Origin: Gemmatimonadales bacterium
Lineage (GTDB): Bacteria > Gemmatimonadota > Gemmatimonadetes > Gemmatimonadales > GWC2-71-9
Reading direction: 5' to 3'
Assembly: GCA_038321865.1 (NCBI GenBank)
Contig: JBBQFH010000002.1
Span: forward strand, 32,001-96,000
Length of the DNA: 64,000 nt
The position numbers and the translations under genes were made by a program. Positions 1 to 64,000 of this stretch are shown here, piece after piece (within the stretch, counting starts at the first letter, position 1; each line of letters starts with the position of its first letter). The notes beneath the pieces were generated by a model that had not been told where the DNA came from, searched no databases, and was given only the letters and a program-made list of their open reading frames with translations.

Positions 1-208
1 TTCCGCGGCGCACCACGGCCGCGATGGCGCCGGCCGCCCGCGCGGCGCCGAGGTGGTCATGTCCATCGAAGCGCTCGCCGCTCAGCGCGACGAACAGCGC
101 GCCCGCCTGAAGCGTGCGGGTGTCGGTCGAGATCTGGGAGAAGCCGGCGGGGCCGAAGCAGGAAGGCTGGTTCAGCGCGCGCGCGATAAATGCGCCCGGC
201 CAGCGCAT
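1..208 (-). CDS. murF: UDP-N-acetylmuramoyl-tripeptide--D-Ala-D-Ala ligase (5' part, runs off the window)
   Basis: Manual translation from ATG at 208 (TGATG overlap with the murE stop): MRWPG...QISTDTRTLQAGALFVALSGERFDGHDH, the Mur ligase N-terminal motif; follows murE. Confidence 0.9.
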   Translation of the reverse strand, partial: MRWPGAFIARALNQPSCFGPAGFSQISTDTRTLQAGALFVALSGERFDGHDHLGAARAAGAIAAVVRRG

Positions 209-1665
209 CACCGGCCGGCCACGAGACGCGCGACGATCTCGCGCTCGTCGAACGGGAGCTTCTCGGTGCCGATCACCTGGTACGTCTCGTGACCCTTGCC
301 GGCGAGCAGCACCGTATCGTCCGGCCCCGCCTCCTCGAGGGCACGCGCAATCGCGTCCCGCCGATCGGCCAGCCGGATATAGGCACTCCCGCTCATGCCG
401 GTGACGACGTCGTCGATGATGGCCTCGGGATCCTCGGTGCGCGGATTGTCGGAGCTCACGATGGCGAGTTCCGCACCTGCCGCGGCCACCTGTCCCATGA
501 TCGGGCGCTTTCCGCGGTCGCGATCACCGCCGCAGCCGAACACGACGATCAGGCGACCACGGGTGAGCGGGCGGAGACTCGCGAGCGCCCGCTCGAGCGC
601 ATCGGGCGTGTGGGCGTAGTCGCGCAGCACCACACAGGGCGCATCGGCGATCCGTTCCATGCGTCCCGGCACCTGCGGCGCCTGGGCCAGCCGCGTCACC
701 ACGTCGTTGAGCGTGCGGCCCATCGCCAGCGCCGTAGCGGCGGCAGCGAGGCCATTCGACACGTTGAACTCACCCAGAAGAGGAAGGTGGACCGGTGTGG
801 TTCCCCAGCGCGAGACCAGCAGGAAGCGGCTGCCCGACGCATCCAGCTGCAGCTCGGCCGCCCGCACGTGGGCGCCGCGGCCCAGGCCGAACGTGAGGCG
901 CTGGGGGCGCGGCGGAAGCGCGTGCCAGGCCTCGTCGTCCTCGTTCACGATTTCGATGCCGGCCAGGCTGAGGTAGCTCGACAGTTTCAGCTTGGCGCTC
1001 AGGTACGACTCCATCGTCCCGTGATAATCGAGGTGATCGCGCGTGAGGTTGGTGAACACCGCCGCACCGAAGGTGAGCCCATCGAGGCGGCCCTGATCCA
1101 GGCTGTGCGACGACGTTTCCATCACGACCGTGCGGGTGCCCCGATCGCGCAGCGCGGCGAGCGTCGCCTGAAGGTCGATCGGCCCGGGCGTGGTCAGCGA
1201 GCCGGCGGTCGAAGTCACGGGCTCGCCTCGCCCGTCGAACGCGCCAAGCGTCCCGATACTCGCGACGTCGCCGGCGGCATTGAGCAGGTGACGCACCAAT
1301 CCGGTCGTCGTCGTCTTGCCGTTGGTGCCGGTGATGCCGACGAGGACCATGCCCCGGCCCGGATCGCCGTACCACGCCCGCGCGACGGCCAGCGCGGCCG
1401 CTCGCCCGTCGCGGACGATCACCTGCGGCACCTCGGTATCCTGTGCCGTCTCGACGATCAGTGCCGCGGCACCGAGCGCGAGCGCGGCGGGGACGAAGCG
1501 GTGGCCATCGGCCTGCGTGCCTCGTACCGCGAGGTAGAGGTCGCCCGGCCCGATCGTCCGGCTGTCGCTCGATATCGATCGCAGGACCGGCGCATCGGCC
1601 GGCGCGCTCACGACGAGATCTTCGCGGCGCAGCGCGGCGACGAGTTCCGGAAGCGTTGGCGGCAT
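208..1665 (-). CDS. murE: UDP-N-acetylmuramoyl-L-Ala-D-Glu--2,6-diaminopimelate ligase
   Basis: ITGTNGKTT, LTTP, METSSH, FTNLTRDHLDYH, DYAHTPD, DNPR (DAP specificity) and AGKGHE motifs; start re-picked at MPPTL. Confidence 0.96.
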   Translation of the reverse strand: MPPTLPELVAALRREDLVVSAPADAPVLRSISSDSRTIGPGDLYLAVRGTQADGHRFVPAALALGAAALIVETAQDTEVPQVIVRDGRAAALAVARAWYGDPGRGMVLVGITGTNGKTTTTGLVRHLLNAAGDVASIGTLGAFDGRGEPVTSTAGSLTTPGPIDLQATLAALRDRGTRTVVMETSSHSLDQGRLDGLTFGAAVFTNLTRDHLDYHGTMESYLSAKLKLSSYLSLAGIEIVNEDDEAWHALPPRPQRLTFGLGRGAHVRAAELQLDASGSRFLLVSRWGTTPVHLPLLGEFNVSNGLAAAATALAMGRTLNDVVTRLAQAPQVPGRMERIADAPCVVLRDYAHTPDALERALASLRPLTRGRLIVVFGCGGDRDRGKRPIMGQVAAAGAELAIVSSDNPRTEDPEAIIDDVVTGMSGSAYIRLADRRDAIARALEEAGPDDTVLLAGKGHETYQVIGTEKLPFDEREIVARLVAGR

Positions 1666-1672
1666 GGGGTGG

Positions 1673-3649
1673 CTAGCGCTCCGCCCAGACGGTGATGGTC
1701 GAGCCGGCGGAGGCGGTGTCGCCGGCAGCCGGCTCGGTGCGGCTGACGACACCAAATCCGTGCAGCGCGACCGTGAACCCCCGGCGATGGAGCGCCGCCG
1801 CCGCGGCGCGCACACTGGCGCCGCTCACATCCGGGATCGGGCCCGGGGGCGTCGCGTCCCGCCGGCCACGATACGGCCACGGGACGGCGATGACGGTGGC
1901 GGGTGCGGTACGCGCGGCGGGAACCGCCGGTGCGGCGAGATGGACATCGGAACTGTCCACGCGGCCGGCGAACAGGTTGCGGTTGAGCACACCGGTGCGC
2001 GACGCGAGCGCCTCGAAGAGAATCTCCTTGACGAGCGGCGCCGCCGTCTGACCGCCGAAGTATGACGCACTGCCGGGCGCGTCGACGACCACGACCGCGA
2101 CGAGAATCGGCTTGTTGGCGGGAAAGAGAGCGGCAAACGAGGCGGTATACCGGTCGACGTAGCGCCCATTCTCGAGCTGATGCGACGTGCCGGTCTTGCC
2201 GATCAGCAGGTAGCGCTTCAGCTGCGCGGCCTCACCCGTGCCGCCCTTGCCGACGGCTCGGAGCAGATACTGCCGGAGCCGGGCCGCCACCTCAGGCGAA
2301 ATGACCCGCCGTACCGGCTCCGGGCGATGCCGGTAGAGGACCGTACCGTCCGGGCCGCGCACTTCACGCACCAGCGTGGGGGTCATCAGCACGCCGTCGT
2401 ACGCGATCGCCCCGTACGCGCTGGCGAGCTGGAGTGCCGTCACGGAGAACTCGTAGCCCATGGCACGGCTGGCCAGGGGATAGTCGGGACTGGTCGTGCC
2501 GTCGGGCAACCTCAGCGCGCCAGTGACCTCCGAAAACTCGACACCGGTCTTCGAGCCGAACCCGAAGGCGCGCAGCATGTCGTACTGCTCCTCGAGGCCA
2601 AGCCGCTGGGAGAATTTTGCCATCCCGATGTTGCTCGAGACCTGAATCGTCGATTCGAGGGTGAGCGGCTCGTGCTCGGCATGGGCGTCCGTGATCTCAC
2701 GCGTCGTCGGCCGCTTTCCGCGAATGGGCATCTGCCAGGCGCCGCCCTCCGGGTCGATGGTATCAGTGCTGTCCACCCGCTTGAGCTGAAGCAGCGCGGC
2801 GGCGGTGAAGAGTTTGGCCGTCGAACCCGGCTCGAACGTCGAGTTCAGGAACCCGGCGCTCACCTGACCGTCGGACCGGCGCGTCGCGATCGCCAGAATT
2901 TCGCCGTTCCGCGGGTCGAGAAAGACCGCATCGGCGCTCCGCGCCTTGAGCTCGACGAGGGAATGGTCCAGCGCCCGCTCGGCAATCTCCTGCAGGCCGG
3001 CGTCGACAGTGAGGAATACGTCGTTCCCGGCGACCGGCTCGCGCACCAGCCGCCTGGGCGACTGGATCTGGGTGCCGCGCGGATCCCGCAGATTGACGGC
3101 CTCACCCGGCACGCCACGCAATAACGGGTCGAGCACCGCCTCGAGTCCGGAGACGCCCGAGTCCCCGACGGCGAGCCCGATCGCCCCGCGCGCGACCACC
3201 GGAGCCGGGTACACCCGCTCGTGAATCGGCTCAAGGTCGACGCCCTTCGCGGCCCTCAGGCGCTCCACCTCCATGGCGGAATAGGTGCCCGGAAACGGGA
3301 TCCACGGATCATCGCTCCGGAAGCTGCGCTCGATGGATGCCTGGGTCCGCTTGACCCGGTCGAGCGACCGGACGATCAGCCCGGCGAGGGCGTGCGGATC
3401 ATCTACGCGATTCGTGGCAACGGCGACGCGGTAGGACTCGCGAGTATCGGCCAGCCGAAGCCCGTTCCGATCGGCGATCACCCCGCGAGCGGCGGGCAGC
3501 GCCACGAGCCGGGTGCGCTCGGCCCGCGCGATCGTGGCGTACTTGGCGCCCTGGAACACCTGCACCTGCGCCGCCCGCGCAACCACCGCGAGGATGACCA
3601 GTGACACGACACCCTGGACAAATCCGATGCGCGCGGTCGGCTTGGCCAT
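1673..3649 (-). CDS. ftsI: Cell division transpeptidase (PBP3/FtsI) with C-terminal PASTA-like domain
   Basis: N-terminal TM, RGxIxDRNG, EPGSTAK (SxxK), SSN, GKTGT; position between ftsL and murE. Confidence 0.92.
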   Translation of the reverse strand: MAKPTARIGFVQGVVSLVILAVVARAAQVQVFQGAKYATIARAERTRLVALPAARGVIADRNGLRLADTRESYRVAVATNRVDDPHALAGLIVRSLDRVKRTQASIERSFRSDDPWIPFPGTYSAMEVERLRAAKGVDLEPIHERVYPAPVVARGAIGLAVGDSGVSGLEAVLDPLLRGVPGEAVNLRDPRGTQIQSPRRLVREPVAGNDVFLTVDAGLQEIAERALDHSLVELKARSADAVFLDPRNGEILAIATRRSDGQVSAGFLNSTFEPGSTAKLFTAAALLQLKRVDSTDTIDPEGGAWQMPIRGKRPTTREITDAHAEHEPLTLESTIQVSSNIGMAKFSQRLGLEEQYDMLRAFGFGSKTGVEFSEVTGALRLPDGTTSPDYPLASRAMGYEFSVTALQLASAYGAIAYDGVLMTPTLVREVRGPDGTVLYRHRPEPVRRVISPEVAARLRQYLLRAVGKGGTGEAAQLKRYLLIGKTGTSHQLENGRYVDRYTASFAALFPANKPILVAVVVVDAPGSASYFGGQTAAPLVKEILFEALASRTGVLNRNLFAGRVDSSDVHLAAPAVPAARTAPATVIAVPWPYRGRRDATPPGPIPDVSGASVRAAAAALHRRGFTVALHGFGVVSRTEPAAGDTASAGSTITVWAER

Positions 3650-3936
3650 CAGCGCGCCCCGGCCGGTGCCGGCGAGATGAAGTCCTCCTCCGCGTCAGTC
3701 GGAACATGGAGCCCGAGGGCCTCCGCCTTCGGCAGCAGCACGCGCCGGCTGGAGCCCTCGCCGATCTTGCGGATGAGCTCCTGGCGGGTCGCGTCGAGCT
3801 CCTGGCGCCGCTTCCGGAGCAGGCCCGTCTGCCGCGAGAGCGCGTAGGCCTTCAGCTGCCGCGTCTCGACGATCACGGCGACGACCAGAAACGCCGCGAG
3901 CCACAGGATGACCCAGTGCCGGCCTCTAAGCTGCAT
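3649..3936 (-). CDS. ftsL: Cell division protein FtsL-like
   Basis: Short, one TM followed by a coiled coil; lies between rsmH and ftsI. Confidence 0.7.
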   Translation of the reverse strand: MQLRGRHWVILWLAAFLVVAVIVETRQLKAYALSRQTGLLRKRRQELDATRQELIRKIGEGSSRRVLLPKAEALGLHVPTDAEEDFISPAPAGAR

Positions 3937-4846
3937 GGTCAACACGAAAAATTCTCAGCTTCGCGCTCCTCGCCCTGGGGTTCGCCGCGACTTCCGCGTC
4001 GTCGGCAACGATCGGCTTCCGGGGAACGGCCGATCCGTACGCGTGGGGTGCGCAGGTGCATACCGGTTGGCGAGGCGGGCAGACGCAGGCGCCCTCCCAC
4101 GCGCGAAAGAGGTGCTTGACCAGTCGGTCCTCACCGGAGTGATAGCTCATGACCGCGAGCGCGCCGCCGGGCTCCAATGCCGCGCGGAAGGCTGGAAGCG
4201 CCACCGCCAGCCCCCCAAGCTCATCGTTGACCGCGATGCGAACCGCCTGAAACAGGCGCGCGAAGTCTCCGGGTCCGGTTCGCGGCCCCAGCGCGCCACG
4301 AATCGCGTTGACAAGGTCGTCGCTGGTGGCGAACGGCTGGCGCTGCCGCCGGCGCACGATCTCGCGCGCCAGCCGACGGGCCCGGCGCTCGTCGCCGTAC
4401 TCGTCGAACACTGCGGCCAGCGAAGCTTCATCCGACTGATTGAGGAGATCGGCGGCACCCGCTCCGCTGGAGCTCATGCGCATGTCGAGCACCGCGCCCG
4501 GGCGGAAGGTGAACCCACGCGCTTCCTCGTCGAGCTGCGCCGACGACACGCCCAGATCGAGCAGGATGAAGTCAGGCGCGAACCGGGCCACTGCCTCGAG
4601 CGCCGGTCGAGCCGCGTATGGCGACACAAGATAGCGAATTTGCGCGTCGCCGAGGCGTGCCCGCGCTCGCGCGACCGCGGAGGGATCCCGGTCGATGCCC
4701 AGCATCGCGACACCAGCCGCCAGCAGCGCCTCGGCGTGACCCCCATCGCCGAGCGTGACGTCGGCGGCCCGGCGCGCGCCGCGCGCCGCCGCCAGTACCT
4801 GCCGCAGCAGCACCGGGACGTGGTAGGTCGGCATGGGGTCAGACAT
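3926..4846 (-). CDS. rsmH: 16S rRNA m4C1402 methyltransferase
   Basis: HVPVL, DVTLGDGGH, LDLGVSSxQLD, LDMRM, FQAVRIAVNDEL, SYHSGEDR, NPRARSAKLR. Confidence 0.97.
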   Translation of the reverse strand: MSDPMPTYHVPVLLRQVLAAARGARRAADVTLGDGGHAEALLAAGVAMLGIDRDPSAVARARARLGDAQIRYLVSPYAARPALEAVARFAPDFILLDLGVSSAQLDEEARGFTFRPGAVLDMRMSSSGAGAADLLNQSDEASLAAVFDEYGDERRARRLAREIVRRRQRQPFATSDDLVNAIRGALGPRTGPGDFARLFQAVRIAVNDELGGLAVALPAFRAALEPGGALAVMSYHSGEDRLVKHLFRAWEGACVCPPRQPVCTCAPHAYGSAVPRKPIVADDAEVAANPRARSAKLRIFRVDHAA

Positions 4847-4874
4847 GGTGGGCCCGCACAGGGTGGAAACGCAA

Positions 4875-4899
4875 CACCCCGTCCGGCCGGGACGGGGTG
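4875..4899 (-). terminator. Intrinsic terminator-like hairpin downstream of tRNA-Asp
   Basis: CACCCCGTCC / GGACGGGGTG 10-bp stem, followed on the minus strand by TTGCGTTT. Confidence 0.6.
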
Positions 4900-4917
4900 A
4901 CGCGATCTCGAGACGAA

Positions 4918-4992
4918 CGGGGCTGACGGGGCTCGAACCCGCGACCTCCGCAGTGACAGTGCGGCACTCTAACCAAGCTGAGCTACAGCCCC
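4918..4992 (-). tRNA. tRNA-Asp(GTC)
   Basis: Reverse complement GGGGCTGTAGCTCAGCTTGGTTAGAGTGCCGCACTGTCACTGCGGAGGTCGCGGGTTCGAGCCCCGTCAGCCCCG folds into a cloverleaf; CCA not encoded. Confidence 0.96.
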
Positions 4993-5041
4993 CTGCTGTG
5001 GCGGGCTGAATATAGAGACGCCGCAGTCGGGTTGGAAGTCC

Positions 5042-6799
5042 CTACTTGCAGTACGCCTTGAGCAGCGAAGCAGTATGCGGTTTGTACTTCTCGATCACCG
5101 CGAGCTGAGCGGCTGACTCGGTCGGCTTCACCGCTTTCGCGATGTTGAACGCCACCTCCGCCTCCTTGAGCAGAGCGTCCTCCTGCCGGGATAGTTCGCA
5201 GGACTTCTTGGCGACCGCCTGCGCGTCGATCGGCGGCACCTGAGAGAAGGTCGCGATGCCGAACAGATAGTTCGCCGTCGGCATGAAACGGGCAGTCGGA
5301 GCGAGCTTGATCGCCTGGCGCAGCAGGTCGGCCGCGCCCTTGTCGTCGCGCGGTGTGGACTGGAGCATCGGTACGGCCGCCGTCACGAGCAGGCCGGCGG
5401 TCTTTTCCCGATACGAGGCCGAGTCCGCCGACGCACCGGCGCGGCGGATGGCGAAGTCGATGAACGGTTGTGCCTCCGGGATCCGCTTCGCGGTGTAGAG
5501 GGCCTGTGCGGCGTTGAGCGCCGGCAGGACGTTGGCGCTGTCAATCGCCATCAGGCGCCGCGTCACGCTGAGGCTGCTGTCGACCTGGCCGGAGTAGGAA
5601 TACGCCTTATTGAGATTCTGCAGCATGGTGATGTTGGTCGGATAGCGGCGCGACGCCTTGTTGGCCCACAGGACATACGTGGCGGTATCGGCCGCCGTGG
5701 CCCGGGGAAGACTGTCGGACAGCCGCTGCTCCGCCGCGGCCCCGATCTTGGCGAAGAACAGGGTGTCCGCCCGGGTCGAGTCGGTCTCGTAGGCCTTGGC
5801 AAGCACGTCGACGGCGCACTTGTAGTTGCCCGCGAAGAGGCAGGCGTTGCTCTTCAGATCGTACAGATCCCAGTTGAACGGATCGAGACGCAAACCCTCG
5901 TCGGCCACCTGAATGGCGGCGTCGGTGTGCCCCGAGCTCAGAAAGTAGCGGAAGGCGCTCTGACGGAGCTCTTGGTCGCTCGGCGCAGCCCGGAGCATCT
6001 GCTGCAGGGTCGCCACCGCCTTCGCCGTATCGCCGCGCTGCTGGTAGGCCTGGGCCAGCTGGCGGAGCGCAATCACGCTCAGCGAATCGCCGGCGATCGC
6101 AGCGTCCAGCTGCTGCACCTTGTCGCCGATCGAGTGCGCAGAATCGGCGATGATGGCGAGGCAGTAGTGTGCCAGGCCGTTTGTCGGAAGGAGCTTCAGC
6201 GCCTTGTTGGCGGATTCTATCGCCTTGGCCCGGTTAGCAATGCGCTGGTCCATGCAGCTCCGTGCATCCGCGAGGGAGCGGAGCGCCGGCTGGAGGGCAT
6301 CGGCGGCGCGCGCCGCAAGCTCGTCCAGCGGCTGGCCCGAGGCCTGGGAGACCCGAACGACATTACCGACATCGTCGTTGGTACCGGACAGCCGGGCCAC
6401 GATGGCGCGAGATCCGTCGGGCAGCTTCGACATCGTGGAGGTGACCACGACGCGCGTGCCCGGCAGGTTCTTCGCCAGGGTACGCGCGTAGGTCGGACTC
6501 AGGATGGCATCCTTCCAGAAGCCGAACTGCAGCAACGCGCTGTTCATCAGCGTGTCGGCGGCGACGGTGTATTCGGAACTGACGGTACGGTCGAGTCGCT
6601 TGCGCATCACGTCGCCGACGTGCACCGCTACGGCGGAATCGCTCGCGGCGAAGACGTAGGGATTGGCGACGAGAATGCGGGTGCGGGACGCATTGGCATT
6701 CGCGGCGATTCTCCCGCCGCGCGGGATGCCCTGGGCCGAGAGTGGTGCGGCGAGGGCAGTGCCGAGAAGCATCAGACTGATTGTGCGCGAAACAGGCAT
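5042..6799 (-). CDS. Exported tetratricopeptide-repeat protein
   Basis: Signal peptide (MPVSRTISLMLLGTALAAPLSAQ), Ala-rich helical TPR-like repeats, GGAGG RBS upstream. Confidence 0.75.
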   Translation of the reverse strand: MPVSRTISLMLLGTALAAPLSAQGIPRGGRIAANANASRTRILVANPYVFAASDSAVAVHVGDVMRKRLDRTVSSEYTVAADTLMNSALLQFGFWKDAILSPTYARTLAKNLPGTRVVVTSTMSKLPDGSRAIVARLSGTNDDVGNVVRVSQASGQPLDELAARAADALQPALRSLADARSCMDQRIANRAKAIESANKALKLLPTNGLAHYCLAIIADSAHSIGDKVQQLDAAIAGDSLSVIALRQLAQAYQQRGDTAKAVATLQQMLRAAPSDQELRQSAFRYFLSSGHTDAAIQVADEGLRLDPFNWDLYDLKSNACLFAGNYKCAVDVLAKAYETDSTRADTLFFAKIGAAAEQRLSDSLPRATAADTATYVLWANKASRRYPTNITMLQNLNKAYSYSGQVDSSLSVTRRLMAIDSANVLPALNAAQALYTAKRIPEAQPFIDFAIRRAGASADSASYREKTAGLLVTAAVPMLQSTPRDDKGAADLLRQAIKLAPTARFMPTANYLFGIATFSQVPPIDAQAVAKKSCELSRQEDALLKEAEVAFNIAKAVKPTESAAQLAVIEKYKPHTASLLKAYCK

Positions 6800-6866
6800 T
6801 CCTTAACCTCCGCAACGGGATCGGCCAACGGAATCGTGAAGCGTCGCGCGACCCCGCGCGACCCAA

Positions 6867-6941
6867 TGGGCGAAGAGGGATTCGAACCCCCGACATCCTG
6901 CGTGTAAGGCAGGCGCTCTGAACCAGCTGAGCTATTCGCCC
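6867..6941 (-). tRNA. tRNA-Val(TAC)
   Basis: Reverse complement GGGCGAATAGCTCAGCTGGTTCAGAGCGCCTGCCTTACACGCAGGATGTCGGGGGTTCGAATCCCTCTTCGCCCA forms a cloverleaf. Confidence 0.96.
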
Positions 6942-7014
6942 GGTCGTGTTGGAGTGGCGACAGCCCGAATATGACGGCAATGCATGCGCCGTGCCGTGGC
7001 GCGCGTCACGCCAG

Positions 7015-7206
7015 CTACAGTGCGATGCCCAACGGGAGTAGGACGCAGTAACCCAGCACGAGCAACACCGCGGCCAGGGTAGGATGTCCGGCGCCGAGAA
7101 TGCCGTAGCCGGCCGCGAGCGTCAGGACGCCGGCACCAAGGATGAGCAGGTTCCGGCGCCCCAGGAGGGGCCGGCGCGTCGGAGTGGATGCGCGGGGCGT
7201 AGCCAT
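7015..7206 (-). CDS. Small two-TM membrane protein (DUF3098-like)
   Basis: 63 aa, RRNLLILGAG...TLAAVLLVLGYCVLLPLGI pattern. Confidence 0.6.
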   Translation of the reverse strand: MATPRASTPTRRPLLGRRNLLILGAGVLTLAAGYGILGAGHPTLAAVLLVLGYCVLLPLGIAL

Positions 7207-7220
7207 AGCGGTAGAGGCTA

Positions 7221-8105
7221 CTACGGTACCCGACCCGGGTCAAGTTCCGGCGGCGCCTCATCTTCGCTCGGAATCACCCACCCCTCATCCAGCGCGGCAC
7301 GGCGGGGCCCGTCCGCCCGGCGGCGGATTCCGCCGAGCGCCAGCACCAGCGTCGCAATGACGCTCCAGACGCCGCCGGCGGCGATCCAGGTCGCCAGCCC
7401 ATACCGGCGCCGCACCGTTCCCATCCAGTCGCGAGCGAACTGTCCCACGTTGAGGCCCGTCGTCTGCCGCAGGGCGTCCTCAAACGGAACACCAGCTTCC
7501 AGGCGGGCCATCAGCGGGTCCAGCTTGCGGGTGGGATTGAGCTCGGCCAGCCGGGCCACCGCGGCCATGGAGAGCGCGTAGGCCGGACCGGCGGCGCCCT
7601 CATTCCCCCGCAGCTCGCCATCGAGGTCGTCCAGCTCGGGGACGCCGCCACGCGCGACCGACAAGTTGAGCGACAGTGCCGCGAGGCGATCCCATTCGCC
7701 GGCCGCCCACGCGGCGTAGCCTTCGTCGAACCAGCGCGGCACGCGCACCCGCACCGCGCCATGCAGTACAAGGTGAGCGAGCTCATGCCGCAGGGTTCGT
7801 TCGAGATCTCCCACATCGGCACGAAGCAGGATGGTGTGGGCCCCGGGCATCGCGATGCCGGCGCCCCACGTGGGCGCGCGTCCCCCGGTCATTTGCCGGT
7901 ATCGGGCCGCATCAGGGACCAGGATGAGCCGCATCGGCCCCGCCGAGCGGCGACCCAGACCGGGCCAGTATGCGGCCTGGTCCGCCGCTTCGGCCAGCGA
8001 CGCAGCCATGCCGAGCTGCGGGGGCCACGCGACCGCCACCACGTCGCCGACTCGCACCACGCGCGGAGGCGTCTGAGCAAACAGCAGGACGAATGCTACG
8101 AAAAC
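7221..8105 (-). CDS. Membrane-anchored zinc metallopeptidase (peptidase MA-like); start uncertain
   Basis: HELAH (HExxH) followed by PRWFDEGYA, a C-terminal TM, and a hydrophobic N-terminal stretch VFVAFVLLFAQ. No clean ATG/GTG at that point; the ORF is open to 8243. Confidence 0.7.
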   Translation of the reverse strand, partial: VFVAFVLLFAQTPPRVVRVGDVVAVAWPPQLGMAASLAEAADQAAYWPGLGRRSAGPMRLILVPDAARYRQMTGGRAPTWGAGIAMPGAHTILLRADVGDLERTLRHELAHLVLHGAVRVRVPRWFDEGYAAWAAGEWDRLAALSLNLSVARGGVPELDDLDGELRGNEGAAGPAYALSMAAVARLAELNPTRKLDPLMARLEAGVPFEDALRQTTGLNVGQFARDWMGTVRRRYGLATWIAAGGVWSVIATLVLALGGIRRRADGPRRAALDEGWVIPSEDEAPPELDPGRVP

Positions 8106-8974
8106 CGAGTACGCGGGATCTCTCCACCCGAAGCCGCCAGGGCGACGAGCTCGCCGCAGCGCCTGGCCCAGGGGTTGAACTTGTTGGCCTTCTGCCCGTC
8201 GGTCCACGTCTGAACGGCGCCAGCCCGATCGCCGGCGAGCCACTGCGCCCCACCCAGCTGCAGGTACGCCTCGATCAGGTTGGGGCCGAGCCGAAGCGTC
8301 TTCCGGAAAAAGCTCTGCGCATCGTCGTACATGTCGCGCTCGAGGTACACCAGCCCAAGATAATAATGTGCGTAGAGGGTGGCCTTGCGGTCGTTGTCGA
8401 GCCGGATGGCCTTGGAGAGGTGCTCGATCGCTTCGCCGAAGATTCGCTTCTTCAGGCAGATGTAGCCGACGTTGATTCGGGCCAGGGCGTTTGCGGGCTC
8501 ATTCATCAGCACCTTGGAAAAGGTGCCCAGCGCATCGTCGTACTCCTCATGCAGCATCTGCGCCCACCCGAGCAGCGACAGCGCTTCCACCGCGCCGGGC
8601 GACAGCTCCAGCGCCCGCGAGAGCACCTGTATCGCGCCGGCATGGTCGCCGAGAGAAATGAGGCTCCAGCCCTTCTCGATGAAGGTCGACGCTCCGATAT
8701 GATCATCGTGCACCACCGGCCGGGCATCCGTAAATGCGGGAGCCTGCGCAGTCGCGGCTGACGCCGAGACCTGCTTGTAGCGGTCCACCAGCAGACGGAT
8801 GTCTTCCTTGAGCTGCGTAACCTCCGCCAGCGCCGTATCGACTTTCTTGAAGAACGCGATGATCTCCCGCTTGGCCGCGTCGCGCCCCGATGCGTCGGCC
8901 GCGGCATCGAGCCGCGATGCGATCGTCGCGTATTCGCTCCTGAGCGGTGCCGTCAGCGACTCGTCTGCCGTCAT
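8096..8974 (-). CDS. Coiled-coil plus TPR protein
   Basis: Start MTADESL overlaps the cheW stop (ATGA); about 5 TPR repeats (KGWSLISLGD, LGWAQM, NVGYICLKK, YYLGLVY). Confidence 0.85.
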   Translation of the reverse strand: MTADESLTAPLRSEYATIASRLDAAADASGRDAAKREIIAFFKKVDTALAEVTQLKEDIRLLVDRYKQVSASAATAQAPAFTDARPVVHDDHIGASTFIEKGWSLISLGDHAGAIQVLSRALELSPGAVEALSLLGWAQMLHEEYDDALGTFSKVLMNEPANALARINVGYICLKKRIFGEAIEHLSKAIRLDNDRKATLYAHYYLGLVYLERDMYDDAQSFFRKTLRLGPNLIEAYLQLGGAQWLAGDRAGAVQTWTDGQKANKFNPWARRCGELVALAASGGEIPRTRFS

Positions 8975-9435
8975 GTCACTACTGCCGCTTCGAGGGCCTG
9001 CCGCTCCGTCGAGCTGAGGAGCCGGAGCGCGTTCAGCAGAACCACGGCCCGATCCCCTTCCGTGAGGATCCCGGCGATGTACGTCGCGGCCAGGCCGCGG
9101 ACCATGGGAGGCGGCGCGGTGATCGTGGTGCTGTCCACCCGCATCACCTCGCGGACCTGGTCGACCAGCATGCCGATGCGCTGCCCGTCGAGATTGAGGA
9201 CCATGAGGCGGGTTTCCTCCGTTACTCCGGCCTCCAGCTCGAGCCGCTTCCGGAGATCCACCACCGGAATCGCCGTTCCGGCGTAGCGAACGACGCCCTC
9301 GAGAAACGCCGGTGCCTTGGGCAGCGCCGACGGCTTCTCGTAGCGCAGGATGCGCTCCACCTGGGAAATATCGAGCGCGAACTCCTGCGAGCCCACGCGG
9401 AACGTGACCACCTGCATGTCGTCGCCAGTGTTCAT
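8971..9435 (-). CDS. cheW: Chemotaxis coupling protein CheW
   Basis: VVTFRVGSQEFALDISQVERI...FLEGVV...IPVVDLRKRL...IGMLVDQVREV. Confidence 0.93.
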   Translation of the reverse strand: MNTGDDMQVVTFRVGSQEFALDISQVERILRYEKPSALPKAPAFLEGVVRYAGTAIPVVDLRKRLELEAGVTEETRLMVLNLDGQRIGMLVDQVREVMRVDSTTITAPPPMVRGLAATYIAGILTEGDRAVVLLNALRLLSSTERQALEAAVVT

Positions 9436-9860
9436 GTGTCGATTCCCCTTTCCGCGAGCCGCGCACCAAGCGCAGTGAGATCAAGCAGGGGCACCAGTCC
9501 GTCCGCGCGCCGGACGACCGCGCGCGCCCAGGGAAGGGCGGAGCTCGGCGGGAGCGGCAGCGTCGCCTCCCGCACGACCACGTCCGCCTCCTCGACCTCG
9601 AGACAGAGCCGGATACCGCCAACCGAGATGACCACCGCGACCTCACTCACCCGGGGTGGGTACGCCTCGCCGGCCAGCAGGGCGCCGAGGTGAAGCACCG
9701 GCATCATTTCTCCCCGCACGTTCGCCACGCCGCGGAGCGCGGCCTCCGTGCTCGGAACCGGGTGCGCCGGGCCAGCGTCCGCGACCGCGACGACCTGCTC
9801 CACCGGAAGGCCGACCAGGCGACCTCCGGCGCGCACGAGCAGGAAGGACGCCTCGCTCAT
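9432..9860 (-). CDS. cheW: CheW-like protein
   Basis: [10 protein letters not shown]...PVP...[17 protein letters not shown] pattern; more divergent. Confidence 0.85.
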
Positions 9861-10939
9861 CGTGACGCCAGCGCGGCAAGCGCCACCTGTATCTGCGCCG
9901 CCATGTCGCGGATCGACGCCACACGGTCGGCTCCGCCGGCCTGGGCCGCAGCGTTGGGCATGCCGTATACGGTGGAGCTTTCACGATCCTGCGCCAGCCC
10001 GAATCCGCCGGCATCGTGGATTGCCTTCAGTCCGTCGGCCCCGTCACGCCCGAGACCGGTAAGCACCACCCCGATCGCACCGGGGCCGAACGCAACGGCT
10101 ACCGAGCGGAACAGGGGGTCGGCCGCGGGTCGGACCCCCCAGAGCGTGGGGCCACGATCGAGCACGAGGCACAGACCGCCGTCCACCGCCGGCATGACCT
10201 GCATGTGAAAATCACCTGGTGCCACGTACGCGGTGTCCGCCAGCAGCGGCGTCCGATCCTCGGCCTCCACCACCGCGAGGCGACTCTGCGAGGCCAGCCG
10301 CTCGGCGAGGCTTCGTGTGAACTTCGGCGGCATGTGCTGGACGATCACGACCGCCGCGCCGCTGCCGAGCTGGAGGCGCGGAACCACTTCGGCGAGTGCG
10401 CGCGGGCCGCCGGTGGATGCGGCGATCGCCACGCAGAACCGCGCGCGTCCCGGCAAGGCGAACAACCGCTCGGGCGGCGCGTCGCTCCGCCCCGGGCGGG
10501 CCAGCACCGGCAGTCGGTGAATGTTGGCTTCGCTCGCGCCTCGAAGCGCCGCGAGGACCCGCTCGCCGAGGCGATGCGAGGCCTCTGCGCCGCGATCATC
10601 CTCCTTGGCGACCAGGTCCACGGCACCAAGCTCCAGTGCCCGAATGGCCCCGGCGGTCCCGGGTCCCGCGTAGGCACTGACCACGACGATGGGGCGCGGC
10701 GACTCCGACATGATGTAGCCGATCGCGCCCAGCCCGTCGAGCTCAGGCATCTCCAGGTCCATCAGCACGAGGTCGGGCGCAAGGCGATGCACCTTCTGGA
10801 GCGCGTCCATCCCGTTCCGCGCCGTGCCGGCGAGCGCGAACTCCGCAGACCCGGTGACGGCATCGCCGAGGACGTGGCGGAAGAAAGGACTGTCGTCCAC
10901 CACGAGGACGGTGCGGCGCTCAGAGTGACTGGATCCCAT
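9857..10939 (-). CDS. cheB: Protein-glutamate methylesterase CheB (REC + esterase)
   Basis: REC domain (VVDDS, MDLEMP); catalytic ASTGGP, QHMP and [13 protein letters not shown]. Confidence 0.96.
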
Positions 10940-11402
10940 GCGCCACCGAAGACACCTCGAGCCGGCCGTCCGCGACGTACAGCCGCACCGTCCGGCCGTA
11001 GTCGCCGCCGACTGACTCGCCCACCAGCGGAATGCCGTTGACATTGAGGACGTGCCGCGTCGCTACGACGTTGCGTTCTCCCATCTGGATGGCGCCATGG
11101 GGAGCGAGGTTCGCGAACATGCTGGCGCCTCCAGCGATGCGGGCGACGGTCCGCTTCGGATTGGCCCCGCCTTCGACCATGAGCGCCAGGAGCCGGGGCA
11201 CGGCCAGCTGGGGAAACTTGGCCGGATTATCCGCGTTCCGGCTGAGCGCCGGCGAGGGCAGAAGTATGTGAGCCAGGCCGCCGATCCGCGCGCTCGCATC
11301 ATGCAACGCGATCGCGACACAGCTGCCCAGCCCGACCGTGACGAGGACGTCGCCGGCGGTCCCGACATTCAGATCAGCGACCCGTACGATGATGTCGGTC
11401 AC
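10920..11402 (-). CDS. cheD: Chemoreceptor glutamine deamidase CheD
   Basis: [34 protein letters not shown]. Confidence 0.95.
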
Positions 11403-12220
11403 GCCGCGCGCCGATAAATGCGTTCCCGGGCATCCACCAGGTGGAGCCGATCCCGGGCCGGGCCGAGCAGCGTCTCGACCTTGCCCAGGACGAGGACACC
11501 GCCCGGAGAGAGCCGTGAAGCGAACGTGAGGAAAAGCCGCTCCTGCATCGGGCGATCGAAGTAGATCACAACATTCCGGCAGAGAATGAGGTCATAGGCC
11601 GGGCGAAGCGGCGGGTCGGCCCCGAGATCCAGGCGGCTGACCGTGACGCGGCGGATTAGCTCAGGCACCACACGATATCCTTCGGTTTCCGGCACGAGAT
11701 AACGCGCGGCCAGGTCGGCCGGGAGCTCGGTAATGGCGTCCGGGCGGTAGCGCGCGCTGACGGCGCGCTCCAGACTGGCGCGATCCACGTCGGTGGCGTC
11801 AATCTCCAGCCGGTCCAGCCGCTCGGCGTGCCCCGCGGCACGATCGGCCTCCGCGACGAGCATCGCCACCGTGTAGGCCTCTTCACCCGAAGCGCAGCCG
11901 GCGCTCCACGCTGCGATACGACCCTCGCGTGCGGCGACCAGCTCAGGCACGATCGAGCCGCGGAGCAGGTCCCAGGTTTCGCGGTTGCGGTAGAATCGAG
12001 TCACGTTGATGGTGAGCGCGTCACGCAGCCGCTCGCACTCCGGCGGCACGCGTTGGAGTACCGCGAGGTAATCCGTGTATGTGTGTACTCCGCAGGCGCG
12101 CATGCGCACGGCGATCCGCCGACGCAAACATTTGTCCTTGTAGACGTCGGGCGTGAGCCCGGCCGCGTCGGTGATCCGCCGCGAGAGGGCGGCGGTCAGC
12201 GCGTCGTCGGCGGCCGTCAC
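11399..12220 (-). CDS. cheR: Chemotaxis methyltransferase CheR
   Basis: TINVTRFYRN, WSAGCASGEEAY, ATDVD, DLILCRNVVIYFD. Confidence 0.96.
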   Translation of the reverse strand: MTAADDALTAALSRRITDAAGLTPDVYKDKCLRRRIAVRMRACGVHTYTDYLAVLQRVPPECERLRDALTINVTRFYRNRETWDLLRGSIVPELVAAREGRIAAWSAGCASGEEAYTVAMLVAEADRAAGHAERLDRLEIDATDVDRASLERAVSARYRPDAITELPADLAARYLVPETEGYRVVPELIRRVTVSRLDLGADPPLRPAYDLILCRNVVIYFDRPMQERLFLTFASRLSPGGVLVLGKVETLLGPARDRLHLVDARERIYRRAA

Positions 12221-13836
12221 GATTGCCGATCCAGCATGTCGAGATTGGCCCGCGCGAGCTGATGCCCTGGGTTCAGCTCGGTCGCGCGCTGCCAGCTCGT
12301 CCGGGCCCGGGCGGGGTCCCGCCGCTTGAACGCGATGTTGCCCATCTTGAAATACAGGTCATCGCCGAGATCCGGCGCGAGACGCGCCGCGCGCTCGTAG
12401 GCCTCGAACGCCTCATCGTAGCGCCCGCCCCGGTACAGCAGGTCGGCGAGATTCTTCGAGGTCTGCGGCAGCGATGCGTCTTCGGCCAGCGCGGAGCGCA
12501 GCATGATCTCCGCCGCGGCCACGTCACCGCCGAGCTCCAGCAGCACGCCGAGATTGTTCCGCAACACGGGCTCGGCCACGTGGGCCTCGACGCCGGCGCG
12601 CGCCAGGGCAACGGCCGAGTCCGCATCATCGCAACCCGCGGCGGCGAGCGTGGCGGCCCAGAACCACAGCGGCGGGGGCGTCCGGTCGCCATGCAGTTCG
12701 CGGGCGCGGGTCAACCGTGCCTGGGCGGTCTGAAAGTCACCGCGCTTGAGCGCCACCACGCTCCAGCCGGTCTGGATCCGGGCATCGTCGCGCGCGCGCC
12801 CGGCGGCTTCGCCGTACGCGGCTTCGGCCTCGTCAAGCCGCCCAAGCTGCTCGAGCGCGAACGCCAGGTTATGCAGCGCTGCCGGACGCGGGCCGCCGCG
12901 CTCGACCGCCTGCCGCAATGCATCCGCCGCCGCCTGCCACCGCGCCTGGCGAAGCGCGATGAGCCCCAGAAAGAACGGTGCCGTTCCCTCGGACGGCCGC
13001 AGATCGGCCACGCGCCGGAACTCCCGCAGCGCCTCGTCCAGCATGCCGGTCTTGTAGAACGCGATCCCGAGATTTCGATGCTCCTCGATCCTGCTGTCAT
13101 TCATCTTGGGCACCGCGGCCGCCGCCGATGAGCCGGCACGGTGGGCGAACCCTGCCGCAATCAGCCCGTAGAGCGCCTTGCCGACCTCGAACTCCACCAG
13201 CCCGGAATCTTCGACGACCTGCTGCACGTCGCGGGTTCCGTCCAGCAGCGGAAGCAGCCGCTGCTGGACGGCCGAGAGACTGACGCCGGCGGATTCCATG
13301 TGCGTCCGGTCAAGCGAAAAAATCAGGTCAAAGGAAGGAATCTTTTTGGCGATCAGGCTCCACTCGTCCACCCGGCGCGCGCCTTCGAGGAGCAGCGACT
13401 CGGCGTTGATCTGGACCAGGAAGTCTTCCCGTTCCGGCCGAACGCCCGCCTCGAAATTGAACGTCCCGCTCGACCAGGTGAACAGGTAGTACACGGCCTC
13501 CTCGATCTGGAGTCGCATGTACTCCTCGAGTGCCGCCCGTGGCAGCGCTCCCGACTCCACGAGCAGTTCTCCGAGCTTCCGCTCGCGGTCGACGCTCTGC
13601 GCCTGGACCGCCTCCTCGAGCTGTGCCGCGCTGATGCGGCCGCTCTTGACCAGGATATCTCCCAGCCGGTCACGCCGATTCACGATGGAGGCGTAGGAAA
13701 TACGCCCGGCATCGAAGTAGACGTAGCCGAAGTTCTGCCGGTCAGCCACGGCGAGGCAGCCGGTTCGGCGCCCCAATGTCAGCAGCTGAATGACATCCGG
13801 AAGGCTGGCCTCCTTGAGACTGCCCTTGATCGCCAT
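12217..13836 (-). CDS. DUF4388 + tandem MshEN-like motif + TPR protein
   Basis: GSLKEASLPDVIQLL...TGCL and LFTWSSGTFNF (DUF4388); RLGDILVKSG...KLGELLVESG; C-terminal TPRs. Start overlaps the upstream stop (TGATG). Confidence 0.85.
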   Translation of the reverse strand: MAIKGSLKEASLPDVIQLLTLGRRTGCLAVADRQNFGYVYFDAGRISYASIVNRRDRLGDILVKSGRISAAQLEEAVQAQSVDRERKLGELLVESGALPRAALEEYMRLQIEEAVYYLFTWSSGTFNFEAGVRPEREDFLVQINAESLLLEGARRVDEWSLIAKKIPSFDLIFSLDRTHMESAGVSLSAVQQRLLPLLDGTRDVQQVVEDSGLVEFEVGKALYGLIAAGFAHRAGSSAAAAVPKMNDSRIEEHRNLGIAFYKTGMLDEALREFRRVADLRPSEGTAPFFLGLIALRQARWQAAADALRQAVERGGPRPAALHNLAFALEQLGRLDEAEAAYGEAAGRARDDARIQTGWSVVALKRGDFQTAQARLTRARELHGDRTPPPLWFWAATLAAAGCDDADSAVALARAGVEAHVAEPVLRNNLGVLLELGGDVAAAEIMLRSALAEDASLPQTSKNLADLLYRGGRYDEAFEAYERAARLAPDLGDDLYFKMGNIAFKRRDPARARTSWQRATELNPGHQLARANLDMLDRQS

Positions 13837-15827
13837 CAGCGCCACTCCTCGATCAGGCGGGCGGCGACGTCGGGCCAGTCCCAGACCATCTTTTCCCGGC
13901 TGCGAATGCCGCCGGCCGTCGGTGCGAGCACGCCGCTGGACCGGGAGCCCGTCCGCCTGGGCGCGCGGATGACGGGGCCTTCGAGTACTTCACGTGCGAG
14001 CGCGGCTGTCGGGTGGGCCTGCTGCGCTTCGGCCGCGTTCAGCACCCGCTGGACCAGGCCGAGCGCGCTGCGCATCGAGTCGGCCGGCCGGGCGGCGATG
14101 TACGCGGCGAGCTCGGGATCCACACCATCGAGCCGCGCCCCCAGCAGCCGCTCGATGGCTCGCTGGCGCAGCTCCCGATCGGGTGCGGGGAGGTCCACCA
14201 CCAGACCACCCTCGAGCCTGGTCAGCAGCCGCGGCTCGACCCCGGTCAACTCCGCCAGCGGGAGCGCGCACGAGAAGACCATCTGCCTGCCCTGCTCCAG
14301 CAGGTGGTTGAACAGGAGGAACAGCTCGTCCTGGCTCCGGTCCTTGCCGGCGATGAGGTGGACATCATCAAGGAGGAGCGCATCCACCTTCCGGTACCGG
14401 GCGCGCCAGAGCGGAACGGCATTGCGATCGATCGCGGAGATCAGCTCCTCGATGAACTCGCTGGTGCCGAGGCAAGCCACGGTGCCTGCCGGTGCCAGCG
14501 CATTCCCGAGGCCATGCAGCAGATGTGTCTTGCCATTACCGCTCGCACCCACGATGACGAGCGGATTGTACTTCGCACCAGGCTCAGCGGCGACGGCCGT
14601 GGCGGCGCGTACGGCCATCCGGTTGGATCCGCTCTCCAGGACGTCGCCAAGCCTCCAGTGCGGCGACGGTCCCGGGGGGGCCGCCGCACCGGCCTGCGCC
14701 CGCTCCAGCAGCCCCGCCGCCGCCGCCACATCATCCGGATCCTGCAGCAGCGCCGACCCAGCGAGCTCGGGCGCGATGCTCGCGAGCTCGTCGGCGATCG
14801 AGCGAAGGCGGTTGACATCGGCCTCGAACGCTCTCAATGCTGCGTCGGGATCCGCGAGTGCGTCGTCGTTGAGCAGCGCGGCCAGCCGCGCGACGCGATA
14901 GCCCTCCCCTTCCCATCGCACCATGGCCTCGCCCACCCGCGAGCGCCACGACTCGACCTGGTGGGTGACCGTCGCGGACACCTCGAGCAGGAAATCGGCG
15001 AACTCGTCCCGCTCCTCCGGCGCCTCCGCTGGCGCGGGCTCCCTCTGCTCCGGCGACGGGTGCGGTGCTTCCGGCAGGGCGTTGGCCAGGCGAACGGCAT
15101 CGGGCGCGTCACGACCGCCCACGAGGAGGCGCGCCTGGCCGGCGTCGAGGAGATCAGGGCTGATCGCCTGGTAGGCGATGAGGCGGTTCAGCGCTCCGAT
15201 GAGCTCCCGGACGTTGTCGATGTCCACCGAGGCGACGGCTTCGAGCACGCCGGCGCCGAAGGCCGCACCGCGTGCTTCCGCCCGGCGCCGGAGAATGGCG
15301 ACCCGCGTCTCATAGTCGGGTGCCGAAATGTCGATCACGAGGCCGCCCGCAAAACGGCGAATCAGCCGTTCGTCGAGCGCCTCGATTTCCGACGGTGGAC
15401 GATCGCTGGTGAGCACGATCTGACGGCCCCCGCGCTGCAGCGTATCCACCAGTCGGAGCAGTTCCGCCTGCATCTCGCGTCGCTGACTCAGAAATTGCAC
15501 ATCGTCGAGCAGCAACAGCTGGGTGTCCGCGAATCGGTGGCGATACGCATCGCCCTGGCCGCCGGCCACGGCGGCATTGACCGCCTCGACCAGCTCGTCG
15601 AGCGTCAGGTATTCCACCGCCAGGCGGGGATCGATCGCGCGAGCGGCGTGACCGATCGCCATGAGCAGATGGGTCTTCCCCAGCCCCGGCCCTGCGTAGA
15701 TGAACAGCGGGTTGTAGCCGCTGCCCGGGGCCTCGGCCACGGCATGTGCCGCCGTCGCCGCCAGGCGATTCGAGGCGCCCACGACGAGTGTCTCGAAGCG
15801 GAATTGCTCCGGCAGCGCTCTGGTCAC
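13836..15827 (-). CDS. DnaA/Hda-family protein with two tandem DnaA-type AAA+ domains and no DNA-binding domain IV
   Basis: Two copies of SNR...YNPL...GKTHLL...LLLDDV...RLxxR(F/L)xGGLV; GTG start overlaps the mglA stop. Confidence 0.88.
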
Positions 15828-16426
15828 TCGGCGACACCCCCGACGGCGAGCTTCCGAAGCACCAGCTCGGAGATCCCCTTCAGCGTCTCGAAGACGCCGC
15901 TTCCGTGCAGTGCATCGGCCGTGAAGCACTGTACGCCGCGAAAATTGAGGGCGTCGTCAAGCTCTTCCCGATTCAGCACCAGATCCGCCGGAAGGTCCTG
16001 CTTGTTGTACTGAAAGACGACCGGGAGCTGCCGCACGTCGACGCCCTGATCAAGAAGGTTCTCCTGCAGATTCTGCAGGCTCTCCAGGTTGTCCTCGAAC
16101 CGCCTCGCCTGACTGTCGGCCACGAACACCACGCCATCCGCGCCCTGCAGCACCAGCTTTCGGGTCGCGTTGTAGTAGCTCTGCCCTGGCACGGTATAAA
16201 GCTGAAAGCGCGTCGCGAACCCGGAAATCGAGCCGAGATCGATCGGCAGAAAGTCGAAGAACAGCGTGCGGTCGCCGTGGGTGGCCAGTGATACCATGCG
16301 CCCGCGCCGGGTCTCGGGAACGCGGCCGAAGATGTACTGCAGGTTAGTCGTCTTGCCCGACCGTCCCGGCCCGTAATAGACGATCTTGCAGGTGATTTCA
16401 CGCGCCGTGAAATTCACGAGAGACAT
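15824..16426 (-). CDS. mglA: Small Ras-like GTPase MglA
   Basis: [43 protein letters not shown] and QYNKQD match Myxococcus/Thermus MglA motifs, including the catalytic Arg and Gln. Confidence 0.95.
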
Positions 16427-16429
16427 GGG

Positions 16430-16891
16430 TTACCGTCCGAAGAGCGCGCGAAGGCTCGCATTGAGGTCGTGCTCGAAGTTTTCTGCCAGGACCGGGCCAT
16501 GCGGCTCCGCCGGAGGTGCCGCCGCACCGATTTCCTCGGCAAACTGCTGGAAGAAGAGCTGGACGAGCCCGACCGAGGTGTCCGGGCCGAACACGACCAG
16601 GCCGATCCAGCGGCCGCGGGGCGTATCGAATCCGCTCAGCAGCATCCCCTGCTCCGCACCCTGGTGGACCAGCACGCCGAACCGTGGCGATCCCATGATG
16701 CGCGCCAGCTCCGCCGTCGACGCCATGATCGCGGCCCCGAGCGCGGCGGCGGACATGACATCGACCGAACGGGTGAAGCCGTGCTGGGCCACGACCTGTC
16801 CGGAAGTCGTCATGAGCAGGACAAGTCGGGCCGCCGATTCGTCGAGAAATCGCTCCAGTGGAGCGCCGACCCAACTTTCCAGCACTCGCAT
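16430..16891 (-). CDS. mglB: MglB-like Roadblock/LC7 protein (probable GAP)
   Basis: LLMTTSGQVVAQHG...LVVFGPDTSVGLVQL with an MglB-type C-terminal helix (DLNASLRALF); directly upstream of mglA. Confidence 0.8.
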   Translation of the reverse strand: MRVLESWVGAPLERFLDESAARLVLLMTTSGQVVAQHGFTRSVDVMSAAALGAAIMASTAELARIMGSPRFGVLVHQGAEQGMLLSGFDTPRGRWIGLVVFGPDTSVGLVQLFFQQFAEEIGAAAPPAEPHGPVLAENFEHDLNASLRALFGR

Positions 16892-17238
16892 CAGCCGAGC
16901 ACCCGGGCCGCTTCGAGCAGCTCCAGACGGGCCAGGCCCACGTTCGCCCCGCGGTCGGCGACCGCGACCACGAGCATGTCGTTGGGCGCAGGCACGGCCA
17001 GCAGCACTCCCTCCTCCCCGCGCAGATGCACCACACCGGGAACACCAAGGCCTGCGCTCGTGGTAGCGCGGCGGAGCCGGGCGCACAGGCTGGCGGCGAG
17101 CGCGGCAACCGCACGCCCATCCACATCCTCCATGGACACGTCGGCCACCACCAGGCCGTCGGAGGCGGATACCAGCATGACCCCGCGAATCCCCCGGACC
17201 GCGCTCACCCGGCGAAGCGCCTGCTCGTGCTGGCTCAT
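16891..17238 (-). CDS. Roadblock/LC7 domain protein
   Basis: VRGIRGVMLVSASDGLVVA...AVAALAASL...ANVGLARLEL, a typical Roadblock pattern. Confidence 0.88.
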   Translation of the reverse strand: MSQHEQALRRVSAVRGIRGVMLVSASDGLVVADVSMEDVDGRAVAALAASLCARLRRATTSAGLGVPGVVHLRGEEGVLLAVPAPNDMLVVAVADRGANVGLARLELLEAARVLG

Positions 17239-18104
17239 GAGAGTCCCTCGAGCCATCGGCGAGCGGCCTGTGCCGCGCGGTCTGCCAGCAAAGCCAGCCG
17301 GCCGGCCGGCACCCCGATGTCGCGCACAGTGAGCAGCACCGTCTCCGGAGTGGGCGCCACCAGGTGCATGTTGCCGTCAGGACACTCCACCGACACGCTC
17401 TGCCAGGCGCCGAGGCCGAGCAGTCGTCCGGCGCGGGCGGCCTCGCGGGACACACCGGCAAGATGGGCCGCGACAGTGTCGGCGACATCGGTGCCATCGC
17501 CATCCCGCAGGCCGCCGCCGAGCCGCAGGCCATGCTGATCGAGCAGCAGGAGCCCATCGCGCGCGCCTTCGAGTCCGGCAAAGAGCTCGGCATCATCGGG
17601 CAGCGACGAATCGACGTCCAGCGAGAAGGGCATCGGGGGCGATGCAGTCGCCACGCTGTCCTCCGCGCGCGGCTGCGTCTGCGGCGGGACCGGTTCCGGA
17701 GCGGTCGAGGCGGCGCGCATGCGCAGGATCGCGGCGGCGAGGCCGGCATCAGCCGCCGCACCCGCGGCGGCGGCTTCGAGGTGCCGAAGCGCACGGGGCG
17801 CGTCGCCGGCCCGATAGTAGAGAAAGCCGAGGCCCTTGTGCGCACTGCGATCAGCCGGGTCGAGGCGCAGCGCCGTCATCCAGCCGTCGAACGCCGCATC
17901 GCCATGGCCGGCATCGGCCAGGATCCGCGCGTGCAGCGAATGCGCCTCCGCCATGTCCGGGTATCGTGCCAGCCCGTTCGCCGCGACCGTCAATGCCGGC
18001 CCCAGCTGGCCGCGTTGCCGCAACAACTCGGCCAGGTCGAGAAAGGCGAGACTCGACCCGTCGGCGGCGAGCTGTGCGGTCAGCGTCCGGACGTCGTCAC
18101 TCAT
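17235..18104 (-). CDS. TPR-Roadblock fusion protein
   Basis: N-terminal TPRs, a Pro-rich linker, and a C-terminal Roadblock-like domain (GLLLLDQHGL...VAAHLAGVS...VPAGRL). Confidence 0.8.
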   Translation of the reverse strand: MSDDVRTLTAQLAADGSSLAFLDLAELLRQRGQLGPALTVAANGLARYPDMAEAHSLHARILADAGHGDAAFDGWMTALRLDPADRSAHKGLGFLYYRAGDAPRALRHLEAAAAGAAADAGLAAAILRMRAASTAPEPVPPQTQPRAEDSVATASPPMPFSLDVDSSLPDDAELFAGLEGARDGLLLLDQHGLRLGGGLRDGDGTDVADTVAAHLAGVSREAARAGRLLGLGAWQSVSVECPDGNMHLVAPTPETVLLTVRDIGVPAGRLALLADRAAQAARRWLEGLS

Positions 18105-19245
18105 GCGCCGTCCGGGTTCCTTCCACAAGCGTCATCGCCGCGGCACGGAGGCGGCTCACCGACCCACCCAATGCATCCTCGGCCGGTGGTCTCGCATCCA
18201 GGCGGCTCCACGCATCCCAGGACTCCACGGCCTGCTCCAGCTGGCCGGCCCTCGCCTGGCACACGCCGAGCATCCTTCGCGCGGGAGCCAGCATCGGATC
18301 GATCCGCAGGGACTCCTGAAATGCATCCCCCGCTTCACCGTGCCGCCCGGAGGCGAGCAGGGCGCGTCCAAGCGTGACATGAGCCTCCGCATGGTCGGGC
18401 CGCGCCGCGACGACGTCGAGTGCGGCCACGCGAGCCGCCTCCGGATCTCCGGCGGCGAGCGCCGTCCGGGCGCGGAGCAGCAGCTCGTTCAGCTCGGCCC
18501 CGATCGGCGCGGGCGCCAGGGCGCGGCGTGGGTCATCCAGGACGATGACCCCGGCGGCGGCGAGGCCGAAGAGCGTCCGCGCGATTTCGAAATCCGAGCG
18601 CCCGACCGCAGCCGCGACGCCGTGTACATCGCGGGTGCCGTCGACGGCGCCAAGCACTTGCCATTCCGCCGGCAACAGATCAAGCCGTGTGGTGCCGCCG
18701 GCATCCGGCGGCACCAGCTCCGGCACCATCCCCAGATGCGGAATCCGGCTCTCGATGCGCGCCCACTCGTCGATCCGCCGCGCAGCCTCCATCAGCAGCG
18801 CCTCGGTGGGGATGCGCACCTGGCCGGGCCCGGAAGGCGCCGGCGGCGTTTCCGAGAAGGAGAAGTAGCCTTCGGACCAGCTCATGAGCTCGAAGATTAC
18901 CTCCTCGACCTGCGCCCGTGCCTGACGTTCCAGCTCCCGGCGGCCGACCGCACCCATGGCGAGCAGGATGTCGCCGAGGCGCCGGCCGTCGCCCCCCTCC
19001 TGCATCGCCAGGGCCCTCGCAAAATCCTCCTCGCTCAGCTTGCCGCTTCGCAACAACAGCGTCCCCAGCGGATGCGGATTGGTGCGGATCTCGGCCGCGA
19101 CCACCCCGCCCTGCTCGAACTGCACGGTTCCGGCGTTCTGCCTGAGGTCCGACGTGATCCGCAGCGTGCCGGTCTTCCGCGCCAGATCGAGCAGCTGGAA
19201 GACATCGTGAATCGACAGCTCCTTGAGCGGGCCTTCGATCGGCAT
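18097..19245 (-). CDS. DUF4388 + tandem MshEN-like motif + TPR protein (paralog of 12217-13836)
   Basis: GPLKELSIHDVFQLL...KTGTL, LMSWSEGYFSF, LLMEAARRIDEW; RLGDILLAMG; C-terminal TPRs. Confidence 0.85.
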   Translation of the reverse strand: MPIEGPLKELSIHDVFQLLDLARKTGTLRITSDLRQNAGTVQFEQGGVVAAEIRTNPHPLGTLLLRSGKLSEEDFARALAMQEGGDGRRLGDILLAMGAVGRRELERQARAQVEEVIFELMSWSEGYFSFSETPPAPSGPGQVRIPTEALLMEAARRIDEWARIESRIPHLGMVPELVPPDAGGTTRLDLLPAEWQVLGAVDGTRDVHGVAAAVGRSDFEIARTLFGLAAAGVIVLDDPRRALAPAPIGAELNELLLRARTALAAGDPEAARVAALDVVAARPDHAEAHVTLGRALLASGRHGEAGDAFQESLRIDPMLAPARRMLGVCQARAGQLEQAVESWDAWSRLDARPPAEDALGGSVSRLRAAAMTLVEGTRTAHE

Positions 19246-19247
19246 GG

Positions 19248-21917
19248 CTAGCCCGCCGTCGTGGCGAAGATGTGCTGCAGGTCGCGCGCGGATCGCGCGC
19301 GGGCGCGGGCCTGCGCGGCGAGATCTCCGGCGGGTTCGAGCTGCACCACTCGGTCCCAGGCCGTGACCGCGTCAGCGAAATGGCGTTCCCGTGCAAGGGC
19401 GACGCCCCGATGGAAGAGCGCGGCAGCGTCATTCGGGTCGAACCGGAGTACCCGGTCGAACGCCTCGAGTGCGCAGCTCGTCCGGCCGTCCTCGAGCAGG
19501 ATCCGCCCGAGGAGCGTCAGGGCCGCCAATTCGTAGGGGTCCACCGAAAGTGTCCGCACCAGGACGTCGATGCCCGCGCTCGCGGATTCGGTCCGGGCGA
19601 GGAGGTCCGCCAGCGCCATGGCGGCATCGGTGAAGGTCGGGAGCAGCTGGAGCGCCCGCTCGTACGCTGCGCGCGCGGCCGCCCAGTTGGCCCGTGCCTC
19701 TTCCAGGCCGCCGAGCTCGTACCAGACCTGCACCAGCGAACCGTCGAGTTGCAGCGCCACCTGGCAGGCCTCGAGCGCAGCGTCGATGTCGCCGAGTTGG
19801 CCGGCGATCACCGCCTGGAGCTGGTACAGATCGGGCCGGCCGGGCGCCGCGCGCTGGGCCGCGCGCACTGCGGCCATGGCGGCGGCCGCGTCGCCGGTCG
19901 CGTGGAGCACGCGCGCATGGGCCAGCAGCACGTCCGCATCACCGGGTGCGCGCCGAGCAAGCGCTCCCGCGACTTCGACCGCCTCGCTCGCACGGCCAAG
20001 CGCCACCAGACTGCGTATCTCGCCCAAGGCGGGTCCCAGCTCGCCCGGCGCAGCCGCGCGCGCTTCGGCAAAGCGCTCGAGGGCTTCGCCATGCAGGCCC
20101 CGCCGGGCGAAGATGGCGCCCCAGAGCGCTGCCGCATGTGCCGGTGTCACGCCCCGGCCACGCAAGCGCTCAAGCTCGGCGGCGGCAAGCTCCAGCAGCC
20201 CCTTGGCCACGTAGTCGCGCGCCAGCGCCAGCGGGTCGGGTTCGTGCGGTTCGACCACGTCCGCCCGTGCCGGCGCCAGCTCGTCGAACAGCCGATCGAG
20301 CGCCGTCGGATCGAAGGCGAACTCGCCGGCGAGCGTCGAACCGCTGAGCTCCGCCTTCAGTGCCGGTGCCACGGCGATGGTCGGATCCTCGAACTGAAGG
20401 TCGATTGCCAGCACGTATTTCTGGGGCACGTAGTACGGCTCCAGCTCGAGCGCCTGTTTAGTGGCCCTCAGCGCCGCATCGAAGTCGCCCAGCTGGCTCA
20501 ACGTAAAGCTCAGGTTGTAGTGCGCCGCCGCCAGCGTGGGGTCCGCTTCCACCGCGCGGCCAAAGGCGTTCCTTGCATCGGAAAACCGCTTGAGCTCCAT
20601 CAGCACGAGCCCCACTCCATTCCACGCGATGGCGCTGCCGGGAACCTCCGCGAGTACACGCCGATACCCCTCCAGCGCCTGCTGGATCTCCTGCCGCTGG
20701 AAATGCAGCAGCGCCAGGTTGAGGCGGGCGGTGAGCGGCGGCCGCGTGCCCTGCGTTGCACGGCGGAAGGCCTCAAGGGCGGCGGCGTCCGCCGGATTCT
20801 GGGCCCGGAGGACGCCCAGATTGTTCCAGGCCAGCGCGTAGGCCGGGTCGAGATCGACCGAGCGCGCGTACGACGCCGCGGCCTGGTCCAGCCGGCCGAC
20901 CTGATGCAGGCAGACGCCGCGTTCGTTCCAGAGCTTCGGCGAATCACCAAACTGCTGCACCAGCGTCTCGTAGAGCTCGAGCGCCGCGGCGAGGTCATGC
21001 CGCAGCAGCTGGACCTCGGCCATCGCCTGCAAGGCGTGTCGCCGATCGTCACCGGCATCCAGCGCCAGCCGGTACTCACGCAACGCCTCGGCGTAGTAGC
21101 CCTTCTGCCGGAACGCCAGGCCGAGCGCGAAGTGCGCCAGGGCGCCGTGTCTCACGACCTTCGGCCCCTCCGCGGCGGGCTGCCGCGCCGGCTCCGGCTG
21201 ACCGAGAGCGAGGTTGGCCTGGGCGCGGGCGAGCAGCGGGTTCAGCTCGATGGCGCGCCTGGCGGAGCTTCGGGCCGCTTCCTGGTCACCGATGTCGCCG
21301 TACACGAAGGCAAGCAGGTAATGCGCGTCGGCGTATTCCGGATTGCGGGCAATTGCGGCCTGAAGCGCCGTGCGCGCAGGCTCGTTGAGGCCGCGATTGT
21401 AGAGCGCTTCGCCATAGGCGAAGAGGGCGACGGGGCTCTCGGGATCGCGTTGGCACGCCTGACGAAACCATTCGACCGCCGCGTCGATGTTGCCGCGCGC
21501 CTTCTCCGCGAGCCCGATCTGCACCAGCGCCGCCGCATCGCCCGGCTCCGCCGCCAGCAGCGCCTCGAACTCGTGCACGGCCTCGTCGTGGTGCCCCAGC
21601 GCGGCGTAGGCACGGCCCAGCTCCCAGCGCGCGTCGCGGTCGCGCGGAGAGCTCCGGAGCCGCTCCCGCAGCTCTGCCACGCGGCGGTCGTAGTGCCCGT
21701 TCTCCCGGTAGGCGAGCTCCAGGTTGGTCTGGGCCACCTGCATCTTCGGATCGAGCTCGAGCGCGCGCGCGAAACCAGCCACGGCCTCTGCGATGAGGCC
21801 CTTCTGGTAGTAGAGCACGCCGAGATTGTTGTGCGCGCCGGCGTCGGACGGATCGATCCGGGTGGCGAACGACCGGAGCGCGGCGAGATCGCGCTCGGAA
21901 AGCACGGGGGCCGGCAT
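19248..21917 (-). CDS. Large multi-TPR scaffold protein (889 aa)
   Basis: Many TPR units (AHNNLGVLYY, AWNNLGV, AHYNL, VWYELG); start re-picked at MPAPVLS. Confidence 0.88.
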   Translation of the reverse strand: MPAPVLSERDLAALRSFATRIDPSDAGAHNNLGVLYYQKGLIAEAVAGFARALELDPKMQVAQTNLELAYRENGHYDRRVAELRERLRSSPRDRDARWELGRAYAALGHHDEAVHEFEALLAAEPGDAAALVQIGLAEKARGNIDAAVEWFRQACQRDPESPVALFAYGEALYNRGLNEPARTALQAAIARNPEYADAHYLLAFVYGDIGDQEAARSSARRAIELNPLLARAQANLALGQPEPARQPAAEGPKVVRHGALAHFALGLAFRQKGYYAEALREYRLALDAGDDRRHALQAMAEVQLLRHDLAAALELYETLVQQFGDSPKLWNERGVCLHQVGRLDQAAASYARSVDLDPAYALAWNNLGVLRAQNPADAAALEAFRRATQGTRPPLTARLNLALLHFQRQEIQQALEGYRRVLAEVPGSAIAWNGVGLVLMELKRFSDARNAFGRAVEADPTLAAAHYNLSFTLSQLGDFDAALRATKQALELEPYYVPQKYVLAIDLQFEDPTIAVAPALKAELSGSTLAGEFAFDPTALDRLFDELAPARADVVEPHEPDPLALARDYVAKGLLELAAAELERLRGRGVTPAHAAALWGAIFARRGLHGEALERFAEARAAAPGELGPALGEIRSLVALGRASEAVEVAGALARRAPGDADVLLAHARVLHATGDAAAAMAAVRAAQRAAPGRPDLYQLQAVIAGQLGDIDAALEACQVALQLDGSLVQVWYELGGLEEARANWAAARAAYERALQLLPTFTDAAMALADLLARTESASAGIDVLVRTLSVDPYELAALTLLGRILLEDGRTSCALEAFDRVLRFDPNDAAALFHRGVALARERHFADAVTAWDRVVQLEPAGDLAAQARARARSARDLQHIFATTAG

Positions 21918-21921
21918 GGCC

Positions 21922-22542
21922 TTACGGCAGGCGGATCGCGTCGAAAATGGCGCGCAGCGATGGCATGTCTGGCAGCAGCAGGAAATGTCCTTCGAGCTGT
22001 TCACTGGCGCCGCCGACGTGGAAGGCCGTCTCCACGCAGAAGACGAAGTCGCGCTCGTGGCCGAAGTTCAGGTACGTCGTGGTGAGAATCGCCGCCGACT
22101 GGTCAATGACGAGACTCGGCACCGACGGAACCAGCATCATTCCCATGAAGTCGCTGAGCGCGTTCATGTACGCGCTGACCAGAATGTTGCCGACCTCCTT
22201 CAGGCCCGACTGTTCCATTTCGCCGAAGGCGGTCGTCGTGCCGCGGGCGCGCCCCAGCAGCATGTCACAGACTGCGAGCGCTGACTCTTCGGGAAACAGC
22301 ACGAGCGTGCGCCCGGTCAGGTCGCCCATCATCTGCATCAGCACCGCGGCGATCACCGCATCCGGCGGGCCCAGGAGATCGGTGACCTCCTCGAGCGGCC
22401 GGACATTGATCTCGGGCACGCTGATCATGATCTTCTGATTGGTCATCTGCGACAGCGCGGTCGCCGCGTGGCCCGCCCCGATATTGGCGACCTCGCGCAG
22501 CGCGTCCAGCTGCAGCTCCTTCAATCCGCGGGCGTCGTCCAT
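21922..22542 (-). CDS. cheC: CheY-P phosphatase CheC
   Basis: Two ExxN active-site motifs: DALREVANIGAGHAATALS and SGLKEVGNIL. Confidence 0.94.
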   Translation of the reverse strand: MDDARGLKELQLDALREVANIGAGHAATALSQMTNQKIMISVPEINVRPLEEVTDLLGPPDAVIAAVLMQMMGDLTGRTLVLFPEESALAVCDMLLGRARGTTTAFGEMEQSGLKEVGNILVSAYMNALSDFMGMMLVPSVPSLVIDQSAAILTTTYLNFGHERDFVFCVETAFHVGGASEQLEGHFLLLPDMPSLRAIFDAIRLP

Positions 22543-22555
22543 TCGCTCCTCGCTC

Positions 22556-24400
22556 CTACAACAGTGCGGCCGCGTCCAGAATGAGCGCGGGCGACCCGTC
22601 CGCCAGAATCGTCGCCCCGCCGAAGAATGACGGCATGCCAAGCGGCGCGTCGAACGGTTCCACCACGATGTCCTGCTGGCCAAGCAGCGCGTCGACCACC
22701 AGCGCCGCCCGGCGATCACCAACCTCGAGGATCACGGTGGGACGCCGAACTGGGGGCGGTCCCCCGCGCAGCGCGACCAGGTCACGAAGATGCACAGTCG
22801 GGATGGCCTGATCGCGCACCACCAGCGCCTCCCGGTCGCGTACCGCGGTGACGGCACGGCCGTCGAACTCCACCGTCTCCGCCACGTAGGCGAGCGGAAT
22901 GGCATAGCGTTCGGCGCCCACGGACGTCAGCAGCGCCCGGACAATGGCGAGCGTAAGCGGGACACGCACCACAAACGTCGTACCCTGCCCCGCCACCGAC
23001 TCGATCGCCAGCGTGCCGCCCAGCGTCCGTACCCGGGTCGCCACGACATCCACGCCGACGCCGCGGCCGGACACGCCGCTCACCTGTGTGGCGGTGCTGA
23101 ACCCCGGCCGGGCGAGGGTCTTGAGCAGGCTGTCGTCTGTCAGCGCCTCGACCGCCGCGTCGAGAATCCCTTCCTGCCGGGCCTTCGCCAGAATGGCGGC
23201 CCGATCGATGCCTCGGCCGTCATCGGAGACCCGGATGGCCACGCTATTCCGTTCCCGCGCCGCCGACAGCAGGATCCGACCCTGCGGCGGCTTGCCGGCG
23301 GCCACCCTCGTCTCCGGCGTTTCCAGCCCGTGGTCCATCGCATTCCGGATGAGGTGCAGGAGCGGATCGCCGATTTCGTCGAGAATCGCACGGTCGAGCT
23401 CGATCCCTTCGCCCTCGATTTCGAACCGCACCTGCTTCCCCAGGTCGCGGGACAGATCCCGCACCAGTCGCGGAAACCGGTCGAACACTTCTCCGACCGG
23501 CGTCATCCGGGCCTGAATGACCTCCACCTGCAGATCGGTGACCAGCCGGGCGATCCGCTCCGTGACGGTCTCCAGCTCCGGCGCCGCGCCAGTCCGCACC
23601 AGATCGACGAGGCGGTTCCGCGCCACGACCAGCTCACCGACCTGCTTCATCATGGTGTCGAGCCGGCGCAGGTCGACGCGGATCTGCCGGCCGCGCACAG
23701 TCGGCTCGGTACGCTCCGGCGCGATCTCGTCGAAGGTGATGCCGTCCACGTCACCGGCGGAGCGGATCGCGACCCTGACGTCCTCGTCCGATGCGGCGGA
23801 CTCGAGCCGGAAACTGAACTTCCCGTCGAAGTCTTCCCGTTCGAACGCTGCGGCCGCCGGCCGGAGCGCAGTCACCGTGCCCAGCTGCTCGGCCCGACGG
23901 AGCGCCAGCATCGCCCGGCCCCCTCGCATCTGCGCGCCGGCGCGGATCGCCACGCTCACCGCCCGCCCCGACGGCTGAATGAGGTGCACCGCAAATTCGG
24001 CTGTCTGCGCACTGACGAGGCCGCCGGCCGCGGCACGGTCGAGCGCGGTGATGAGGTCACCGTCCGCCGTATTCGCCGGTTGACCCGCGGCGGCTCGCTC
24101 GACGCCCCCTGCGATCTCGTCGACGGCGCCGAACAGCAGCTGGAACAGCTCCGGGGCGGCCGCGACCCGACCGGTCCGCAACGCGTCGAGCAGGTTCTCC
24201 GCGCTGTGGGCGACGCGGGCCACGCCCTCGTACCCCATGGTCGCCGCCATGCCCTTGATCGTGTGGATGGCCCGGAAGAGGCCGTCCACCGGCTCCGGAG
24301 CCGCCGGGTCACGCTCCCACTCGAGCAGACACTGATTGCACGCGGCGAGGTGCTCCCGGCTCTCAGCCAGGAAGAGCGCGGCGTACTTGGCAAGATCCAT
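22556..24400 (-). CDS. cheA: Chemotaxis histidine kinase CheA (Hpt-P2-dimerisation-HATPase-CheW)
   Basis: FRAIHTIKG, HLIRNAMDHG, DDGRGI, PGFSTA, SGRGVG, VPLTLAI. Confidence 0.97.
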   Translation of the reverse strand: MDLAKYAALFLAESREHLAACNQCLLEWERDPAAPEPVDGLFRAIHTIKGMAATMGYEGVARVAHSAENLLDALRTGRVAAAPELFQLLFGAVDEIAGGVERAAAGQPANTADGDLITALDRAAAGGLVSAQTAEFAVHLIQPSGRAVSVAIRAGAQMRGGRAMLALRRAEQLGTVTALRPAAAAFEREDFDGKFSFRLESAASDEDVRVAIRSAGDVDGITFDEIAPERTEPTVRGRQIRVDLRRLDTMMKQVGELVVARNRLVDLVRTGAAPELETVTERIARLVTDLQVEVIQARMTPVGEVFDRFPRLVRDLSRDLGKQVRFEIEGEGIELDRAILDEIGDPLLHLIRNAMDHGLETPETRVAAGKPPQGRILLSAARERNSVAIRVSDDGRGIDRAAILAKARQEGILDAAVEALTDDSLLKTLARPGFSTATQVSGVSGRGVGVDVVATRVRTLGGTLAIESVAGQGTTFVVRVPLTLAIVRALLTSVGAERYAIPLAYVAETVEFDGRAVTAVRDREALVVRDQAIPTVHLRDLVALRGGPPPVRRPTVILEVGDRRAALVVDALLGQQDIVVEPFDAPLGMPSFFGGATILADGSPALILDAAALL

Positions 24401-24404
24401 GGAG

Positions 24405-24767
24405 CTAGCCGAGGACGCGCTGAACGGCCTCGAGCACGCGGGATGGCTGGAACGGCTTGACGACGAAGTCCTTCGCACCGGCCTGAATGGCCTCGACGAC
24501 CAGGGCCTGCTGGCCCATGGCACTACACATCAGCACCTTTGCGTCGGGATCGCCTCGGCAGATTTCCCGCACCGCATCGATGCCGCCCATGTCGGGCATC
24601 ACGATATCCATGGTGTCGAGGTCGGGCTTGAGCTGGCGGTTCGTCTCGACCGCCTGCACGCCGGACTCGGCCTCGCCGACGATCTCGAATCCGGCCTGGC
24701 TCAGGATGTCGCTGATCATCGTGCGCATGAAGATGGCATCATCGCAGACGAGAACCGTATGACTCAC
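24405..24767 (-). CDS. cheY: Single-domain response regulator CheY (Bacillus/Thermotoga-like)
   Basis: GTG start with GGAGG RBS; DDAIFMR, MDIVMP, SAMGQQ, AKDFVVKPF. Confidence 0.94.
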   Translation of the reverse strand: MSHTVLVCDDAIFMRTMISDILSQAGFEIVGEAESGVQAVETNRQLKPDLDTMDIVMPDMGGIDAVREICRGDPDAKVLMCSAMGQQALVVEAIQAGAKDFVVKPFQPSRVLEAVQRVLG

Positions 24768-24822
24768 TAGCCCACCTCCGTGCGATTTCGTAGACGCGGG
24801 CCGGACGGCGCCGCGAGTGGAG

Positions 24823-25260
24823 TCAGCTGCCGAGCATCGGCGCGAGGAGCGCCTCGATGTCGAGAATGACGAAGTGTTCGTCGCCCCGGCGTCCCACCGC
24901 CAGGACGATCCGGGGATCCACGCCCGGAAGCTGATCCCGCTCCGCCACTGCCGTCGTCGGCAGTTCGACAAAATCGCTCACTTCGCCGACCAGCAGCCCG
25001 TACGTCCGTTGCCCGACGTCCATGACGATGACGGCACCCTCGTCCGCGTCGCGTCGCGTCTGACCCAGCAGCCGGTGCCCATCCACCACGGTCAGCAGTG
25101 CTCCCCGCACATTGATCAGCCCCTCCACGGCCCCGGCGACACCGGGAATGCGGGTAGCCGGGAGCGGCGGCAGGATCTCTCGCACAATCCCTGCCGGGGC
25201 GGCGCAGACCAGGTCGCCGACGCGAAACACGACGGCATGGAGGGTCGGGGAATCAGGCAT
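24823..25260 (-). CDS. cheW: CheW-like protein
   Basis: VVFRVG...IVREI...TRIPG...EGLINVRG...YGLLVGEV; overlaps the end of rluD. Confidence 0.9.
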   Translation of the reverse strand: MPDSPTLHAVVFRVGDLVCAAPAGIVREILPPLPATRIPGVAGAVEGLINVRGALLTVVDGHRLLGQTRRDADEGAVIVMDVGQRTYGLLVGEVSDFVELPTTAVAERDQLPGVDPRIVLAVGRRGDEHFVILDIEALLAPMLGS

Positions 25261-26248
25261 CTCTATTGAAGAAAAGAAGATACCGAAGGGGTTGGGATTG
25301 GGCAACGATTCCCTGGTCAGTCAGGAGCGCGAGTGCAGGCAGGAGGTCGGCTGGCCACTCGCTCTCGAACCTAAGGCGTTCTCCGCTAACAGGATGGCGA
25401 AATGCGAGGGACGCCGCGTGCAGGGCCTGGCGCGGGGTAATGCGCTCCAGTGCTTCCGCCCTGGGCCGGCCGGCGCCGGAGATGCGACGCGCGCCGCCAC
25501 CGGCGTAGACCGGATCGCCGACGATCGGGTGCCCGATGTGCTCGAGATGAACCCTGATCTGGTGCGTCCGGCCGGTGTGCAGCTCGAGACGAAGCAGCTC
25601 GGCAACCTCGAAGCGGGCGATGACGAACGCGTCGGTCCGAGCGGCCCGGCCGCCGGCCTGGACGCTCATCCGCTTGCGGTCCGCCGGATGCCGGGCCAGC
25701 GCGGCGTCGATGGTGGTCGGACTGGCATCCTGATGGCCCCATGCCAGTGCTGCATAGGTTCGCTGAACCCGGCGGGCGGCAAGCGCGGCGCCGAGTCGCC
25801 GGTGCGCCAGATCGGTCTTGGCGACGACCATGAGGCCGGAGGTATCGCGGTCGAGTCGGTGCACGATCCCGGGCCGGCCTTCGGCGCCGCCGGACAGCGT
25901 GGTGCCGCGGGCGATGAGCGCATTGACGAGAGTGTCGTCCCAGTGGCCCGGTGCCGGGTGCACGACGAGTCCGGCGGGCTTGTCGATGACGGCGAGATCA
26001 TCGTCCTCATAGACGACCACGAGATCGATGGCAGCGGGGCGCAGGGTCCGTGGCGGCTCGTCGACGGGAAACCCGACCACGACGTCGTCACCTCGCGCGA
26101 GCAGCCGCGAGGCGCGAGCGACGGTGCCGTTGACGCTCACCGTCTTGCCGGCGACGATGCGCGCGGCCTGTGTGCGAGAGAGCTGGAGCTGGTCGGCGAG
26201 GAAGCGGTCGAGGCGCTCGGTAGCCGGCACCGCCACCGAAAAGCGCAC
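25253..26248 (-). CDS. rluD: RluA/RluD-family pseudouridine synthase
   Basis: S4 domain (RLDRFLA), DKPAGLVVHP, HRLDRDTSG, TGRTHQIRVH, QALHA. Confidence 0.93.
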   Translation of the reverse strand: MRFSVAVPATERLDRFLADQLQLSRTQAARIVAGKTVSVNGTVARASRLLARGDDVVVGFPVDEPPRTLRPAAIDLVVVYEDDDLAVIDKPAGLVVHPAPGHWDDTLVNALIARGTTLSGGAEGRPGIVHRLDRDTSGLMVVAKTDLAHRRLGAALAARRVQRTYAALAWGHQDASPTTIDAALARHPADRKRMSVQAGGRAARTDAFVIARFEVAELLRLELHTGRTHQIRVHLEHIGHPIVGDPVYAGGGARRISGAGRPRAEALERITPRQALHAASLAFRHPVSGERLRFESEWPADLLPALALLTDQGIVAQSQPLRYLLFFNRDA

Positions 26249-26261
26249 CTCGCCACCGCGG

Positions 26262-26771
26262 TCAGACAGGGGCGGCCGGCTCGGGCGCGGCCCGGCGCGT
26301 GTCTTCGCGCCAGAGGGAAAGCGCGAGGGCGATCGCCCCGCAACTTACCGCGATATCGGCGACGTTGAAGGTCGGCCAGCGAAGGGTCCCGATGCCGACA
26401 TCGAGAAAGTCCACCACGCCGCGCCCGCTTCGGATCCGGTCCACCAGATTGCCCGCGGCGCCGCCCGCCACCAGGCCCAGCGCCAGCTGCCGGAACCGGT
26501 CACCAATGGGGCTCTCGCGCGACATCCGGATCAGGACGACCACGGCGACGACCGCCACCGCCAGAAACACCCATCGCGAAAACGTCCCGACGTGCAAGCC
26601 GAACGCCGCGCCGCGGTTGTAGACCAGGCGCAGCTGAAACCACTCGCCGAAGACCGGCACGGCGGAGGTGCGGAGCAGCGCCGATTCAGCCACCAGCTTG
26701 GTCACGAAATCGACGACGACCACTGACAGCGCCGCCGTCCAGAACACGCGGCGGTCAGCGGCGCTTGGCAT
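26262..26771 (-). CDS. lspA: Signal peptidase II
   Basis: DFVTK, NRGAAFG, GGAAGNLVDR, VVDF, FNVADIA. Confidence 0.96.
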   Translation of the reverse strand: MPSAADRRVFWTAALSVVVVDFVTKLVAESALLRTSAVPVFGEWFQLRLVYNRGAAFGLHVGTFSRWVFLAVAVVAVVVLIRMSRESPIGDRFRQLALGLVAGGAAGNLVDRIRSGRGVVDFLDVGIGTLRWPTFNVADIAVSCGAIALALSLWREDTRRAAPEPAAPV

Positions 26772-27138
26772 CCTCTTCCTTTTCCTTGCACGAGATGCAG
26801 AGCCGCGCGTGAGGCAGCGCGTCCAGCCGCTCGAAGTTGATCTCGGCACCACACTGGTGACAATGGCCGAACTTGTCCGGCGTGCCGTACAGGCGGCGCA
26901 GCGCTTCATTCACGTGCCAGAGATAGCGTCCCTCCTGCGAGGCGAAGAGGAACTGCTTCTCACGCTCCATCGCGTCGGTACCCTGGTCGGCCATGTGGAA
27001 CGAATACGAGGACAGGTCGCCGTCCGAGGACTGGAGGGTCGCGTTGAACGATTCGTCGTAGTATCCGAGCTCCTTCATGACGCGCGCCCGCTCTTCGAGA
27101 AGCCGCTTCTCGAGATGCGTCAGCTGTTTCTTGTTCAT
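26755..27138 (-). CDS. TraR/DksA C4 zinc-finger protein
   Basis: Coiled coil with HMADQGTD, then CHQC...ERLDALPHARLCISC. Confidence 0.9.
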   Translation of the reverse strand: MNKKQLTHLEKRLLEERARVMKELGYYDESFNATLQSSDGDLSSYSFHMADQGTDAMEREKQFLFASQEGRYLWHVNEALRRLYGTPDKFGHCHQCGAEINFERLDALPHARLCISCKEKEEDAKRR

Positions 27139-27151
27139 GCCAAATCCTGCG

Positions 27152-30100
27152 TTAGGGTGCGACCGGCGACCGGCCGTCATCGAAGCGACGTACTCCCACC
27201 ACCATCTGCACTCCGTCGAGCTCCAGCGTCTGCTCCAGATCGGGGCTCGGCGCGCGGGCGCCGAGGTGAATCTCGCGGGCCAGCACTTCGTCGCGGAGAA
27301 AGTTCTCGAATCCGCGGGCGGCGTCAAGCGCCGAGGGATCGCCGTCGACCCAGAGACCGATACGCGTGGTGAATTCGTATCCGGCCTCCTTGCGGAGCCG
27401 CTGCACCCGGCTGACCAGCTCCCGCACCAGTCCCTCCGCCCGAAGGCCGGCATCGAGGGCGGGATCGAGAGCGACGACGAAGGGACCGGCGCTCTGGACG
27501 ATCCATTCGCTGGTGACCTCGCGCTCGACCACGAGATCCTCCGGCAGGATTGTCAGCTCGTCGTCCCCCAGGCGCAGCTGCACCGGCTCGCCGCCTTCGA
27601 GTACGCGCAGCTGCGCCGGCGAAAGCCCGGCGCACGCCGCCGCGACGTCGGGTGTGCGCTTGCCGAACCGCTTCCCGAGCGAACGAAAGTTCGCCTTGCC
27701 CCGAAGCCGCACGAGGTCGGTATCCGACTGTGCGACCTCGATCGATCGCACGTTCACCTCCGAGCGGAGCAGCTCGAGCAGCTGATCGAACGCCGGACCC
27801 CGGACCGCCGCGGGCACGGCGACCTGCATTCGCGCGAGCGGCTGCCGGACCTTGAGTCTGGCCTCCTCACGTGCGGCGCGCGCGAGCGAGGCGAGGCGTC
27901 GCACCGCATCCATGGCAAGTTCCAGCGAGATCTCGCGCTCGGCGCCAGCCACGGGAAACAGCGCCAGGTGGACGGAGGTTCCCGCGATGGCCCGATGCAG
28001 CCAGTCACTCGCGAACGGTGCCGCCGGCGCCAGCAGCCGGCTGACGGTGAGCAGCGCGGTACGGAGCGTGAGGAGCGCCGCCGGGTCGGCGTCGCGGTCA
28101 GGCGCCCAGAATCGAGCCCGGTTGGTGCGAACATACCAGTTGGACAGGTCGTCCACCACGAAGTCCATCAGTGCCCGCGCCCCGGTCGTCACGTCGTACC
28201 CGTTCCAGGCGGTCACCACGGCATCGACCGTGGCCTGCAGGCGGCTCGCCACCCACCGGTCGGCCGGCGTCGCGTCCGGCGGCTCGACAGGTTCCGCGAC
28301 CCCCTCGGCGTAGCGACGGTAGAACTCGTAGGTATTTCGCAGGGTATTGAAGAAGCCGCCCGCGACCTCGGGAATGGTGCGCCGATCGAAACGCTTCGGC
28401 AGCCAGACCTGGCTCGACGCGACCAGGTAGAGGCGGATCGTGTCGGCGCCGAACTCGCTGATCGCGTCCCATGGGTTGACGACGTTGCCCCGGCTCTTCG
28501 ACATCTTGAGCCCGTCGGCATCCAGCACCAGCTCGTTCACGATGACATGCCGGTATGCCAGCGTATCGAACGCCGCCGTGCCGATGGCGAGCAGCGAGTA
28601 GAACCATCCCCGCGTCTGGTCGATCCCCTCGCAGATGTAATCAGCCGGAAAGTGCGCGGCGAACTCGTCCTCGTGTTCGAATGGATAGTGCCACTGCGCG
28701 TAGGGCATCGAGCCCGAATCGAACCAGGTGTCGATGACCTCCGGCGTCCGTCGCATCCGCCCGCCGCAGGCACAGGCCCAGTCGTAACCGTCGATGAACG
28801 GCTTGTGCGGATCGAAACCCTCCGGCAGCGCCTGCCCCCACCGCTCGGCGAGCTGGCCGTAACTCCCGACGACCTCGACGTGCGTGGCATCGCGGTCGCA
28901 TACCCACACCGGCAATGGCGTGCCCCAGTAGCGATCGCGGGACAACGCCCAGTCGACGTTGTTCTCCAGCCACGCGCCGAAGCGGCCGGGCCCGACCTCG
29001 GGCGGATGCCAGTCCACCTGCGCGTTCAGCTCCAGCATGCGCTGCTTGAGCGCCGACGTCCGCACGAACCAGGAGTCGCGGGCGTAGTAGATCAGCGGGC
29101 GCGAGCAGCGCCAGCAATGCGGGTAGCTGTGGGTATAGGGGACCGTGAGATGCCAGCGGCCATCATCCTTCAGGCGGCGGATGATGAGGTCGTTGGTCTC
29201 CCGCGCGGTGACCAGCCTGCCCTCCAGCTCGGGCCACTCGAGCCCCACGAACGTGCCGTCGCCGGCGACCGGCCGCAGCAGCGCGAGCGAATGCTCCTGG
29301 CCTGCCGCGTAGTCGTCCGCACCGAATGCCGGGGCCATGTGCACAATCCCCGAGCCGTCATCGGCGGTGACGAAGGTACCTGGGATCACCACGCGGGACA
29401 CGGCATCGACGGGCAGCGGCACGACCTCGAACGGCCGCTCGTACCGAAGCCCGACCAGCTCGCGGCCCGAAAAGGTGCGGACCGGCCCGACATCGGCGAA
29501 GGTCCCCGCGCCCTTCTGCCCGGAGCTCGGCAGCGCCGCCCGGGCGGTGGCCAGGACCAGCCGGCGCTCGCCGATCAGGTATTCGCCATACTCCAGGTCA
29601 GGGTTGATCGCGAGCGCCACATTCGACAGCAGCGTCCAGGGTGTGGTGGTCCACACCAGCAGCTCGCGTCCGGACCCGTCGGCCAGCGGGAACGTGAGGT
29701 ACACCGAATTCGTCGTAACCGTCTCATAGCCCTGAGCCAGCTCGTGGCTCGACAGAACGGTGCCGCACCGAGGGCAGTACGGAAGCACGCGATGACCCCG
29801 ATAGAGCAGGTCCCGCTCCCGCAGCCGGCGGAGCAGCCACCAGACGGACTCCACGTAGTCATTGCTGTAGGTGACGTACGGATGCTCGTAGTCGAGCCAG
29901 TAGCCGATGCGGTCGCTGAGGTTCTCCCACTCCTCCTGGTATCGGAAGACGCTCTTCCGGGCACGCGCATTGAACTCGGCGACACCAAAACGCTCGATGT
30001 CCCGCTTCCCGCCGACGAGCTTCAACTCCTTCTCGACTTCGATTTCGACGGGCAGGCCGTGCGTATCCCACCCGGCGATGCGGGTCACCGACCGGCCCTG

Positions 30101-30322
30101 CATGGCGCGAAAGCGGCAGATCAGGTCCTTGATCGTGCGCGAGAAGACGTGATGAATGCCCGGCCGGCCGTTCGCGGTCGGCGGCCCCTCATAGAACACG
30201 AACGGCTCGCCGCCGCGCGTGGCCTCGAGCGTCCGCCGGAACAGGCCTTCCGATTTCCAGAGCGCGAGCTGCTGCTGCTCCAGCTCGTCGGCGGAAAGAT
30301 CGGGCCAGGGACTGAACGGCAT
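27152..30322 (-). CDS. ileS: Isoleucyl-tRNA synthetase, type 2 (IleRS2)
   Basis: EGPPTANGRPGIHH, GWDTHGLP, WTTTPWTL, SRDRYWGTP, EGIDQTRGWF, KMSKS; type-2 C-terminus (EGLVRELVSRVQRLRKEAG). Confidence 0.97.
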   Translation of the reverse strand: MPFSPWPDLSADELEQQQLALWKSEGLFRRTLEATRGGEPFVFYEGPPTANGRPGIHHVFSRTIKDLICRFRAMQGRSVTRIAGWDTHGLPVEIEVEKELKLVGGKRDIERFGVAEFNARARKSVFRYQEEWENLSDRIGYWLDYEHPYVTYSNDYVESVWWLLRRLRERDLLYRGHRVLPYCPRCGTVLSSHELAQGYETVTTNSVYLTFPLADGSGRELLVWTTTPWTLLSNVALAINPDLEYGEYLIGERRLVLATARAALPSSGQKGAGTFADVGPVRTFSGRELVGLRYERPFEVVPLPVDAVSRVVIPGTFVTADDGSGIVHMAPAFGADDYAAGQEHSLALLRPVAGDGTFVGLEWPELEGRLVTARETNDLIIRRLKDDGRWHLTVPYTHSYPHCWRCSRPLIYYARDSWFVRTSALKQRMLELNAQVDWHPPEVGPGRFGAWLENNVDWALSRDRYWGTPLPVWVCDRDATHVEVVGSYGQLAERWGQALPEGFDPHKPFIDGYDWACACGGRMRRTPEVIDTWFDSGSMPYAQWHYPFEHEDEFAAHFPADYICEGIDQTRGWFYSLLAIGTAAFDTLAYRHVIVNELVLDADGLKMSKSRGNVVNPWDAISEFGADTIRLYLVASSQVWLPKRFDRRTIPEVAGGFFNTLRNTYEFYRRYAEGVAEPVEPPDATPADRWVASRLQATVDAVVTAWNGYDVTTGARALMDFVVDDLSNWYVRTNRARFWAPDRDADPAALLTLRTALLTVSRLLAPAAPFASDWLHRAIAGTSVHLALFPVAGAEREISLELAMDAVRRLASLARAAREEARLKVRQPLARMQVAVPAAVRGPAFDQLLELLRSEVNVRSIEVAQSDTDLVRLRGKANFRSLGKRFGKRTPDVAAACAGLSPAQLRVLEGGEPVQLRLGDDELTILPEDLVVEREVTSEWIVQSAGPFVVALDPALDAGLRAEGLVRELVSRVQRLRKEAGYEFTTRIGLWVDGDPSALDAARGFENFLRDEVLAREIHLGARAPSPDLEQTLELDGVQMVVGVRRFDDGRSPVAP

Positions 30323-30329
30323 CAGCGCG

Positions 30330-31049
30330 TCAACTCCGGCTTCCGGATGGAATGATTGGCTCACCCCCGGTCCGCTCGCCGAACAGCGACGTGCCGAGGC
30401 GCAGCATGGTGGCACCCTCCTCCACGGCCGCCGGGAAATCCCCGGACATCCCCATGGACAGCTCCGGCAGTTGAACGCCGTGCGCTTCGGCGCGGTCCCG
30501 CAGCCCTCGCAGGCTGGCGAAGGTGCGGCGCTGAAGCGCCTCGTCGGCATCGTAGGCCGCCATCGTCATCAGCCCCTGCACCTCGAGTCGATCCAGCGGA
30601 CCGAGTGCATCGAGAAGCCGGAGAAGATCGCCCGGCTCGACCCCGCCCTTCTGCGGCTCGGCCGAGCAGTTGACCTGCACCAGAACCGGCTGCCGGGTAC
30701 CTGCCGGGCACCGCCGCTGGAGTTCGACGGCCAGCTCGATACGGTCAACCGACTGGATGAGGGCGAACACCCCGACTATCTGCCGGACCTTGTTGCGCTG
30801 CAGTCCGCCCACCAGATGCCAGCGCATCGCGGCGTCCGCGGAATGCGCCAGCTTCGGCAGCGCCTCCTGGACGCGGTTTTCCCCGACGTCGGTCAGGCCG
30901 ACCCGCGCGGCCGCTCGCACCGCGTCGGCCCCATGCGTCTTGGTGATCGCGACGATTCGGACGGCGTGGCCCAGCCCGGACCGGTGCTGTCGGTCGGCGA
31001 CAGTCTCACGCACCTTCGCAAGTCGCTCCGCCAGCTCCGGGAAATCCAT
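30330..31049 (-). CDS. yggS: PLP homeostasis protein YggS/PROSC
   Basis: VAITKT, GENRVQE, WHLVGGLQRNK, GLMTM, LSMGMSGDF, GATMLRLGTSLFG. Confidence 0.94.
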   Translation of the reverse strand: MDFPELAERLAKVRETVADRQHRSGLGHAVRIVAITKTHGADAVRAAARVGLTDVGENRVQEALPKLAHSADAAMRWHLVGGLQRNKVRQIVGVFALIQSVDRIELAVELQRRCPAGTRQPVLVQVNCSAEPQKGGVEPGDLLRLLDALGPLDRLEVQGLMTMAAYDADEALQRRTFASLRGLRDRAEAHGVQLPELSMGMSGDFPAAVEEGATMLRLGTSLFGERTGGEPIIPSGSRS

Positions 31050-31096
31050 AGCCCTCAAATTTATCCGGGCGCGAGGCCGAACGGGAGCCGCGACGG

Positions 31097-33475
31097 CTAC
31101 CGGGACGGGAGCGCCGGGACCGGCGCGATCGGGAATCGGCCCTGCCGCATGGCATCGAGCGCCGCCTGCAGCGCCGGATTCGGCCGCAGCGCCAGCGAGC
31201 GCGCGAGGTTCCGGACAACCTCAGCGGTATCGCCGTGAGCCTCTGCCTCGGCCGCCAGCTGCCCGAATGGGGCCGCCAGGCTGGCCGCGATCGAAGCGGC
31301 CGTGCTTTCGAGCTCGCGCGCGGGTCCATTGTCGAGGCCCGAGTAGCGGTACGTCTCCCAGAGGAGGCGCCGCGTCGCGGGCACGTCCATGGCGGGACCG
31401 CCGAATGACCCCGGGACGACGCCCGGTGCCGTCGTATCGGGGCGGGCAGTGAGCTGCGTGAAGCCGATACCGCGCTGCAGTACATAGTCGCCGAGGCCGC
31501 CGAAATCGCGCCCGGTGGTGGCCGCCCAGACGATCGGACGCCGGGTCAGGTTCTGCTGCACGATGCGGATCGCGGCGATCTGGTTCGGCTCGAGGAAGGT
31601 GTTGGGAGGATAGGTGTGGCTGAACGGACCGAAGTTGACCGTGAATCCTGGCCGCCCGAGCGCCACGATGGTGGACGGGTCGAACGCTGCTGCAATCTGT
31701 TCGTCGGTCATGGAATGCAGCGGACCGCTCGGCTTCACCGGATGAAGTCCGCGCCAGATCGCCGGGGCACGAGCCTCGTCGAACTGGCGGATCGGCGCCT
31801 CGCGCAGCTGCCGGAGGTACCAGTCGGTGTTGGCGAGTGCCAGGCACACGACCGTTACGTCCTGCCGGACCCCTTCCGCTTCCTGCGCCCACCACACCGG
31901 AAAGGTGTCGTTGTCGCCGTAGAGGAACAGCACGCCGTACGGCGGCACCGAGTTGAGCAGATCGTAGGCGAAGTCGGCTGCCAGCCGCGCGTCAGGGCCC
32001 TTGCGGGTGGCGGCTGACCAGTTGAGCAGGAGCGGAATTGCCGCAAGCGCGAGCACGCCGCCGGCCGCCCGCCTCCGCCACCCGCCCCGCGCGAACATCT
32101 CTCTGGCCAGGGACGCGAGTCCGATCCCCGCCCAAAGGCCCCAGATCACGAAGCTCACGACGAAGAAGTAGTCCCGCTCCCGCACCTCGTGCTGCTCGCC
32201 GTTGGGATAAAGATCGTATCCCAGGCTGAACCCAGGCCTGAAGTTCATATACGCGACGAGCCCGAAACCCGTCACCAGGAAGATCATGAGGAAGAGCCAC
32301 CAGGCGCTCCGGTCGAGCCGGCGCTGCACGACGAATCCCCTGATGCCGAGCGAGGCCGCGGCCAGGGTGACCGCGAGCCGCGCGGGCGACGTGATCGCGT
32401 TGACGGCGGCCAGCCCCTTGGCCCACTGCCAATCGAAATAGAGAATGTAGTTCTGCAGCTGGAGCCCGACGATGGCGAGACTTCTGCCAGGATTGTCCGG
32501 CCCGTGCATGACGGTTGGGTCGTCGAGTGGCGTGCGCACGGGATACTGCGCCCTCCGGATCACGGCCAGCAACGCGTCCCAGTTTGAGGGCGCCGCTTCA
32601 TTCAGTATCGGGTGCTGCGCGGCGCGGATGAACAGGAAGAGGTATGGAGTCAGGCCGATGGCGGCCACCGCCAACGCCACGAAGGCGAAGCTCGCCGTTC
32701 CAGCCGAGCCAGCGTATAAGGCCGCCGCAACAAAGCAGGCCGCGCCGAGCGCGGTGAGCGTCGTGCTGCCGAGGCCGCTGCCGATCAGCAGCGCCCAGGT
32801 CCCCGCGACGACGGCGGTCTGCGCCCACTCGCGGCGGCGTACGTTCGCATCCGCGGACGGCGCAAGCCGGAGCGTGGAGATCATGAACGCGACGATGCCG
32901 GGACCGGCCAGGAGCGCGAGCAAATGGTTGGCGACAGAGACACCGCCGAGATACAGAATCAGCAGCAACACCCGTGAGCCCGATTCCGTACCCCGCCGCG
33001 CGCGCCAGACGTGGCAGAGCCAGCAAACCACCGCGATCGTAAACGTGGCGACCGCGTAGACCTCCGTCTCATTCGAGTTCTGCCAGTTCGTAAAAGTGAA
33101 GGCCCCGATAACGGCCGCGGCGAACGCCCCGCCGGTCTGCGTCACGAATGCCGCCCGGGAATCGAGCCCGGTGGCAAGCGCGCTCAGGGAGGACCGGACG
33201 ACCAGGAAGAAGCAGCCGGCACCGAGCGCACTCAGCAGTGCGCTGAGCAGGTTGGTCCGGACCGCATACTCTCCGACCGGAAGCAGCGCCGCCCACACGT
33301 GTGCGATCATGACGAACAGCGGGGTGCCGGGCGGATGCGGAATGCCGAGGACCCGGGCCGCGGCGATGAATTCGCCGGCGTCCCAGAACGTGACGGTCGG
33401 CGCCAGCGTGAGGATGTAGACCAGCCACACGAATCCGGCCACCGCGAGCGCGGCGAGGTACGGTGAACGACGCAT
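31097..33475 (-). CDS. DUF2723 (TMEM260-like) multi-pass membrane glycosyltransferase
   Basis: TLAPTVTFWDAGEF...HPPGTPLF, EVY, ERDYFF, GDNDTFP; many TMs. Confidence 0.82.
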   Translation of the reverse strand: MRRSPYLAALAVAGFVWLVYILTLAPTVTFWDAGEFIAAARVLGIPHPPGTPLFVMIAHVWAALLPVGEYAVRTNLLSALLSALGAGCFFLVVRSSLSALATGLDSRAAFVTQTGGAFAAAVIGAFTFTNWQNSNETEVYAVATFTIAVVCWLCHVWRARRGTESGSRVLLLILYLGGVSVANHLLALLAGPGIVAFMISTLRLAPSADANVRRREWAQTAVVAGTWALLIGSGLGSTTLTALGAACFVAAALYAGSAGTASFAFVALAVAAIGLTPYLFLFIRAAQHPILNEAAPSNWDALLAVIRRAQYPVRTPLDDPTVMHGPDNPGRSLAIVGLQLQNYILYFDWQWAKGLAAVNAITSPARLAVTLAAASLGIRGFVVQRRLDRSAWWLFLMIFLVTGFGLVAYMNFRPGFSLGYDLYPNGEQHEVRERDYFFVVSFVIWGLWAGIGLASLAREMFARGGWRRRAAGGVLALAAIPLLLNWSAATRKGPDARLAADFAYDLLNSVPPYGVLFLYGDNDTFPVWWAQEAEGVRQDVTVVCLALANTDWYLRQLREAPIRQFDEARAPAIWRGLHPVKPSGPLHSMTDEQIAAAFDPSTIVALGRPGFTVNFGPFSHTYPPNTFLEPNQIAAIRIVQQNLTRRPIVWAATTGRDFGGLGDYVLQRGIGFTQLTARPDTTAPGVVPGSFGGPAMDVPATRRLLWETYRYSGLDNGPARELESTAASIAASLAAPFGQLAAEAEAHGDTAEVVRNLARSLALRPNPALQAALDAMRQGRFPIAPVPALPSR

Positions 33476-33483
33476 GCGCATCT

Positions 33484-34652
33484 TCAGGAAGGATCGAGGG
33501 AACGAACCAGCGCGAGCGCTTCGCGCGCGGCGCGGACATCGTGAACGCGGAACAGCCGCGCGCCGCGCTCCCAACCGACGGCGCAGGCGGTCGCCGAGCG
33601 TACGTCCCGAGCCGCGGGCGAGTCATCAAGCTGCCCGGCCAGGAATCGCTTGCGGGATGGCCCGATGAGCACAGGATGGCCAAGCACGCGGAGAGAGGCC
33701 AGCTCATCGAGCAGCAGCATGTTCTGAGGCACGGTCTTCGAGAAGCCGAACCCGGGATCGATCACGATCGCGTCTGCGCCGACTCCGGCGGACACGGCGC
33801 GGGCCAGTGACTGACGCAGGTCGTCGAGCACACCGGCGATGACGCCGGCCGGGTACTGCGCGTGCACGTACGACGCGATGTCGAGAATCCCACCGCGCGA
33901 ATGCATCACTACCACGCCGGCACCGGCCCTGGCAACGACGGCTGCCATCGCATCATCGAGCCGGAGGCCGGACACGTCGTTCACGATCGCCGCGCCGGCG
34001 TCGATCGCCGCGCGCGCCACCTCGGCCTTCACCGTATCTACCGAGATGAGCACCGCAGGGGCTTCACGAGCGAGTGCCGCGATCACCGGGATCACCCGCG
34101 CCAGCTCATCCGCGGGCGCGACGGGCGCCGTTCGGCCCGGACGGGTGGATTCCCCACCGACATCGATGATGGCGGCACCGCCCGCAGCCAGTTCTACGGC
34201 ATGAGCCACCGCCGCCTCGGGCCCCGCGAAGCGGCCGCCGTCGCTGAAGCTGTCCGGCGTGACGTTCAGGATCCCCATCAGCACCGGTTCCGTCAGCGAC
34301 AGCGCACCCCGCGCTGTCCGCCAGGCCACGGACTGCTCGGCCGGGAGCGCCATGCCGAGCTCCACGGCGACATCACGCAGGGAATCGGGCACGACCCAGG
34401 GTCGGGCGAGGGCGCTCAGGCGTGCCTGGCTGCCCGCGACGACAGCCCAGTCGTCACCGGTCACGACATTGAGCCCGAGCTTCCCACCATGCAGCACCAG
34501 CGCCTCGAGCGTCGCCGGCTGCAGCGCGGACAACAGAAACGCGGCGGGGTGAATACCCCCTGCCGCGTCTCTCGCCAGCCCCGCATCCCAGCCGTGGGCG
34601 CGAAGCGCATCTTCAACGGCCCGCGGCGAGTGAACCGCCAGCGGGACGACCG

Positions 34653-34656
<4 letters not shown>
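33484..34656 (-). CDS. folP: Dihydropteroate synthase with N-terminal extension
   Basis: MGILNVTPDSFSDGG, DVGGESTRPG, DPGFGFSK, SRKRF, RVHDV. Confidence 0.94.
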
Positions 34657-36638
<1,982 letters not shown>

Positions 36639-37199
36639 TTATTCCAAGTCCCCGATGAACGGGAGGTGTCTGAAGTTCTCGGCGTGGTCGAGACCATACC
36701 CGACCAGAAACGCCGGCGGTGCGCTGAAGCCGACAAAACGGAGCTCGGCTGGAGGCTCCGGTGCCAGGTGCTTGTCGAGCAGCGCGCAGATGGCGAGGCT
36801 CTTCGGCTTTCTGGCGCCAAGCAGCACCATCAGGTGCTGGAGCGTCTTGCCCGTATCAATGATATCCTCGACGACCAGGATATGTTTCCCCTCCAGCTGA
36901 GTCGCCGGATCGTAGAGCAGCCGCACGCTGCCGCTCGATACCGTCCCCGCCCCGTACGAGCTCGCCACCAGAAAATCCACCTGCAGCGGTCGCTCGATCT
37001 TCCGGACGAGATCGCTCAGGAAGATGAAGCTGCCCTTCAGCAGCCCGACCACGAGCAGCTCGCCGTCGGGATACGCCGCGGTGATTTCGGCCCCGAGCTC
37101 GGCGACCTTCTCCGCGATGGCCGCCTCGTCGAAGATGATCGATTTCATGTTGCGCCCGCCAGTGCGGCGCAGGACCTCAGGGGTACGCGACTTCGACAC
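36639..37199 (-). CDS. hpt: Hypoxanthine phosphoribosyltransferase
   Basis: GLLKGSFIF, VEDIIDTGKT, VGYGLD. Start is either GTG 37199 or ATG 37148. Confidence 0.95.
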   Translation of the reverse strand: MSKSRTPEVLRRTGGRNMKSIIFDEAAIAEKVAELGAEITAAYPDGELLVVGLLKGSFIFLSDLVRKIERPLQVDFLVASSYGAGTVSSGSVRLLYDPATQLEGKHILVVEDIIDTGKTLQHLMVLLGARKPKSLAICALLDKHLAPEPPAELRFVGFSAPPAFLVGYGLDHAENFRHLPFIGDLE

Positions 37200-38493
37200 G
37201 CAACGCCTCCGCGCCTTCCGCTGGAACCAGCCGGTCCGCCCGGCAGACACCGGGGACCCAGACCGCCGAGCCGTCCATCTCGAATACCGGCCACACACTA
37301 CGGCGGCTCCGCGGGATCCGCGCCTCCTGAAAGCACTTGGCCACCGGCCGCCGACCGTTTCCCCGAATAGGCCGGATCATGTCGCCAGGGCGCGCCGGCC
37401 GGATGGTGAGCGGACCGGGGACGAACCATGCCGTCATCGCATCGCGCTCATGGCCCGCCGGCGCCCGCCCGTAGCTGCACCGGTATTGCCACGGTCCCCA
37501 GTTGCCGGATTCGGCCGAGAGGGCGACTGCTGATGGCCCCGGCGATGGGGACCGCTTCATGAAACGCAATCGGCCGAAGGAAAGTTCGGCCTCCCAGCCG
37601 CCGCTGATCGGGGTGACGCGGCCGCTGGTTGCCCGGCTGGCCAGCTCCAGCACCCGGCCTGCGGCGCGCTCGCCGACGGTGCACCCCGCCCGCCGCCCCA
37701 TCGCACGCAGGAGCGCCGCCGCGACTGCTGAATCATACCCGAGCAGCGGAGCGGCGGCAACGGAAATTTCGCCTCCCTCCTCTCGGCATTCGAGCGCCGG
37801 CAGGACGCTGAGAAGTCGGTCCCACGCGTCGCGGTCCGCGGCAGCCATGCGCGCGCTGCGCAACAGGTTGGGCGTCAGATCGGGGATCCGCCGCTCGAGC
37901 ACCGGAAGCACAGCGGTGCGGATCCACGAGCGGAGGTGAATCGGATCGGCGTTCGCCGGGTCGCTCCACGCGCTAAGGCCGCGCGCTTGCACGTATTGCG
38001 CCAGCTCGGAGCGCCGAAACGGCAGCAACGGGCGGGCAATCGCGCCCCGCCGCCGCTGCATACCGGCGAGTCCGGCCGGGCCCGAGCCGGCGAGCAATCG
38101 CATCAGGGCCGTCTCAGCCTGGTCGTCGGCGTGATGCCCAGTCAGGATCGCCTGGGCGCCAAGGCGCGCGGCCACCTCTTCCAGCCACTGGTAGCGGGCA
38201 CGGCGAGCAGCCGTCTCTCCGGCCAATGGACCGAGTCGCAGCTGTCCGACCTCGACCGGCAGCCCGTACGATGCCGCCGCCCGCACGACCGTCGCGGCCG
38301 CGTCGCCGCTTCGCGGGTCGATTCCATGATCGGCATGGGCCACGGTCGGCAGCAGCCCGTGCCGGGATGCCGCCGCGGCGACGAGGTCGAGGAGCGCGAC
38401 CGAATCGGGGCCGCCCGATACCGCGACGACGATCGAGCCCGCCTTGAGCGCCAGCGAGTCGAGCTCGGCCTCGAACCGGTCGGAGATGGACAT
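37177..38493 (-). CDS. tilS: tRNA(Ile)-lysidine synthase
   Basis: AVSGGPDS, ARRARY, TGHHADDQAET, RPLL, DPAN; tilS-hpt-ftsH order. Confidence 0.94.
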   Translation of the reverse strand: MSISDRFEAELDSLALKAGSIVVAVSGGPDSVALLDLVAAAASRHGLLPTVAHADHGIDPRSGDAAATVVRAAASYGLPVEVGQLRLGPLAGETAARRARYQWLEEVAARLGAQAILTGHHADDQAETALMRLLAGSGPAGLAGMQRRRGAIARPLLPFRRSELAQYVQARGLSAWSDPANADPIHLRSWIRTAVLPVLERRIPDLTPNLLRSARMAAADRDAWDRLLSVLPALECREEGGEISVAAAPLLGYDSAVAAALLRAMGRRAGCTVGERAAGRVLELASRATSGRVTPISGGWEAELSFGRLRFMKRSPSPGPSAVALSAESGNWGPWQYRCSYGRAPAGHERDAMTAWFVPGPLTIRPARPGDMIRPIRGNGRRPVAKCFQEARIPRSRRSVWPVFEMDGSAVWVPGVCRADRLVPAEGAEALRVEVAYP

Positions 38494-38575
38494 GCCGAAG
38501 GATAATGGCGGGTGCGACTTGCGAGGACCGGGAACGGGATCGATCTTGCGCTTTCCCCCAGCGAAATTCGGCCAG

Positions 38576-40342
38576 ATGCGCTTTCCGTCAGTCACGGCCT
38601 TGTTGCACCGGGCGTATGCGGTCCTGCTTCGGTTCCCCTGGACGCTGGCTGCCGCGGCGACGGCGGCGGCGGTGGCCTTCATCGGCATCGGGCTGCATGA
38701 TCCCGGCGACGAATGGGTGCGCGGAGCCATGTCCGCGATGCTCGCCGTACCGCTCAGCGCGACAGTCGCCTTCGCGGCTGAGCGGTGGCGCTGGCGAGTT
38801 CCGCTCAGCATCGCGCTTCAGCTGGCCGGCCTGGCGATCGTCACCGGTTTCTATCTGACCTGGCGCGGCCCGGACGACCAGTGGGAGATGGTCCGATACC
38901 TCCAGTTCAGCGCCGCGCTTCACCTGCTGGTCGCCGTGGCCCCGTTCGTCCGCGGCGCCGAGACGGTCAGCTTCTGGGAATACAACCGCCAGCTGCTGCT
39001 GGCCTTCCTGCGGGCGGCCTTCTTTTCGGCCGTGCTGTTCGTGGGCCTGGCGGTGGCCCTCGGCGCACTCGACAAGCTCTTCGGCATTCATGTGCCGCCC
39101 AACACGTACCTGCGGCTCTGGGTGGTGATCGCCCTGCTGCTCAACACCTGGATCTTTCTGTCCGGGCTGTCCGACGATGTGACGGCGCTGAGCGATTCGC
39201 AGTCCTATCCCCGCGCGCTCAAGATCTTCACCCAGTTCATCCTCACGCCGCTCGTCTCGGTTTACCTGGTGATGCTTACCGCGTACCTCGCCAAGATCCT
39301 GCTGACCCGTCAGTGGCCAAGCGGATGGATCGGCTGGCTGGTGGGGAGCGTGAGCGTAGCGGGCATTCTGGGATTTCTCCTCGTTCACCCGCTCCGGCGC
39401 CGACGTGACGAAGGCTGGATCGGCATCTACGCCCGCTGGCTGTTCGTGGGGCTGATCCCGGCCGCGCTCATGCTGGTCGTCGCGCTGGCGAAACGGATCG
39501 GGCCGTATGGGCTGACGGAGCTTCGAGTGATCGCCCTGTCGCTCGCGGTCTGGCTGCTGGCGATCGGCTTGCTGTACACGCTCCGGCGCGACACCGGTAT
39601 TCGCACGATACCGCTTTCGCTGGCGGCGCTGCTGCTCGTCCTGCTCGCGGGCCCCATGAGCGCGACCGCACTGTCGGTGCGCAGCCAGACCCGGCGCCTG
39701 GTGCGCATGCTCAGGGTGCTGGCAGAGGCGCCCCCGCCCGATGCCAATCCCGACGTCCGGCGCGAGACGAGCGCGGCCGTTCGCTACCTGCTCGCTCGCC
39801 ATGCGGGCGGGCCGCTCCAGGCCGTCTTTGGCCGAACCGTGGCGTTCGATGACCGGCGCATGTGCTGCGACCATGCCGACACCGTCGCAACCGGCCTTCT
39901 GGCAACGAAGTCGATTGCGTACGTGAGGGATGGCGGCGGGCCCGGCGGCCGTTTTCGCTACGCGCAGCGTCCGGCGCTCCCGGTCGAGACCAGTGGCTTC
40001 GACTGGATGGTGGATGTCGCGTCACGCGACACGGGGACGGTCGTGCTTGGCACCGATACGCTCGGCTTCCGGACCGACTCCGCAAGCGGCGCGCTGGTAG
40101 TCGCCGCCCGGAGCGGACGTATGCTTCACTTCGACCTCGCGTCCGCGTTCGCGGCACTCGGCGCCGAACCAAATTCGCAGCCCGACTGGCGCTCCGGGCA
40201 AATGCGCCTTCGGGCGGAAGACGGCGGCCTCCGCGGGCTGCTGGTCCTGACCTCGATATCGCAGAGCGGAGACAGTTCGAAGGGACGTGCCTGGGGTGGG
40301 CACCTATTCGTTGTGATGGCGCCGGATACTGCCGGCCGCTGA
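38576..40342 (+). CDS. DUF4153-like multi-pass membrane protein
   Basis: About 10 TMs; FILTPLVSVYLVMLTAY, RIGPYGLTELR, SVRSQ. Confidence 0.7.
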   Translation: MRFPSVTALLHRAYAVLLRFPWTLAAAATAAAVAFIGIGLHDPGDEWVRGAMSAMLAVPLSATVAFAAERWRWRVPLSIALQLAGLAIVTGFYLTWRGPDDQWEMVRYLQFSAALHLLVAVAPFVRGAETVSFWEYNRQLLLAFLRAAFFSAVLFVGLAVALGALDKLFGIHVPPNTYLRLWVVIALLLNTWIFLSGLSDDVTALSDSQSYPRALKIFTQFILTPLVSVYLVMLTAYLAKILLTRQWPSGWIGWLVGSVSVAGILGFLLVHPLRRRRDEGWIGIYARWLFVGLIPAALMLVVALAKRIGPYGLTELRVIALSLAVWLLAIGLLYTLRRDTGIRTIPLSLAALLLVLLAGPMSATALSVRSQTRRLVRMLRVLAEAPPPDANPDVRRETSAAVRYLLARHAGGPLQAVFGRTVAFDDRRMCCDHADTVATGLLATKSIAYVRDGGGPGGRFRYAQRPALPVETSGFDWMVDVASRDTGTVVLGTDTLGFRTDSASGALVVAARSGRMLHFDLASAFAALGAEPNSQPDWRSGQMRLRAEDGGLRGLLVLTSISQSGDSSKGRAWGGHLFVVMAPDTAGR

Positions 40343-40433
40343 CCGCCGAGCGCGTGGTATGGGTCACGGCGGGACCGGCTGGCGAGCGGCATGTTGGTGA
40401 GCCGTTTTCGCATGTCCCCTGGCGGAGGCTCAC

Positions 40434-42116
40434 TTGACGATCTCGCTCAAGCCGGCGCACCTGAAACGATACAAGGACATCGCACTGCTGCTGCTGAAGT
40501 ACGGCCGCGGTGACCTCGTGGCCAGCAGCGGGCTCGACGCCGACCTCGGCGAGGGGACTGAACCGGTGGCCGGATCGGGCAAGGCCGAGGAGCTGGCCGC
40601 CGACCTGGAGAAGCTCGGTCCCACGTTCATCAAGCTGGGCCAGCTGCTGTCGACGCGCACGGAACTCCTCCCGGCGGCCTACATCGATGCGTTGTCGCGG
40701 CTGCAGGACAACGTCCAGCCCTTCGCGTTCGAGGACGTCGAGCGCATCGTAACCGACGAGCTCGGGGTGCGGCTTTCCAAGGGTTTCACCGACTTCGACC
40801 CCACCCCCATCGCCGCTGCGTCCCTCGGCCAGGTGCACAGGGCGACCCTGCGGGACGGCCGTCCGGTCGCGGTGAAGGTGCAGCGGCCGGACGTCCGTCC
40901 GCTCATCGTCGAGGACCTCGAGGCGATCGAGGAGATTGCCTCCATGCTCGACCGGCAAACCGATGCCGGGCGCCGCTACCAGTTCGCGACCATGGTGCAG
41001 GAGTTCCGGAAGGGGCTGCTGGCCGAGCTCGACTACCGTCGCGAAGCGCAGAACCTGAAGCTGCTGTCGGAGAATCTCGGGGAGTTCCCGCATATCATCG
41101 TCCCGCTGCCGGTCGACGATTACACCACCTCACGTGTCCTCACGATGGACTTCGTGACTGGGCGGAAGATCACGGCCCTCAGCCCGCTGACGTTGCTCGA
41201 GGTGGACGGCGATGCACTCGCGGAGGAGTTGTTCCGCGCTTATCTCAAGCAGATTCTGGTCGACGGCTTCTTCCACGCCGATCCGCACCCCGGCAACATC
41301 TTCCTCACCGATGATCATCGCGTCGCGCTGATCGACCTGGGGCTGGTCGCGCGCGTGGCCCCGCGCATGCAGCAGTACCTCCTGCAGCTGGTGCTGGCCA
41401 TCAGCGAAGGCCGCGGTGACGAAACTGCTGACTTCGCCCTGAAGCTCGGGCAGCCGATGGCCGACTTCGACGAGGGGTCGTTTCGCCGGAAGGTGTCCGA
41501 GATGGTGGCGGAGCATCACCTGGCGCGCGCCGAGGACATCCAGGTCGGCATGGCGGTGCTCAACATCAGCCGCGTTGCCGCCGATACCGGCATCCGCCTC
41601 GCGCCCGAGCTCACCATGCTCGGCAAGACGTTACTCAATCTCGACATAGTCGGACGCACGCTCGCGCCCAAGTCCGACCCGAACGCGACGATTCGGCGCA
41701 ACGCCGCCGAACTGATGAATCAGCGGATGCTCAAGTCGCTGTCGCCCGGGAACGTGTTCGCCGGCATGCTGGAGATGAAGGATCTGACGGAGCGGCTGCC
41801 CGGCCGCGTGAACAAGATCCTCGACACCGTGGCGGCCAACGAGCTCAAGCTCCGTGTGGACACCGGTGTCGACGCGGGCTCGCTGATGGAAGGCCTGCAA
41901 AAGGTCGCGAATCGCATCGCGATGGGGCTGGTACTCGCGGCGCTGATCGTGGGCGCTGCGATGCTGATGCAGGTGCGCACGACCTTCACGATCTTCGGCT
42001 ATCCCGGGCTTGCGATGGTATTGTTTCTCGCTGCCGTCGCATTCGGGCTGCTGCTGGTGATTTCCATCGCCCGCAGCGACTATCAGGATCGCGAGCGCGC
42101 CCGACAAAAACGGTGA
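40434..42116 (+). CDS. ABC1/UbiB/AarF-family atypical kinase
   Basis: LGPTFIKLGQ, AAASLGQVH, VAVKVQRP, FFHADPHPGN, IDLG; TTG start with GGAGG. Confidence 0.92.
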   Translation: MTISLKPAHLKRYKDIALLLLKYGRGDLVASSGLDADLGEGTEPVAGSGKAEELAADLEKLGPTFIKLGQLLSTRTELLPAAYIDALSRLQDNVQPFAFEDVERIVTDELGVRLSKGFTDFDPTPIAAASLGQVHRATLRDGRPVAVKVQRPDVRPLIVEDLEAIEEIASMLDRQTDAGRRYQFATMVQEFRKGLLAELDYRREAQNLKLLSENLGEFPHIIVPLPVDDYTTSRVLTMDFVTGRKITALSPLTLLEVDGDALAEELFRAYLKQILVDGFFHADPHPGNIFLTDDHRVALIDLGLVARVAPRMQQYLLQLVLAISEGRGDETADFALKLGQPMADFDEGSFRRKVSEMVAEHHLARAEDIQVGMAVLNISRVAADTGIRLAPELTMLGKTLLNLDIVGRTLAPKSDPNATIRRNAAELMNQRMLKSLSPGNVFAGMLEMKDLTERLPGRVNKILDTVAANELKLRVDTGVDAGSLMEGLQKVANRIAMGLVLAALIVGAAMLMQVRTTFTIFGYPGLAMVLFLAAVAFGLLLVISIARSDYQDRERARQKR

Positions 42117-42146
42117 GGCGACGCCGGTCGCGTCGCCTCACCGTTT
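42108..42146. terminator. Bidirectional intrinsic terminator
   Basis: AAACGGTGAGGCGACGC-cggtc-GCGTCGCCTCACCGTTT, a perfect 17-bp stem with T tracts on both strands; would have terminated tRNA-Met before the insertion. Confidence 0.8.
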
Positions 42147-42162
42147 CGATCGCCCGACGTGC

Positions 42163-42208
42163 ATAGCAGGGGCGGGACTCGAACCCGCGACCCCGGCATT
42201 ATGAGTGC
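42163..42208 (-). repeat. att core: 46-bp duplicate of the tRNA-Met 3' half
   Basis: ATAGCAGGGGCGGGACTCGAACCCGCGACCCCGGCATTATGAGTGC is identical to 45440-45485. Confidence 0.95.
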
Positions 42209-42291
42209 GGGCACACCCCCCGAGCCCCCTGCCCCTCCCCCAGTCGACGCGGCTTAGAGCGGCACGACTCGGCAGGGAAGTGCCTGACTAC

Positions 42292-42313
42292 TGTTGCCAC
42301 CCGTTTTGCCATT
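42292..42313 (+). repeat. Putative integrase arm-type site pair (left end)
   Basis: TGTTGCCACC-cg-TTTTGCCATT, 12-bp period; matches the right-end pair. Confidence 0.6.
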
Positions 42314-42604
42314 GAATTGCCGCGCGGTAGCCGGGCTGCGTCCGCTAGAGCGTGCGCCAGCCGACTGAATCTCCCCACAAGACTCCCCACACGCCTTCGA
42401 AGCACATTCTGGAATTGGCGGGAATGAAACCAAGGGCGGCAGTGCAGTCACGAGTCCGGCGTGGTGCCCGGCTTAAGCCCATGCGCGCTGCAAGCCTTTG
42501 GATCTTTGCGACGCCGTGACGAATCCCCCTGTGGCCCCCTTACGCTTTCCCGGGGCGGCGGCCCCATCGGCGTCGGAAAGGTCAGCATCGCCTGCGATTT
42601 CACG

Positions 42605-42841
42605 TCAGTTCCACATCTCCTGCGCCAGCGAGGCGAGCGTATGCCCGGCCAGTTCGATCTCCCGCGCCGCCTTCCGCATAGCCGGCCAGTCATCCCCGTG
42701 GATGGCAGTATCGAGGAGGACGGTCGTCCACCTGAGCGTGGCACAGGCGTCGTTCACGTCATCAGTCCACTGGACCGCCATCCTGGTGCTCGGCGGGTCC
42801 GAGCGGGGCTCAGGACCGACCGTGGGGTTGCGGTATCTCAT
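42605..42841 (-). CDS. Hypothetical 78-aa protein (element cargo)
   Basis: GGGAGG RBS 4 nt before the ATG; helical amphipathic C-terminal half. Confidence 0.5.
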   Translation of the reverse strand: MRYRNPTVGPEPRSDPPSTRMAVQWTDDVNDACATLRWTTVLLDTAIHGDDWPAMRKAAREIELAGHTLASLAQEMWN

Positions 42842-43122
42842 AACGCCTCCCAGCTATTCCTGGTCCACTTCGGGTTATACGCAACTGTGATGTAGGGGTG
42901 GTTGCTGCGTGGCGAGCTTTTCTGACGACCGCAGCGTTCACCCGTGGTGTGATGTAGATAACATCGGTGTGATGAAGGCAGACCGAGCAAGAGTGTGAAG
43001 TTTTCTTTGGTCGCTCGACGTCAGGACACCGCACGACTCGCGGAACGCGGCTAGCTGATGGGCGCCGGCGGCTGAGAGCCTGACACCTCATTTGTTCACT
43101 CGTTCCCATAGGCAACGATTCC

Positions 43123-43563
43123 ATGGCAGAGATCAAGACTCAGCGCACGAAAGCTAGCGTCTCGGACTTCCTCAGCGCGATTCCAGACCCGATCCGCCGG
43201 AAAGAGGCTCGCACCCTCGCAGCCCTGATCCGCAAGGCTACGGGGAGCTCTCCGGCTATGTGGGGGGCCAGCATCGTGGGGTTTGGTGCGGTGACCTATA
43301 CCGGGACCCGGGGACGGACCGTCGATTGGTTTCCGGTGGGTTTCTCGCCGCGCAAGGCAACCCTCACCATTTATCTCATGGGCGGCCTGAAAGCTCATTC
43401 AGACTTGCTCAAGCAGCTTGGTCCGCACAAGGTCGGCGGCGGCTGCCTCTACCTTTCGAAGCTGGCTGAGGTCAACACCAAGGTCCTCTCCCAACTCATT
43501 GTCAGGAGCGCGGCGACCAATAGCCAAACGAACCGGCCGGCGCAGGCGAAGCCGCGAAGATGA
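43123..43563 (+). CDS. DUF1801 (YdhG-like) protein
   Basis: KTQRTKASVSDFL...PAMWGASIVGFG...GFSPRKATLTIYL...LGPHKVGGGCLY. Confidence 0.85.
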   Translation: MAEIKTQRTKASVSDFLSAIPDPIRRKEARTLAALIRKATGSSPAMWGASIVGFGAVTYTGTRGRTVDWFPVGFSPRKATLTIYLMGGLKAHSDLLKQLGPHKVGGGCLYLSKLAEVNTKVLSQLIVRSAATNSQTNRPAQAKPRR

Positions 43564-43598
43564 GGGGATCGAACCCCCGACCTCGCGCATGTAAGGCG
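43554..43598 (-). pseudogene. tRNA-Val(TAC)-like 3' half (relic att site)
   Basis: Reverse complement CGCCTTACATGCGCGAGGTCGGGGGTTCGATCCCCTCATCTTCGC has an anticodon loop and T-arm but no D-arm. Confidence 0.75.
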
Positions 43599-43692
43599 GG
43601 ACAGGCGCGTTGACTGGCGTTGGCGTGCACTCATTCTCCCTCTAGAGAGCCGGAGCAACGTGCATGAGCGTCGGCCGGCGCGTACCGCTGTT

Positions 43693-43715
43693 GGCACCAC
43701 GAACGGCACCACGAA
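43693..43715 (+). repeat. Tandem 11-mer repeat GGCACCACGAA x2 (putative relic arm sites)
   Basis: 12-bp period, ~95 bp inside the tRNA-Val relic; preceded by TGTT like the other arm sites. Confidence 0.55.
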
Positions 43716-43728
43716 GAGCTTTCCGCTC

Positions 43729-43872
43729 CTACCCCTGCATCATGTCGATGCCCTTAAGCGCCAGCACCGCCTCGTACAGCGTCGGGTAGTCCCGCTTGAA
43801 GTAGAGCAGTCGGTTGCCGTCGATGGTGTCCACTGCGTGGCAGAGATTCCGCACTGCGTCGTCGCGGGTCAT
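43729..43872 (-). CDS. Small hypothetical protein (47 aa)
   Basis: Manual translation MTRDDAVRNLCHAVDTIDGNRLLYFKRDYPTLYEAVLALKGIDMMQG; protein-like composition with GC3 bias; below the ORF-track cutoff. Confidence 0.4.
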   Translation of the reverse strand: MTRDDAVRNLCHAVDTIDGNRLLYFKRDYPTLYEAVLALKGIDMMQG

Positions 43873-43986
43873 CACAGCGGCCCCGGAATATCGCAGGTCC
43901 ACCGCTCCGTCGTCGGCTCACCAACCTCACCACCACCGGCCTGGGTCGCGATCGCACGGAGGATTCCCCGCGAGCTCCTGCTTGCC

Positions 43987-44241
43987 TTGCTGGGCGAGGC
44001 GGCATCCGCCGGCGTCGGCCCCAATCTCCCCGACTACCTGACCCAGCAGGAGGCCGCGGCCCTTCTCCGCGTTTGTCCCCGCTTCCTTCGCGGCTCCTCC
44101 TGCCCCAAGCAGCTGCTGCCGTCTGGCGGCCCCCGTGGTCGGCCGCTCGTGCGCTATCTTCGCTCGGAGGTGCTGGCGTGGGCCAGTGCCCGGGCGCTCC
44201 GTCCCCTGCCCCACGTCGCGTCACACCGAAAGGCATCGTGA
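43987..44241 (+). CDS. Excisionase-like winged-HTH protein (start uncertain)
   Basis: YLTQQEAAALLRV...LVRYLRSEVLAWA, a MerR/Xis-type HTH pattern; its stop overlaps the integrase ATG. Confidence 0.65.
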   Translation: MLGEAASAGVGPNLPDYLTQQEAAALLRVCPRFLRGSSCPKQLLPSGGPRGRPLVRYLRSEVLAWASARALRPLPHVASHRKAS

Positions 44242-45495
44242 TGGTCTTTCGCCGGCGTCCCCGCCCCCAAATGGTATCTCTACCTCCCGACCCGGACCGG
44301 CTGGGTCCAACGCTCGAGCGGGACCACGGACAAGGCGACCGCACGGGCGATGGCGCAGATGCTCGCCGCCCTGGGGCCGCGGGGCACGCCCGACTGGGAA
44401 CTGCTCGATGCCGTGCTGGCGGACACGGTCACGATCGGCACGCTCTACGATGCCTGGCAGCACGATGATCTCGCGGGCCTGCGCGCCCGGCTCACCGATA
44501 TTGACGTCACCGGCCATATCGACGGCTGGCAGAGGTGGCTCGGGGATCGCGTGGCGCCGGACACCGCCCAGCATTACCTGGTGTACCTGACGACGCTCAT
44601 GCCGTCGGGTGAGCCGTTCTGGCGGTCCGCCCTCAGCGCGCCGACCGTCGCCCGCTGGCTCGCCGCGCGGGCCGGCGTGTCCGCCGGGACGAAGCGGAAG
44701 TACCTAGCAGCCGTGCAATCGTTCGCCAAGTATCTGCTTGAGGTCGGCGTGCTGGCCGAGCACCCGCTCCGCGACGTGTCGCCGCCGCCCGCGGCGGATC
44801 CCCGCTGCCACTTCCTCGAGCTGCCCGATGTCCGCCGCGTGGTGGAGGGGGCGCCGCAGCCGTTCCGGGCGATGTACGCGCTCGCCTATGGCGCTGGGCT
44901 CGAGGTGAGTGCCATTCTCGGGCTGGTGGACGCCGATGTGGATCCCGTCGCGCGCCAGGTCCGCGCCCGCGGCACGAAGGCGTGGACGCGCGACCGGCTC
45001 GCGCGGGTGGCGGATTGGGCGTGGCCGCACGTGGCGGAGCACCTCGCGGCCGTGCTGCCGGGCAGCCGGGTCTTCCTCGGGATGGATCGCTGGATCGTCG
45101 GTGAGGCGCACCGGACCCGTGTGCGAGCACTGGGGCTCGACGGCTACCGCCTGCACGACGCACGACACCACTGGGCCGTCCGGATGGCGCGGGCTGGCGC
45201 GCCGCTCGAGCTGATCGCGCGCCAGCTGGGGCACCGGGACACCGCGATGTGCTCGAAAGTCTATGCCCGCTTCACGCCGAACACGGTGGAACGCGACCGC
45301 TGGGAGGGTGTGGCGGCGAGCTCGGATGAGGCAAAATGGGGACGCCTTGTTGCCACCAGTGTTGCCACCGAGATGGATAACCGTGTGGAGTCACGCGAGG
45401 ATAGCGCGGGAACAGCTGACGATGCAGCGAGTTATGTCAATAGCAGGGGCGGGACTCGAACCCGCGACCCCGGCATTATGAGTGCCGTGCTCTAA
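44241..45495 (+). CDS. Tyrosine recombinase/integrase (apparent +1 frameshift near 44265-44268)
   Basis: TKRKYLAAVQSF, RGTK, LHDARH, QLGH, KVY; the N-terminal MVFRRRPRP and KWYLYLPTRTGWVQRSSGTTDK are in different frames. Confidence 0.88.
45348..45369 (+). repeat. Putative integrase arm-type site pair (right end)
   Basis: TGTTGCCACC-ag-TGTTGCCACC, a perfect tandem repeat ~70 bp from the core. Confidence 0.65.
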
Positions 45496-45514
45496 CCAGC
45501 TGAGCTACCCTGCC
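45441..45514 (-). tRNA. tRNA-Met(CAT), elongator type
   Basis: Reverse complement GGCAGGGTAGCTCAGCTGGTTAGAGCACGGCACTCATAATGCCGGGGTCGCGGGTTCGAGTCCCGCCCCTGCTA; no C1 mismatch or GGG/CCC anticodon stem of initiator tRNA. Confidence 0.92.
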
Positions 45515-45552
45515 GAAGGAGGGGCAATCCTAGCCCGTGCGGCGGCGGTGCG

Positions 45553-47135
<1,583 letters not shown>

Positions 47136-47204
47136 TCACATGAGTACGGCGGACGCGGGCAACCTAGCGGTCGCCAGCGGAGGCGTCAACGTGGGCTGTG
47201 ATGC

Positions 47205-48170
47205 CTACGCAAAGTGATCAAAGCCGGCCGCGCGCACCGGATGGCCATCGAGCGACATCACCACCGTGCCGCCGTCGGTCACGCGACCGATTCGGGTCAG
47301 CGGGAGCATGCAGTCGCCGCGAAACGTCGTGGCCTCCGCCACGCTGAACTCGGGCGGCAGCACGACGAGCAGCTCATAGTCCTCGCCCCCTCGCGCGGCG
47401 AAAACGGCAGCCTCCTCGCCGGCCCGAACGGCGGCCGCGCCGACGGACTGGGCGAGCGGCAGTGTGCCCAGGTCCAGCTCGAGTCCGACCGCCGACGCCG
47501 CGGCGAGATGGCCGGCGTCCGATGCCAGGCCATCGCTCAGGTCCAGCATCGCCCGCGCCCCGTGAGCCGCAAGCCAGCGACCTGCGCGCAACCGCGGCAC
47601 CGGGTGCGCGAAGGCGTCGCGGGCAACGCTGTCCGGCTCGCCACCCGCGGTCCACGCCTCGAGCGCCGCGCGCGCGGCGCCGAGGGAACCGGTGACCCAC
47701 ACACCATCTCCGGGAACCGCGCCGGTTCGCGCGACAGGTGCCACGGCTCGGCCCAGCGCCGTGACGGCGATTGTCCAGTCCGTGCCGACCGACAGATCCC
47801 CACCGAGCACCTGGCCGCCGGCGGCGGTGGCGGCCAGGCCGACGCCACGCATAAGGGCGGACACATCCGACTCGGGCGCCGCGCGTGGCGCGGCAACGGC
47901 GGCCAGGACTCCCAGGCAATCCGCACCCTGTGCGGCAAGGTCGGACAGCGCCGCCGCGGCTGCCCGCCACCCGCTCTCCTCCATGGTCAGCCAGTGCCGG
48001 CGGAAATGCACGCCCTCGACGGAGAGGTCGGTACTGACGACGAGCGATCCGGCGAACGGAGGAACCACGGCACAATCATCCCCCAGCGACGCCGCGGACG
48101 GTCCCAGTACCTGTGCGATAGCGCGAATTCGATCGAACTCGACACCCGGGCCGAGCGGCGTATGGCTCAC
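47205..48170 (-). CDS. thiL: Thiamine-monophosphate kinase
   Basis: GDDCA, STDLSVEGVHF, LSDLAAQG, GGD, DLSDGL, GGEDYEL, GFDHF. Confidence 0.94.
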   Translation of the reverse strand: MSHTPLGPGVEFDRIRAIAQVLGPSAASLGDDCAVVPPFAGSLVVSTDLSVEGVHFRRHWLTMEESGWRAAAAALSDLAAQGADCLGVLAAVAAPRAAPESDVSALMRGVGLAATAAGGQVLGGDLSVGTDWTIAVTALGRAVAPVARTGAVPGDGVWVTGSLGAARAALEAWTAGGEPDSVARDAFAHPVPRLRAGRWLAAHGARAMLDLSDGLASDAGHLAAASAVGLELDLGTLPLAQSVGAAAVRAGEEAAVFAARGGEDYELLVVLPPEFSVAEATTFRGDCMLPLTRIGRVTDGGTVVMSLDGHPVRAAGFDHFA

Positions 48171-49747
48171 GGCCGGATGGCGTCGAGCCGAAAACGGACC
48201 AGACCGGCGGAGGTAGCGACCCAGAGATAGTCGGGGTCGATGGCAAGATCACGGATGTCGCCGGGGATGTCCCCGGCAAGGAACGATCGAAGCGGAGGGG
48301 AGTTGAGCCGCGCATACCCGAGCCCGCGATCGCCGGCGATCCAGAAACCATTCCCGTCGGCCCGGAGGGCGCGGAGGGTGCCGAGCTGACCGGACAGCGA
48401 TGGACCGAGCGACCAGCCGCCGTGCGGAGCCCGCCAGAGCAGCTGATCGGGCGTCAGCGCGACGAGGGTATCGGCAAGCCACGCGAGGCCGACGACAGGG
48501 ACCTGCAGGCTCGCGGTATTGAGCGCAGCGGGTCGGACGAGCTCCGCCGAATCACCGACCGCAAACAGGAGCCCCGACTGCGTACCGGCCCAGACCGTGT
48601 CCGCCGACATTCCGACCGCGAACGCCACGCCGTCGAACGACCGGGCCACCCGATGGATCCGCAGCGAGTCATCGATGCGGACGATGCCGCGGGCGGTGCC
48701 CGCGGTGACCTGGCCGTAGCGTGACACCAGCGAGAACACGCGCCCATCGGGAAGACCGGCCGCCTGGTCGAACAGGCGTACCCGCCCGCTCCCCGGCTCG
48801 ATTCGCGCGACGCCGTAGTCGGTGGCCGCCCACAGCGCCGCTCCCTGGCCCACCAGACGGCGCGACTGGGTAAACGGCAGCCCAGTCGCGCCCGGCCCCT
48901 GTATGGTGGTGAATTCGCTCAGGTCCGACGCCACGAACGTCAGGCCGACGTCGGAATTCTGACTGCGGTCGGTCGCCGCCCACACACCGCCGGGCGCGGC
49001 GAAGAGGGCTCCCACGACGTCACCAGGGAGGCCGAAGGCGAGCCGCTGGGGCAGCGCGGTGCCATCGGGCAGGTAAAGCAAGCCACGTCCCCAGGTGCCG
49101 ATGAACCATCCCCGCCGATCGAAGGCCCGTGCCGCCGCGGTGTACTGAGCGTTCCGCAGGCGTGCGTCGAGCAGAATCTGCGCGCTGTTGGCCTGCAGCG
49201 TCGGGTTGGCGCGCAGCAGCTCGGTCACCGGCGTCGGCCCGACGGGCTGCGCGGGCGGAAGCGAGGGCTGCGAGGCGAAGCCACCCCGCGGCACGTTCTG
49301 CCATCCGGCGGCCGTACGGATGAAGAGCCCACGCATTGGGGCGGTTTGATCGATCGCGATCTCCAGCACCTGGCCCGCAGCAGTGCCGCGCGTCCACGAG
49401 TCGAGATCAGGCTGATAGTGCACCCAGCCGTCGGGCCGGCCGAGCCAAAGCGAGTTGTCCAGCGGATCGATCAGGGCCCCGAATACCCGGAGAAGCACGC
49501 CCGGCTCAGGTGGCTGGAACGGTCCCTCCCACCGCTGGAACTGGGGGCGCCAGATCAGCAGCGCGGACTGAGAGGTGACGAAGACGCGGTCGGATGCGGC
49601 GGCCACCGACGTGACGTGCGAAAAATCGCCGACCACGGTCCGGTCGGCGATCTGCCAATCGCGGCTCGGCCGCACCGGCGTGACCTGCGCACGTGCGGGT
49701 GCCGCGATGCAGATGGCAAGGCCGAGACCGGCAAGTCGAAGCGTCAT
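48167..49747 (-). CDS. Exported beta-propeller-like protein
   Basis: Signal peptide (…PARAQ); repeated W(A/I)(A/G)T..G(L/V) blade motifs. Confidence 0.65.
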   Translation of the reverse strand: MTLRLAGLGLAICIAAPARAQVTPVRPSRDWQIADRTVVGDFSHVTSVAAASDRVFVTSQSALLIWRPQFQRWEGPFQPPEPGVLLRVFGALIDPLDNSLWLGRPDGWVHYQPDLDSWTRGTAAGQVLEIAIDQTAPMRGLFIRTAAGWQNVPRGGFASQPSLPPAQPVGPTPVTELLRANPTLQANSAQILLDARLRNAQYTAAARAFDRRGWFIGTWGRGLLYLPDGTALPQRLAFGLPGDVVGALFAAPGGVWAATDRSQNSDVGLTFVASDLSEFTTIQGPGATGLPFTQSRRLVGQGAALWAATDYGVARIEPGSGRVRLFDQAAGLPDGRVFSLVSRYGQVTAGTARGIVRIDDSLRIHRVARSFDGVAFAVGMSADTVWAGTQSGLLFAVGDSAELVRPAALNTASLQVPVVGLAWLADTLVALTPDQLLWRAPHGGWSLGPSLSGQLGTLRALRADGNGFWIAGDRGLGYARLNSPPLRSFLAGDIPGDIRDLAIDPDYLWVATSAGLVRFRLDAIRP

Positions 49748-49871
49748 GGGGTGAAATCTATCAGCAGCGGCAGCCCGCAGCCGCGGAGGAGCTAACTTGC
49801 ACGGTGTTTCCTGCAACCATCCATCACTCGCGCAATGGCTTACGGGGCGCCCTTCATGTTGCGTCTCAGCC

Positions 49872-51425
49872 TCAGGTGGTCTGCGGCGCGGCCAGAGTGA
49901 GCAGAATTGGCGGTCGCTCGTCGAGGATGAGGCGCGAGGTCAGCGCCCACTCGCGCCAGACGTCCGGCAGCGCAGCGATCACGTCCATCGGACGCATCGC
50001 GCGTGCGGTGTGCCGCCGCGCAGCGATGTCCGCCGCGTGACCGAGGGCCTGGGCCCCCACCGCGCCAGCAGCCGATGCATCGAGCCCCTGCGCCACGAAA
50101 GTCCCGATCAGGCCACTCAGCAAATCACCGCTACCGCCGGTGGCGAGCCCGGGATTGCCCGCGGCCACCGACACGACTGCACCGCCCGGGTTCGCGATGA
50201 CGGTCGGTAATCCCTTTCGAAGGACCGCGCATCCTGCTGCGTGGGCAGCGGCCGCGGCCGCGCCCCACGGGTCCACCTCGGCAGTTCCGCCCAGCGCGGG
50301 GAACAGGCTCCGGAACTCGCCTGGGTGTGGAGTGAGAATCATCAACCGTGCACTGGCCAGCCCGCGGAGGACCTCGACCCGGCCATTGAACGCGTGGAGG
50401 CCGTCGGCATCGAGCACCAGCGCGCGGGCCCGGGACACGATCTCCGCTGCAAACGCCGCGCGCGCCTCGCCGCGGCCGAGCCCCGGGCCCAGGATGACGC
50501 AGTCGGCCCGATCGATCAGATCCCGCAGTGCCGCGGACAGCAGTCCCTCGAACGGATGCAGAAACGTCTGGACATCCGGCTCAGCCTCGGCCACGACTGC
50601 AATCGTCTCGGCTGGCGCGACGACGTGCACCAGCCCCGCGCCGGCGGCGAATGCCGCTCTGGCCGCCATGCGGGCGGCTCCCGCCATTCCCGGCGCGCCG
50701 CCGACGATGACGATCCGGCCGCGGTCGCCCTTGTGGAAGTTGGCGCGGAACCGGGGAAGCAACGCTGCCGCGGCGGCGTCGGTGACCAGCACCGGCCACG
50801 AATCGGATGGCGCTGAATGGCCGATGTCCACCACGATGATGTCGCCGGCCTCGTCGCGACCCAGCAGGTGTCCTCGACGCACGCCGCCGAACGTGATCGA
50901 GAGCGCGGCCTGCGCGGAGCCATGCACCACACCGGTGTCCAGGTCGAGACCGGTCGGGCCGTCGACGGCCACGATCGGAACGCTGAGGTCCGCCAGCCGC
51001 TCCACGAGCGCTGCGACGGCGGGCCGCGGCGCGCCGCGGGCGCCGGTGCCGAGCAACGCGTCGACCGCGATGCCGACGGCAGGCCACGGACCGTCTGGCG
51101 GGACCTCGCGCACGCCGTCAGCCACGGCCAGCTGCGCGGCGGCGGCACACAGCAGGCTCCTCTCGCCGGGCCCGCACGCCACCCACACCGGAATCCCGGC
51201 CCGATGGAGTGCCCGGGCAGCGACCCAGCCGTCACCGCCGTTGCTCCCCGCCCCTGCCGCGACAAGGACCCCCCGGGCAGCCGCGGCCGGGTAGCGCCCG
51301 GCGAGGATCGACGCGACGGCGCGCCCCGCGGCGCTCATGAGCGCGACGCGGGAAATGCCGGCTTCGTCGGAGCGGCGATCCCACTCGTCCGACTGGCTGG
51401 GAGAGAGAACAGGGATGGTTGGCAT
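49872..51425 (-). CDS. nnr: Bifunctional NAD(P)HX epimerase/dehydratase
   Basis: GSNGGDG, DALLGTG, HKGDRG, GPGLG, LDADG, TPHPGEF, LATGGSGDLLSG. Confidence 0.92.
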   Translation of the reverse strand: MPTIPVLSPSQSDEWDRRSDEAGISRVALMSAAGRAVASILAGRYPAAAARGVLVAAGAGSNGGDGWVAARALHRAGIPVWVACGPGERSLLCAAAAQLAVADGVREVPPDGPWPAVGIAVDALLGTGARGAPRPAVAALVERLADLSVPIVAVDGPTGLDLDTGVVHGSAQAALSITFGGVRRGHLLGRDEAGDIIVVDIGHSAPSDSWPVLVTDAAAAALLPRFRANFHKGDRGRIVIVGGAPGMAGAARMAARAAFAAGAGLVHVVAPAETIAVVAEAEPDVQTFLHPFEGLLSAALRDLIDRADCVILGPGLGRGEARAAFAAEIVSRARALVLDADGLHAFNGRVEVLRGLASARLMILTPHPGEFRSLFPALGGTAEVDPWGAAAAAAHAAGCAVLRKGLPTVIANPGGAVVSVAAGNPGLATGGSGDLLSGLIGTFVAQGLDASAAGAVGAQALGHAADIAARRHTARAMRPMDVIAALPDVWREWALTSRLILDERPPILLTLAAPQTT

Positions 51426-51494
51426 GGTCAGTCGACAGGCCGGAGGCGCTTCAGACGGAGCAGCCCCTGCGCGGCCGCCGACGCCGGGGACGAA

Positions 51495-51881
51495 TCACGA
51501 ACCGGAAGTATTCTGCCAGTCGTAGTCCGAGCCGAACGCGTCCGCGAAGTCGAACACCCCGGCGAAGTCGGCCTCGCGGTCGCCTGGCTGCGTGACCAGC
51601 AGGCCGACATCCACCAGCGTGAAGACGATGCGGCCGATGTCGTCGGTCCGGGTAATGCCCCAGTGACCCAGCACCGAGCCCGCCATCAGCCCGAACTGCA
51701 GCCTTGCGAAATCGCGGCATGCCCGCGCGAGCTCGGAGCCCGTGACGTGCCGGCGGACGTCGAGCTGCGACTGGAGATACTCGATCGCCGCGAGCACGAA
51801 CAGATACCCGCGCTCGTGGTACGCTCCGCCGCGTGCGCGGATCCGCGCCATGACATCGTCGGCGAACTGCAGCTCGTTCAT
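51495..51881 (-). CDS. Minf_1886-family conserved protein
   Basis: YLFVL...RHVTGSEL...[26 protein letters not shown]...DF pattern. Confidence 0.75.
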
Positions 51882-53155
51882 CGGCCGGCCACTCCACTGA
51901 CTGCGGCGGCCTGGTAGAGCGGAAACTCATCGCTCAGATCTTCGACCTCACCGCGGACGGCGGCCAGCGTGGCGTCATCCGGCTGCGTGAGCGCGCGGTC
52001 GATCAGGCCCGCGATCCGCTCCATCTCGGGCACGCCCATGCCGCGAGTCGTGAGGGCTGGCGTGCCGATCCGGATCCCGCTGGTGACGAATGGCGATTGG
52101 GGATCGTCCGGAATGGTGTTCTTGTTGACGGTGATCGCCGCGCGCCCGAGCAGCTGCTCGGCGGCCTTGCCGGTCAGGTTCTTGGGGCGGAGGTCCACCA
52201 GCATCAGGTGGGTGTCGGTGCCGCCGGAGACGATTGCAAAACCGCGCTCCGTGAGGGCATCGGCAAGCGCTTGCGCGTTGGCCACGACGGCCCGCGCATA
52301 CTGCCTGAAGTCGTCGGTAAGGACCTCGCCGAATGACACGGCCTTGGCCGCGATGACGTGCTCCAGCGGCCCACCCTGGGTACCGGGAAAGACCGAGCGG
52401 TCCACCGCCTTGGCGAGCTCCGCGCCGCACAAAATCAAGCCGCCTCGTGGACCGCGCAGCGTCTTGTGCGTGGTACTGGTGACGATCGCGGCGTGAGGCA
52501 CCGGAGACGGATGCACCCCGCCGGCCACGAGGCCGGCGAAGTGCGCCATGTCCACCAGAAGCTGTGCTCCCACCTCATCCGCGATCGACCGGAAGGCGCC
52601 GAAGTCGATGATGCGAGAATAGGCACTGCCGCCGGCCACGATCAGCCGCGGCCGCTCGCGCCGCGCCTGATCGCGCACCGCGTCGTAATCGATGCGGCCG
52701 TCGGCCGGGTTGACTCCGTAGTGGACTGCCCGCCAGATAACGCCGCTATGGTTCACCGACGCGCCGTGCGACAGGTGACCGCCGTGCGGCAGCGACATCC
52801 CCATCAGCAGCTCACCCGGCTTGATGAGGGCCATGAACGCCGCGAAGTTGGCCTGCGCGCCGGAATGCGGCTGCACGTTGGCGTGTTCGGACCCAAAGAT
52901 CTGTTTGAGCCGGTCGATCGCGAGCTGCTCGACCTGGTCCACAATCTCGCACCCGCCGTAATACCGCTTGCCCGGGTAACCCTCGGCGTACTTGTTGGTG
53001 AGCGGCGTGCCCATCGCGTCAATCACCGCGCGGCTGGCGAAATTCTCGCTCGCGATCATTTCCAGACCGCGCCGCTGGCGCTCCAGCTCGGCATCGACGA
53101 GGCCGGCGACGGCGGAATCGGCCACGCGGAGTGGCGCGTTGTGATCGAACGTCAT
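51878..53155 (-). CDS. glyA: Serine hydroxymethyltransferase
   Basis: [43 protein letters not shown]. Confidence 0.98.
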
Positions 53156-53595
53156 GCCGGCACCGCATCGATCCGCGCGACCCGGGAGGCGTGGCGCCCG
53201 CCTTCGAATGGCGTCGCCAGCCAGGCGCGCAGGATGGCGCCGGCGGCGTCCTCGGACAGGAACCGGGCGGGCAGTATCAGGATGTTGGCATCGTTGTGCT
53301 GACGGGAGAGGCGGGCCACTTCCTCGTTCCAGACCACCGCGGCGCGAACGCCCGAATGTCGGTTGGCGGCATACGACATGCCGAGGCCGGTTCCACAGAT
53401 CAGAATGCCGCGGGCGACCTCCCCCGACTCCACTCGTGCCGCCACGGCGTGTGCATAGTCCGGATAGTCGGTCGAGGCGGTCGAGTCGGTGCCCAGGTCG
53501 AGCGGCTCGAGCCCGGCGGCCCGCAGCTCGCTGAGCAGCGACGCCTTGAGGGCATATCCGGCATGATCGGATGCGATGGGGATCACTTCAGGCAT
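53152..53595 (-). CDS. rpiB: Ribose-5-phosphate isomerase B
   Basis: ASDHAG, DYPD, CGTGLGM, HNDAN, FEGGRH. Confidence 0.95.
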
Positions 53596-53627
53596 GATCC
53601 AATGTAGGGCAAACGCCCCAAAGCGAA

Positions 53628-53654
53628 CAAGACGCCGCAGGCTGCGGCGTCTTG
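53628..53654 (-). terminator. Hairpin between the dehydrogenase gene and rpiB
   Basis: CAAGACGCCGCA-ggc-TGCGGCGTCTTG, followed on the minus strand by TTCGCTTT. Confidence 0.6.
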
Positions 53655-53680
53655 CGCAAAGCTCTTGACAACGCGCCTGG

Positions 53681-54748
53681 TCAGCTCCTGCTGCCCATCC
53701 ACATCTTGTCCAGGCCGTTGACGGCGGCAATGCGTTGCTCGGCCAGCCGGTCGGCCGCCTGGAAGCTCGGGATGCCGTCGCGCCGGGCGATCTCGAAGAT
53801 TCGTGACAGCGTATCGTAGATCTCGCCGGCCTTTTTCTTGGACCGCTCCTCGGGCCAGCGGTGAAGCTCGCCGTACACGTTGATCACGCCGCCGCCGTTG
53901 ATGACGTAGTCCGGCGCGTAGGTCAGCCCCTGCTTCTCCAGGGCGTGGCCGTGCCGCTCTTCGGCCAGCTGGTTGTTGGCGCCGCCGGCGATGATCTCGA
54001 CCTTCAGCCGCTTCAGTGTGTCGTCGTTGATGGTGGCACCGAGCGCGCAGGGTGCGTAGATGTCCGCCTTCTGGTCGTAGATCGCGTCCGGGGTGACCGC
54101 CTTCGCCCCGAACTCCTCGACGACGCGTTTCACCTTCTCCGCGTCGATATCCGTCACGATCAGCTTGGCGCCTTCGCTGTGAAGGTGGCGCGACAGGTAG
54201 TAGGCGACCTTGCCGCATCCCTGCACTGCCACCGTCTTCCCGGCGAGGCTGTCGTTGTGCCACCGGGCGTTCGCGGTGGCCTTCATCCCCATGTAGACGC
54301 CGTAGGCCGTGATCGGCGACGGATCGCCGGAGAGCCCCATCAGGCCGGCCACGTGATTCGTCTCCAGCCGGATGAATTCCATGTCGGCGGGACTCGTGCC
54401 CACGTCCTCCGCGCTGATGTAGCGGCCATTAAGCGTTTCAATGAACCGGCCGTGGGCCCGGAACAGCGCCTCGCGGTCGGTGCGCTTGTTGTCGCCGATG
54501 ATGACCGACTTGCCGCCGCCCAGATTCAGGCCCGCCACGGCCGCCTTGTAGGTCATGCCGCGCGCGAGCCTCAGCGCATCGGTGATCGCCTCGTCCGTGC
54601 TGGCGTACTGCCAGAATCGTGTGCCACCGAGCGCGGGACCAAGAGTGGTGTCATGAATGGCGATGATGCCGACGTACCCGCAGGAGGGGTCATGTCCCAG
54701 TACGAGCTGTTCGTGTCCCAGCGACTGCATGACCGCAAAGGTGTCCAT
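53681..54748 (-). CDS. Leucine/valine dehydrogenase (Glu/Leu/Phe/Val family)
   Basis: [39 protein letters not shown]. Confidence 0.93.
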
Positions 54749-54803
54749 CGAAGCGCGACTCCGGTTGAGGCGGAACGTCAGTTGGGGCGGCCGTGCGCGA
54801 CGG

Positions 54804-55655
54804 TCACCGGGTTTCGTAGCTGTAAAAGCCCCGGCCACTCTTGCGACCGAGATGGCCAGCGGCAACCATCTTCCTGAGCAGCGGACAGGGTCGGTACTTG
54901 TCGTCGCCGAGGCCGCGGTGCATCACCTCGATGATTGCCAGACACACGTCGAGCCCAATGAAGTCCGCCAGCGCCAGCGGGCCCATGGGATGGGCCATCC
55001 CGAGCTTCATGACCGTATCGATCGCCTCGGGCGTGGCGACCCCTTCCATCACGCAGAAGACTGCTTCGTTGATCATCGGCATCAGCACGCGGTTGGCCAC
55101 GAAGCCGGGATAGTCGTTTACCTCGACCGGGGTCTTGCCCAGTTCCCGGGCGATCTCCATGACCGTTGCCGCCGTCGCATCGGTCGTCGCGTGACCGCGG
55201 ATCACCTCGACCAGCTGCATCACCGGCACCGGATTCATGAAGTGCATGCCGATCACCTGGCCCGGGCGACCCGTGCGCGAAGCAATCTCCGTGATGGAGA
55301 TCGAGCTGGTGTTGGTCGCCAGGATCGCCTCGGCGCCGGTGATCCGGTCGAGTGCCTCGAAGATCGAAAACTTGACGGACGGGTCTTCGCTCGCGGCTTC
55401 GATCACGAGCGCGGCCCCAGCCGCGCTGTCGAGGGCGGTCGCGGTCGTGATGCGGCCGAGGATCCGGTCGGCCGACCCTTCCGGCAGCACGCCCTTCTTC
55501 ACCTGGCGGTCTACATTGCCCCGGATCGTGGTCCTGGCGCGTTCAAGGGCGGCCGCCGCCGTGTCGATCAGCGTCACCTGCCATCCATGCTGCGCGAAGA
55601 GATGCGCGATGCCGTTGCCCATGGTGCCCGCGCCGATCACGGCCGCCTGCTTCAT
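54804..55655 (-). CDS. hbd: 3-hydroxybutyryl-CoA dehydrogenase
   Basis: [40 protein letters not shown]. Confidence 0.93.
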
Positions 55656-56497
55656 GACGTCGTCCTCCGGGTCCACCGCTGCGTCGCCAGGATCGCCGCC
55701 GAGATGGCGATCGTCGCCACCAGGCCGCCTTCCGGGCCGAATCGGCCCCCGGTAAACCATCCGGGCGTGCCGGGCAGGTGATCGATGAAAGGGATGCGGA
55801 ATGGCAGGCCGCTCACCGGCGCGTCCGCTGCCGCCAGCGTGAGGTTCCAGCCGAGGTGCACGCCGAATGCAGTCCAGATTCCGCCGGGCGCGAAGAATGC
55901 CACGCCGAGCAGCACGCCGGCGAGCGCGATGTTGGCGAGTCCGAGCGTGGTGGCATCGAGATTTCGGGCATGGGCCGCGGCGAACAGCAGGGAGAGGACA
56001 ACCACCGGCTTCCAGCGTCCAAAGGCGGCAGCGAGGAGCACCAGCGGCAGGCCGCGGAAGACAACCTCCTCGCTCAGGGCCGCCGGCGCCAGCGCACCGA
56101 GCGTCGCCCCCAGCCGCACCAGATATTGCCCGAAGGAGCCGGCATCACGGGTCCAGAGTCCGCCCGCCGGGACGGCGAGCAGCAGCGCGCCCAGCGCGGC
56201 GGCCAGACCGAGCGTCATGCCGAGCCCGAAGCCCCGCACGCGCGGGCCAACCGCCCGCCAGCGAAGGTCATCCGCGCCGAGGTGCAGCACCCGACGGCCG
56301 ATGAGCCAGGTGGCGAGCCCGAAGCCGAGCAGCTGGGACACGCCGGCGACGAGCAGCTGCTCCGCGCCGATCACCTGGAGTGTCGCCAGCCCGGTCTGGA
56401 AGTCGGCGAACCGGAGCGCGGCATACGTGCAGTAGCAGATGACCGTGAACACAAAACCGATGAGAAGGAAGGCGATCGACCAACCGATCGCCTTCAT
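55652..56497 (-). CDS. CPBP (CAAX/Abi) intramembrane protease
   Basis: EEVVFRG, FAAAH and HLGWN motifs; multiple TMs. Confidence 0.88.
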
Positions 56498-56541
56498 GCG
56501 GGAGGGGCCGGCGGGACGCCGCTGAGGCTGGGTCAAGCCGA

Positions 56542-57732
56542 TCAGACCCGCTCGACGCTGAGGGCCACCGCGTTGCCACCGCCGAGGCACAGCGTGGCCA
56601 GGCCGGTGGAGGCACCCCGGTCCTGCAGCGCGTAGAGGAGCGTCGTGAGGACTCGTGCCCCGCTGGCACCGATCGGGTGCCCGAGCGCCACCGCGCCGCC
56701 GTTCACGTTCACGCGATCCCAGTCCCAGCCCAGGGCGCGCCCATCGGCGAGCGCCTGCACCGCGAACGCCTCGTTGGCTTCGATGAGGTCATAGTCGCCG
56801 ATCGCGGTGCCCGCTTTCGCCATCAGGTTTCTGACGGCGACGATCGGGGCGAAGAAGATCTCCTTCGGCTCACCCCCGCCCGTGGCGTAGGCGGTGACCC
56901 GCGCCATCGGCGTGAGCCCGTGAGTCCTGGCGAACGCGAGCGAGGTGACGACCAGGGCGCTGCCGCCGTCGTTGAGTCCGGGCGCGTTTCCGGCCGTCAC
57001 CGTGCCGCCATCCCTGCGAAACGCCGGCTTCAGCTTGGCCAGGGTGTCGGCGGTGGTGTCTTTCCGGGGTGACTCGTCCGCCGACACGACAGTGGGGCCG
57101 CCCTTGCCCGGCACGCTGACCGGGAGGATCTCGGCGCTGAACCGCCCGGCTTCGGCGGCGGCGACCGCCTTGCGGTGGCTGTCGACCGCGAACTGATCCT
57201 GATCCTTCCGCGAGATACCCGCCTTCTCACCGGTATACTCGGCATACTCGCCCATGTGATTGCCGCCGAACGAATCCCAGAGTCCGTCATGGATCATGCC
57301 GTCCACCATCGTCTGGTTACCGGCCTTGATGCCGTTGCGCATGCCGTAGACGTAGTGGGGCGCGGTCGACATCGATTCCTGACCGCCGGCCACGACGCAC
57401 TGGCGGTCACCGGCCCGGATCGCCTGTGCCGCCAGCATTACGGCCCGGAGGCCGGAGCCGCAGACCTCGTTGATGGTGACTGCGGACGTCGTCGCGGGAA
57501 TCCCGGCGCCGATCAGCGCCTGGCGAGCCGGCGCCTGTCCGGATCCGCCCTGCACGACCTGGCCCATGAACACCTCATCCACGGCCTCGACGGGAATGCC
57601 CGCGCGTCGCACCGCCTCCCGGATCGCCATGGCGCCGAGTTGCGGGGCACTGAAAGACGAGAGGCCGCCGAGATAACGCCCGATGGGCGTACGAACGGCG
57701 GCCACGATCACCGGGGTAGTGCTGTCGCTCAC
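56542..57732 (-). CDS. Acetyl-CoA C-acetyltransferase (thiolase)
   Basis: [35 protein letters not shown]. Confidence 0.95.
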
Positions 57733-57801
57733 GGATTCCGACTCCAGTAAGGGTCCGAAACGACGGCAAGATAGCGGGGGCGAGACCCCGCTTCAATTGC
57801 C

Positions 57802-59742
57802 TCAGCCCGTCAAGGCCCTGGTGCGGACTTCCTCGCGCACGCGGGCGATGAAATCGTCCGCCGTCATTACTTCCTGTTTCTTCCCCGCCCCACGGCTCCG
57901 CAGGGCCAGGCCGTCCGCCTCAGCCTCCCGCTGGCCGGCGACGGCCATATAGGGAACCTTCTGCATCTCGGCTTCGCGGATCCGGTAGTTGAGCGTCTCG
58001 GTCCGGTCATCCACGTGGACCCGCAGGCCGGCGGCCTTGAGCCGCGCCGCCAACCGCCGCGCGTAGTCATTCTGGTCGGCCGATATCGGGATGACGCGCA
58101 CCTGCTCGGGCGCGAGCCAGACCGGGAAGGCGCCGGCAAAATGCTCGATCAGATTGCCGATGAATCGCTCGAGCGTGCCGTAGATGGCCCGGTGGATCAT
58201 CACCGGACGGTGCGGCCGGTTGTCGGGGCCGGTGTACTCCAGCTCGAAGCGCTCCGGCAGCTGGAAATCCAGCTGGATCGTCGGCCCCTGCCAGAGGCGC
58301 CCGATCGCATCCCTGAACTTGATATCGATCTTGGGGCCGTAGAACGCCCCGCCCCCTTCGTCGATCCGGAACGGAATCGCCTTGCGGGCGAGCGCGGACT
58401 GCAGCATCGCCTCGGCCCGCTCCCACGTCTCGTCGTCGCCGAGCCGCTCGGGCGGGCGGGTCGAGACCTCGAAGTCGAGCTCGAAGCCGAAGGTCTGCTT
58501 GACGAGCCGGTCCACCTGATCGAGGCAAAGGAAGATCTCGTCCTCCACCTGGTCCATGGTACAGAAGATGTGCGCATCATCCATGCACAGGCCGCGGACG
58601 CGAAGGAGCCCGTGGAGGACACCGGACCGTTCGTTCCGGTAGACGTTGGCGACCTCGGACAGCCGCAGCGGCAGGTCGCGGTAGCTCCGCTGTTGTGTGC
58701 GATAGATCAGGCTGTGCATCGGACAGTTCATCGGCTTGACGCGGTAGCGCACGTCCTCCGACTCCTCGTGTCCGGCGGCCATGGCCGGGTATTGGTTGGC
58801 CTCGTACAGCGGCAGGTGTCCGGAGATCCGGAACAGCTCCTCGCGGGTGATGTTCGGCGTATACACCAGATCGTACCCGCTGGCGACGTTGTCGTCCTCC
58901 ACGGCGCGGGACAGGAGCCACTTCACCATGGCGCCCTTGGGATGCCAGAACACCAGGCCGGGACCCACGATCTCCTGGATGGAAAACAGGTCGAGCTGCT
59001 TGCCGATGACACGATGATCGCGGCGCCGGGCCTCTTCGAGCCGGTGCAGGTAGGCGTCCAGGTCTTCCTTCTTGAACCAGGCCGTCCCGTAGATGCGCTG
59101 CAGCATCTGCCGCTTTTCATCGCCGCGCCAGTACGCGCCGGCGGCATTGAGCAGCTTGAAGTGCTTCAATCGCCCGGTGCTGGGCACATGGGGACCGCGG
59201 CACAGGTCCACGAACGGACCATCGGTGTAGACGCTGATCGTGTCATCCTCGCCCAGCTCGCCGATCCGCTCGAGCTTGAGCGGGTCGTCGGCAAAACGGC
59301 GATTCGCCTCCGCACGGTCGACCACCTCCCGAATGAAGGGGAAGTCGCGCTGCGCGACTTCGCTCATCTTCCGCTCGATCTGCTCCAGATCCTCGGGGGT
59401 GAACGGGCGAGCCACCTGAAAATCGTAGTAGAAGCCATCCTCGATCGCGGGCCCGAATCCGATCCCGGCTCCGGGATACAGCTCTCGCACCGCGGTCGCG
59501 AGAATGTGGGCCGCGGAATGACGCAGGAGCGCGAGGGAGTCGGGATCTCGATCGGTGAGGAGCGCGATCCCAGCGTCGGCGGTGATCGCGCGATCGAGAT
59601 CCCACACCGCGCCATCGACCCGCGCCGCGAGGGCCGCCTTCGCGAGCCCCGGACCGATCGCCTCGGCCAACGCTCGCCCCGTGGTACCCTGCGGCATGTC
59701 ACGGACACTGCCATCGGGCAGGGTCAACCGGACAGTGCTCAC
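57802..59742 (-). CDS. thrS: Threonyl-tRNA synthetase
   Basis: TGS domain, RHSAAH, DLCRGPH, KPMNCP, FYGPKID, HRAIYG; GTG start with AGGAG. Confidence 0.98.
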   Translation of the reverse strand: MSTVRLTLPDGSVRDMPQGTTGRALAEAIGPGLAKAALAARVDGAVWDLDRAITADAGIALLTDRDPDSLALLRHSAAHILATAVRELYPGAGIGFGPAIEDGFYYDFQVARPFTPEDLEQIERKMSEVAQRDFPFIREVVDRAEANRRFADDPLKLERIGELGEDDTISVYTDGPFVDLCRGPHVPSTGRLKHFKLLNAAGAYWRGDEKRQMLQRIYGTAWFKKEDLDAYLHRLEEARRRDHRVIGKQLDLFSIQEIVGPGLVFWHPKGAMVKWLLSRAVEDDNVASGYDLVYTPNITREELFRISGHLPLYEANQYPAMAAGHEESEDVRYRVKPMNCPMHSLIYRTQQRSYRDLPLRLSEVANVYRNERSGVLHGLLRVRGLCMDDAHIFCTMDQVEDEIFLCLDQVDRLVKQTFGFELDFEVSTRPPERLGDDETWERAEAMLQSALARKAIPFRIDEGGGAFYGPKIDIKFRDAIGRLWQGPTIQLDFQLPERFELEYTGPDNRPHRPVMIHRAIYGTLERFIGNLIEHFAGAFPVWLAPEQVRVIPISADQNDYARRLAARLKAAGLRVHVDDRTETLNYRIREAEMQKVPYMAVAGQREAEADGLALRSRGAGKKQEVMTADDFIARVREEVRTRALTG

Positions 59743-59891
59743 GGCGTGAGCTCCTGGCCTGCCGGCGGCACCACCGCGCGAGTAGTCGGCGCCAGCCACA
59801 GGTAGAGAACCACGCCGGCGATCACGACCGCCGCCATGACGATCCAGCGCAGCAGTTCCGGCAACGTCGCGTCGACGCGTTCTTCGGCCAT
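59739..59891 (-). CDS. Small single-TM protein (50 aa)
   Basis: MAEERVDATLPELLRWIVMAAVVIAGVVLYLWLAPTTRAVVPPAGQELTP; stop overlaps the thrS GTG (GTGA). Confidence 0.65.
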   Translation of the reverse strand: MAEERVDATLPELLRWIVMAAVVIAGVVLYLWLAPTTRAVVPPAGQELTP

Positions 59892-59989
59892 GCGGATACC
59901 CGGTTTCTGGGAGAAGCGAAGTCGTGCACGCCGTGCGTGAACGATGTTAAGTTAACGCAATCCGCAAACTTTTTGCATGAGGATTCGCA

Positions 59990-60424
59990 GTGTCGAACAA
60001 CGATCGTCTCTCCCTCGGTGAATCGGTGATCTGGAGCGCGCTCGGCCTGACCGCCGGCGTCGTGGCCGGCGCGGCGCTGAGCCAGTGGATCGGCGGGGTC
60101 AACCGACCCCGAATCAGGCGCGCCGCCTCGCGCATCCAGCAGCCAGAGGCGGTGGGACGGATGCCCCTGCCGACCGCTGCTCGCGCGGCGGCGGCGGCAC
60201 TTCTCGCCGATGCGCGCCTCAAGGGGCTGGGCCTCGAAGCCATACCGGTCTCACGCGGCGCGGTGGAGCTCCGCGGCTGGGTGGATGACCGCGCCGCACG
60301 GGCGCGCGCCGCGCGGGCGGTCCGCGCGCTGCCGGGAATCGACACCGTCATCAACAGCATCCTGGTGCGAGGCGAGGATGACCGCCTTTCCGCGCCGGGC
60401 CAACCGACCGACCTGCTCGCATGA
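59990..60424 (+). CDS. BON-domain membrane-anchored protein
   Basis: N-terminal TM; GAVELRGWV...ARAVRALPGIDTVINSILV, a BON pattern. Confidence 0.8.
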   Translation: MSNNDRLSLGESVIWSALGLTAGVVAGAALSQWIGGVNRPRIRRAASRIQQPEAVGRMPLPTAARAAAAALLADARLKGLGLEAIPVSRGAVELRGWVDDRAARARAARAVRALPGIDTVINSILVRGEDDRLSAPGQPTDLLA

Positions 60425-63090
60425 GCGAGCCGCTCGCGCCACAGTACGATCCCAACGCCATCGAAGCTCCGCTGTATCGGCAATGGAAGGCCGATCGGCT
60501 GTTCGACGCCGGCCGCGCCGGGGATCCGTACGTGCTGATGATGCCCCCGCCGAACGTGACGGCGCAGCTGCACATGGGACATGGTCTCAACAACACCGTG
60601 CAGGACGCCCTCGCCCGGTTCGAGCGCATGCGCGGTCGCGACACCCTGTGGCTGCCTGGCACCGATCACGCCGGCATCGCCACACAGAACGTCGTGGAGC
60701 GGCTGCTCGCGAAGGAGGGGCAGACGCGGTTCGATCTCGGACGCGAGGAGTTCGTCGCACGCGTCTGGCAGTACGTCCGCGAGACCGGTGCCACCATCCT
60801 CGAGCAGCTGGAGGCGATCGGGTCGAGCTGCGACTGGACCCGCACCTATTTCACGCTCGATGAAGGGCTGTCCCGCGCCGTGCGCGAGGCGTTCGTGCGC
60901 CTGTACGAGAAGGGCCTGATCTATCGCGGCCATTACATCATCAACTGGTGCCCGCGCTGCCTCACCGCGCTCTCCAACGAGGAGGCGGAGAAGGAAGAGG
61001 TGGATGGACATCTGTACCACCTGCGCTATCCCCTGGCGGCCGGAGGTCATCTCACCGTCGCGACCACGCGTCCGGAGACGATGCTGGGCGATACCGGCGT
61101 CGCCGTTCACCCGGGCGATGAGCGCTACCAGCACCTGATCGGCACCGAGGTCCTGCTTCCGCTGACCGGCCGGCGGATTCCGATCGTCGCCGACGACGCC
61201 GTGGATCCCGCGTTCGGGAGCGGTGCCGTGAAGATGACCCCGGCGCACGACCCGACCGACTTCGACATCGGGCGGCGGCACGGGCTGGCCACCATCGACA
61301 TCATGACGCCGGAGGCGCGCATCGCCGAAACGGCGCCCGAACGCTTCCAGGGGCTCGATCGCTTCGAAGCCCGCAAGCGCGTCATCGCCGAGCTCGAGTC
61401 GCTGGGCCTGCTGGAGAAGATCGAGCCGCACCGGCACGCGGTCGGCCACTGCTACCGGTGCGGCACCATCGTCGAGCCGAGGCTGTCGGATCAGTGGTTT
61501 GTGCGCATGGCCCCGCTCGCCGAACCCGCGCTCGCGGCATATCGCGACGGCACGCTCCGATTCATCCCCGAGCGCCGCGGCGACGAGTATGTCCAATGGC
61601 TCGAGAGCATACGTGACTGGTGCATTTCCCGGCAGCTGTGGTGGGGGCACCGGATTCCGGTCTGGTACTGCGATGCGCCCGAGTGCGGACACCAGACCGT
61701 GAGCCGGACCGACGTCACCGCGTGCGCGGGCTGCGGCGGCCGGGTGCGGCAGGATGACGACGTCCTCGATACCTGGTTCTCGTCCTGGCTGGTGCCGTTC
61801 TCAAGCCTTGGCTGGCCCGATCGCAGCGCGGATCTCGATCGGTACTATCCCGGCGACACACTGGTGACCGCGCCCGAGATTCTTTTTTTCTGGGTGTCGC
61901 GGATGGTGATGGCGGGGTGCGAGTTCATGGGGCAGTCCCCGTTCTCCACCGTCTACCTGCATGGTACAGTGCGCGACACGCAGCACCGCAAGATGTCCAA
62001 GTCGCTGGGCAACGGCATCGATCCGCTCGATGTGGTGGAACGCTATGGTGCCGACGCGCTCCGCTATACGATCCTCGCGGGCATGACGGTCGGCACCGAC
62101 CTGATCCTGGATCCGACCGACCTCGAGTCCTCGTTCGCGGCCGGCCGGAATTTCGCCAACAAGCTCTGGAACGCCGGGCGATTCATCGTGTCCAATGTCG
62201 ACGGACCGACACGGCCGCTGGCCGGGGTGCGGGCCGACGTCGTCCGGCACGAGGAGCTCACGCTCGCGGATCGCTGGATCATCGCCCGGTGCGATGCCAT
62301 CGTCATCGAAGCCACCGACGCGTATGAACGCTATCGACTCAATGACGCGGCCGCGGTGCTGTACCGGTTCCTCTGGAGCGACCTGGCCGACTGGTACATC
62401 GAGCTGATCAAGCCTCGGCTCTACGGCGACATCGCCGGAGGGGACGTGGCGCGCGCGGTAGCGGTCTCCGTGTTCGATGCCGCCCTGCGGTGCCTTCACC
62501 CGGTGATGCCGTTCATCACCGACGCCTTGTGGCGCCGGATCCCGGGTCGGGCCGCCGAGGCCACGATCATGCGCGCGCACTGGCCGCGCCCCGATCGCCG
62601 CGCGCCCGACGAGGAAGCAGTGCGCGACTTCACCCTGGTGCAGGAGCTGATCGGGACAATCCGCGCGATCCGCGCCGAGTACAATGTCCAGCCCGGCCAG
62701 CAGGTGCGGGCGATCGTCACGGGACTCTCGCCCGCCGCGCGGCGGGGATTCTCCGCGGAACTCGGCACGATCGTCCGGCTCGCGAGACTGGCGTCCCTCG
62801 GCTTCGAGGCGACCGACGAGCGGGTGGGCGGACATGCCGCGTTGTCCGACGGCAGCTCGCTGTTCGTCCCGCTGGGTGACGCGATCGACCTGGGACGCGA
62901 ATGTCGGCGTCTCGGCGATGAGGTCACGCGCCTGCGACAGCTCATCGATGCACAGGAAAACAGGCTGGGCAACGCGCAGTTCACCGCACGTGCCCCGGCG
63001 GACGTCGTCGAACGGGAACGCCAGAAACTGCGATCTTGGACCGATCAGGCGGGCGTCCTGACTGCGAAGCGCGAGTTGCTCGGGTGCTGA
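60421..63090 (+). CDS. valS: Valyl-tRNA synthetase
   Basis: PPPNVT..LHMGH, GTDHAGIATQ, WCISRQLWWGH, KMSKS, C-terminal coiled coil. Confidence 0.98.
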   Translation: MSEPLAPQYDPNAIEAPLYRQWKADRLFDAGRAGDPYVLMMPPPNVTAQLHMGHGLNNTVQDALARFERMRGRDTLWLPGTDHAGIATQNVVERLLAKEGQTRFDLGREEFVARVWQYVRETGATILEQLEAIGSSCDWTRTYFTLDEGLSRAVREAFVRLYEKGLIYRGHYIINWCPRCLTALSNEEAEKEEVDGHLYHLRYPLAAGGHLTVATTRPETMLGDTGVAVHPGDERYQHLIGTEVLLPLTGRRIPIVADDAVDPAFGSGAVKMTPAHDPTDFDIGRRHGLATIDIMTPEARIAETAPERFQGLDRFEARKRVIAELESLGLLEKIEPHRHAVGHCYRCGTIVEPRLSDQWFVRMAPLAEPALAAYRDGTLRFIPERRGDEYVQWLESIRDWCISRQLWWGHRIPVWYCDAPECGHQTVSRTDVTACAGCGGRVRQDDDVLDTWFSSWLVPFSSLGWPDRSADLDRYYPGDTLVTAPEILFFWVSRMVMAGCEFMGQSPFSTVYLHGTVRDTQHRKMSKSLGNGIDPLDVVERYGADALRYTILAGMTVGTDLILDPTDLESSFAAGRNFANKLWNAGRFIVSNVDGPTRPLAGVRADVVRHEELTLADRWIIARCDAIVIEATDAYERYRLNDAAAVLYRFLWSDLADWYIELIKPRLYGDIAGGDVARAVAVSVFDAALRCLHPVMPFITDALWRRIPGRAAEATIMRAHWPRPDRRAPDEEAVRDFTLVQELIGTIRAIRAEYNVQPGQQVRAIVTGLSPAARRGFSAELGTIVRLARLASLGFEATDERVGGHAALSDGSSLFVPLGDAIDLGRECRRLGDEVTRLRQLIDAQENRLGNAQFTARAPADVVERERQKLRSWTDQAGVLTAKRELLGC

Positions 63091-64000
63091 GCCCAGGCCA
63101 TCAGCGCTTCCGCAGCCACGCGGCTCTTGGCCTGGCCGCGGCCGCGATCACGGCATGCGCCAAGATCGAGCTCCCGCCCGGCGCTCCCCCCGACCTGACT
63201 CCGCCGCAACTGGTGTCGGTGTTTCCGGACTCGCTGGCCGTGCTCCCGGGATTCAACGGTGAGGTGGTGTTCCGGTTCAATGAGGTGATCTCCGAAGGCA
63301 GCTCGCCCAGCCAGGGCACCGGCACCGGCGATCTCGAACGGCTGGTCCTGCTGTCACCCACCACCCGGCCGGCCGAGGTGCGCTGGCGACGCGATCGCAT
63401 CACAGTCCGGCCCCGCGAGGGCTGGAAGCCCAACCGGGTGTACCGCGTGGAGCTGCTCCCGGGTGCGAGTGACTTGCGCAACAACCGATCGACCGGGGGA
63501 AGCAGGATCGTCACCTTCACCACCGGCTCGCCCCGCCCGAGTCTGACACTCATCGGTGCCGCGTGGGACTGGCTCACCGGGCGGGCCTCGCCGGCGGCAC
63601 TCATCGAGGCGGTGCATACATCCGACAGCCTGGTCTACCGCGCGCTGGCCGATTCGTCGGGGGGATTCCAGCTCGGGCCGCTGCCGGACGGTCCCTACCT
63701 GGTCTACGCCGCGATGGACCAGAACCGGAACGGCGTGCGCGATCCCCGCGAGGCGTTCGACACTGTGCGCGTCGCCGCTGGTCGTGCGAACGTCGGCACG
63801 CTGTGGATGTTTCCCCATGACACGATCGGTCCGCGCATTCAGTCGATCACCATGCTCGACAGCGCGTCCGCCACCATCACCTTCTCGCAGGCAATCGACC
63901 CCACGCGCGTGATCGGCCGGACCGGCGTCAGCGTACGCCTGCTGCCGGACTCGACGCCGGTTGCGGTGCTCTCGATCCTCTCGCCCGCCGCTGACGACAG
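63084..64000 (+). CDS. Ig-like (Big_5-type) domain lipoprotein, runs off the window
   Basis: Manual translation: lipobox ITAC followed by AKIELPPGAPPDLTPPQLVSVFPDS...FNEVI; later D.NRNG..DP.E.FD. Confidence 0.75.
   Translation, partial: MLSPGHQRFRSHAALGLAAAAITACAKIELPPGAPPDLTPPQLVSVFPDSLAVLPGFNGEVVFRFNEVISEGSSPSQGTGTGDLERLVLLSPTTRPAEVRWRRDRITVRPREGWKPNRVYRVELLPGASDLRNNRSTGGSRIVTFTTGSPRPSLTLIGAAWDWLTGRASPAALIEAVHTSDSLVYRALADSSGGFQLGPLPDGPYLVYAAMDQNRNGVRDPREAFDTVRVAAGRANVGTLWMFPHDTIGPRIQSITMLDSASATITFSQAIDPTRVIGRTGVSVRLLPDSTPVAVLSILSPAADD

What the first reader, a model, noticed from the sequence alone, without database searches (positions are those of the whole stretch)
7221..25260. Hybrid chemosensory / MglAB polarity / DnaA-like ATPase locus
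Seen in sequence: 19 co-directional, mostly overlapping genes, cheW-cheY-cheA-cheC-[TPR, DUF4388-TPR, TPR-Roadblock, Roadblock, mglB, mglA, tandem DnaA-AAA, DUF4388-TPR]-cheR-cheD-cheB-cheW-cheW-TPR-peptidase. Established: MglA/MglB form the GTPase polarity switch in Myxococcus and Thermus, and in Myxococcus the Frz chemosensory system controls it from a separate locus. Inference: here the phosphorelay, GTPase switch, c-di-GMP-type sensors and a replication-initiator-like ATPase are co-transcribed as one system. It may control cell polarity, motility reversals or asymmetric division, or link them to replication. I know of no functional description of this architecture.
Basis: partly seen in the sequence, partly recalled or inferred. 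Interest (0 to 1): 0.85.

Follow-up and report, generated by a model that had tools for sequence, protein, structure and literature searches.

The report
Chemosensory operon with repurposed DnaA ATPase
A sediment bacterium of the little-studied Gemmatimonadales keeps its only chemotaxis-type pathway in one 19-gene block with a second Ras-like polarity switch, two PATAN scaffold proteins and an ATPase built from two copies of the replication-initiator motor that has lost its origin-binding parts; the block likely steers type IV pili or surface behaviour rather than DNA replication, and I found no paper that describes its function.

Summary
In detail: 19 co-directional genes, as listed. Order was unbroken in 80 of 80 related loci, and the PATAN gene marks the locus in 103 of 107 sampled genomes of the same order. 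The che part is Dif-like (CheC, CheD, 44-heptad orphan receptors), not Frz-like. This genome has no flagellin or FliM/N match but has type IV pili. Its canonical mglBA and dnaA lie elsewhere. Natural deletions split the locus into parts. Some relatives lost all che genes and kept the MglA/PATAN/ATPase core; others lost the MglA cassette and kept che. The DnaA-like gene lacks domains I and IV and a clamp motif. In six relatives it shrinks to a short ORF (about 60-100 aa) made of two motifs, still directly before the PATAN-MshEN-TPR gene. So it is likely a partner of that protein, not an initiator or Hda. Best reading (about 50%): CheY, MglA and c-di-GMP converge on PATAN proteins that regulate the pilus motor. 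Co-transcription and binding are untested. A replication link is unlikely but not excluded. MglA-PATAN neighbourhoods are published (one Gemmatimonas row, 2014); the whole system was not found in my searches. This scan noted the same locus earlier in at least 12 other genomes.

The parts
24823..25260 (-). cheW1
   Evidence: PF01584
24405..24767 (-). cheY, single receiver domain; two odd residues are likely assembly errors
   Evidence: PF00072; 74-88% identical in distant relatives
22556..24400 (-). cheA (Hpt-P2-dimer-HATPase-CheW, no fused receiver); only cheA in the genome
   Evidence: His, N-box and G-box motifs present
21922..22542 (-). cheC phosphatase, two [DS]xxxExxN motifs
19248..21917 (-). 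long TPR protein (889 aa); candidate SgmX-like MglA effector (analogy only)
18097..19245 (-). PATAN/DUF4388-TPR protein a; MshEN insert with degenerate first motif (Arg replaced by Pro in 77% of 90)
17235..18104 (-). TPR-Roadblock protein
16891..17238 (-). Roadblock/LC7 protein
16430..16891 (-). mglB paralogue (predicted GAP)
   Evidence: E 1.5e-10 to MglB chain 6h5b_B; NF052242 below its cut-off
15824..16426 (-). mglA paralogue (MglA2), group-1-like, with G1, R53, T54, Q82 and G4 intact
   Evidence: E 1.5e-71 to MglA chain 5ymx_A
13836..15827 (-). DnaA-derived tandem AAA+ protein ('DnaA2'): D1 (res 4-226), linker, motif A (272-296), helical mid domain (290-388), D2 (388-620), C-terminal motif B (641-663); no domain I or IV
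12217..13836 (-). PATAN/DUF4388-MshEN-(winged-helix-like)-TPR protein b; full tandem RLG c-di-GMP motif; found next to DnaA2 or its short remnant in every locus examined that spans the junction
11399..12220 (-). cheR
10920..11402 (-). cheD
9857..10939 (-). cheB (receiver + methylesterase, catalytic motifs present)
9432..9860 (-). cheW2 (the gene most often missing in close relatives)
8971..9435 (-). cheW3
8096..8974 (-). conserved TPR protein (292 aa) with an N-terminal helical extension; kept in che-less relatives
7221..8100 (-). MA-clan HExxH peptidase with a C-terminal hydrophobic stretch; start codon uncertain (frame open to 8243); possibly a hitch-hiker

Best explanation
This is a conserved gene block in which a Dif-like chemosensory relay and a second MglA/MglB/Roadblock switch likely converge on two PATAN-TPR proteins, which are predicted to regulate the type IV pilus motor, and the DnaA-derived ATPase likely acts as a partner and oligomerising scaffold of the second PATAN protein rather than as a replication factor. 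Steps: (1) Shown: all relay parts and catalytic motifs are present, the receptors are 44-heptad orphans, and no flagellar switch was found. (2) Inferred: CheY-P acts in trans on the PATAN-MshEN-TPR protein, like a split PatA-type (PATAN-REC) regulator, and c-di-GMP binds its MshEN insert. (3) Inferred: MglA2-GTP, shaped by MglB2 and the two extra Roadblock proteins, recruits the TPR proteins to one pole, as MglA does with SgmX. (4) Inferred: DnaA2 docks on the PATAN protein through motifs A and B, and its AAA+ lobes oligomerise head to tail with ATP to cluster or gate the complex. (5) Inferred by analogy: PATAN domains contact PilB/PilC and bias pilus extension. The che arm is an optional input to this core.
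For: No flagellin or FliM/N match in this genome (89.85% complete), but pilB-pilT-pilC and pilM are present. Of the 108 other sampled genomes with the PATAN-b gene, only 29 have a flagellin match over cut-off (my count), and many of those carry a further cheA near the flagellin gene. PATAN equals DUF4388 and binds PilB1 and PilC in Synechocystis (bioRxiv 10.1101/2021.06.11.447907, passages). MglA recruits the 14-TPR protein SgmX to stimulate pili (PMC11580455, passages). The MshEN motif of protein b is conserved at 90-94% per key position in 96 homologues (motif from PMC5013675), and the genome has 7 GGDEF matches. Che-less relatives keep the core: G089, G105 and G145 have rluA 131-167 nt before the long TPR gene; G105, G108 and G145 have no MCP match. 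In 6 loci (G032, G043, G048, G068, G070, G110) both AAA+ domains are gone but a short ORF of motif A + motif B stays before PATAN-b. 5 of these 6 also lost the MshEN insert. The DnaA2 stop overlaps the PATAN-b start by 1 nt in 70 of 82 loci. Motif B has low confidence in the single-chain model (pLDDT about 55), as expected for a segment that folds on a partner. Walker A/B, arginine finger and sensor II are kept in both lobes (88-100% of 95). Elsewhere, DnaA-type AAA+ domains are fused to MshEN (P0129, P0131) or to repeats of the same mid domain (P0154, P0164, P0166, P0183).
Against: No interaction, localisation or expression datum exists. pilM is present in 145 of 151 sampled genomes, including those without the locus, so pili are compatible with the reading but not diagnostic. 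Some flagellated relatives have only this cheA (e.g. G021, G027, G046, G091, G103, G150), so a flagellar role there is open. The arms are lost separately: G068 and G070 keep che + PATAN-b without the MglA cassette, and several keep mglA without mglB or Roadblocks (G063, G099, G132, G090, G136). Rate covariation was weak: che versus MglA cassette mean -0.10, DnaA2 versus PATAN-b 0.09, no pair significant among 153. G110 lost the AAA+ domains but kept MshEN. The fused AAA+ proteins form their own clade apart from D1 and D2, and the PATAN likeness of their N-terminus is weak (pairwise E 0.003, probability 9.5%; Atlas 0.76-0.79). D2 keeps the ssDNA-binding face of DnaA, which this model does not need.
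Confidence: 0.5

Rival explanations
1. The locus works like Myxococcus Dif: it senses surface or pilus contact and controls exopolysaccharide, adhesion or aggregation through c-di-GMP, with the PATAN/MglA core as the output and pili upstream rather than downstream.
For: [quoted passage not shown] The MshEN motif and 7 GGDEF genes are present.
Against: No polysaccharide or cyclase gene lies among the 19 genes. Dif-like clusters as described contain their MCP gene; this one has none. MglA/PATAN/TPR precedents point to the pilus motor.
Confidence: 0.2
2. DnaA2 links the polarity switch to replication or division, by binding ssDNA through D2 or by co-oligomerising with DnaA as an Hda-like or poisoning subunit.
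For: Both lobes fold as DnaA domain III (Z 31.4, rmsd 1.7 A over 235 residues to 8bv3). D2 keeps residues equivalent to B. subtilis I190 (82%), I193 (81%), R202 (95%), K222 (80%) and E228 (98%) (roles from PMC10721633). Both arginine fingers are kept. The mraW/ftsI division cluster lies about 2.4 kb downstream and mraW is conserved there. No separate Hda was found by tblastn.
Against: No domain I or IV. Clamp-binding motif in 0 of 94 (pattern recalled). D1's ssDNA face is altered (I190 to H 78%, N187 to E 91%, Q224 to E 96%). D2 lacks sensor I and is absent in G045, G080 and G102, and both lobes are absent in six loci. Several of the kept residues also line the protomer interface. tRNA genes separate the locus from the division cluster.
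Confidence: 0.12
3. Two functionally separate modules, an ordinary chemotaxis set and an MglA-PATAN cassette, were joined by an old insertion and stay together only through shared transcription.
For: Each arm is lost without the other. Between-module rate covariation is slightly negative. MglB-MglB-MglA-PATAN cassettes occur in other phyla (PMC4316618 table S2).
Against: The che genes are split around the cassette in the same way across the order and in several other families of the class. CheY is 74-88% conserved although most carriers have no flagellin match, so it needs another target. When the MglA cassette is lost, PATAN-b, the short ORF and the small TPR gene stay with che (G068, G070).
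Confidence: 0.13
4. The system controls Agl-Glt-type gliding or flagellar swimming.
For: MglA controls gliding in Myxococcus (search listing). Some relatives with flagellin have only this cheA.
Against: No GltJ match, and only short sub-cut-off GltG matches. No flagellin or FliM/N in this genome.
Confidence: 0.05

Closest known systems
Dif chemosensory system of Myxococcus xanthus and the Dif-like clusters of Geobacter (class F1, class name recalled)
   Same: CheA without receiver, CheW, CheY, CheC (plus CheD and CheR as in Geobacter); 44-heptad receptors; non-flagellar setting.
   Different: No receptor gene in the cluster; three CheW; the che genes are split around an 8-gene MglA/PATAN/AAA+ cassette.
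MglA/MglB polarity module of M. xanthus and Thermus, with SgmX and extra Roadblock proteins (MglC, RomY)
   Same: Group-1-like MglA with intact catalytic residues, a coupled MglB, extra Roadblock proteins and TPR proteins.
   Different: This is a second copy; the canonical dnaX-ybaB-recR-mglB-mglA locus is on contig C45. The partners are co-encoded, and the upstream relay is Dif-like, not Frz. RomR/RomX were not searched.
MglA-PATAN gene neighbourhoods (Wuichet and Sogaard-Andersen 2014, PMC4316618; Makarova 2006, seen only as cited there)
   Same: MglB-MglB-MglA-PATAN strings are listed for Chloroflexi, Chlorobi and Aquificae. Table S2 lists Gemmatimonas aurantiaca GAU_1409 as PATAN>MglA>-PATAN>, which fits the core of this locus (identity with this locus is inferred from the pattern).
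   Different: The passages and table rows I saw do not mention the flanking che genes or the DnaA-type ATPase, and give no function.
PatA-type regulators of cyanobacteria (PixG, PilG, PixE, LsiR)
   Same: PATAN domain with an MshEN/alpha-clip insert, encoded with chemosensory genes; PATAN is the output to PilB/PilC.
   Different: Here PATAN is fused to TPRs, not to a receiver; CheY is a separate protein.
DnaA and Hda
   Same: Domain III fold and nucleotide motifs.
   Different: Two lobes in tandem, no domain I or IV, no clamp motif, a helical mid domain with no Pfam match over cut-off, and two peptide motifs that persist when the ATPase is lost.

Membership tests
Dif-like / F1 chemosensory system | CheA with Hpt-P2-dimer-HATPase-CheW and no fused receiver | tested here: met
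Dif-like / F1 chemosensory system | CheC and CheD present | tested here: met
Dif-like / F1 chemosensory system | 44-heptad receptors | tested here: met
   3 of 3 MCPs have a 154-156 residue C-terminal arm (22 heptads); only that arm was counted; 44H also goes with class F9 (PMC9321776)
Dif-like / F1 chemosensory system | Receptor gene inside the cluster | tested here: not met
Dif-like / F1 chemosensory system | Class assignment by MiST CheA/CheB/CheR models | not testable with these tools
   models not available; the defining paper was not held
Frz (ACF) system | CheA fused to a receiver domain (recalled) | tested here: not met
Group 1 MglA/MglB | G1, intrinsic Arg53, Thr54, Gln82, G4 | tested here: met
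   conserved in 102 homologues
Group 1 MglA/MglB | MglB encoded within four genes | tested here: met
   lost in some relatives
Myxococcus polarity module | RomR/RomX and polar oscillation | not tested
   no search run; localisation needs experiments
DnaA initiator | AAA+ domain III with Walker A/B, arginine finger, sensor II | tested here: met
   both lobes; sensor I only in D1
DnaA initiator | Domain IV (DnaA-box binding) and domain I | tested here: not met
   no Bac_DnaA_C or DnaA_N match; model is fully accounted for by other parts
DnaA initiator | ssDNA (DnaA-trio) binding residues | tested here: inconclusive
   altered in D1, largely kept in D2
Hda | N-terminal beta-clamp-binding motif (pattern recalled) | tested here: not met
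   0 of 94; TIGR03420 155 bits, below its 194.8 cut-off
PatA-type regulator | PATAN domain | tested here: met
   PF14332 in both proteins
PatA-type regulator | Receiver fused to PATAN | tested here: not met
PatA-type regulator | Binding to PilB/PilC | not testable with these tools
MshEN c-di-GMP receptor | Tandem RLGxxL...LxxxLxxQ motif | tested here: met
   protein b: NF053729 44.6 bits over cut-off 38, conserved; the strict 24-residue pattern matched only 13 of 97
MshEN c-di-GMP receptor | Same motif in protein a | tested here: inconclusive
   36.1 bits, below cut-off; first Arg replaced by Pro in 77%

The most novel reading that the evidence does not exclude
The AAA+ filament module of the replication initiator has been recycled as a signalling polymer. 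DnaA2 binds ssDNA or DnaA itself through its second lobe and passes replication or DNA-uptake state, via the c-di-GMP-binding PATAN protein, to an MglA polarity switch and a chemosensory relay. That would be a hard-wired link between chromosome state and cell polarity across most of a bacterial class, with parallel MshEN- and PATAN-like DnaA fusions in other lineages.
Probability: 0.12. Interest if true: 0.92.

Novelty: new variant of a known kind. Interest (0 to 1): 0.67.

Why it matters
Gemmatimonadota are abundant in soils and sediments (own knowledge), and this is the only chemosensory system in most sampled members of the order, most of which have no flagellin match. It is therefore the main handle on how they sense and move or attach. 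It also puts in one block the components that are scattered in Myxococcus (relay, GTPase, Roadblocks, TPR effectors, PATAN), which makes the open question of how a chemosensory relay talks to MglA testable with a small parts list. The DnaA-derived ATPase would be a non-replicative use of the initiator fold. The natural deletion series points to the first experiment: the short motif A+B protein with the PATAN-b protein.

Tried and rejected
Complex prediction of DnaA2 (residues 268-663) with PATAN-b: not available, nothing folded; binding stays untested. RNA evidence: no RNA holder listed. The promoter/terminator scan found 0 promoter-like sites and 2 terminator-like sites against 7.1 expected by chance: uninformative. 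Rate covariation over 48 loci and 18 genes: weak, nothing significant. Foldseek on the DnaA2 model and VIA-align on the PATAN-b model were not run; the mid domain was not fold-searched alone, so no claim of a new fold is made. Atlas search of the mid domain was unanswered. The metagenome scan for neighbours of fusion protein P0183 returned only AAA-domain matches, 77 of 80 with a domain-IV-like tail, so the context and taxa of the fusions are unknown; cluster look-up gave no organism names. The PATAN identity of those fusions' N-termini was not found by Pfam and only weakly by hhalign. P0251, an apparent DnaA2-DUF4388 fusion, lacks the junction residues of both proteins and has no contig record: not used. 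Trees: D1, D2 and the fusion lobes are each one side of a well-supported branch, but there is no root and the AU tests did not finish, so no origin or donor is claimed; D1_L107 was left out as a misplaced long branch. In one search, 11 of 105 'full' sequences were fragments and were dropped (94 kept). In one search the 'cheY, no rluA' rows come from cheY matching the CheB receiver in truncated loci and were ignored. Hda, initiator, Frz and gliding readings were rejected for the reasons in the membership table. Literature searches that found no description of the system: (open-access library only). PMC9862903 (passages) mentions one cheA only in a flagellar context. One supplementary file of PMC4316618 could not be searched, and bioRxiv supplements were not seen.


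Full report
Observation. The window is G000:C2:32001-96000. The closest relatives of the ATPase are titled Gemmatimonadales or Gemmatimonadota. 11 of 17 junctions overlap and the largest gap is 55 nt. Catalytic motifs of CheA, CheC, CheD, CheB, CheR, MglA and the peptidase are present. Two odd CheY residues are absent from the run contig that bridges them and are probably assembly errors. The block sits between rluA, which overlaps cheW1, and tRNA-Val / a TPR gene / tRNA-Asp / mraW; both flanks are conserved.

Genome context. This is the only cheA. Three orphan MCPs lie elsewhere, each with a 22-heptad C-terminal arm, i.e. 44H type. There is no flagellin or FliM/N match (genome 89.85% complete), no GltJ match and only short sub-threshold GltG matches. 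pilB-pilT-pilC, pilM and 7 GGDEF genes are present. A canonical dnaX-ybaB-recR-mglB-mglA locus is on C45 and a canonical dnaA-dnaN on C6, so the locus's MglA and DnaA-like gene are extra copies.

Conservation. Gene order was unbroken in 80 of 80 loci; 54 of 55 spanning cheC-cheR hold all 8 inner genes (these loci were chosen by the ATPase). In 150 other genomes drawn evenly from the phylum, the PATAN-b gene matched in 73 of 74 of the same family, 28 of 31 and 2 of 2 of the other families of the order, 5 of 28 of the rest of the class and 0 of 15 outside the class. An AAA+-bearing DnaA2 was read in 73 of 74 and 22 of 31 (my reading). Flagellin matched over cut-off in 15 of 74 and 13 of 31. pilM matched in 145 of 151. 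Kin are not independent, so no statistics are drawn from these counts.

Natural deletions (40 regions, 10). (a) Che arm lost, core kept: G089, G105 and G145, with rluA directly before the long TPR gene; relics in G066; partial loss in G035 and G040. G035, G040, G105, G108 and G145 have no MCP match, while G089 keeps two. (b) MglA cassette lost, che + PATAN-b + small TPR kept: G068, G070. (c) mglB and Roadblocks lost, mglA kept: G063, G099, G132, G090 and, largely, G136. (d) Second AAA+ lobe lost: G045, G080, G102. (e) Both lobes lost: G032, G043, G048, G068, G070, G110. In all six of (e) a short ORF remains directly before PATAN-b, made of DnaA2 motif A (window residues 272-296) and the C-terminal motif B (641-663). 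Five of the six also lost the MshEN insert of PATAN-b; G110 did not. G112 keeps only DnaA2, PATAN-b and the peptidase. PATAN-b is the one gene found with the motifs in every context examined.

The ATPase. The AlphaFold model (64 sequences, mean pLDDT 89, pTM 0.53) shows two domain-III lobes, a disordered linker, motif A as the start of a long helix, a helical mid domain and a weakly ordered motif B. The best structural match is B. subtilis DnaA domain III (Z 31.4, rmsd 1.7 A, 235 residues); Hda scores Z 20.9. Using the gap-free alignment to 8btg for numbering and residue roles from PMC10721633 (passages): D1 keeps Walker A/B, sensor I, arginine finger and sensor II (94-100% of 95) but has an altered ssDNA face. 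D2 keeps Walker A/B, arginine finger and sensor II (88-98%), has lost sensor I, and keeps I190, I193, R202, R206, K222 and E228 equivalents (80-98%). There is no domain I, no domain IV and no clamp motif. It is neither an initiator nor Hda, but it probably still oligomerises with ATP (inference). A profile search of 1.84 billion representatives found three further kinds of protein. Divergent relatives have the same D1-motif A-mid-D2-motif B design at about 30% identity (P0173, P0188, P0177). MshEN-AAA-coil-AAA fusions occur (P0129, P0131). Proteins with a weakly PATAN-like N-terminus, 6-8 repeats of the mid domain and one DnaA-type lobe also occur (P0154, P0164, P0166, P0183, P0196). Their taxa are unknown, and their AAA+ lobes form a clade separate from D1 and D2. 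They show that this pairing of domains recurs, not that it is homologous throughout.

The PATAN proteins. Both carry DUF4388 (PATAN) with an MshEN insert and TPRs. Protein b keeps the RLGD...L...Q tandem motif at 90-94% per key position in 96 homologues; protein a has Pro for the first Arg in 77% of 90 (motif from PMC5013675, passages).

Mechanism. Shown: parts, motifs, conservation, deletion series, and no flagellar target in this assembly. Inferred: that CheY-P, MglA2-GTP (through TPR proteins) and c-di-GMP converge on the PATAN proteins, that DnaA2 docks on PATAN-b through motifs A and B, and that the output is the pilus motor. The last step rests on analogy: PATAN domains bind PilB1 and PilC in Synechocystis (bioRxiv 10.1101/2021.06.11.447907, passages), and MglA recruits the TPR protein SgmX to stimulate pili in Myxococcus (PMC11580455, passages). 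Against it: pili are everywhere in the phylum, some flagellated carriers have only this cheA, the arms are separable, rate covariation was uninformative, and no binding or expression test could be run. I give it 0.5. Dif-like EPS/adhesion control gets 0.2, two merely co-located modules 0.13, a replication/division link 0.12, and gliding or swimming 0.05.

Comparison with what is known. [quoted passage not shown] MglA-PATAN neighbourhoods are published, and table S2 of PMC4316618 lists a Gemmatimonas aurantiaca MglA as PATAN>MglA>-PATAN> (passages and supplement rows), which fits the core of this locus. The text I saw says nothing of the che genes or the ATPase. Nine searches of the open library found no description of the whole. 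The same scan had already flagged this locus in at least 12 other genomes with similar readings; those notes are not independent support.

Verdict. A real, conserved and apparently uncharacterised system assembled from known kinds of parts, with one new component: new variant of a known kind, interest 0.67.

Noticed in passing
G000 contig C45:7986-12161: Canonical dnaX-ybaB-recR-mglB-mglA-pgsA-cinA locus; this MglA has an insertion of about 30 residues after the G4 motif.
   Followed up: partly
window 24616, 24641, 24643: Three single-base differences in cheY between the assembly and the run X1 contig; the run reads the consensus residues, so the assembly likely has errors here.
   Followed up: yes
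proteins P0154, P0164, P0166, P0183, P0196, P0204-P0212: Family of 1,100-1,650 aa proteins: weakly PATAN/DUF2226-like N-terminus, 6-8 repeats of the DnaA2 mid domain, one DnaA-type AAA+ without domain IV, C-terminal zinc ribbons. Atlas neighbours of the N-terminus are mostly archaeal (lead only).
   Followed up: partly
proteins P0129, P0131: About 1,900 aa MshEN - DnaA-type AAA+ - long coiled coil - DnaA-type AAA+ fusions; taxon and context unknown.
   Followed up: partly
protein P0128: DnaA2 relative ending in a receiver domain instead of motif B.
   Followed up: no
proteins P0126, P0187, P0191: Other tandem DnaA-AAA+ proteins without motifs A/B or the mid domain; P0126 appears by eye to end in a domain-IV-like tail.
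   Followed up: no
L157, L158, L159, L160 (G089, G065, G086, G040): Extra PATAN-b paralogues away from the locus, two in open frames of about 970 aa; their C-terminal domains were not examined.
   Followed up: no
L128, L163 (genus g11: G103, G033): MglA2 is only 39-42% identical, the long TPR gene is truncated and PATAN-a diverged, while DnaA2 and PATAN-b are normal: the MglA sub-module seems to have changed together.
   Followed up: partly
G006, G009, G015: Genomes outside the class with two DnaA-like matches but no PATAN-b or mglA match.
   Followed up: no
G000 contig C20:6055-6318: A further Roadblock gene outside both mgl loci.
   Followed up: no
L002 (G000:C1:149137-149682): One orphan MCP has a multi-pass membrane N-terminus and a GAF-like region by eye; L003's MCP has almost no periplasmic domain, as described for Dif-like receptors.
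   Followed up: no
window 114-6941 and 25253-30550: Ordinary flanks: murE, ftsI, ftsL, rsmH/mraW, tRNA-Asp, a TPR gene and tRNA-Val downstream; rluA, lspA, a DksA/TraR-like gene and ileS upstream (names other than rluA, the tRNAs and the TPR gene are from sequence inspection).
   Followed up: partly

Follow-up and report, generated by a model that had tools for sequence, protein, structure and literature searches.

A gene encoding a 663-residue protein with two tandem DnaA-type AAA+ domains was found in an operon of chemosensory, small-GTPase and TPR genes, on the minus strand of the analysed window of 64,000 nucleotides (13836..15827). We consider it rather probable that this protein acts in an MglA/type IV pilus pathway as an adaptor docking on a PATAN-TPR protein, and that its DnaA cores form an optional ATP-gated module. 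A docking scaffold, not a regulator of replication, is the most likely role because relatives occupying this position in the operon lack one AAA+ copy or both and have kept only two short motifs.

Translation of positions 13836-15827 (minus strand) yielded 663 amino acids and a stop codon, arranged as D1, Pro linker, helical HD domain, D2 and tail; relatives have a GTG start at the same place. Pfam detected Bac_DnaA in two stretches (292 bits in total) and neither Bac_DnaA_C nor DnaA_N at E ≤ 0.01, confirming the predicted pair of DnaA-type domains without a DNA-binding domain and bearing out the claimed absence of domains I and IV. The N-terminal domain I/II is missing, the reading frame of relatives beginning at domain III; the domain IV helix-turn-helix is also missing, and the predicted model ends in an unstructured tail. 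Only 7-9 variable residues precede the AAA+ core, and comparison of this segment with the clamp-binding consensus motif of Hda agreed with the earlier statement that no such motif is present. The sole DnaA_C match in the host genome is the canonical dnaA, which adjoins dnaN on another contig (C6); the tandem gene is not located beside dnaN. D1 and D2 are 34% identical over 209 amino acids, and host DnaA is 44% identical to D1 and 37% to D2; thus, each domain is nearer to host DnaA than to its sibling. In a quick tree, from which 28 of 115 rows were left out, D1 and D2 formed one clade (support 72). They may have originated by internal duplication or by two captures of dnaA. An assembly artefact as the source of the duplication was ruled out by full-length orthologues in dozens of genomes.

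Both AAA+ domains, D1 (residues 1-235; 15123..15827, minus strand) and D2 (residues 386-616; 13980..14672, minus strand), were delimited by Pfam and residue alignment. Foldseek placed them with DnaA. They share the fold of DnaA domain III (PF00308, TIGR00362; B. subtilis 8BV3/8BTG, T. maritima 2Z4R, A. aeolicus 1L8Q/2HCB/3R8F), with an rmsd of 1.4 Å over 233 columns to 8BV3, and in the predicted model both carry the two-helix initiator-specific insertion after strand 2 (helices 76-88/92-100 and 455-467/471-479). Translation and alignment bore out that Walker A and B, the box VII arginine finger and sensor II, all common to DnaA domain III, are present in both. All motifs quoted in the original prediction were found, but it did not mention that D2 has lost sensor I, with Ala521 at the position of Asp269 in E. 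coli DnaA; the set of domain III traits is complete in D1 only.

D1 has kept the nucleotide pocket (K51, T52, D108, D109, D142, R207) and box VII R154/R158, and is altered at the AID-1 (A100) and H-motif (N84) positions. Across relatives, sensor I of D1 is present in 42/46 and sensor II in 44/46; the ISM hydrophobic position (V211 in E. coli) is occupied by H, Q or N, and R227 is not among the top residues. Two publications describe the roles of the ssDNA residue V211 (ISM) and of AID-1 R227 in DnaA (PMC5742627, PMC8287927). D2 retains Walker A/B, R533/R537, R586, AID-1 R479, I463 and R497. Among its relatives, sensor I occurs in only 14 of 41 and R285 in 39/41; AID-1 R227 is found in 36/41, a hydrophobic H motif (I/V) in 33/41 and R245 in 34/41. 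D2 has thus kept residues with which DnaA forms oligomers and contacts ssDNA, namely R227, the hydrophobic H motif and R245. Column conservation in Gemmatimonadales was 0.67 and 0.60 for the two AAA+ domains and 0.63 for the tail; because of these high values, the AAA+ domains are not passive in this order.

The region between D1 and D2 had been described as a single linker of about 150 residues, Pro-rich and then acidic and helical. Its Pro-rich part was confirmed as a variable stretch of about 35 residues (236-271; 15015..15122, minus strand) with a pLDDT below 50 at 250-275 and a mean column conservation of 0.21; what follows is not linker but a well-folded helical domain, HD, of about 110 residues (272-381; 14685..15014, minus strand) built on a W-x-x-E-G-Y/F ... 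D-P-D unit. HD gave no Pfam match above cut-off and no Foldseek match at E ≤ 0.001, and an Atlas search returned nothing usable. The best structural comparison was with 4UY3 (Z 6.7, rmsd 3.9, 114 aligned), a tentative resemblance to the EzrA-type spectrin-like repeat relative to the helical-bundle background. Helix 1 of HD (residues 274-292; 14952..15008, minus strand) carries the motif D-E-F-x-D-F-L-x-E-V. A strongly conserved C-terminal tail, which had been overlooked, comprises residues 643-663 (13839..13901, minus strand) with the pattern E-K-x-x-W-x-W-P ... R-x-I-E-E, defined by conservation among relatives. This tail is the most persistent element among the bacterial forms.

The genes around the tandem gene all lie on the minus strand. 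Upstream, a 5' che block (cheW, cheY, cheA, cheC; 21922..25260) was assigned by Pfam for CheA and CheC and from the list of open reading frames for cheY and cheW. It is followed, by Pfam, by a large TPR gene together with a DUF4388-TPR gene (18097..21917), three roadblock/LC7 genes (MglB-like, roadblock and TPR-roadblock; 16430..18101) and an mglA-type small GTPase gene (15824..16426; Pfam Arf 29.7 bits, weak Ras), the MglA label of which rests on sequence and on the roadblock neighbours, with no NCBIfam match to a dedicated model at 1e-8. Downstream of the tandem gene, Pfam identified a further DUF4388 (PATAN)-TPR gene (12217..13836), the predicted partner, which contains an MshE-type c-di-GMP-binding motif (NF053729, 44.6 bits, cut-off 38), and a 3' block of cheR, cheD, cheB, two cheW, a small TPR gene and a peptidase MA-like gene (7221..12220). 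Translational coupling had been proposed correctly, as the sequence shows both overlaps, GTGA with mglA and TGATG with the DUF4388 gene. No sigma-70-like promoter was found in 7000-26500, and an Rfam search revealed tRNAs only.

Some form of the gene was found in 90 of 120 other Gemmatimonadota genomes; the remaining 30 all possess dnaA. It is intact in 54/55 genomes of the host family. Among 150 representatives, 68 have the full D1-HD-D2-tail architecture, 13 D1-HD-tail and 5 D1-D2-tail, and many of the remainder are fragments. D2 is the part most often truncated or lost, its lid or the whole domain frequently being missing. A single-domain D1-tail form is located next to a TPR-only gene in five genomes; helix 1 and PATAN are jointly absent from these forms. 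In six genomes, the same gene position is occupied by a mini-protein of 55-70 residues consisting of HD helix 1 and the tail, without any AAA+ domain, and two of these mini forms (L219, L220) reside in otherwise complete che-mgl operons. Comparison of the mini gene in two genomes (G092, G094) revealed that 7/7 base changes are silent. On the partner tree, the mini-proteins are nested among full-length carriers and therefore represent secondary loss; a single clade of mini-proteins has a p-AU of 0.46 on this tree, and they may stem from one single loss event.

The same operon exists in WOR-3, with PATAN-TPR downstream in 49/55 loci (three are contig ends) and mglA or mglB upstream in 47/55. There, a DnaA-type box VII is unrecognisable in D2 of 49 rows, and Walker A of D1 is gone in 13/55. 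The WOR-3 tail is divergent, with only 29/50 above the 95th percentile of other C-termini.

The PATAN/TPR gene adjoins the tandem-family gene in 30/30 carriers and was found in 0/30 non-carriers, counts which overstate the association since the genomes are related by descent. Among the best-conserved parts of the partner is its first TPR, and this holds for the TPR-only forms too. In Gemmatimonadota, mglA is adjacent in 34/40 loci. Two genomes (G018, G130) have lost the che genes and retained the module, and a third (G134) has lost che and the adjacent mglA and retained the tandem gene with its partner. At least two PilT-family genes are present in 41/41 carriers and in 10/30 non-carriers, PilT as such being near-universal (68/71 genomes), and a PilT/PilB-type ATPase lies within 23/55 WOR-3 loci. 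A flagellar output was judged unlikely, as FlhA occurs in only 9/41 carriers and was not found in the host genome.

Passages of a study on Synechocystis report that PATAN domains bind PilB1/PilC and that mglA/mglB occur near PATAN genes; these passages name no DnaA-like partner (10.1101/2021.06.11.447907). The constant neighbour carries PATAN as do PatA-type regulators, but it is PATAN-TPR, not PATAN-REC. MglA-GTP is reported to act on PilB via the TPR protein SgmX (PMC7519303). The MglA/MglB-SgmX-FrzS and Frz chemosensory module of Myxococcus likewise brings together a small GTPase, roadblock and TPR proteins and a che pathway, with type IV pili as their target; here, however, all parts including a DnaA-derived protein are in one operon. 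FrzS sets a precedent for the reuse of a signalling domain as a TPR docking site (PMC9811614), although it binds SgmX by a pseudo-receiver domain and not by a tail.

The protein would be an ancient, vertically inherited adaptor or scaffold of an MglA-roadblock-PATAN/TPR-chemosensory operon which most likely steers type IV pili. The downstream PATAN-TPR protein would offer two docking sites, its TPR region for the C-terminal tail and its PATAN domain for the first HD helix. In the optional ATP-gated assembly module, the nucleotide pocket would come from D1 and the arginine-finger face from D2. Fed by CheA/CheY, MglA-GTP and possibly c-di-GMP, the system may place the pilus motor at a pole or switch it. 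Gene order, co-occurrence and the deletion series all support the suggestion that an initiator fold has been put to new use as a signalling scaffold.

A different reading, which we regard as possible but tentative, makes an ATP switch the main function in the host lineage: the D2 finger would close the ATP site of D1, in one chain or in a DnaA-like filament, gated either by MglA or by the PATAN protein through its c-di-GMP motif, with the tail as a mere tether, and mini forms would be degraded systems. The complementary retention of sensors I and II in D1, which lost AID-1, and of AID-1 and R285 in D2 speaks for it, and the AlphaFold model of the 663 residues (pTM 0.76) suggests a fixed domain arrangement. 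Moreover, the MshEN-like insert is likewise gone from 5/6 partners of mini-proteins, and MshEN is fused to DnaA-type domains in two proteins (P0317, P0318). Against it, WOR-3 retains the complete operon although catalytic residues have eroded there; D2 frequently lacks its lid or is missing altogether, and mini forms occur in otherwise complete operons. That the gene is a decaying relic, a mere passenger of the operon, is very improbable; frequent domain loss and some copies on long branches would fit, but the gene is intact in nearly the whole host family, occurs in two phyla, has invariant motif residues and, in its mini form, shows silent changes only.

The original prediction of a covalent DnaA pseudo-dimer, which under GTPase control would cap DnaA filaments, poison them or stimulate their hydrolysis of ATP, appears improbable and is unsupported as a family function: in six genomes the gene persists without its AAA+ domains, WOR-3 copies have no D2 finger, and it is PATAN/TPR rather than mglA that accompanies the gene most constantly. 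For the host lineage, this reading retains a small probability because the residues of DnaA's oligomer and ssDNA faces are present in D2. The nearest structures are indeed DnaA domain III, D2 keeps the finger face and the H/B residues, and each domain resembles host DnaA more than it does the other. Unlike DnaA, however, the protein has two copies, neither domain I nor IV, an additional HD and tail, a D1 without AID-1 and H motif, a D2 without sensor I and a signalling-operon setting away from dnaA-dnaN, and a quarter of the phylum's sampled genomes (30/120) dispense with it. It passes the TIGR00362 cut-off (343.9 bits) only when two stretches are summed (420 bits), a possible reason for DnaA names in databases. 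Like Hda, it has a DnaA-type AAA+ with an arginine finger and no DNA-binding domain; it differs by its two domains, the missing N-terminal clamp-binding segment, a TIGR03420 score below cut-off (155.5 vs 194.8 bits) and intact GKT and DD, which are replaced by GRS and DN in E. coli Hda. There is similarly little likelihood of a coupling factor, in which D2 binds DnaA or origin DNA and the tail holds the PATAN-TPR/MglA module, tying replication state to polarity or pilus placement. The DnaA-facing residues of D2 and the tracking of the PATAN-TPR gene by tail and helix 1 agree with it, but D2 is the part most often cut short or missing, and the B-motif Arg is conserved in only 4/21 DnaA proteins of the host phylum; its presence in D2 is therefore weakly informative on DNA.

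The HD unit recurs 6-8 times in long DnaA-domain proteins, which score 162-233 bits (reversed or shuffled controls reach no more than 5) and include proteins with a DnaA, DUF835 or KaiC domain (P0344, P0350, P0353, P0361, P0379, P0391-P0394). Several of them are fused to one DnaA-type AAA+; in contrast to the tandem protein, this is a single near-canonical domain, with zinc ribbons and no tail. Their nearest Atlas cluster (DnaA + DUF835, score 0.93) belongs to Thermoplasmatota, suggesting an archaeal origin. A PATAN-like N-terminus of these proteins was unsupported (hhalign probability 0.2%, E 0.34), and a scan patterned on DnaA motifs gave an HD match in 0/80 metagenome loci. Somewhat speculatively, DnaA core and HD unit could define a signalling family, an early recruit of the DnaA ATPase core common to Gemmatimonadota, WOR-3 and probably Thermoplasmatota archaea, which would polymerise DnaA-like without DNA into an ATP- and c-di-GMP-gated polar scaffold placing PATAN/TPR and MglA modules in a non-replicative, cytoskeleton-like manner.

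DnaA-type AAA+ domains are known from replication, replication control and transposition helpers. If the adaptor function is true, the fixation of a DnaA-type copy in a polarity/chemosensory operon of two phyla would represent a new role for the fold. MglA-pilus signalling would then include an overlooked component, the tandem gene, which databases often label DnaA. The mini version that occurs naturally, about 60 residues long, points to two motifs, helix 1 and the tail.

The tandem gene, located at window 13836-15827 on the minus strand, is real and conserved. Its 663-aa translation contained all motifs quoted in the original prediction, and the Pfam result expected there was obtained: two Bac_DnaA stretches, with neither domain I nor domain IV detected. 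The overlaps behind the proposed coupling to both neighboring genes were seen in the sequence, the mglA stop overlapping the tandem start (GTGA) and the tandem stop overlapping the start of the DUF4388 gene (TGATG). The sole DnaA_C match of the host genome was an ordinary 458-aa dnaA adjoining dnaN on a different contig. The two DnaA-type AAA+ domains, D1 and D2, shared 34% identity with each other and 44% and 37%, respectively, with host DnaA. By the features tested, the tandem protein is neither DnaA nor Hda.

The protein was modeled with AlphaFold2 from an alignment of 143 rows (pLDDT 89.8, pTM 0.76). The model comprised D1 (residues 1-235), a Pro-rich linker of low confidence, a helical domain termed HD (residues about 272-381; pLDDT 90.7 as an isolated fold), D2 (residues 386-616) and a C-terminus of low confidence. 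Despite this low confidence, conservation of the final 21 residues, the tail, was 0.63 and thus on par with that of the ATPase cores (0.67 and 0.60). No Pfam family scored over the cut-off with HD, and a structural search with HD gave no convincing match.

Residues were audited with E. coli DnaA as reference in 21 DnaA, 46 D1 and 41 D2 sequences, the D2 set being those recovered by the cutting rule; residue functions were taken from passages of PMC5742627 and PMC8287927. D1 retained the nucleotide residues (Walker A Lys 46/46, sensor I 42/46, sensor II 44/46) and the arginines R281 (42/46) and R285 (43/46). Lost from D1 were the hydrophobic H motif and AID-1 R227, which is present in 21/21 DnaA, and the B-motif position was Glu in 40/46. 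In D2, Walker A Lys, R281 and R285 were each retained in 39/41, L290 in 40/41, R227 in 36/41, R245 in 34/41 and the H motif I/V in 33/41; sensor I was kept in just 14/41. Because conserved residues divide between the domains, a division of labour is suggested in which D1 would form the nucleotide pocket and D2 would donate the finger. The B-motif Arg is a weak marker here, since only 4/21 of the phylum's own DnaA proteins have it.

Some form of the tandem gene was found in 90/120 other genomes of the phylum: 54/55 in the host family, 25/28 in family f2 (six of these mini forms, described below), 1/1 in family f3, 5/21 in other orders and 5/15 in other classes. A quick tree built from 87 of the 115 domains required one label change each for D1, D2, single-domain forms and DnaA (supports 56, 98, 90, 73), and D1 and D2 each clustered mostly by host family; this pattern fits a presumed old vertical descent of the tandem domains. 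Four distant relatives, used as queries against named genomes, retrieved 55 loci, hereafter WOR-3-type, with record titles mainly of WOR-3, TA06, Stahlbacteria or unclassified.

Gene order was analyzed in two sets of 20 loci, the first with loci up to 20 kb long and the second more divergent. All 20/20 loci of the first set showed mglA - tandem - DUF4388-TPR. Among the more divergent loci, mglA adjoined the tandem gene in 14/20, and a DUF4388-TPR or TPR-only gene came next in 19/20, the remaining one being a contig end. In genomes G018 and G130 the locus no longer had che genes and retained the Mgl-PATAN-tandem core; the G134 locus was reduced to tandem, PATAN-TPR and peptidase genes. In the 55 WOR-3-type loci, PATAN-TPR lay downstream in 49, mglA or mglB upstream in 47 and a PilT/PilB-type ATPase within 23. 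Operon neighbors in loci L123-L129 and L132-L137 of this type were efp, a PilT-type ATPase, pgpA, cinA and recA.

The host operon (window 7221-25260, minus strand) encodes CheA, CheB, CheC, CheD, CheR, CheY and three CheW; it contains no MCP gene, and the host has three on other contigs. Its last gene is Peptidase_MA_2-like (window 7221-8243), and such a gene still accompanies tandem gene and TPR partner in G134 and G050, both without che and adjacent mgl genes. Most Gemmatimonadales genomes tested had a second mglA-like gene outside the operon. The window also holds genes for tRNA-Asp (4918-4992), tRNA-Val (6867-6941) and two tRNA-Met (42164-42233 and 45441-45514), that at 42164 with a weak score (30.9 bits).

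Co-occurrence was counted in related and so not independent genomes, many of them incomplete: among 60 genomes, the partner, the downstream PATAN (DUF4388)/TPR gene, adjoined the tandem gene in 30/30 carriers and its query gave 0/30 matches in non-carriers, and an MglA match was missing in 3 carriers and found in 8 non-carriers; at least two PilT-family genes were present in 41/41 carriers versus 10/30 non-carriers, and FlhA in 9/41 and 10/30, respectively. The host genome, 89.85% complete, gave no FlhA match. The partner (window 12217-13836, minus strand) passed a model of the MshE-type (MshE-related) c-di-GMP-binding motif over the cut-off. PATAN domains of Synechocystis bind the pilus motor, according to parts of 10.1101/2021.06.11.447907, and in Myxococcus MglA-GTP acts on PilB via the TPR protein SgmX (PMC7519303; PMC9811614). 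Gemmatimonadetes are listed with Group 1 MglA in PMC4316618, the main text of which has no occurrence of DUF4388 or DnaA. An RLG-type helical insert was observed in both DUF4388 genes (window 12217-13836 and 18097-19245); it is deleted from 5/6 partners of minis.

The main new evidence comes from a natural deletion series. Six genomes of family f2, at first taken for non-carriers (G031, G035, G075, G092, G094, G132), carried at the position of the tandem gene a mini ORF of 55-70 aa, made up of the first HD helix (helix 1) and the tail with zero AAA+ sequence and ending at or near the partner start. The G092 and G094 minis differed at 7 bases, 7 of them third positions, and encoded identical proteins; the more diverged G031 and G035 minis differed by 10 silent and 28 changed codons, with motifs retained. 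Five minis were tested on the partner tree; they nested among full-length carriers, and a single origin was not rejected (p-AU 0.46). The G092 and G094 loci were without mglA and mglB. Further truncated forms lacked D2, the D2 lid, the D1 lid or HD. Five genomes of other classes carried a D1 + tail form next to a TPR-only gene; helix 1 and PATAN were both missing from these loci. In WOR-3-type D2, a DnaA-type box VII was unrecognisable in 49 rows, 5 rows without comparable D2 and one Gemmatimonadetes-titled row being set aside, and Walker A was missing from D1 in 13/55 loci. Tails of this type were divergent, yet 29/50 exceeded the 95th percentile of other C-termini scores. The series shows that the tail persists more than any other part of the protein and that helix 1 presence tracks PATAN, and it indicates that ATPase chemistry is optional family-wide.

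Candidate relatives were found beyond this family. Long proteins carried 6-8 HD units and, in the C-terminal part, a near-canonical DnaA domain with zinc ribbons. The HD profile also scored in DUF835- or KaiC-labelled proteins (162-233 bits versus ≤5 in controls), and the nearest Atlas cluster was DnaA + DUF835 of Thermoplasmatota; DUF835 is described in PMC5847659 as an inactivated KaiC-like signalling domain. Protein records P0317 and P0318 (1.9-2.0 kaa), without HD, combined MshEN, a DnaA domain, long helical repeats and a second DnaA domain. The HD-repeat and MshEN-DnaA proteins are leads only. In two genomes without the operon (L121:9926-11752 and L130:1948-3768), an in-frame fusion joined D1-HD to an ABC ATPase domain, which replaced D2 and tail. 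Record P0314 had D1-HD-D2 followed by a C-terminal response-regulator receiver domain, and no tail was detected in it. P0316, P0366, P0369 and P0288, some without HD or tail, had two DnaA-type domains each and are possibly independent duplications.

A literature search, mostly of listed records, returned no published account of the tandem gene. Two points count against reading its product as a scaffold: both DnaA cores are well kept throughout the host's order, and D2 keeps the oligomer and ssDNA face of DnaA. Because D2 retains this face, the tandem protein may contact DnaA or DNA in the host lineage. The tandem protein would work most like a docking scaffold, predicted to belong to the polarity module, with a DnaA core that would be optional and ATP-gated.
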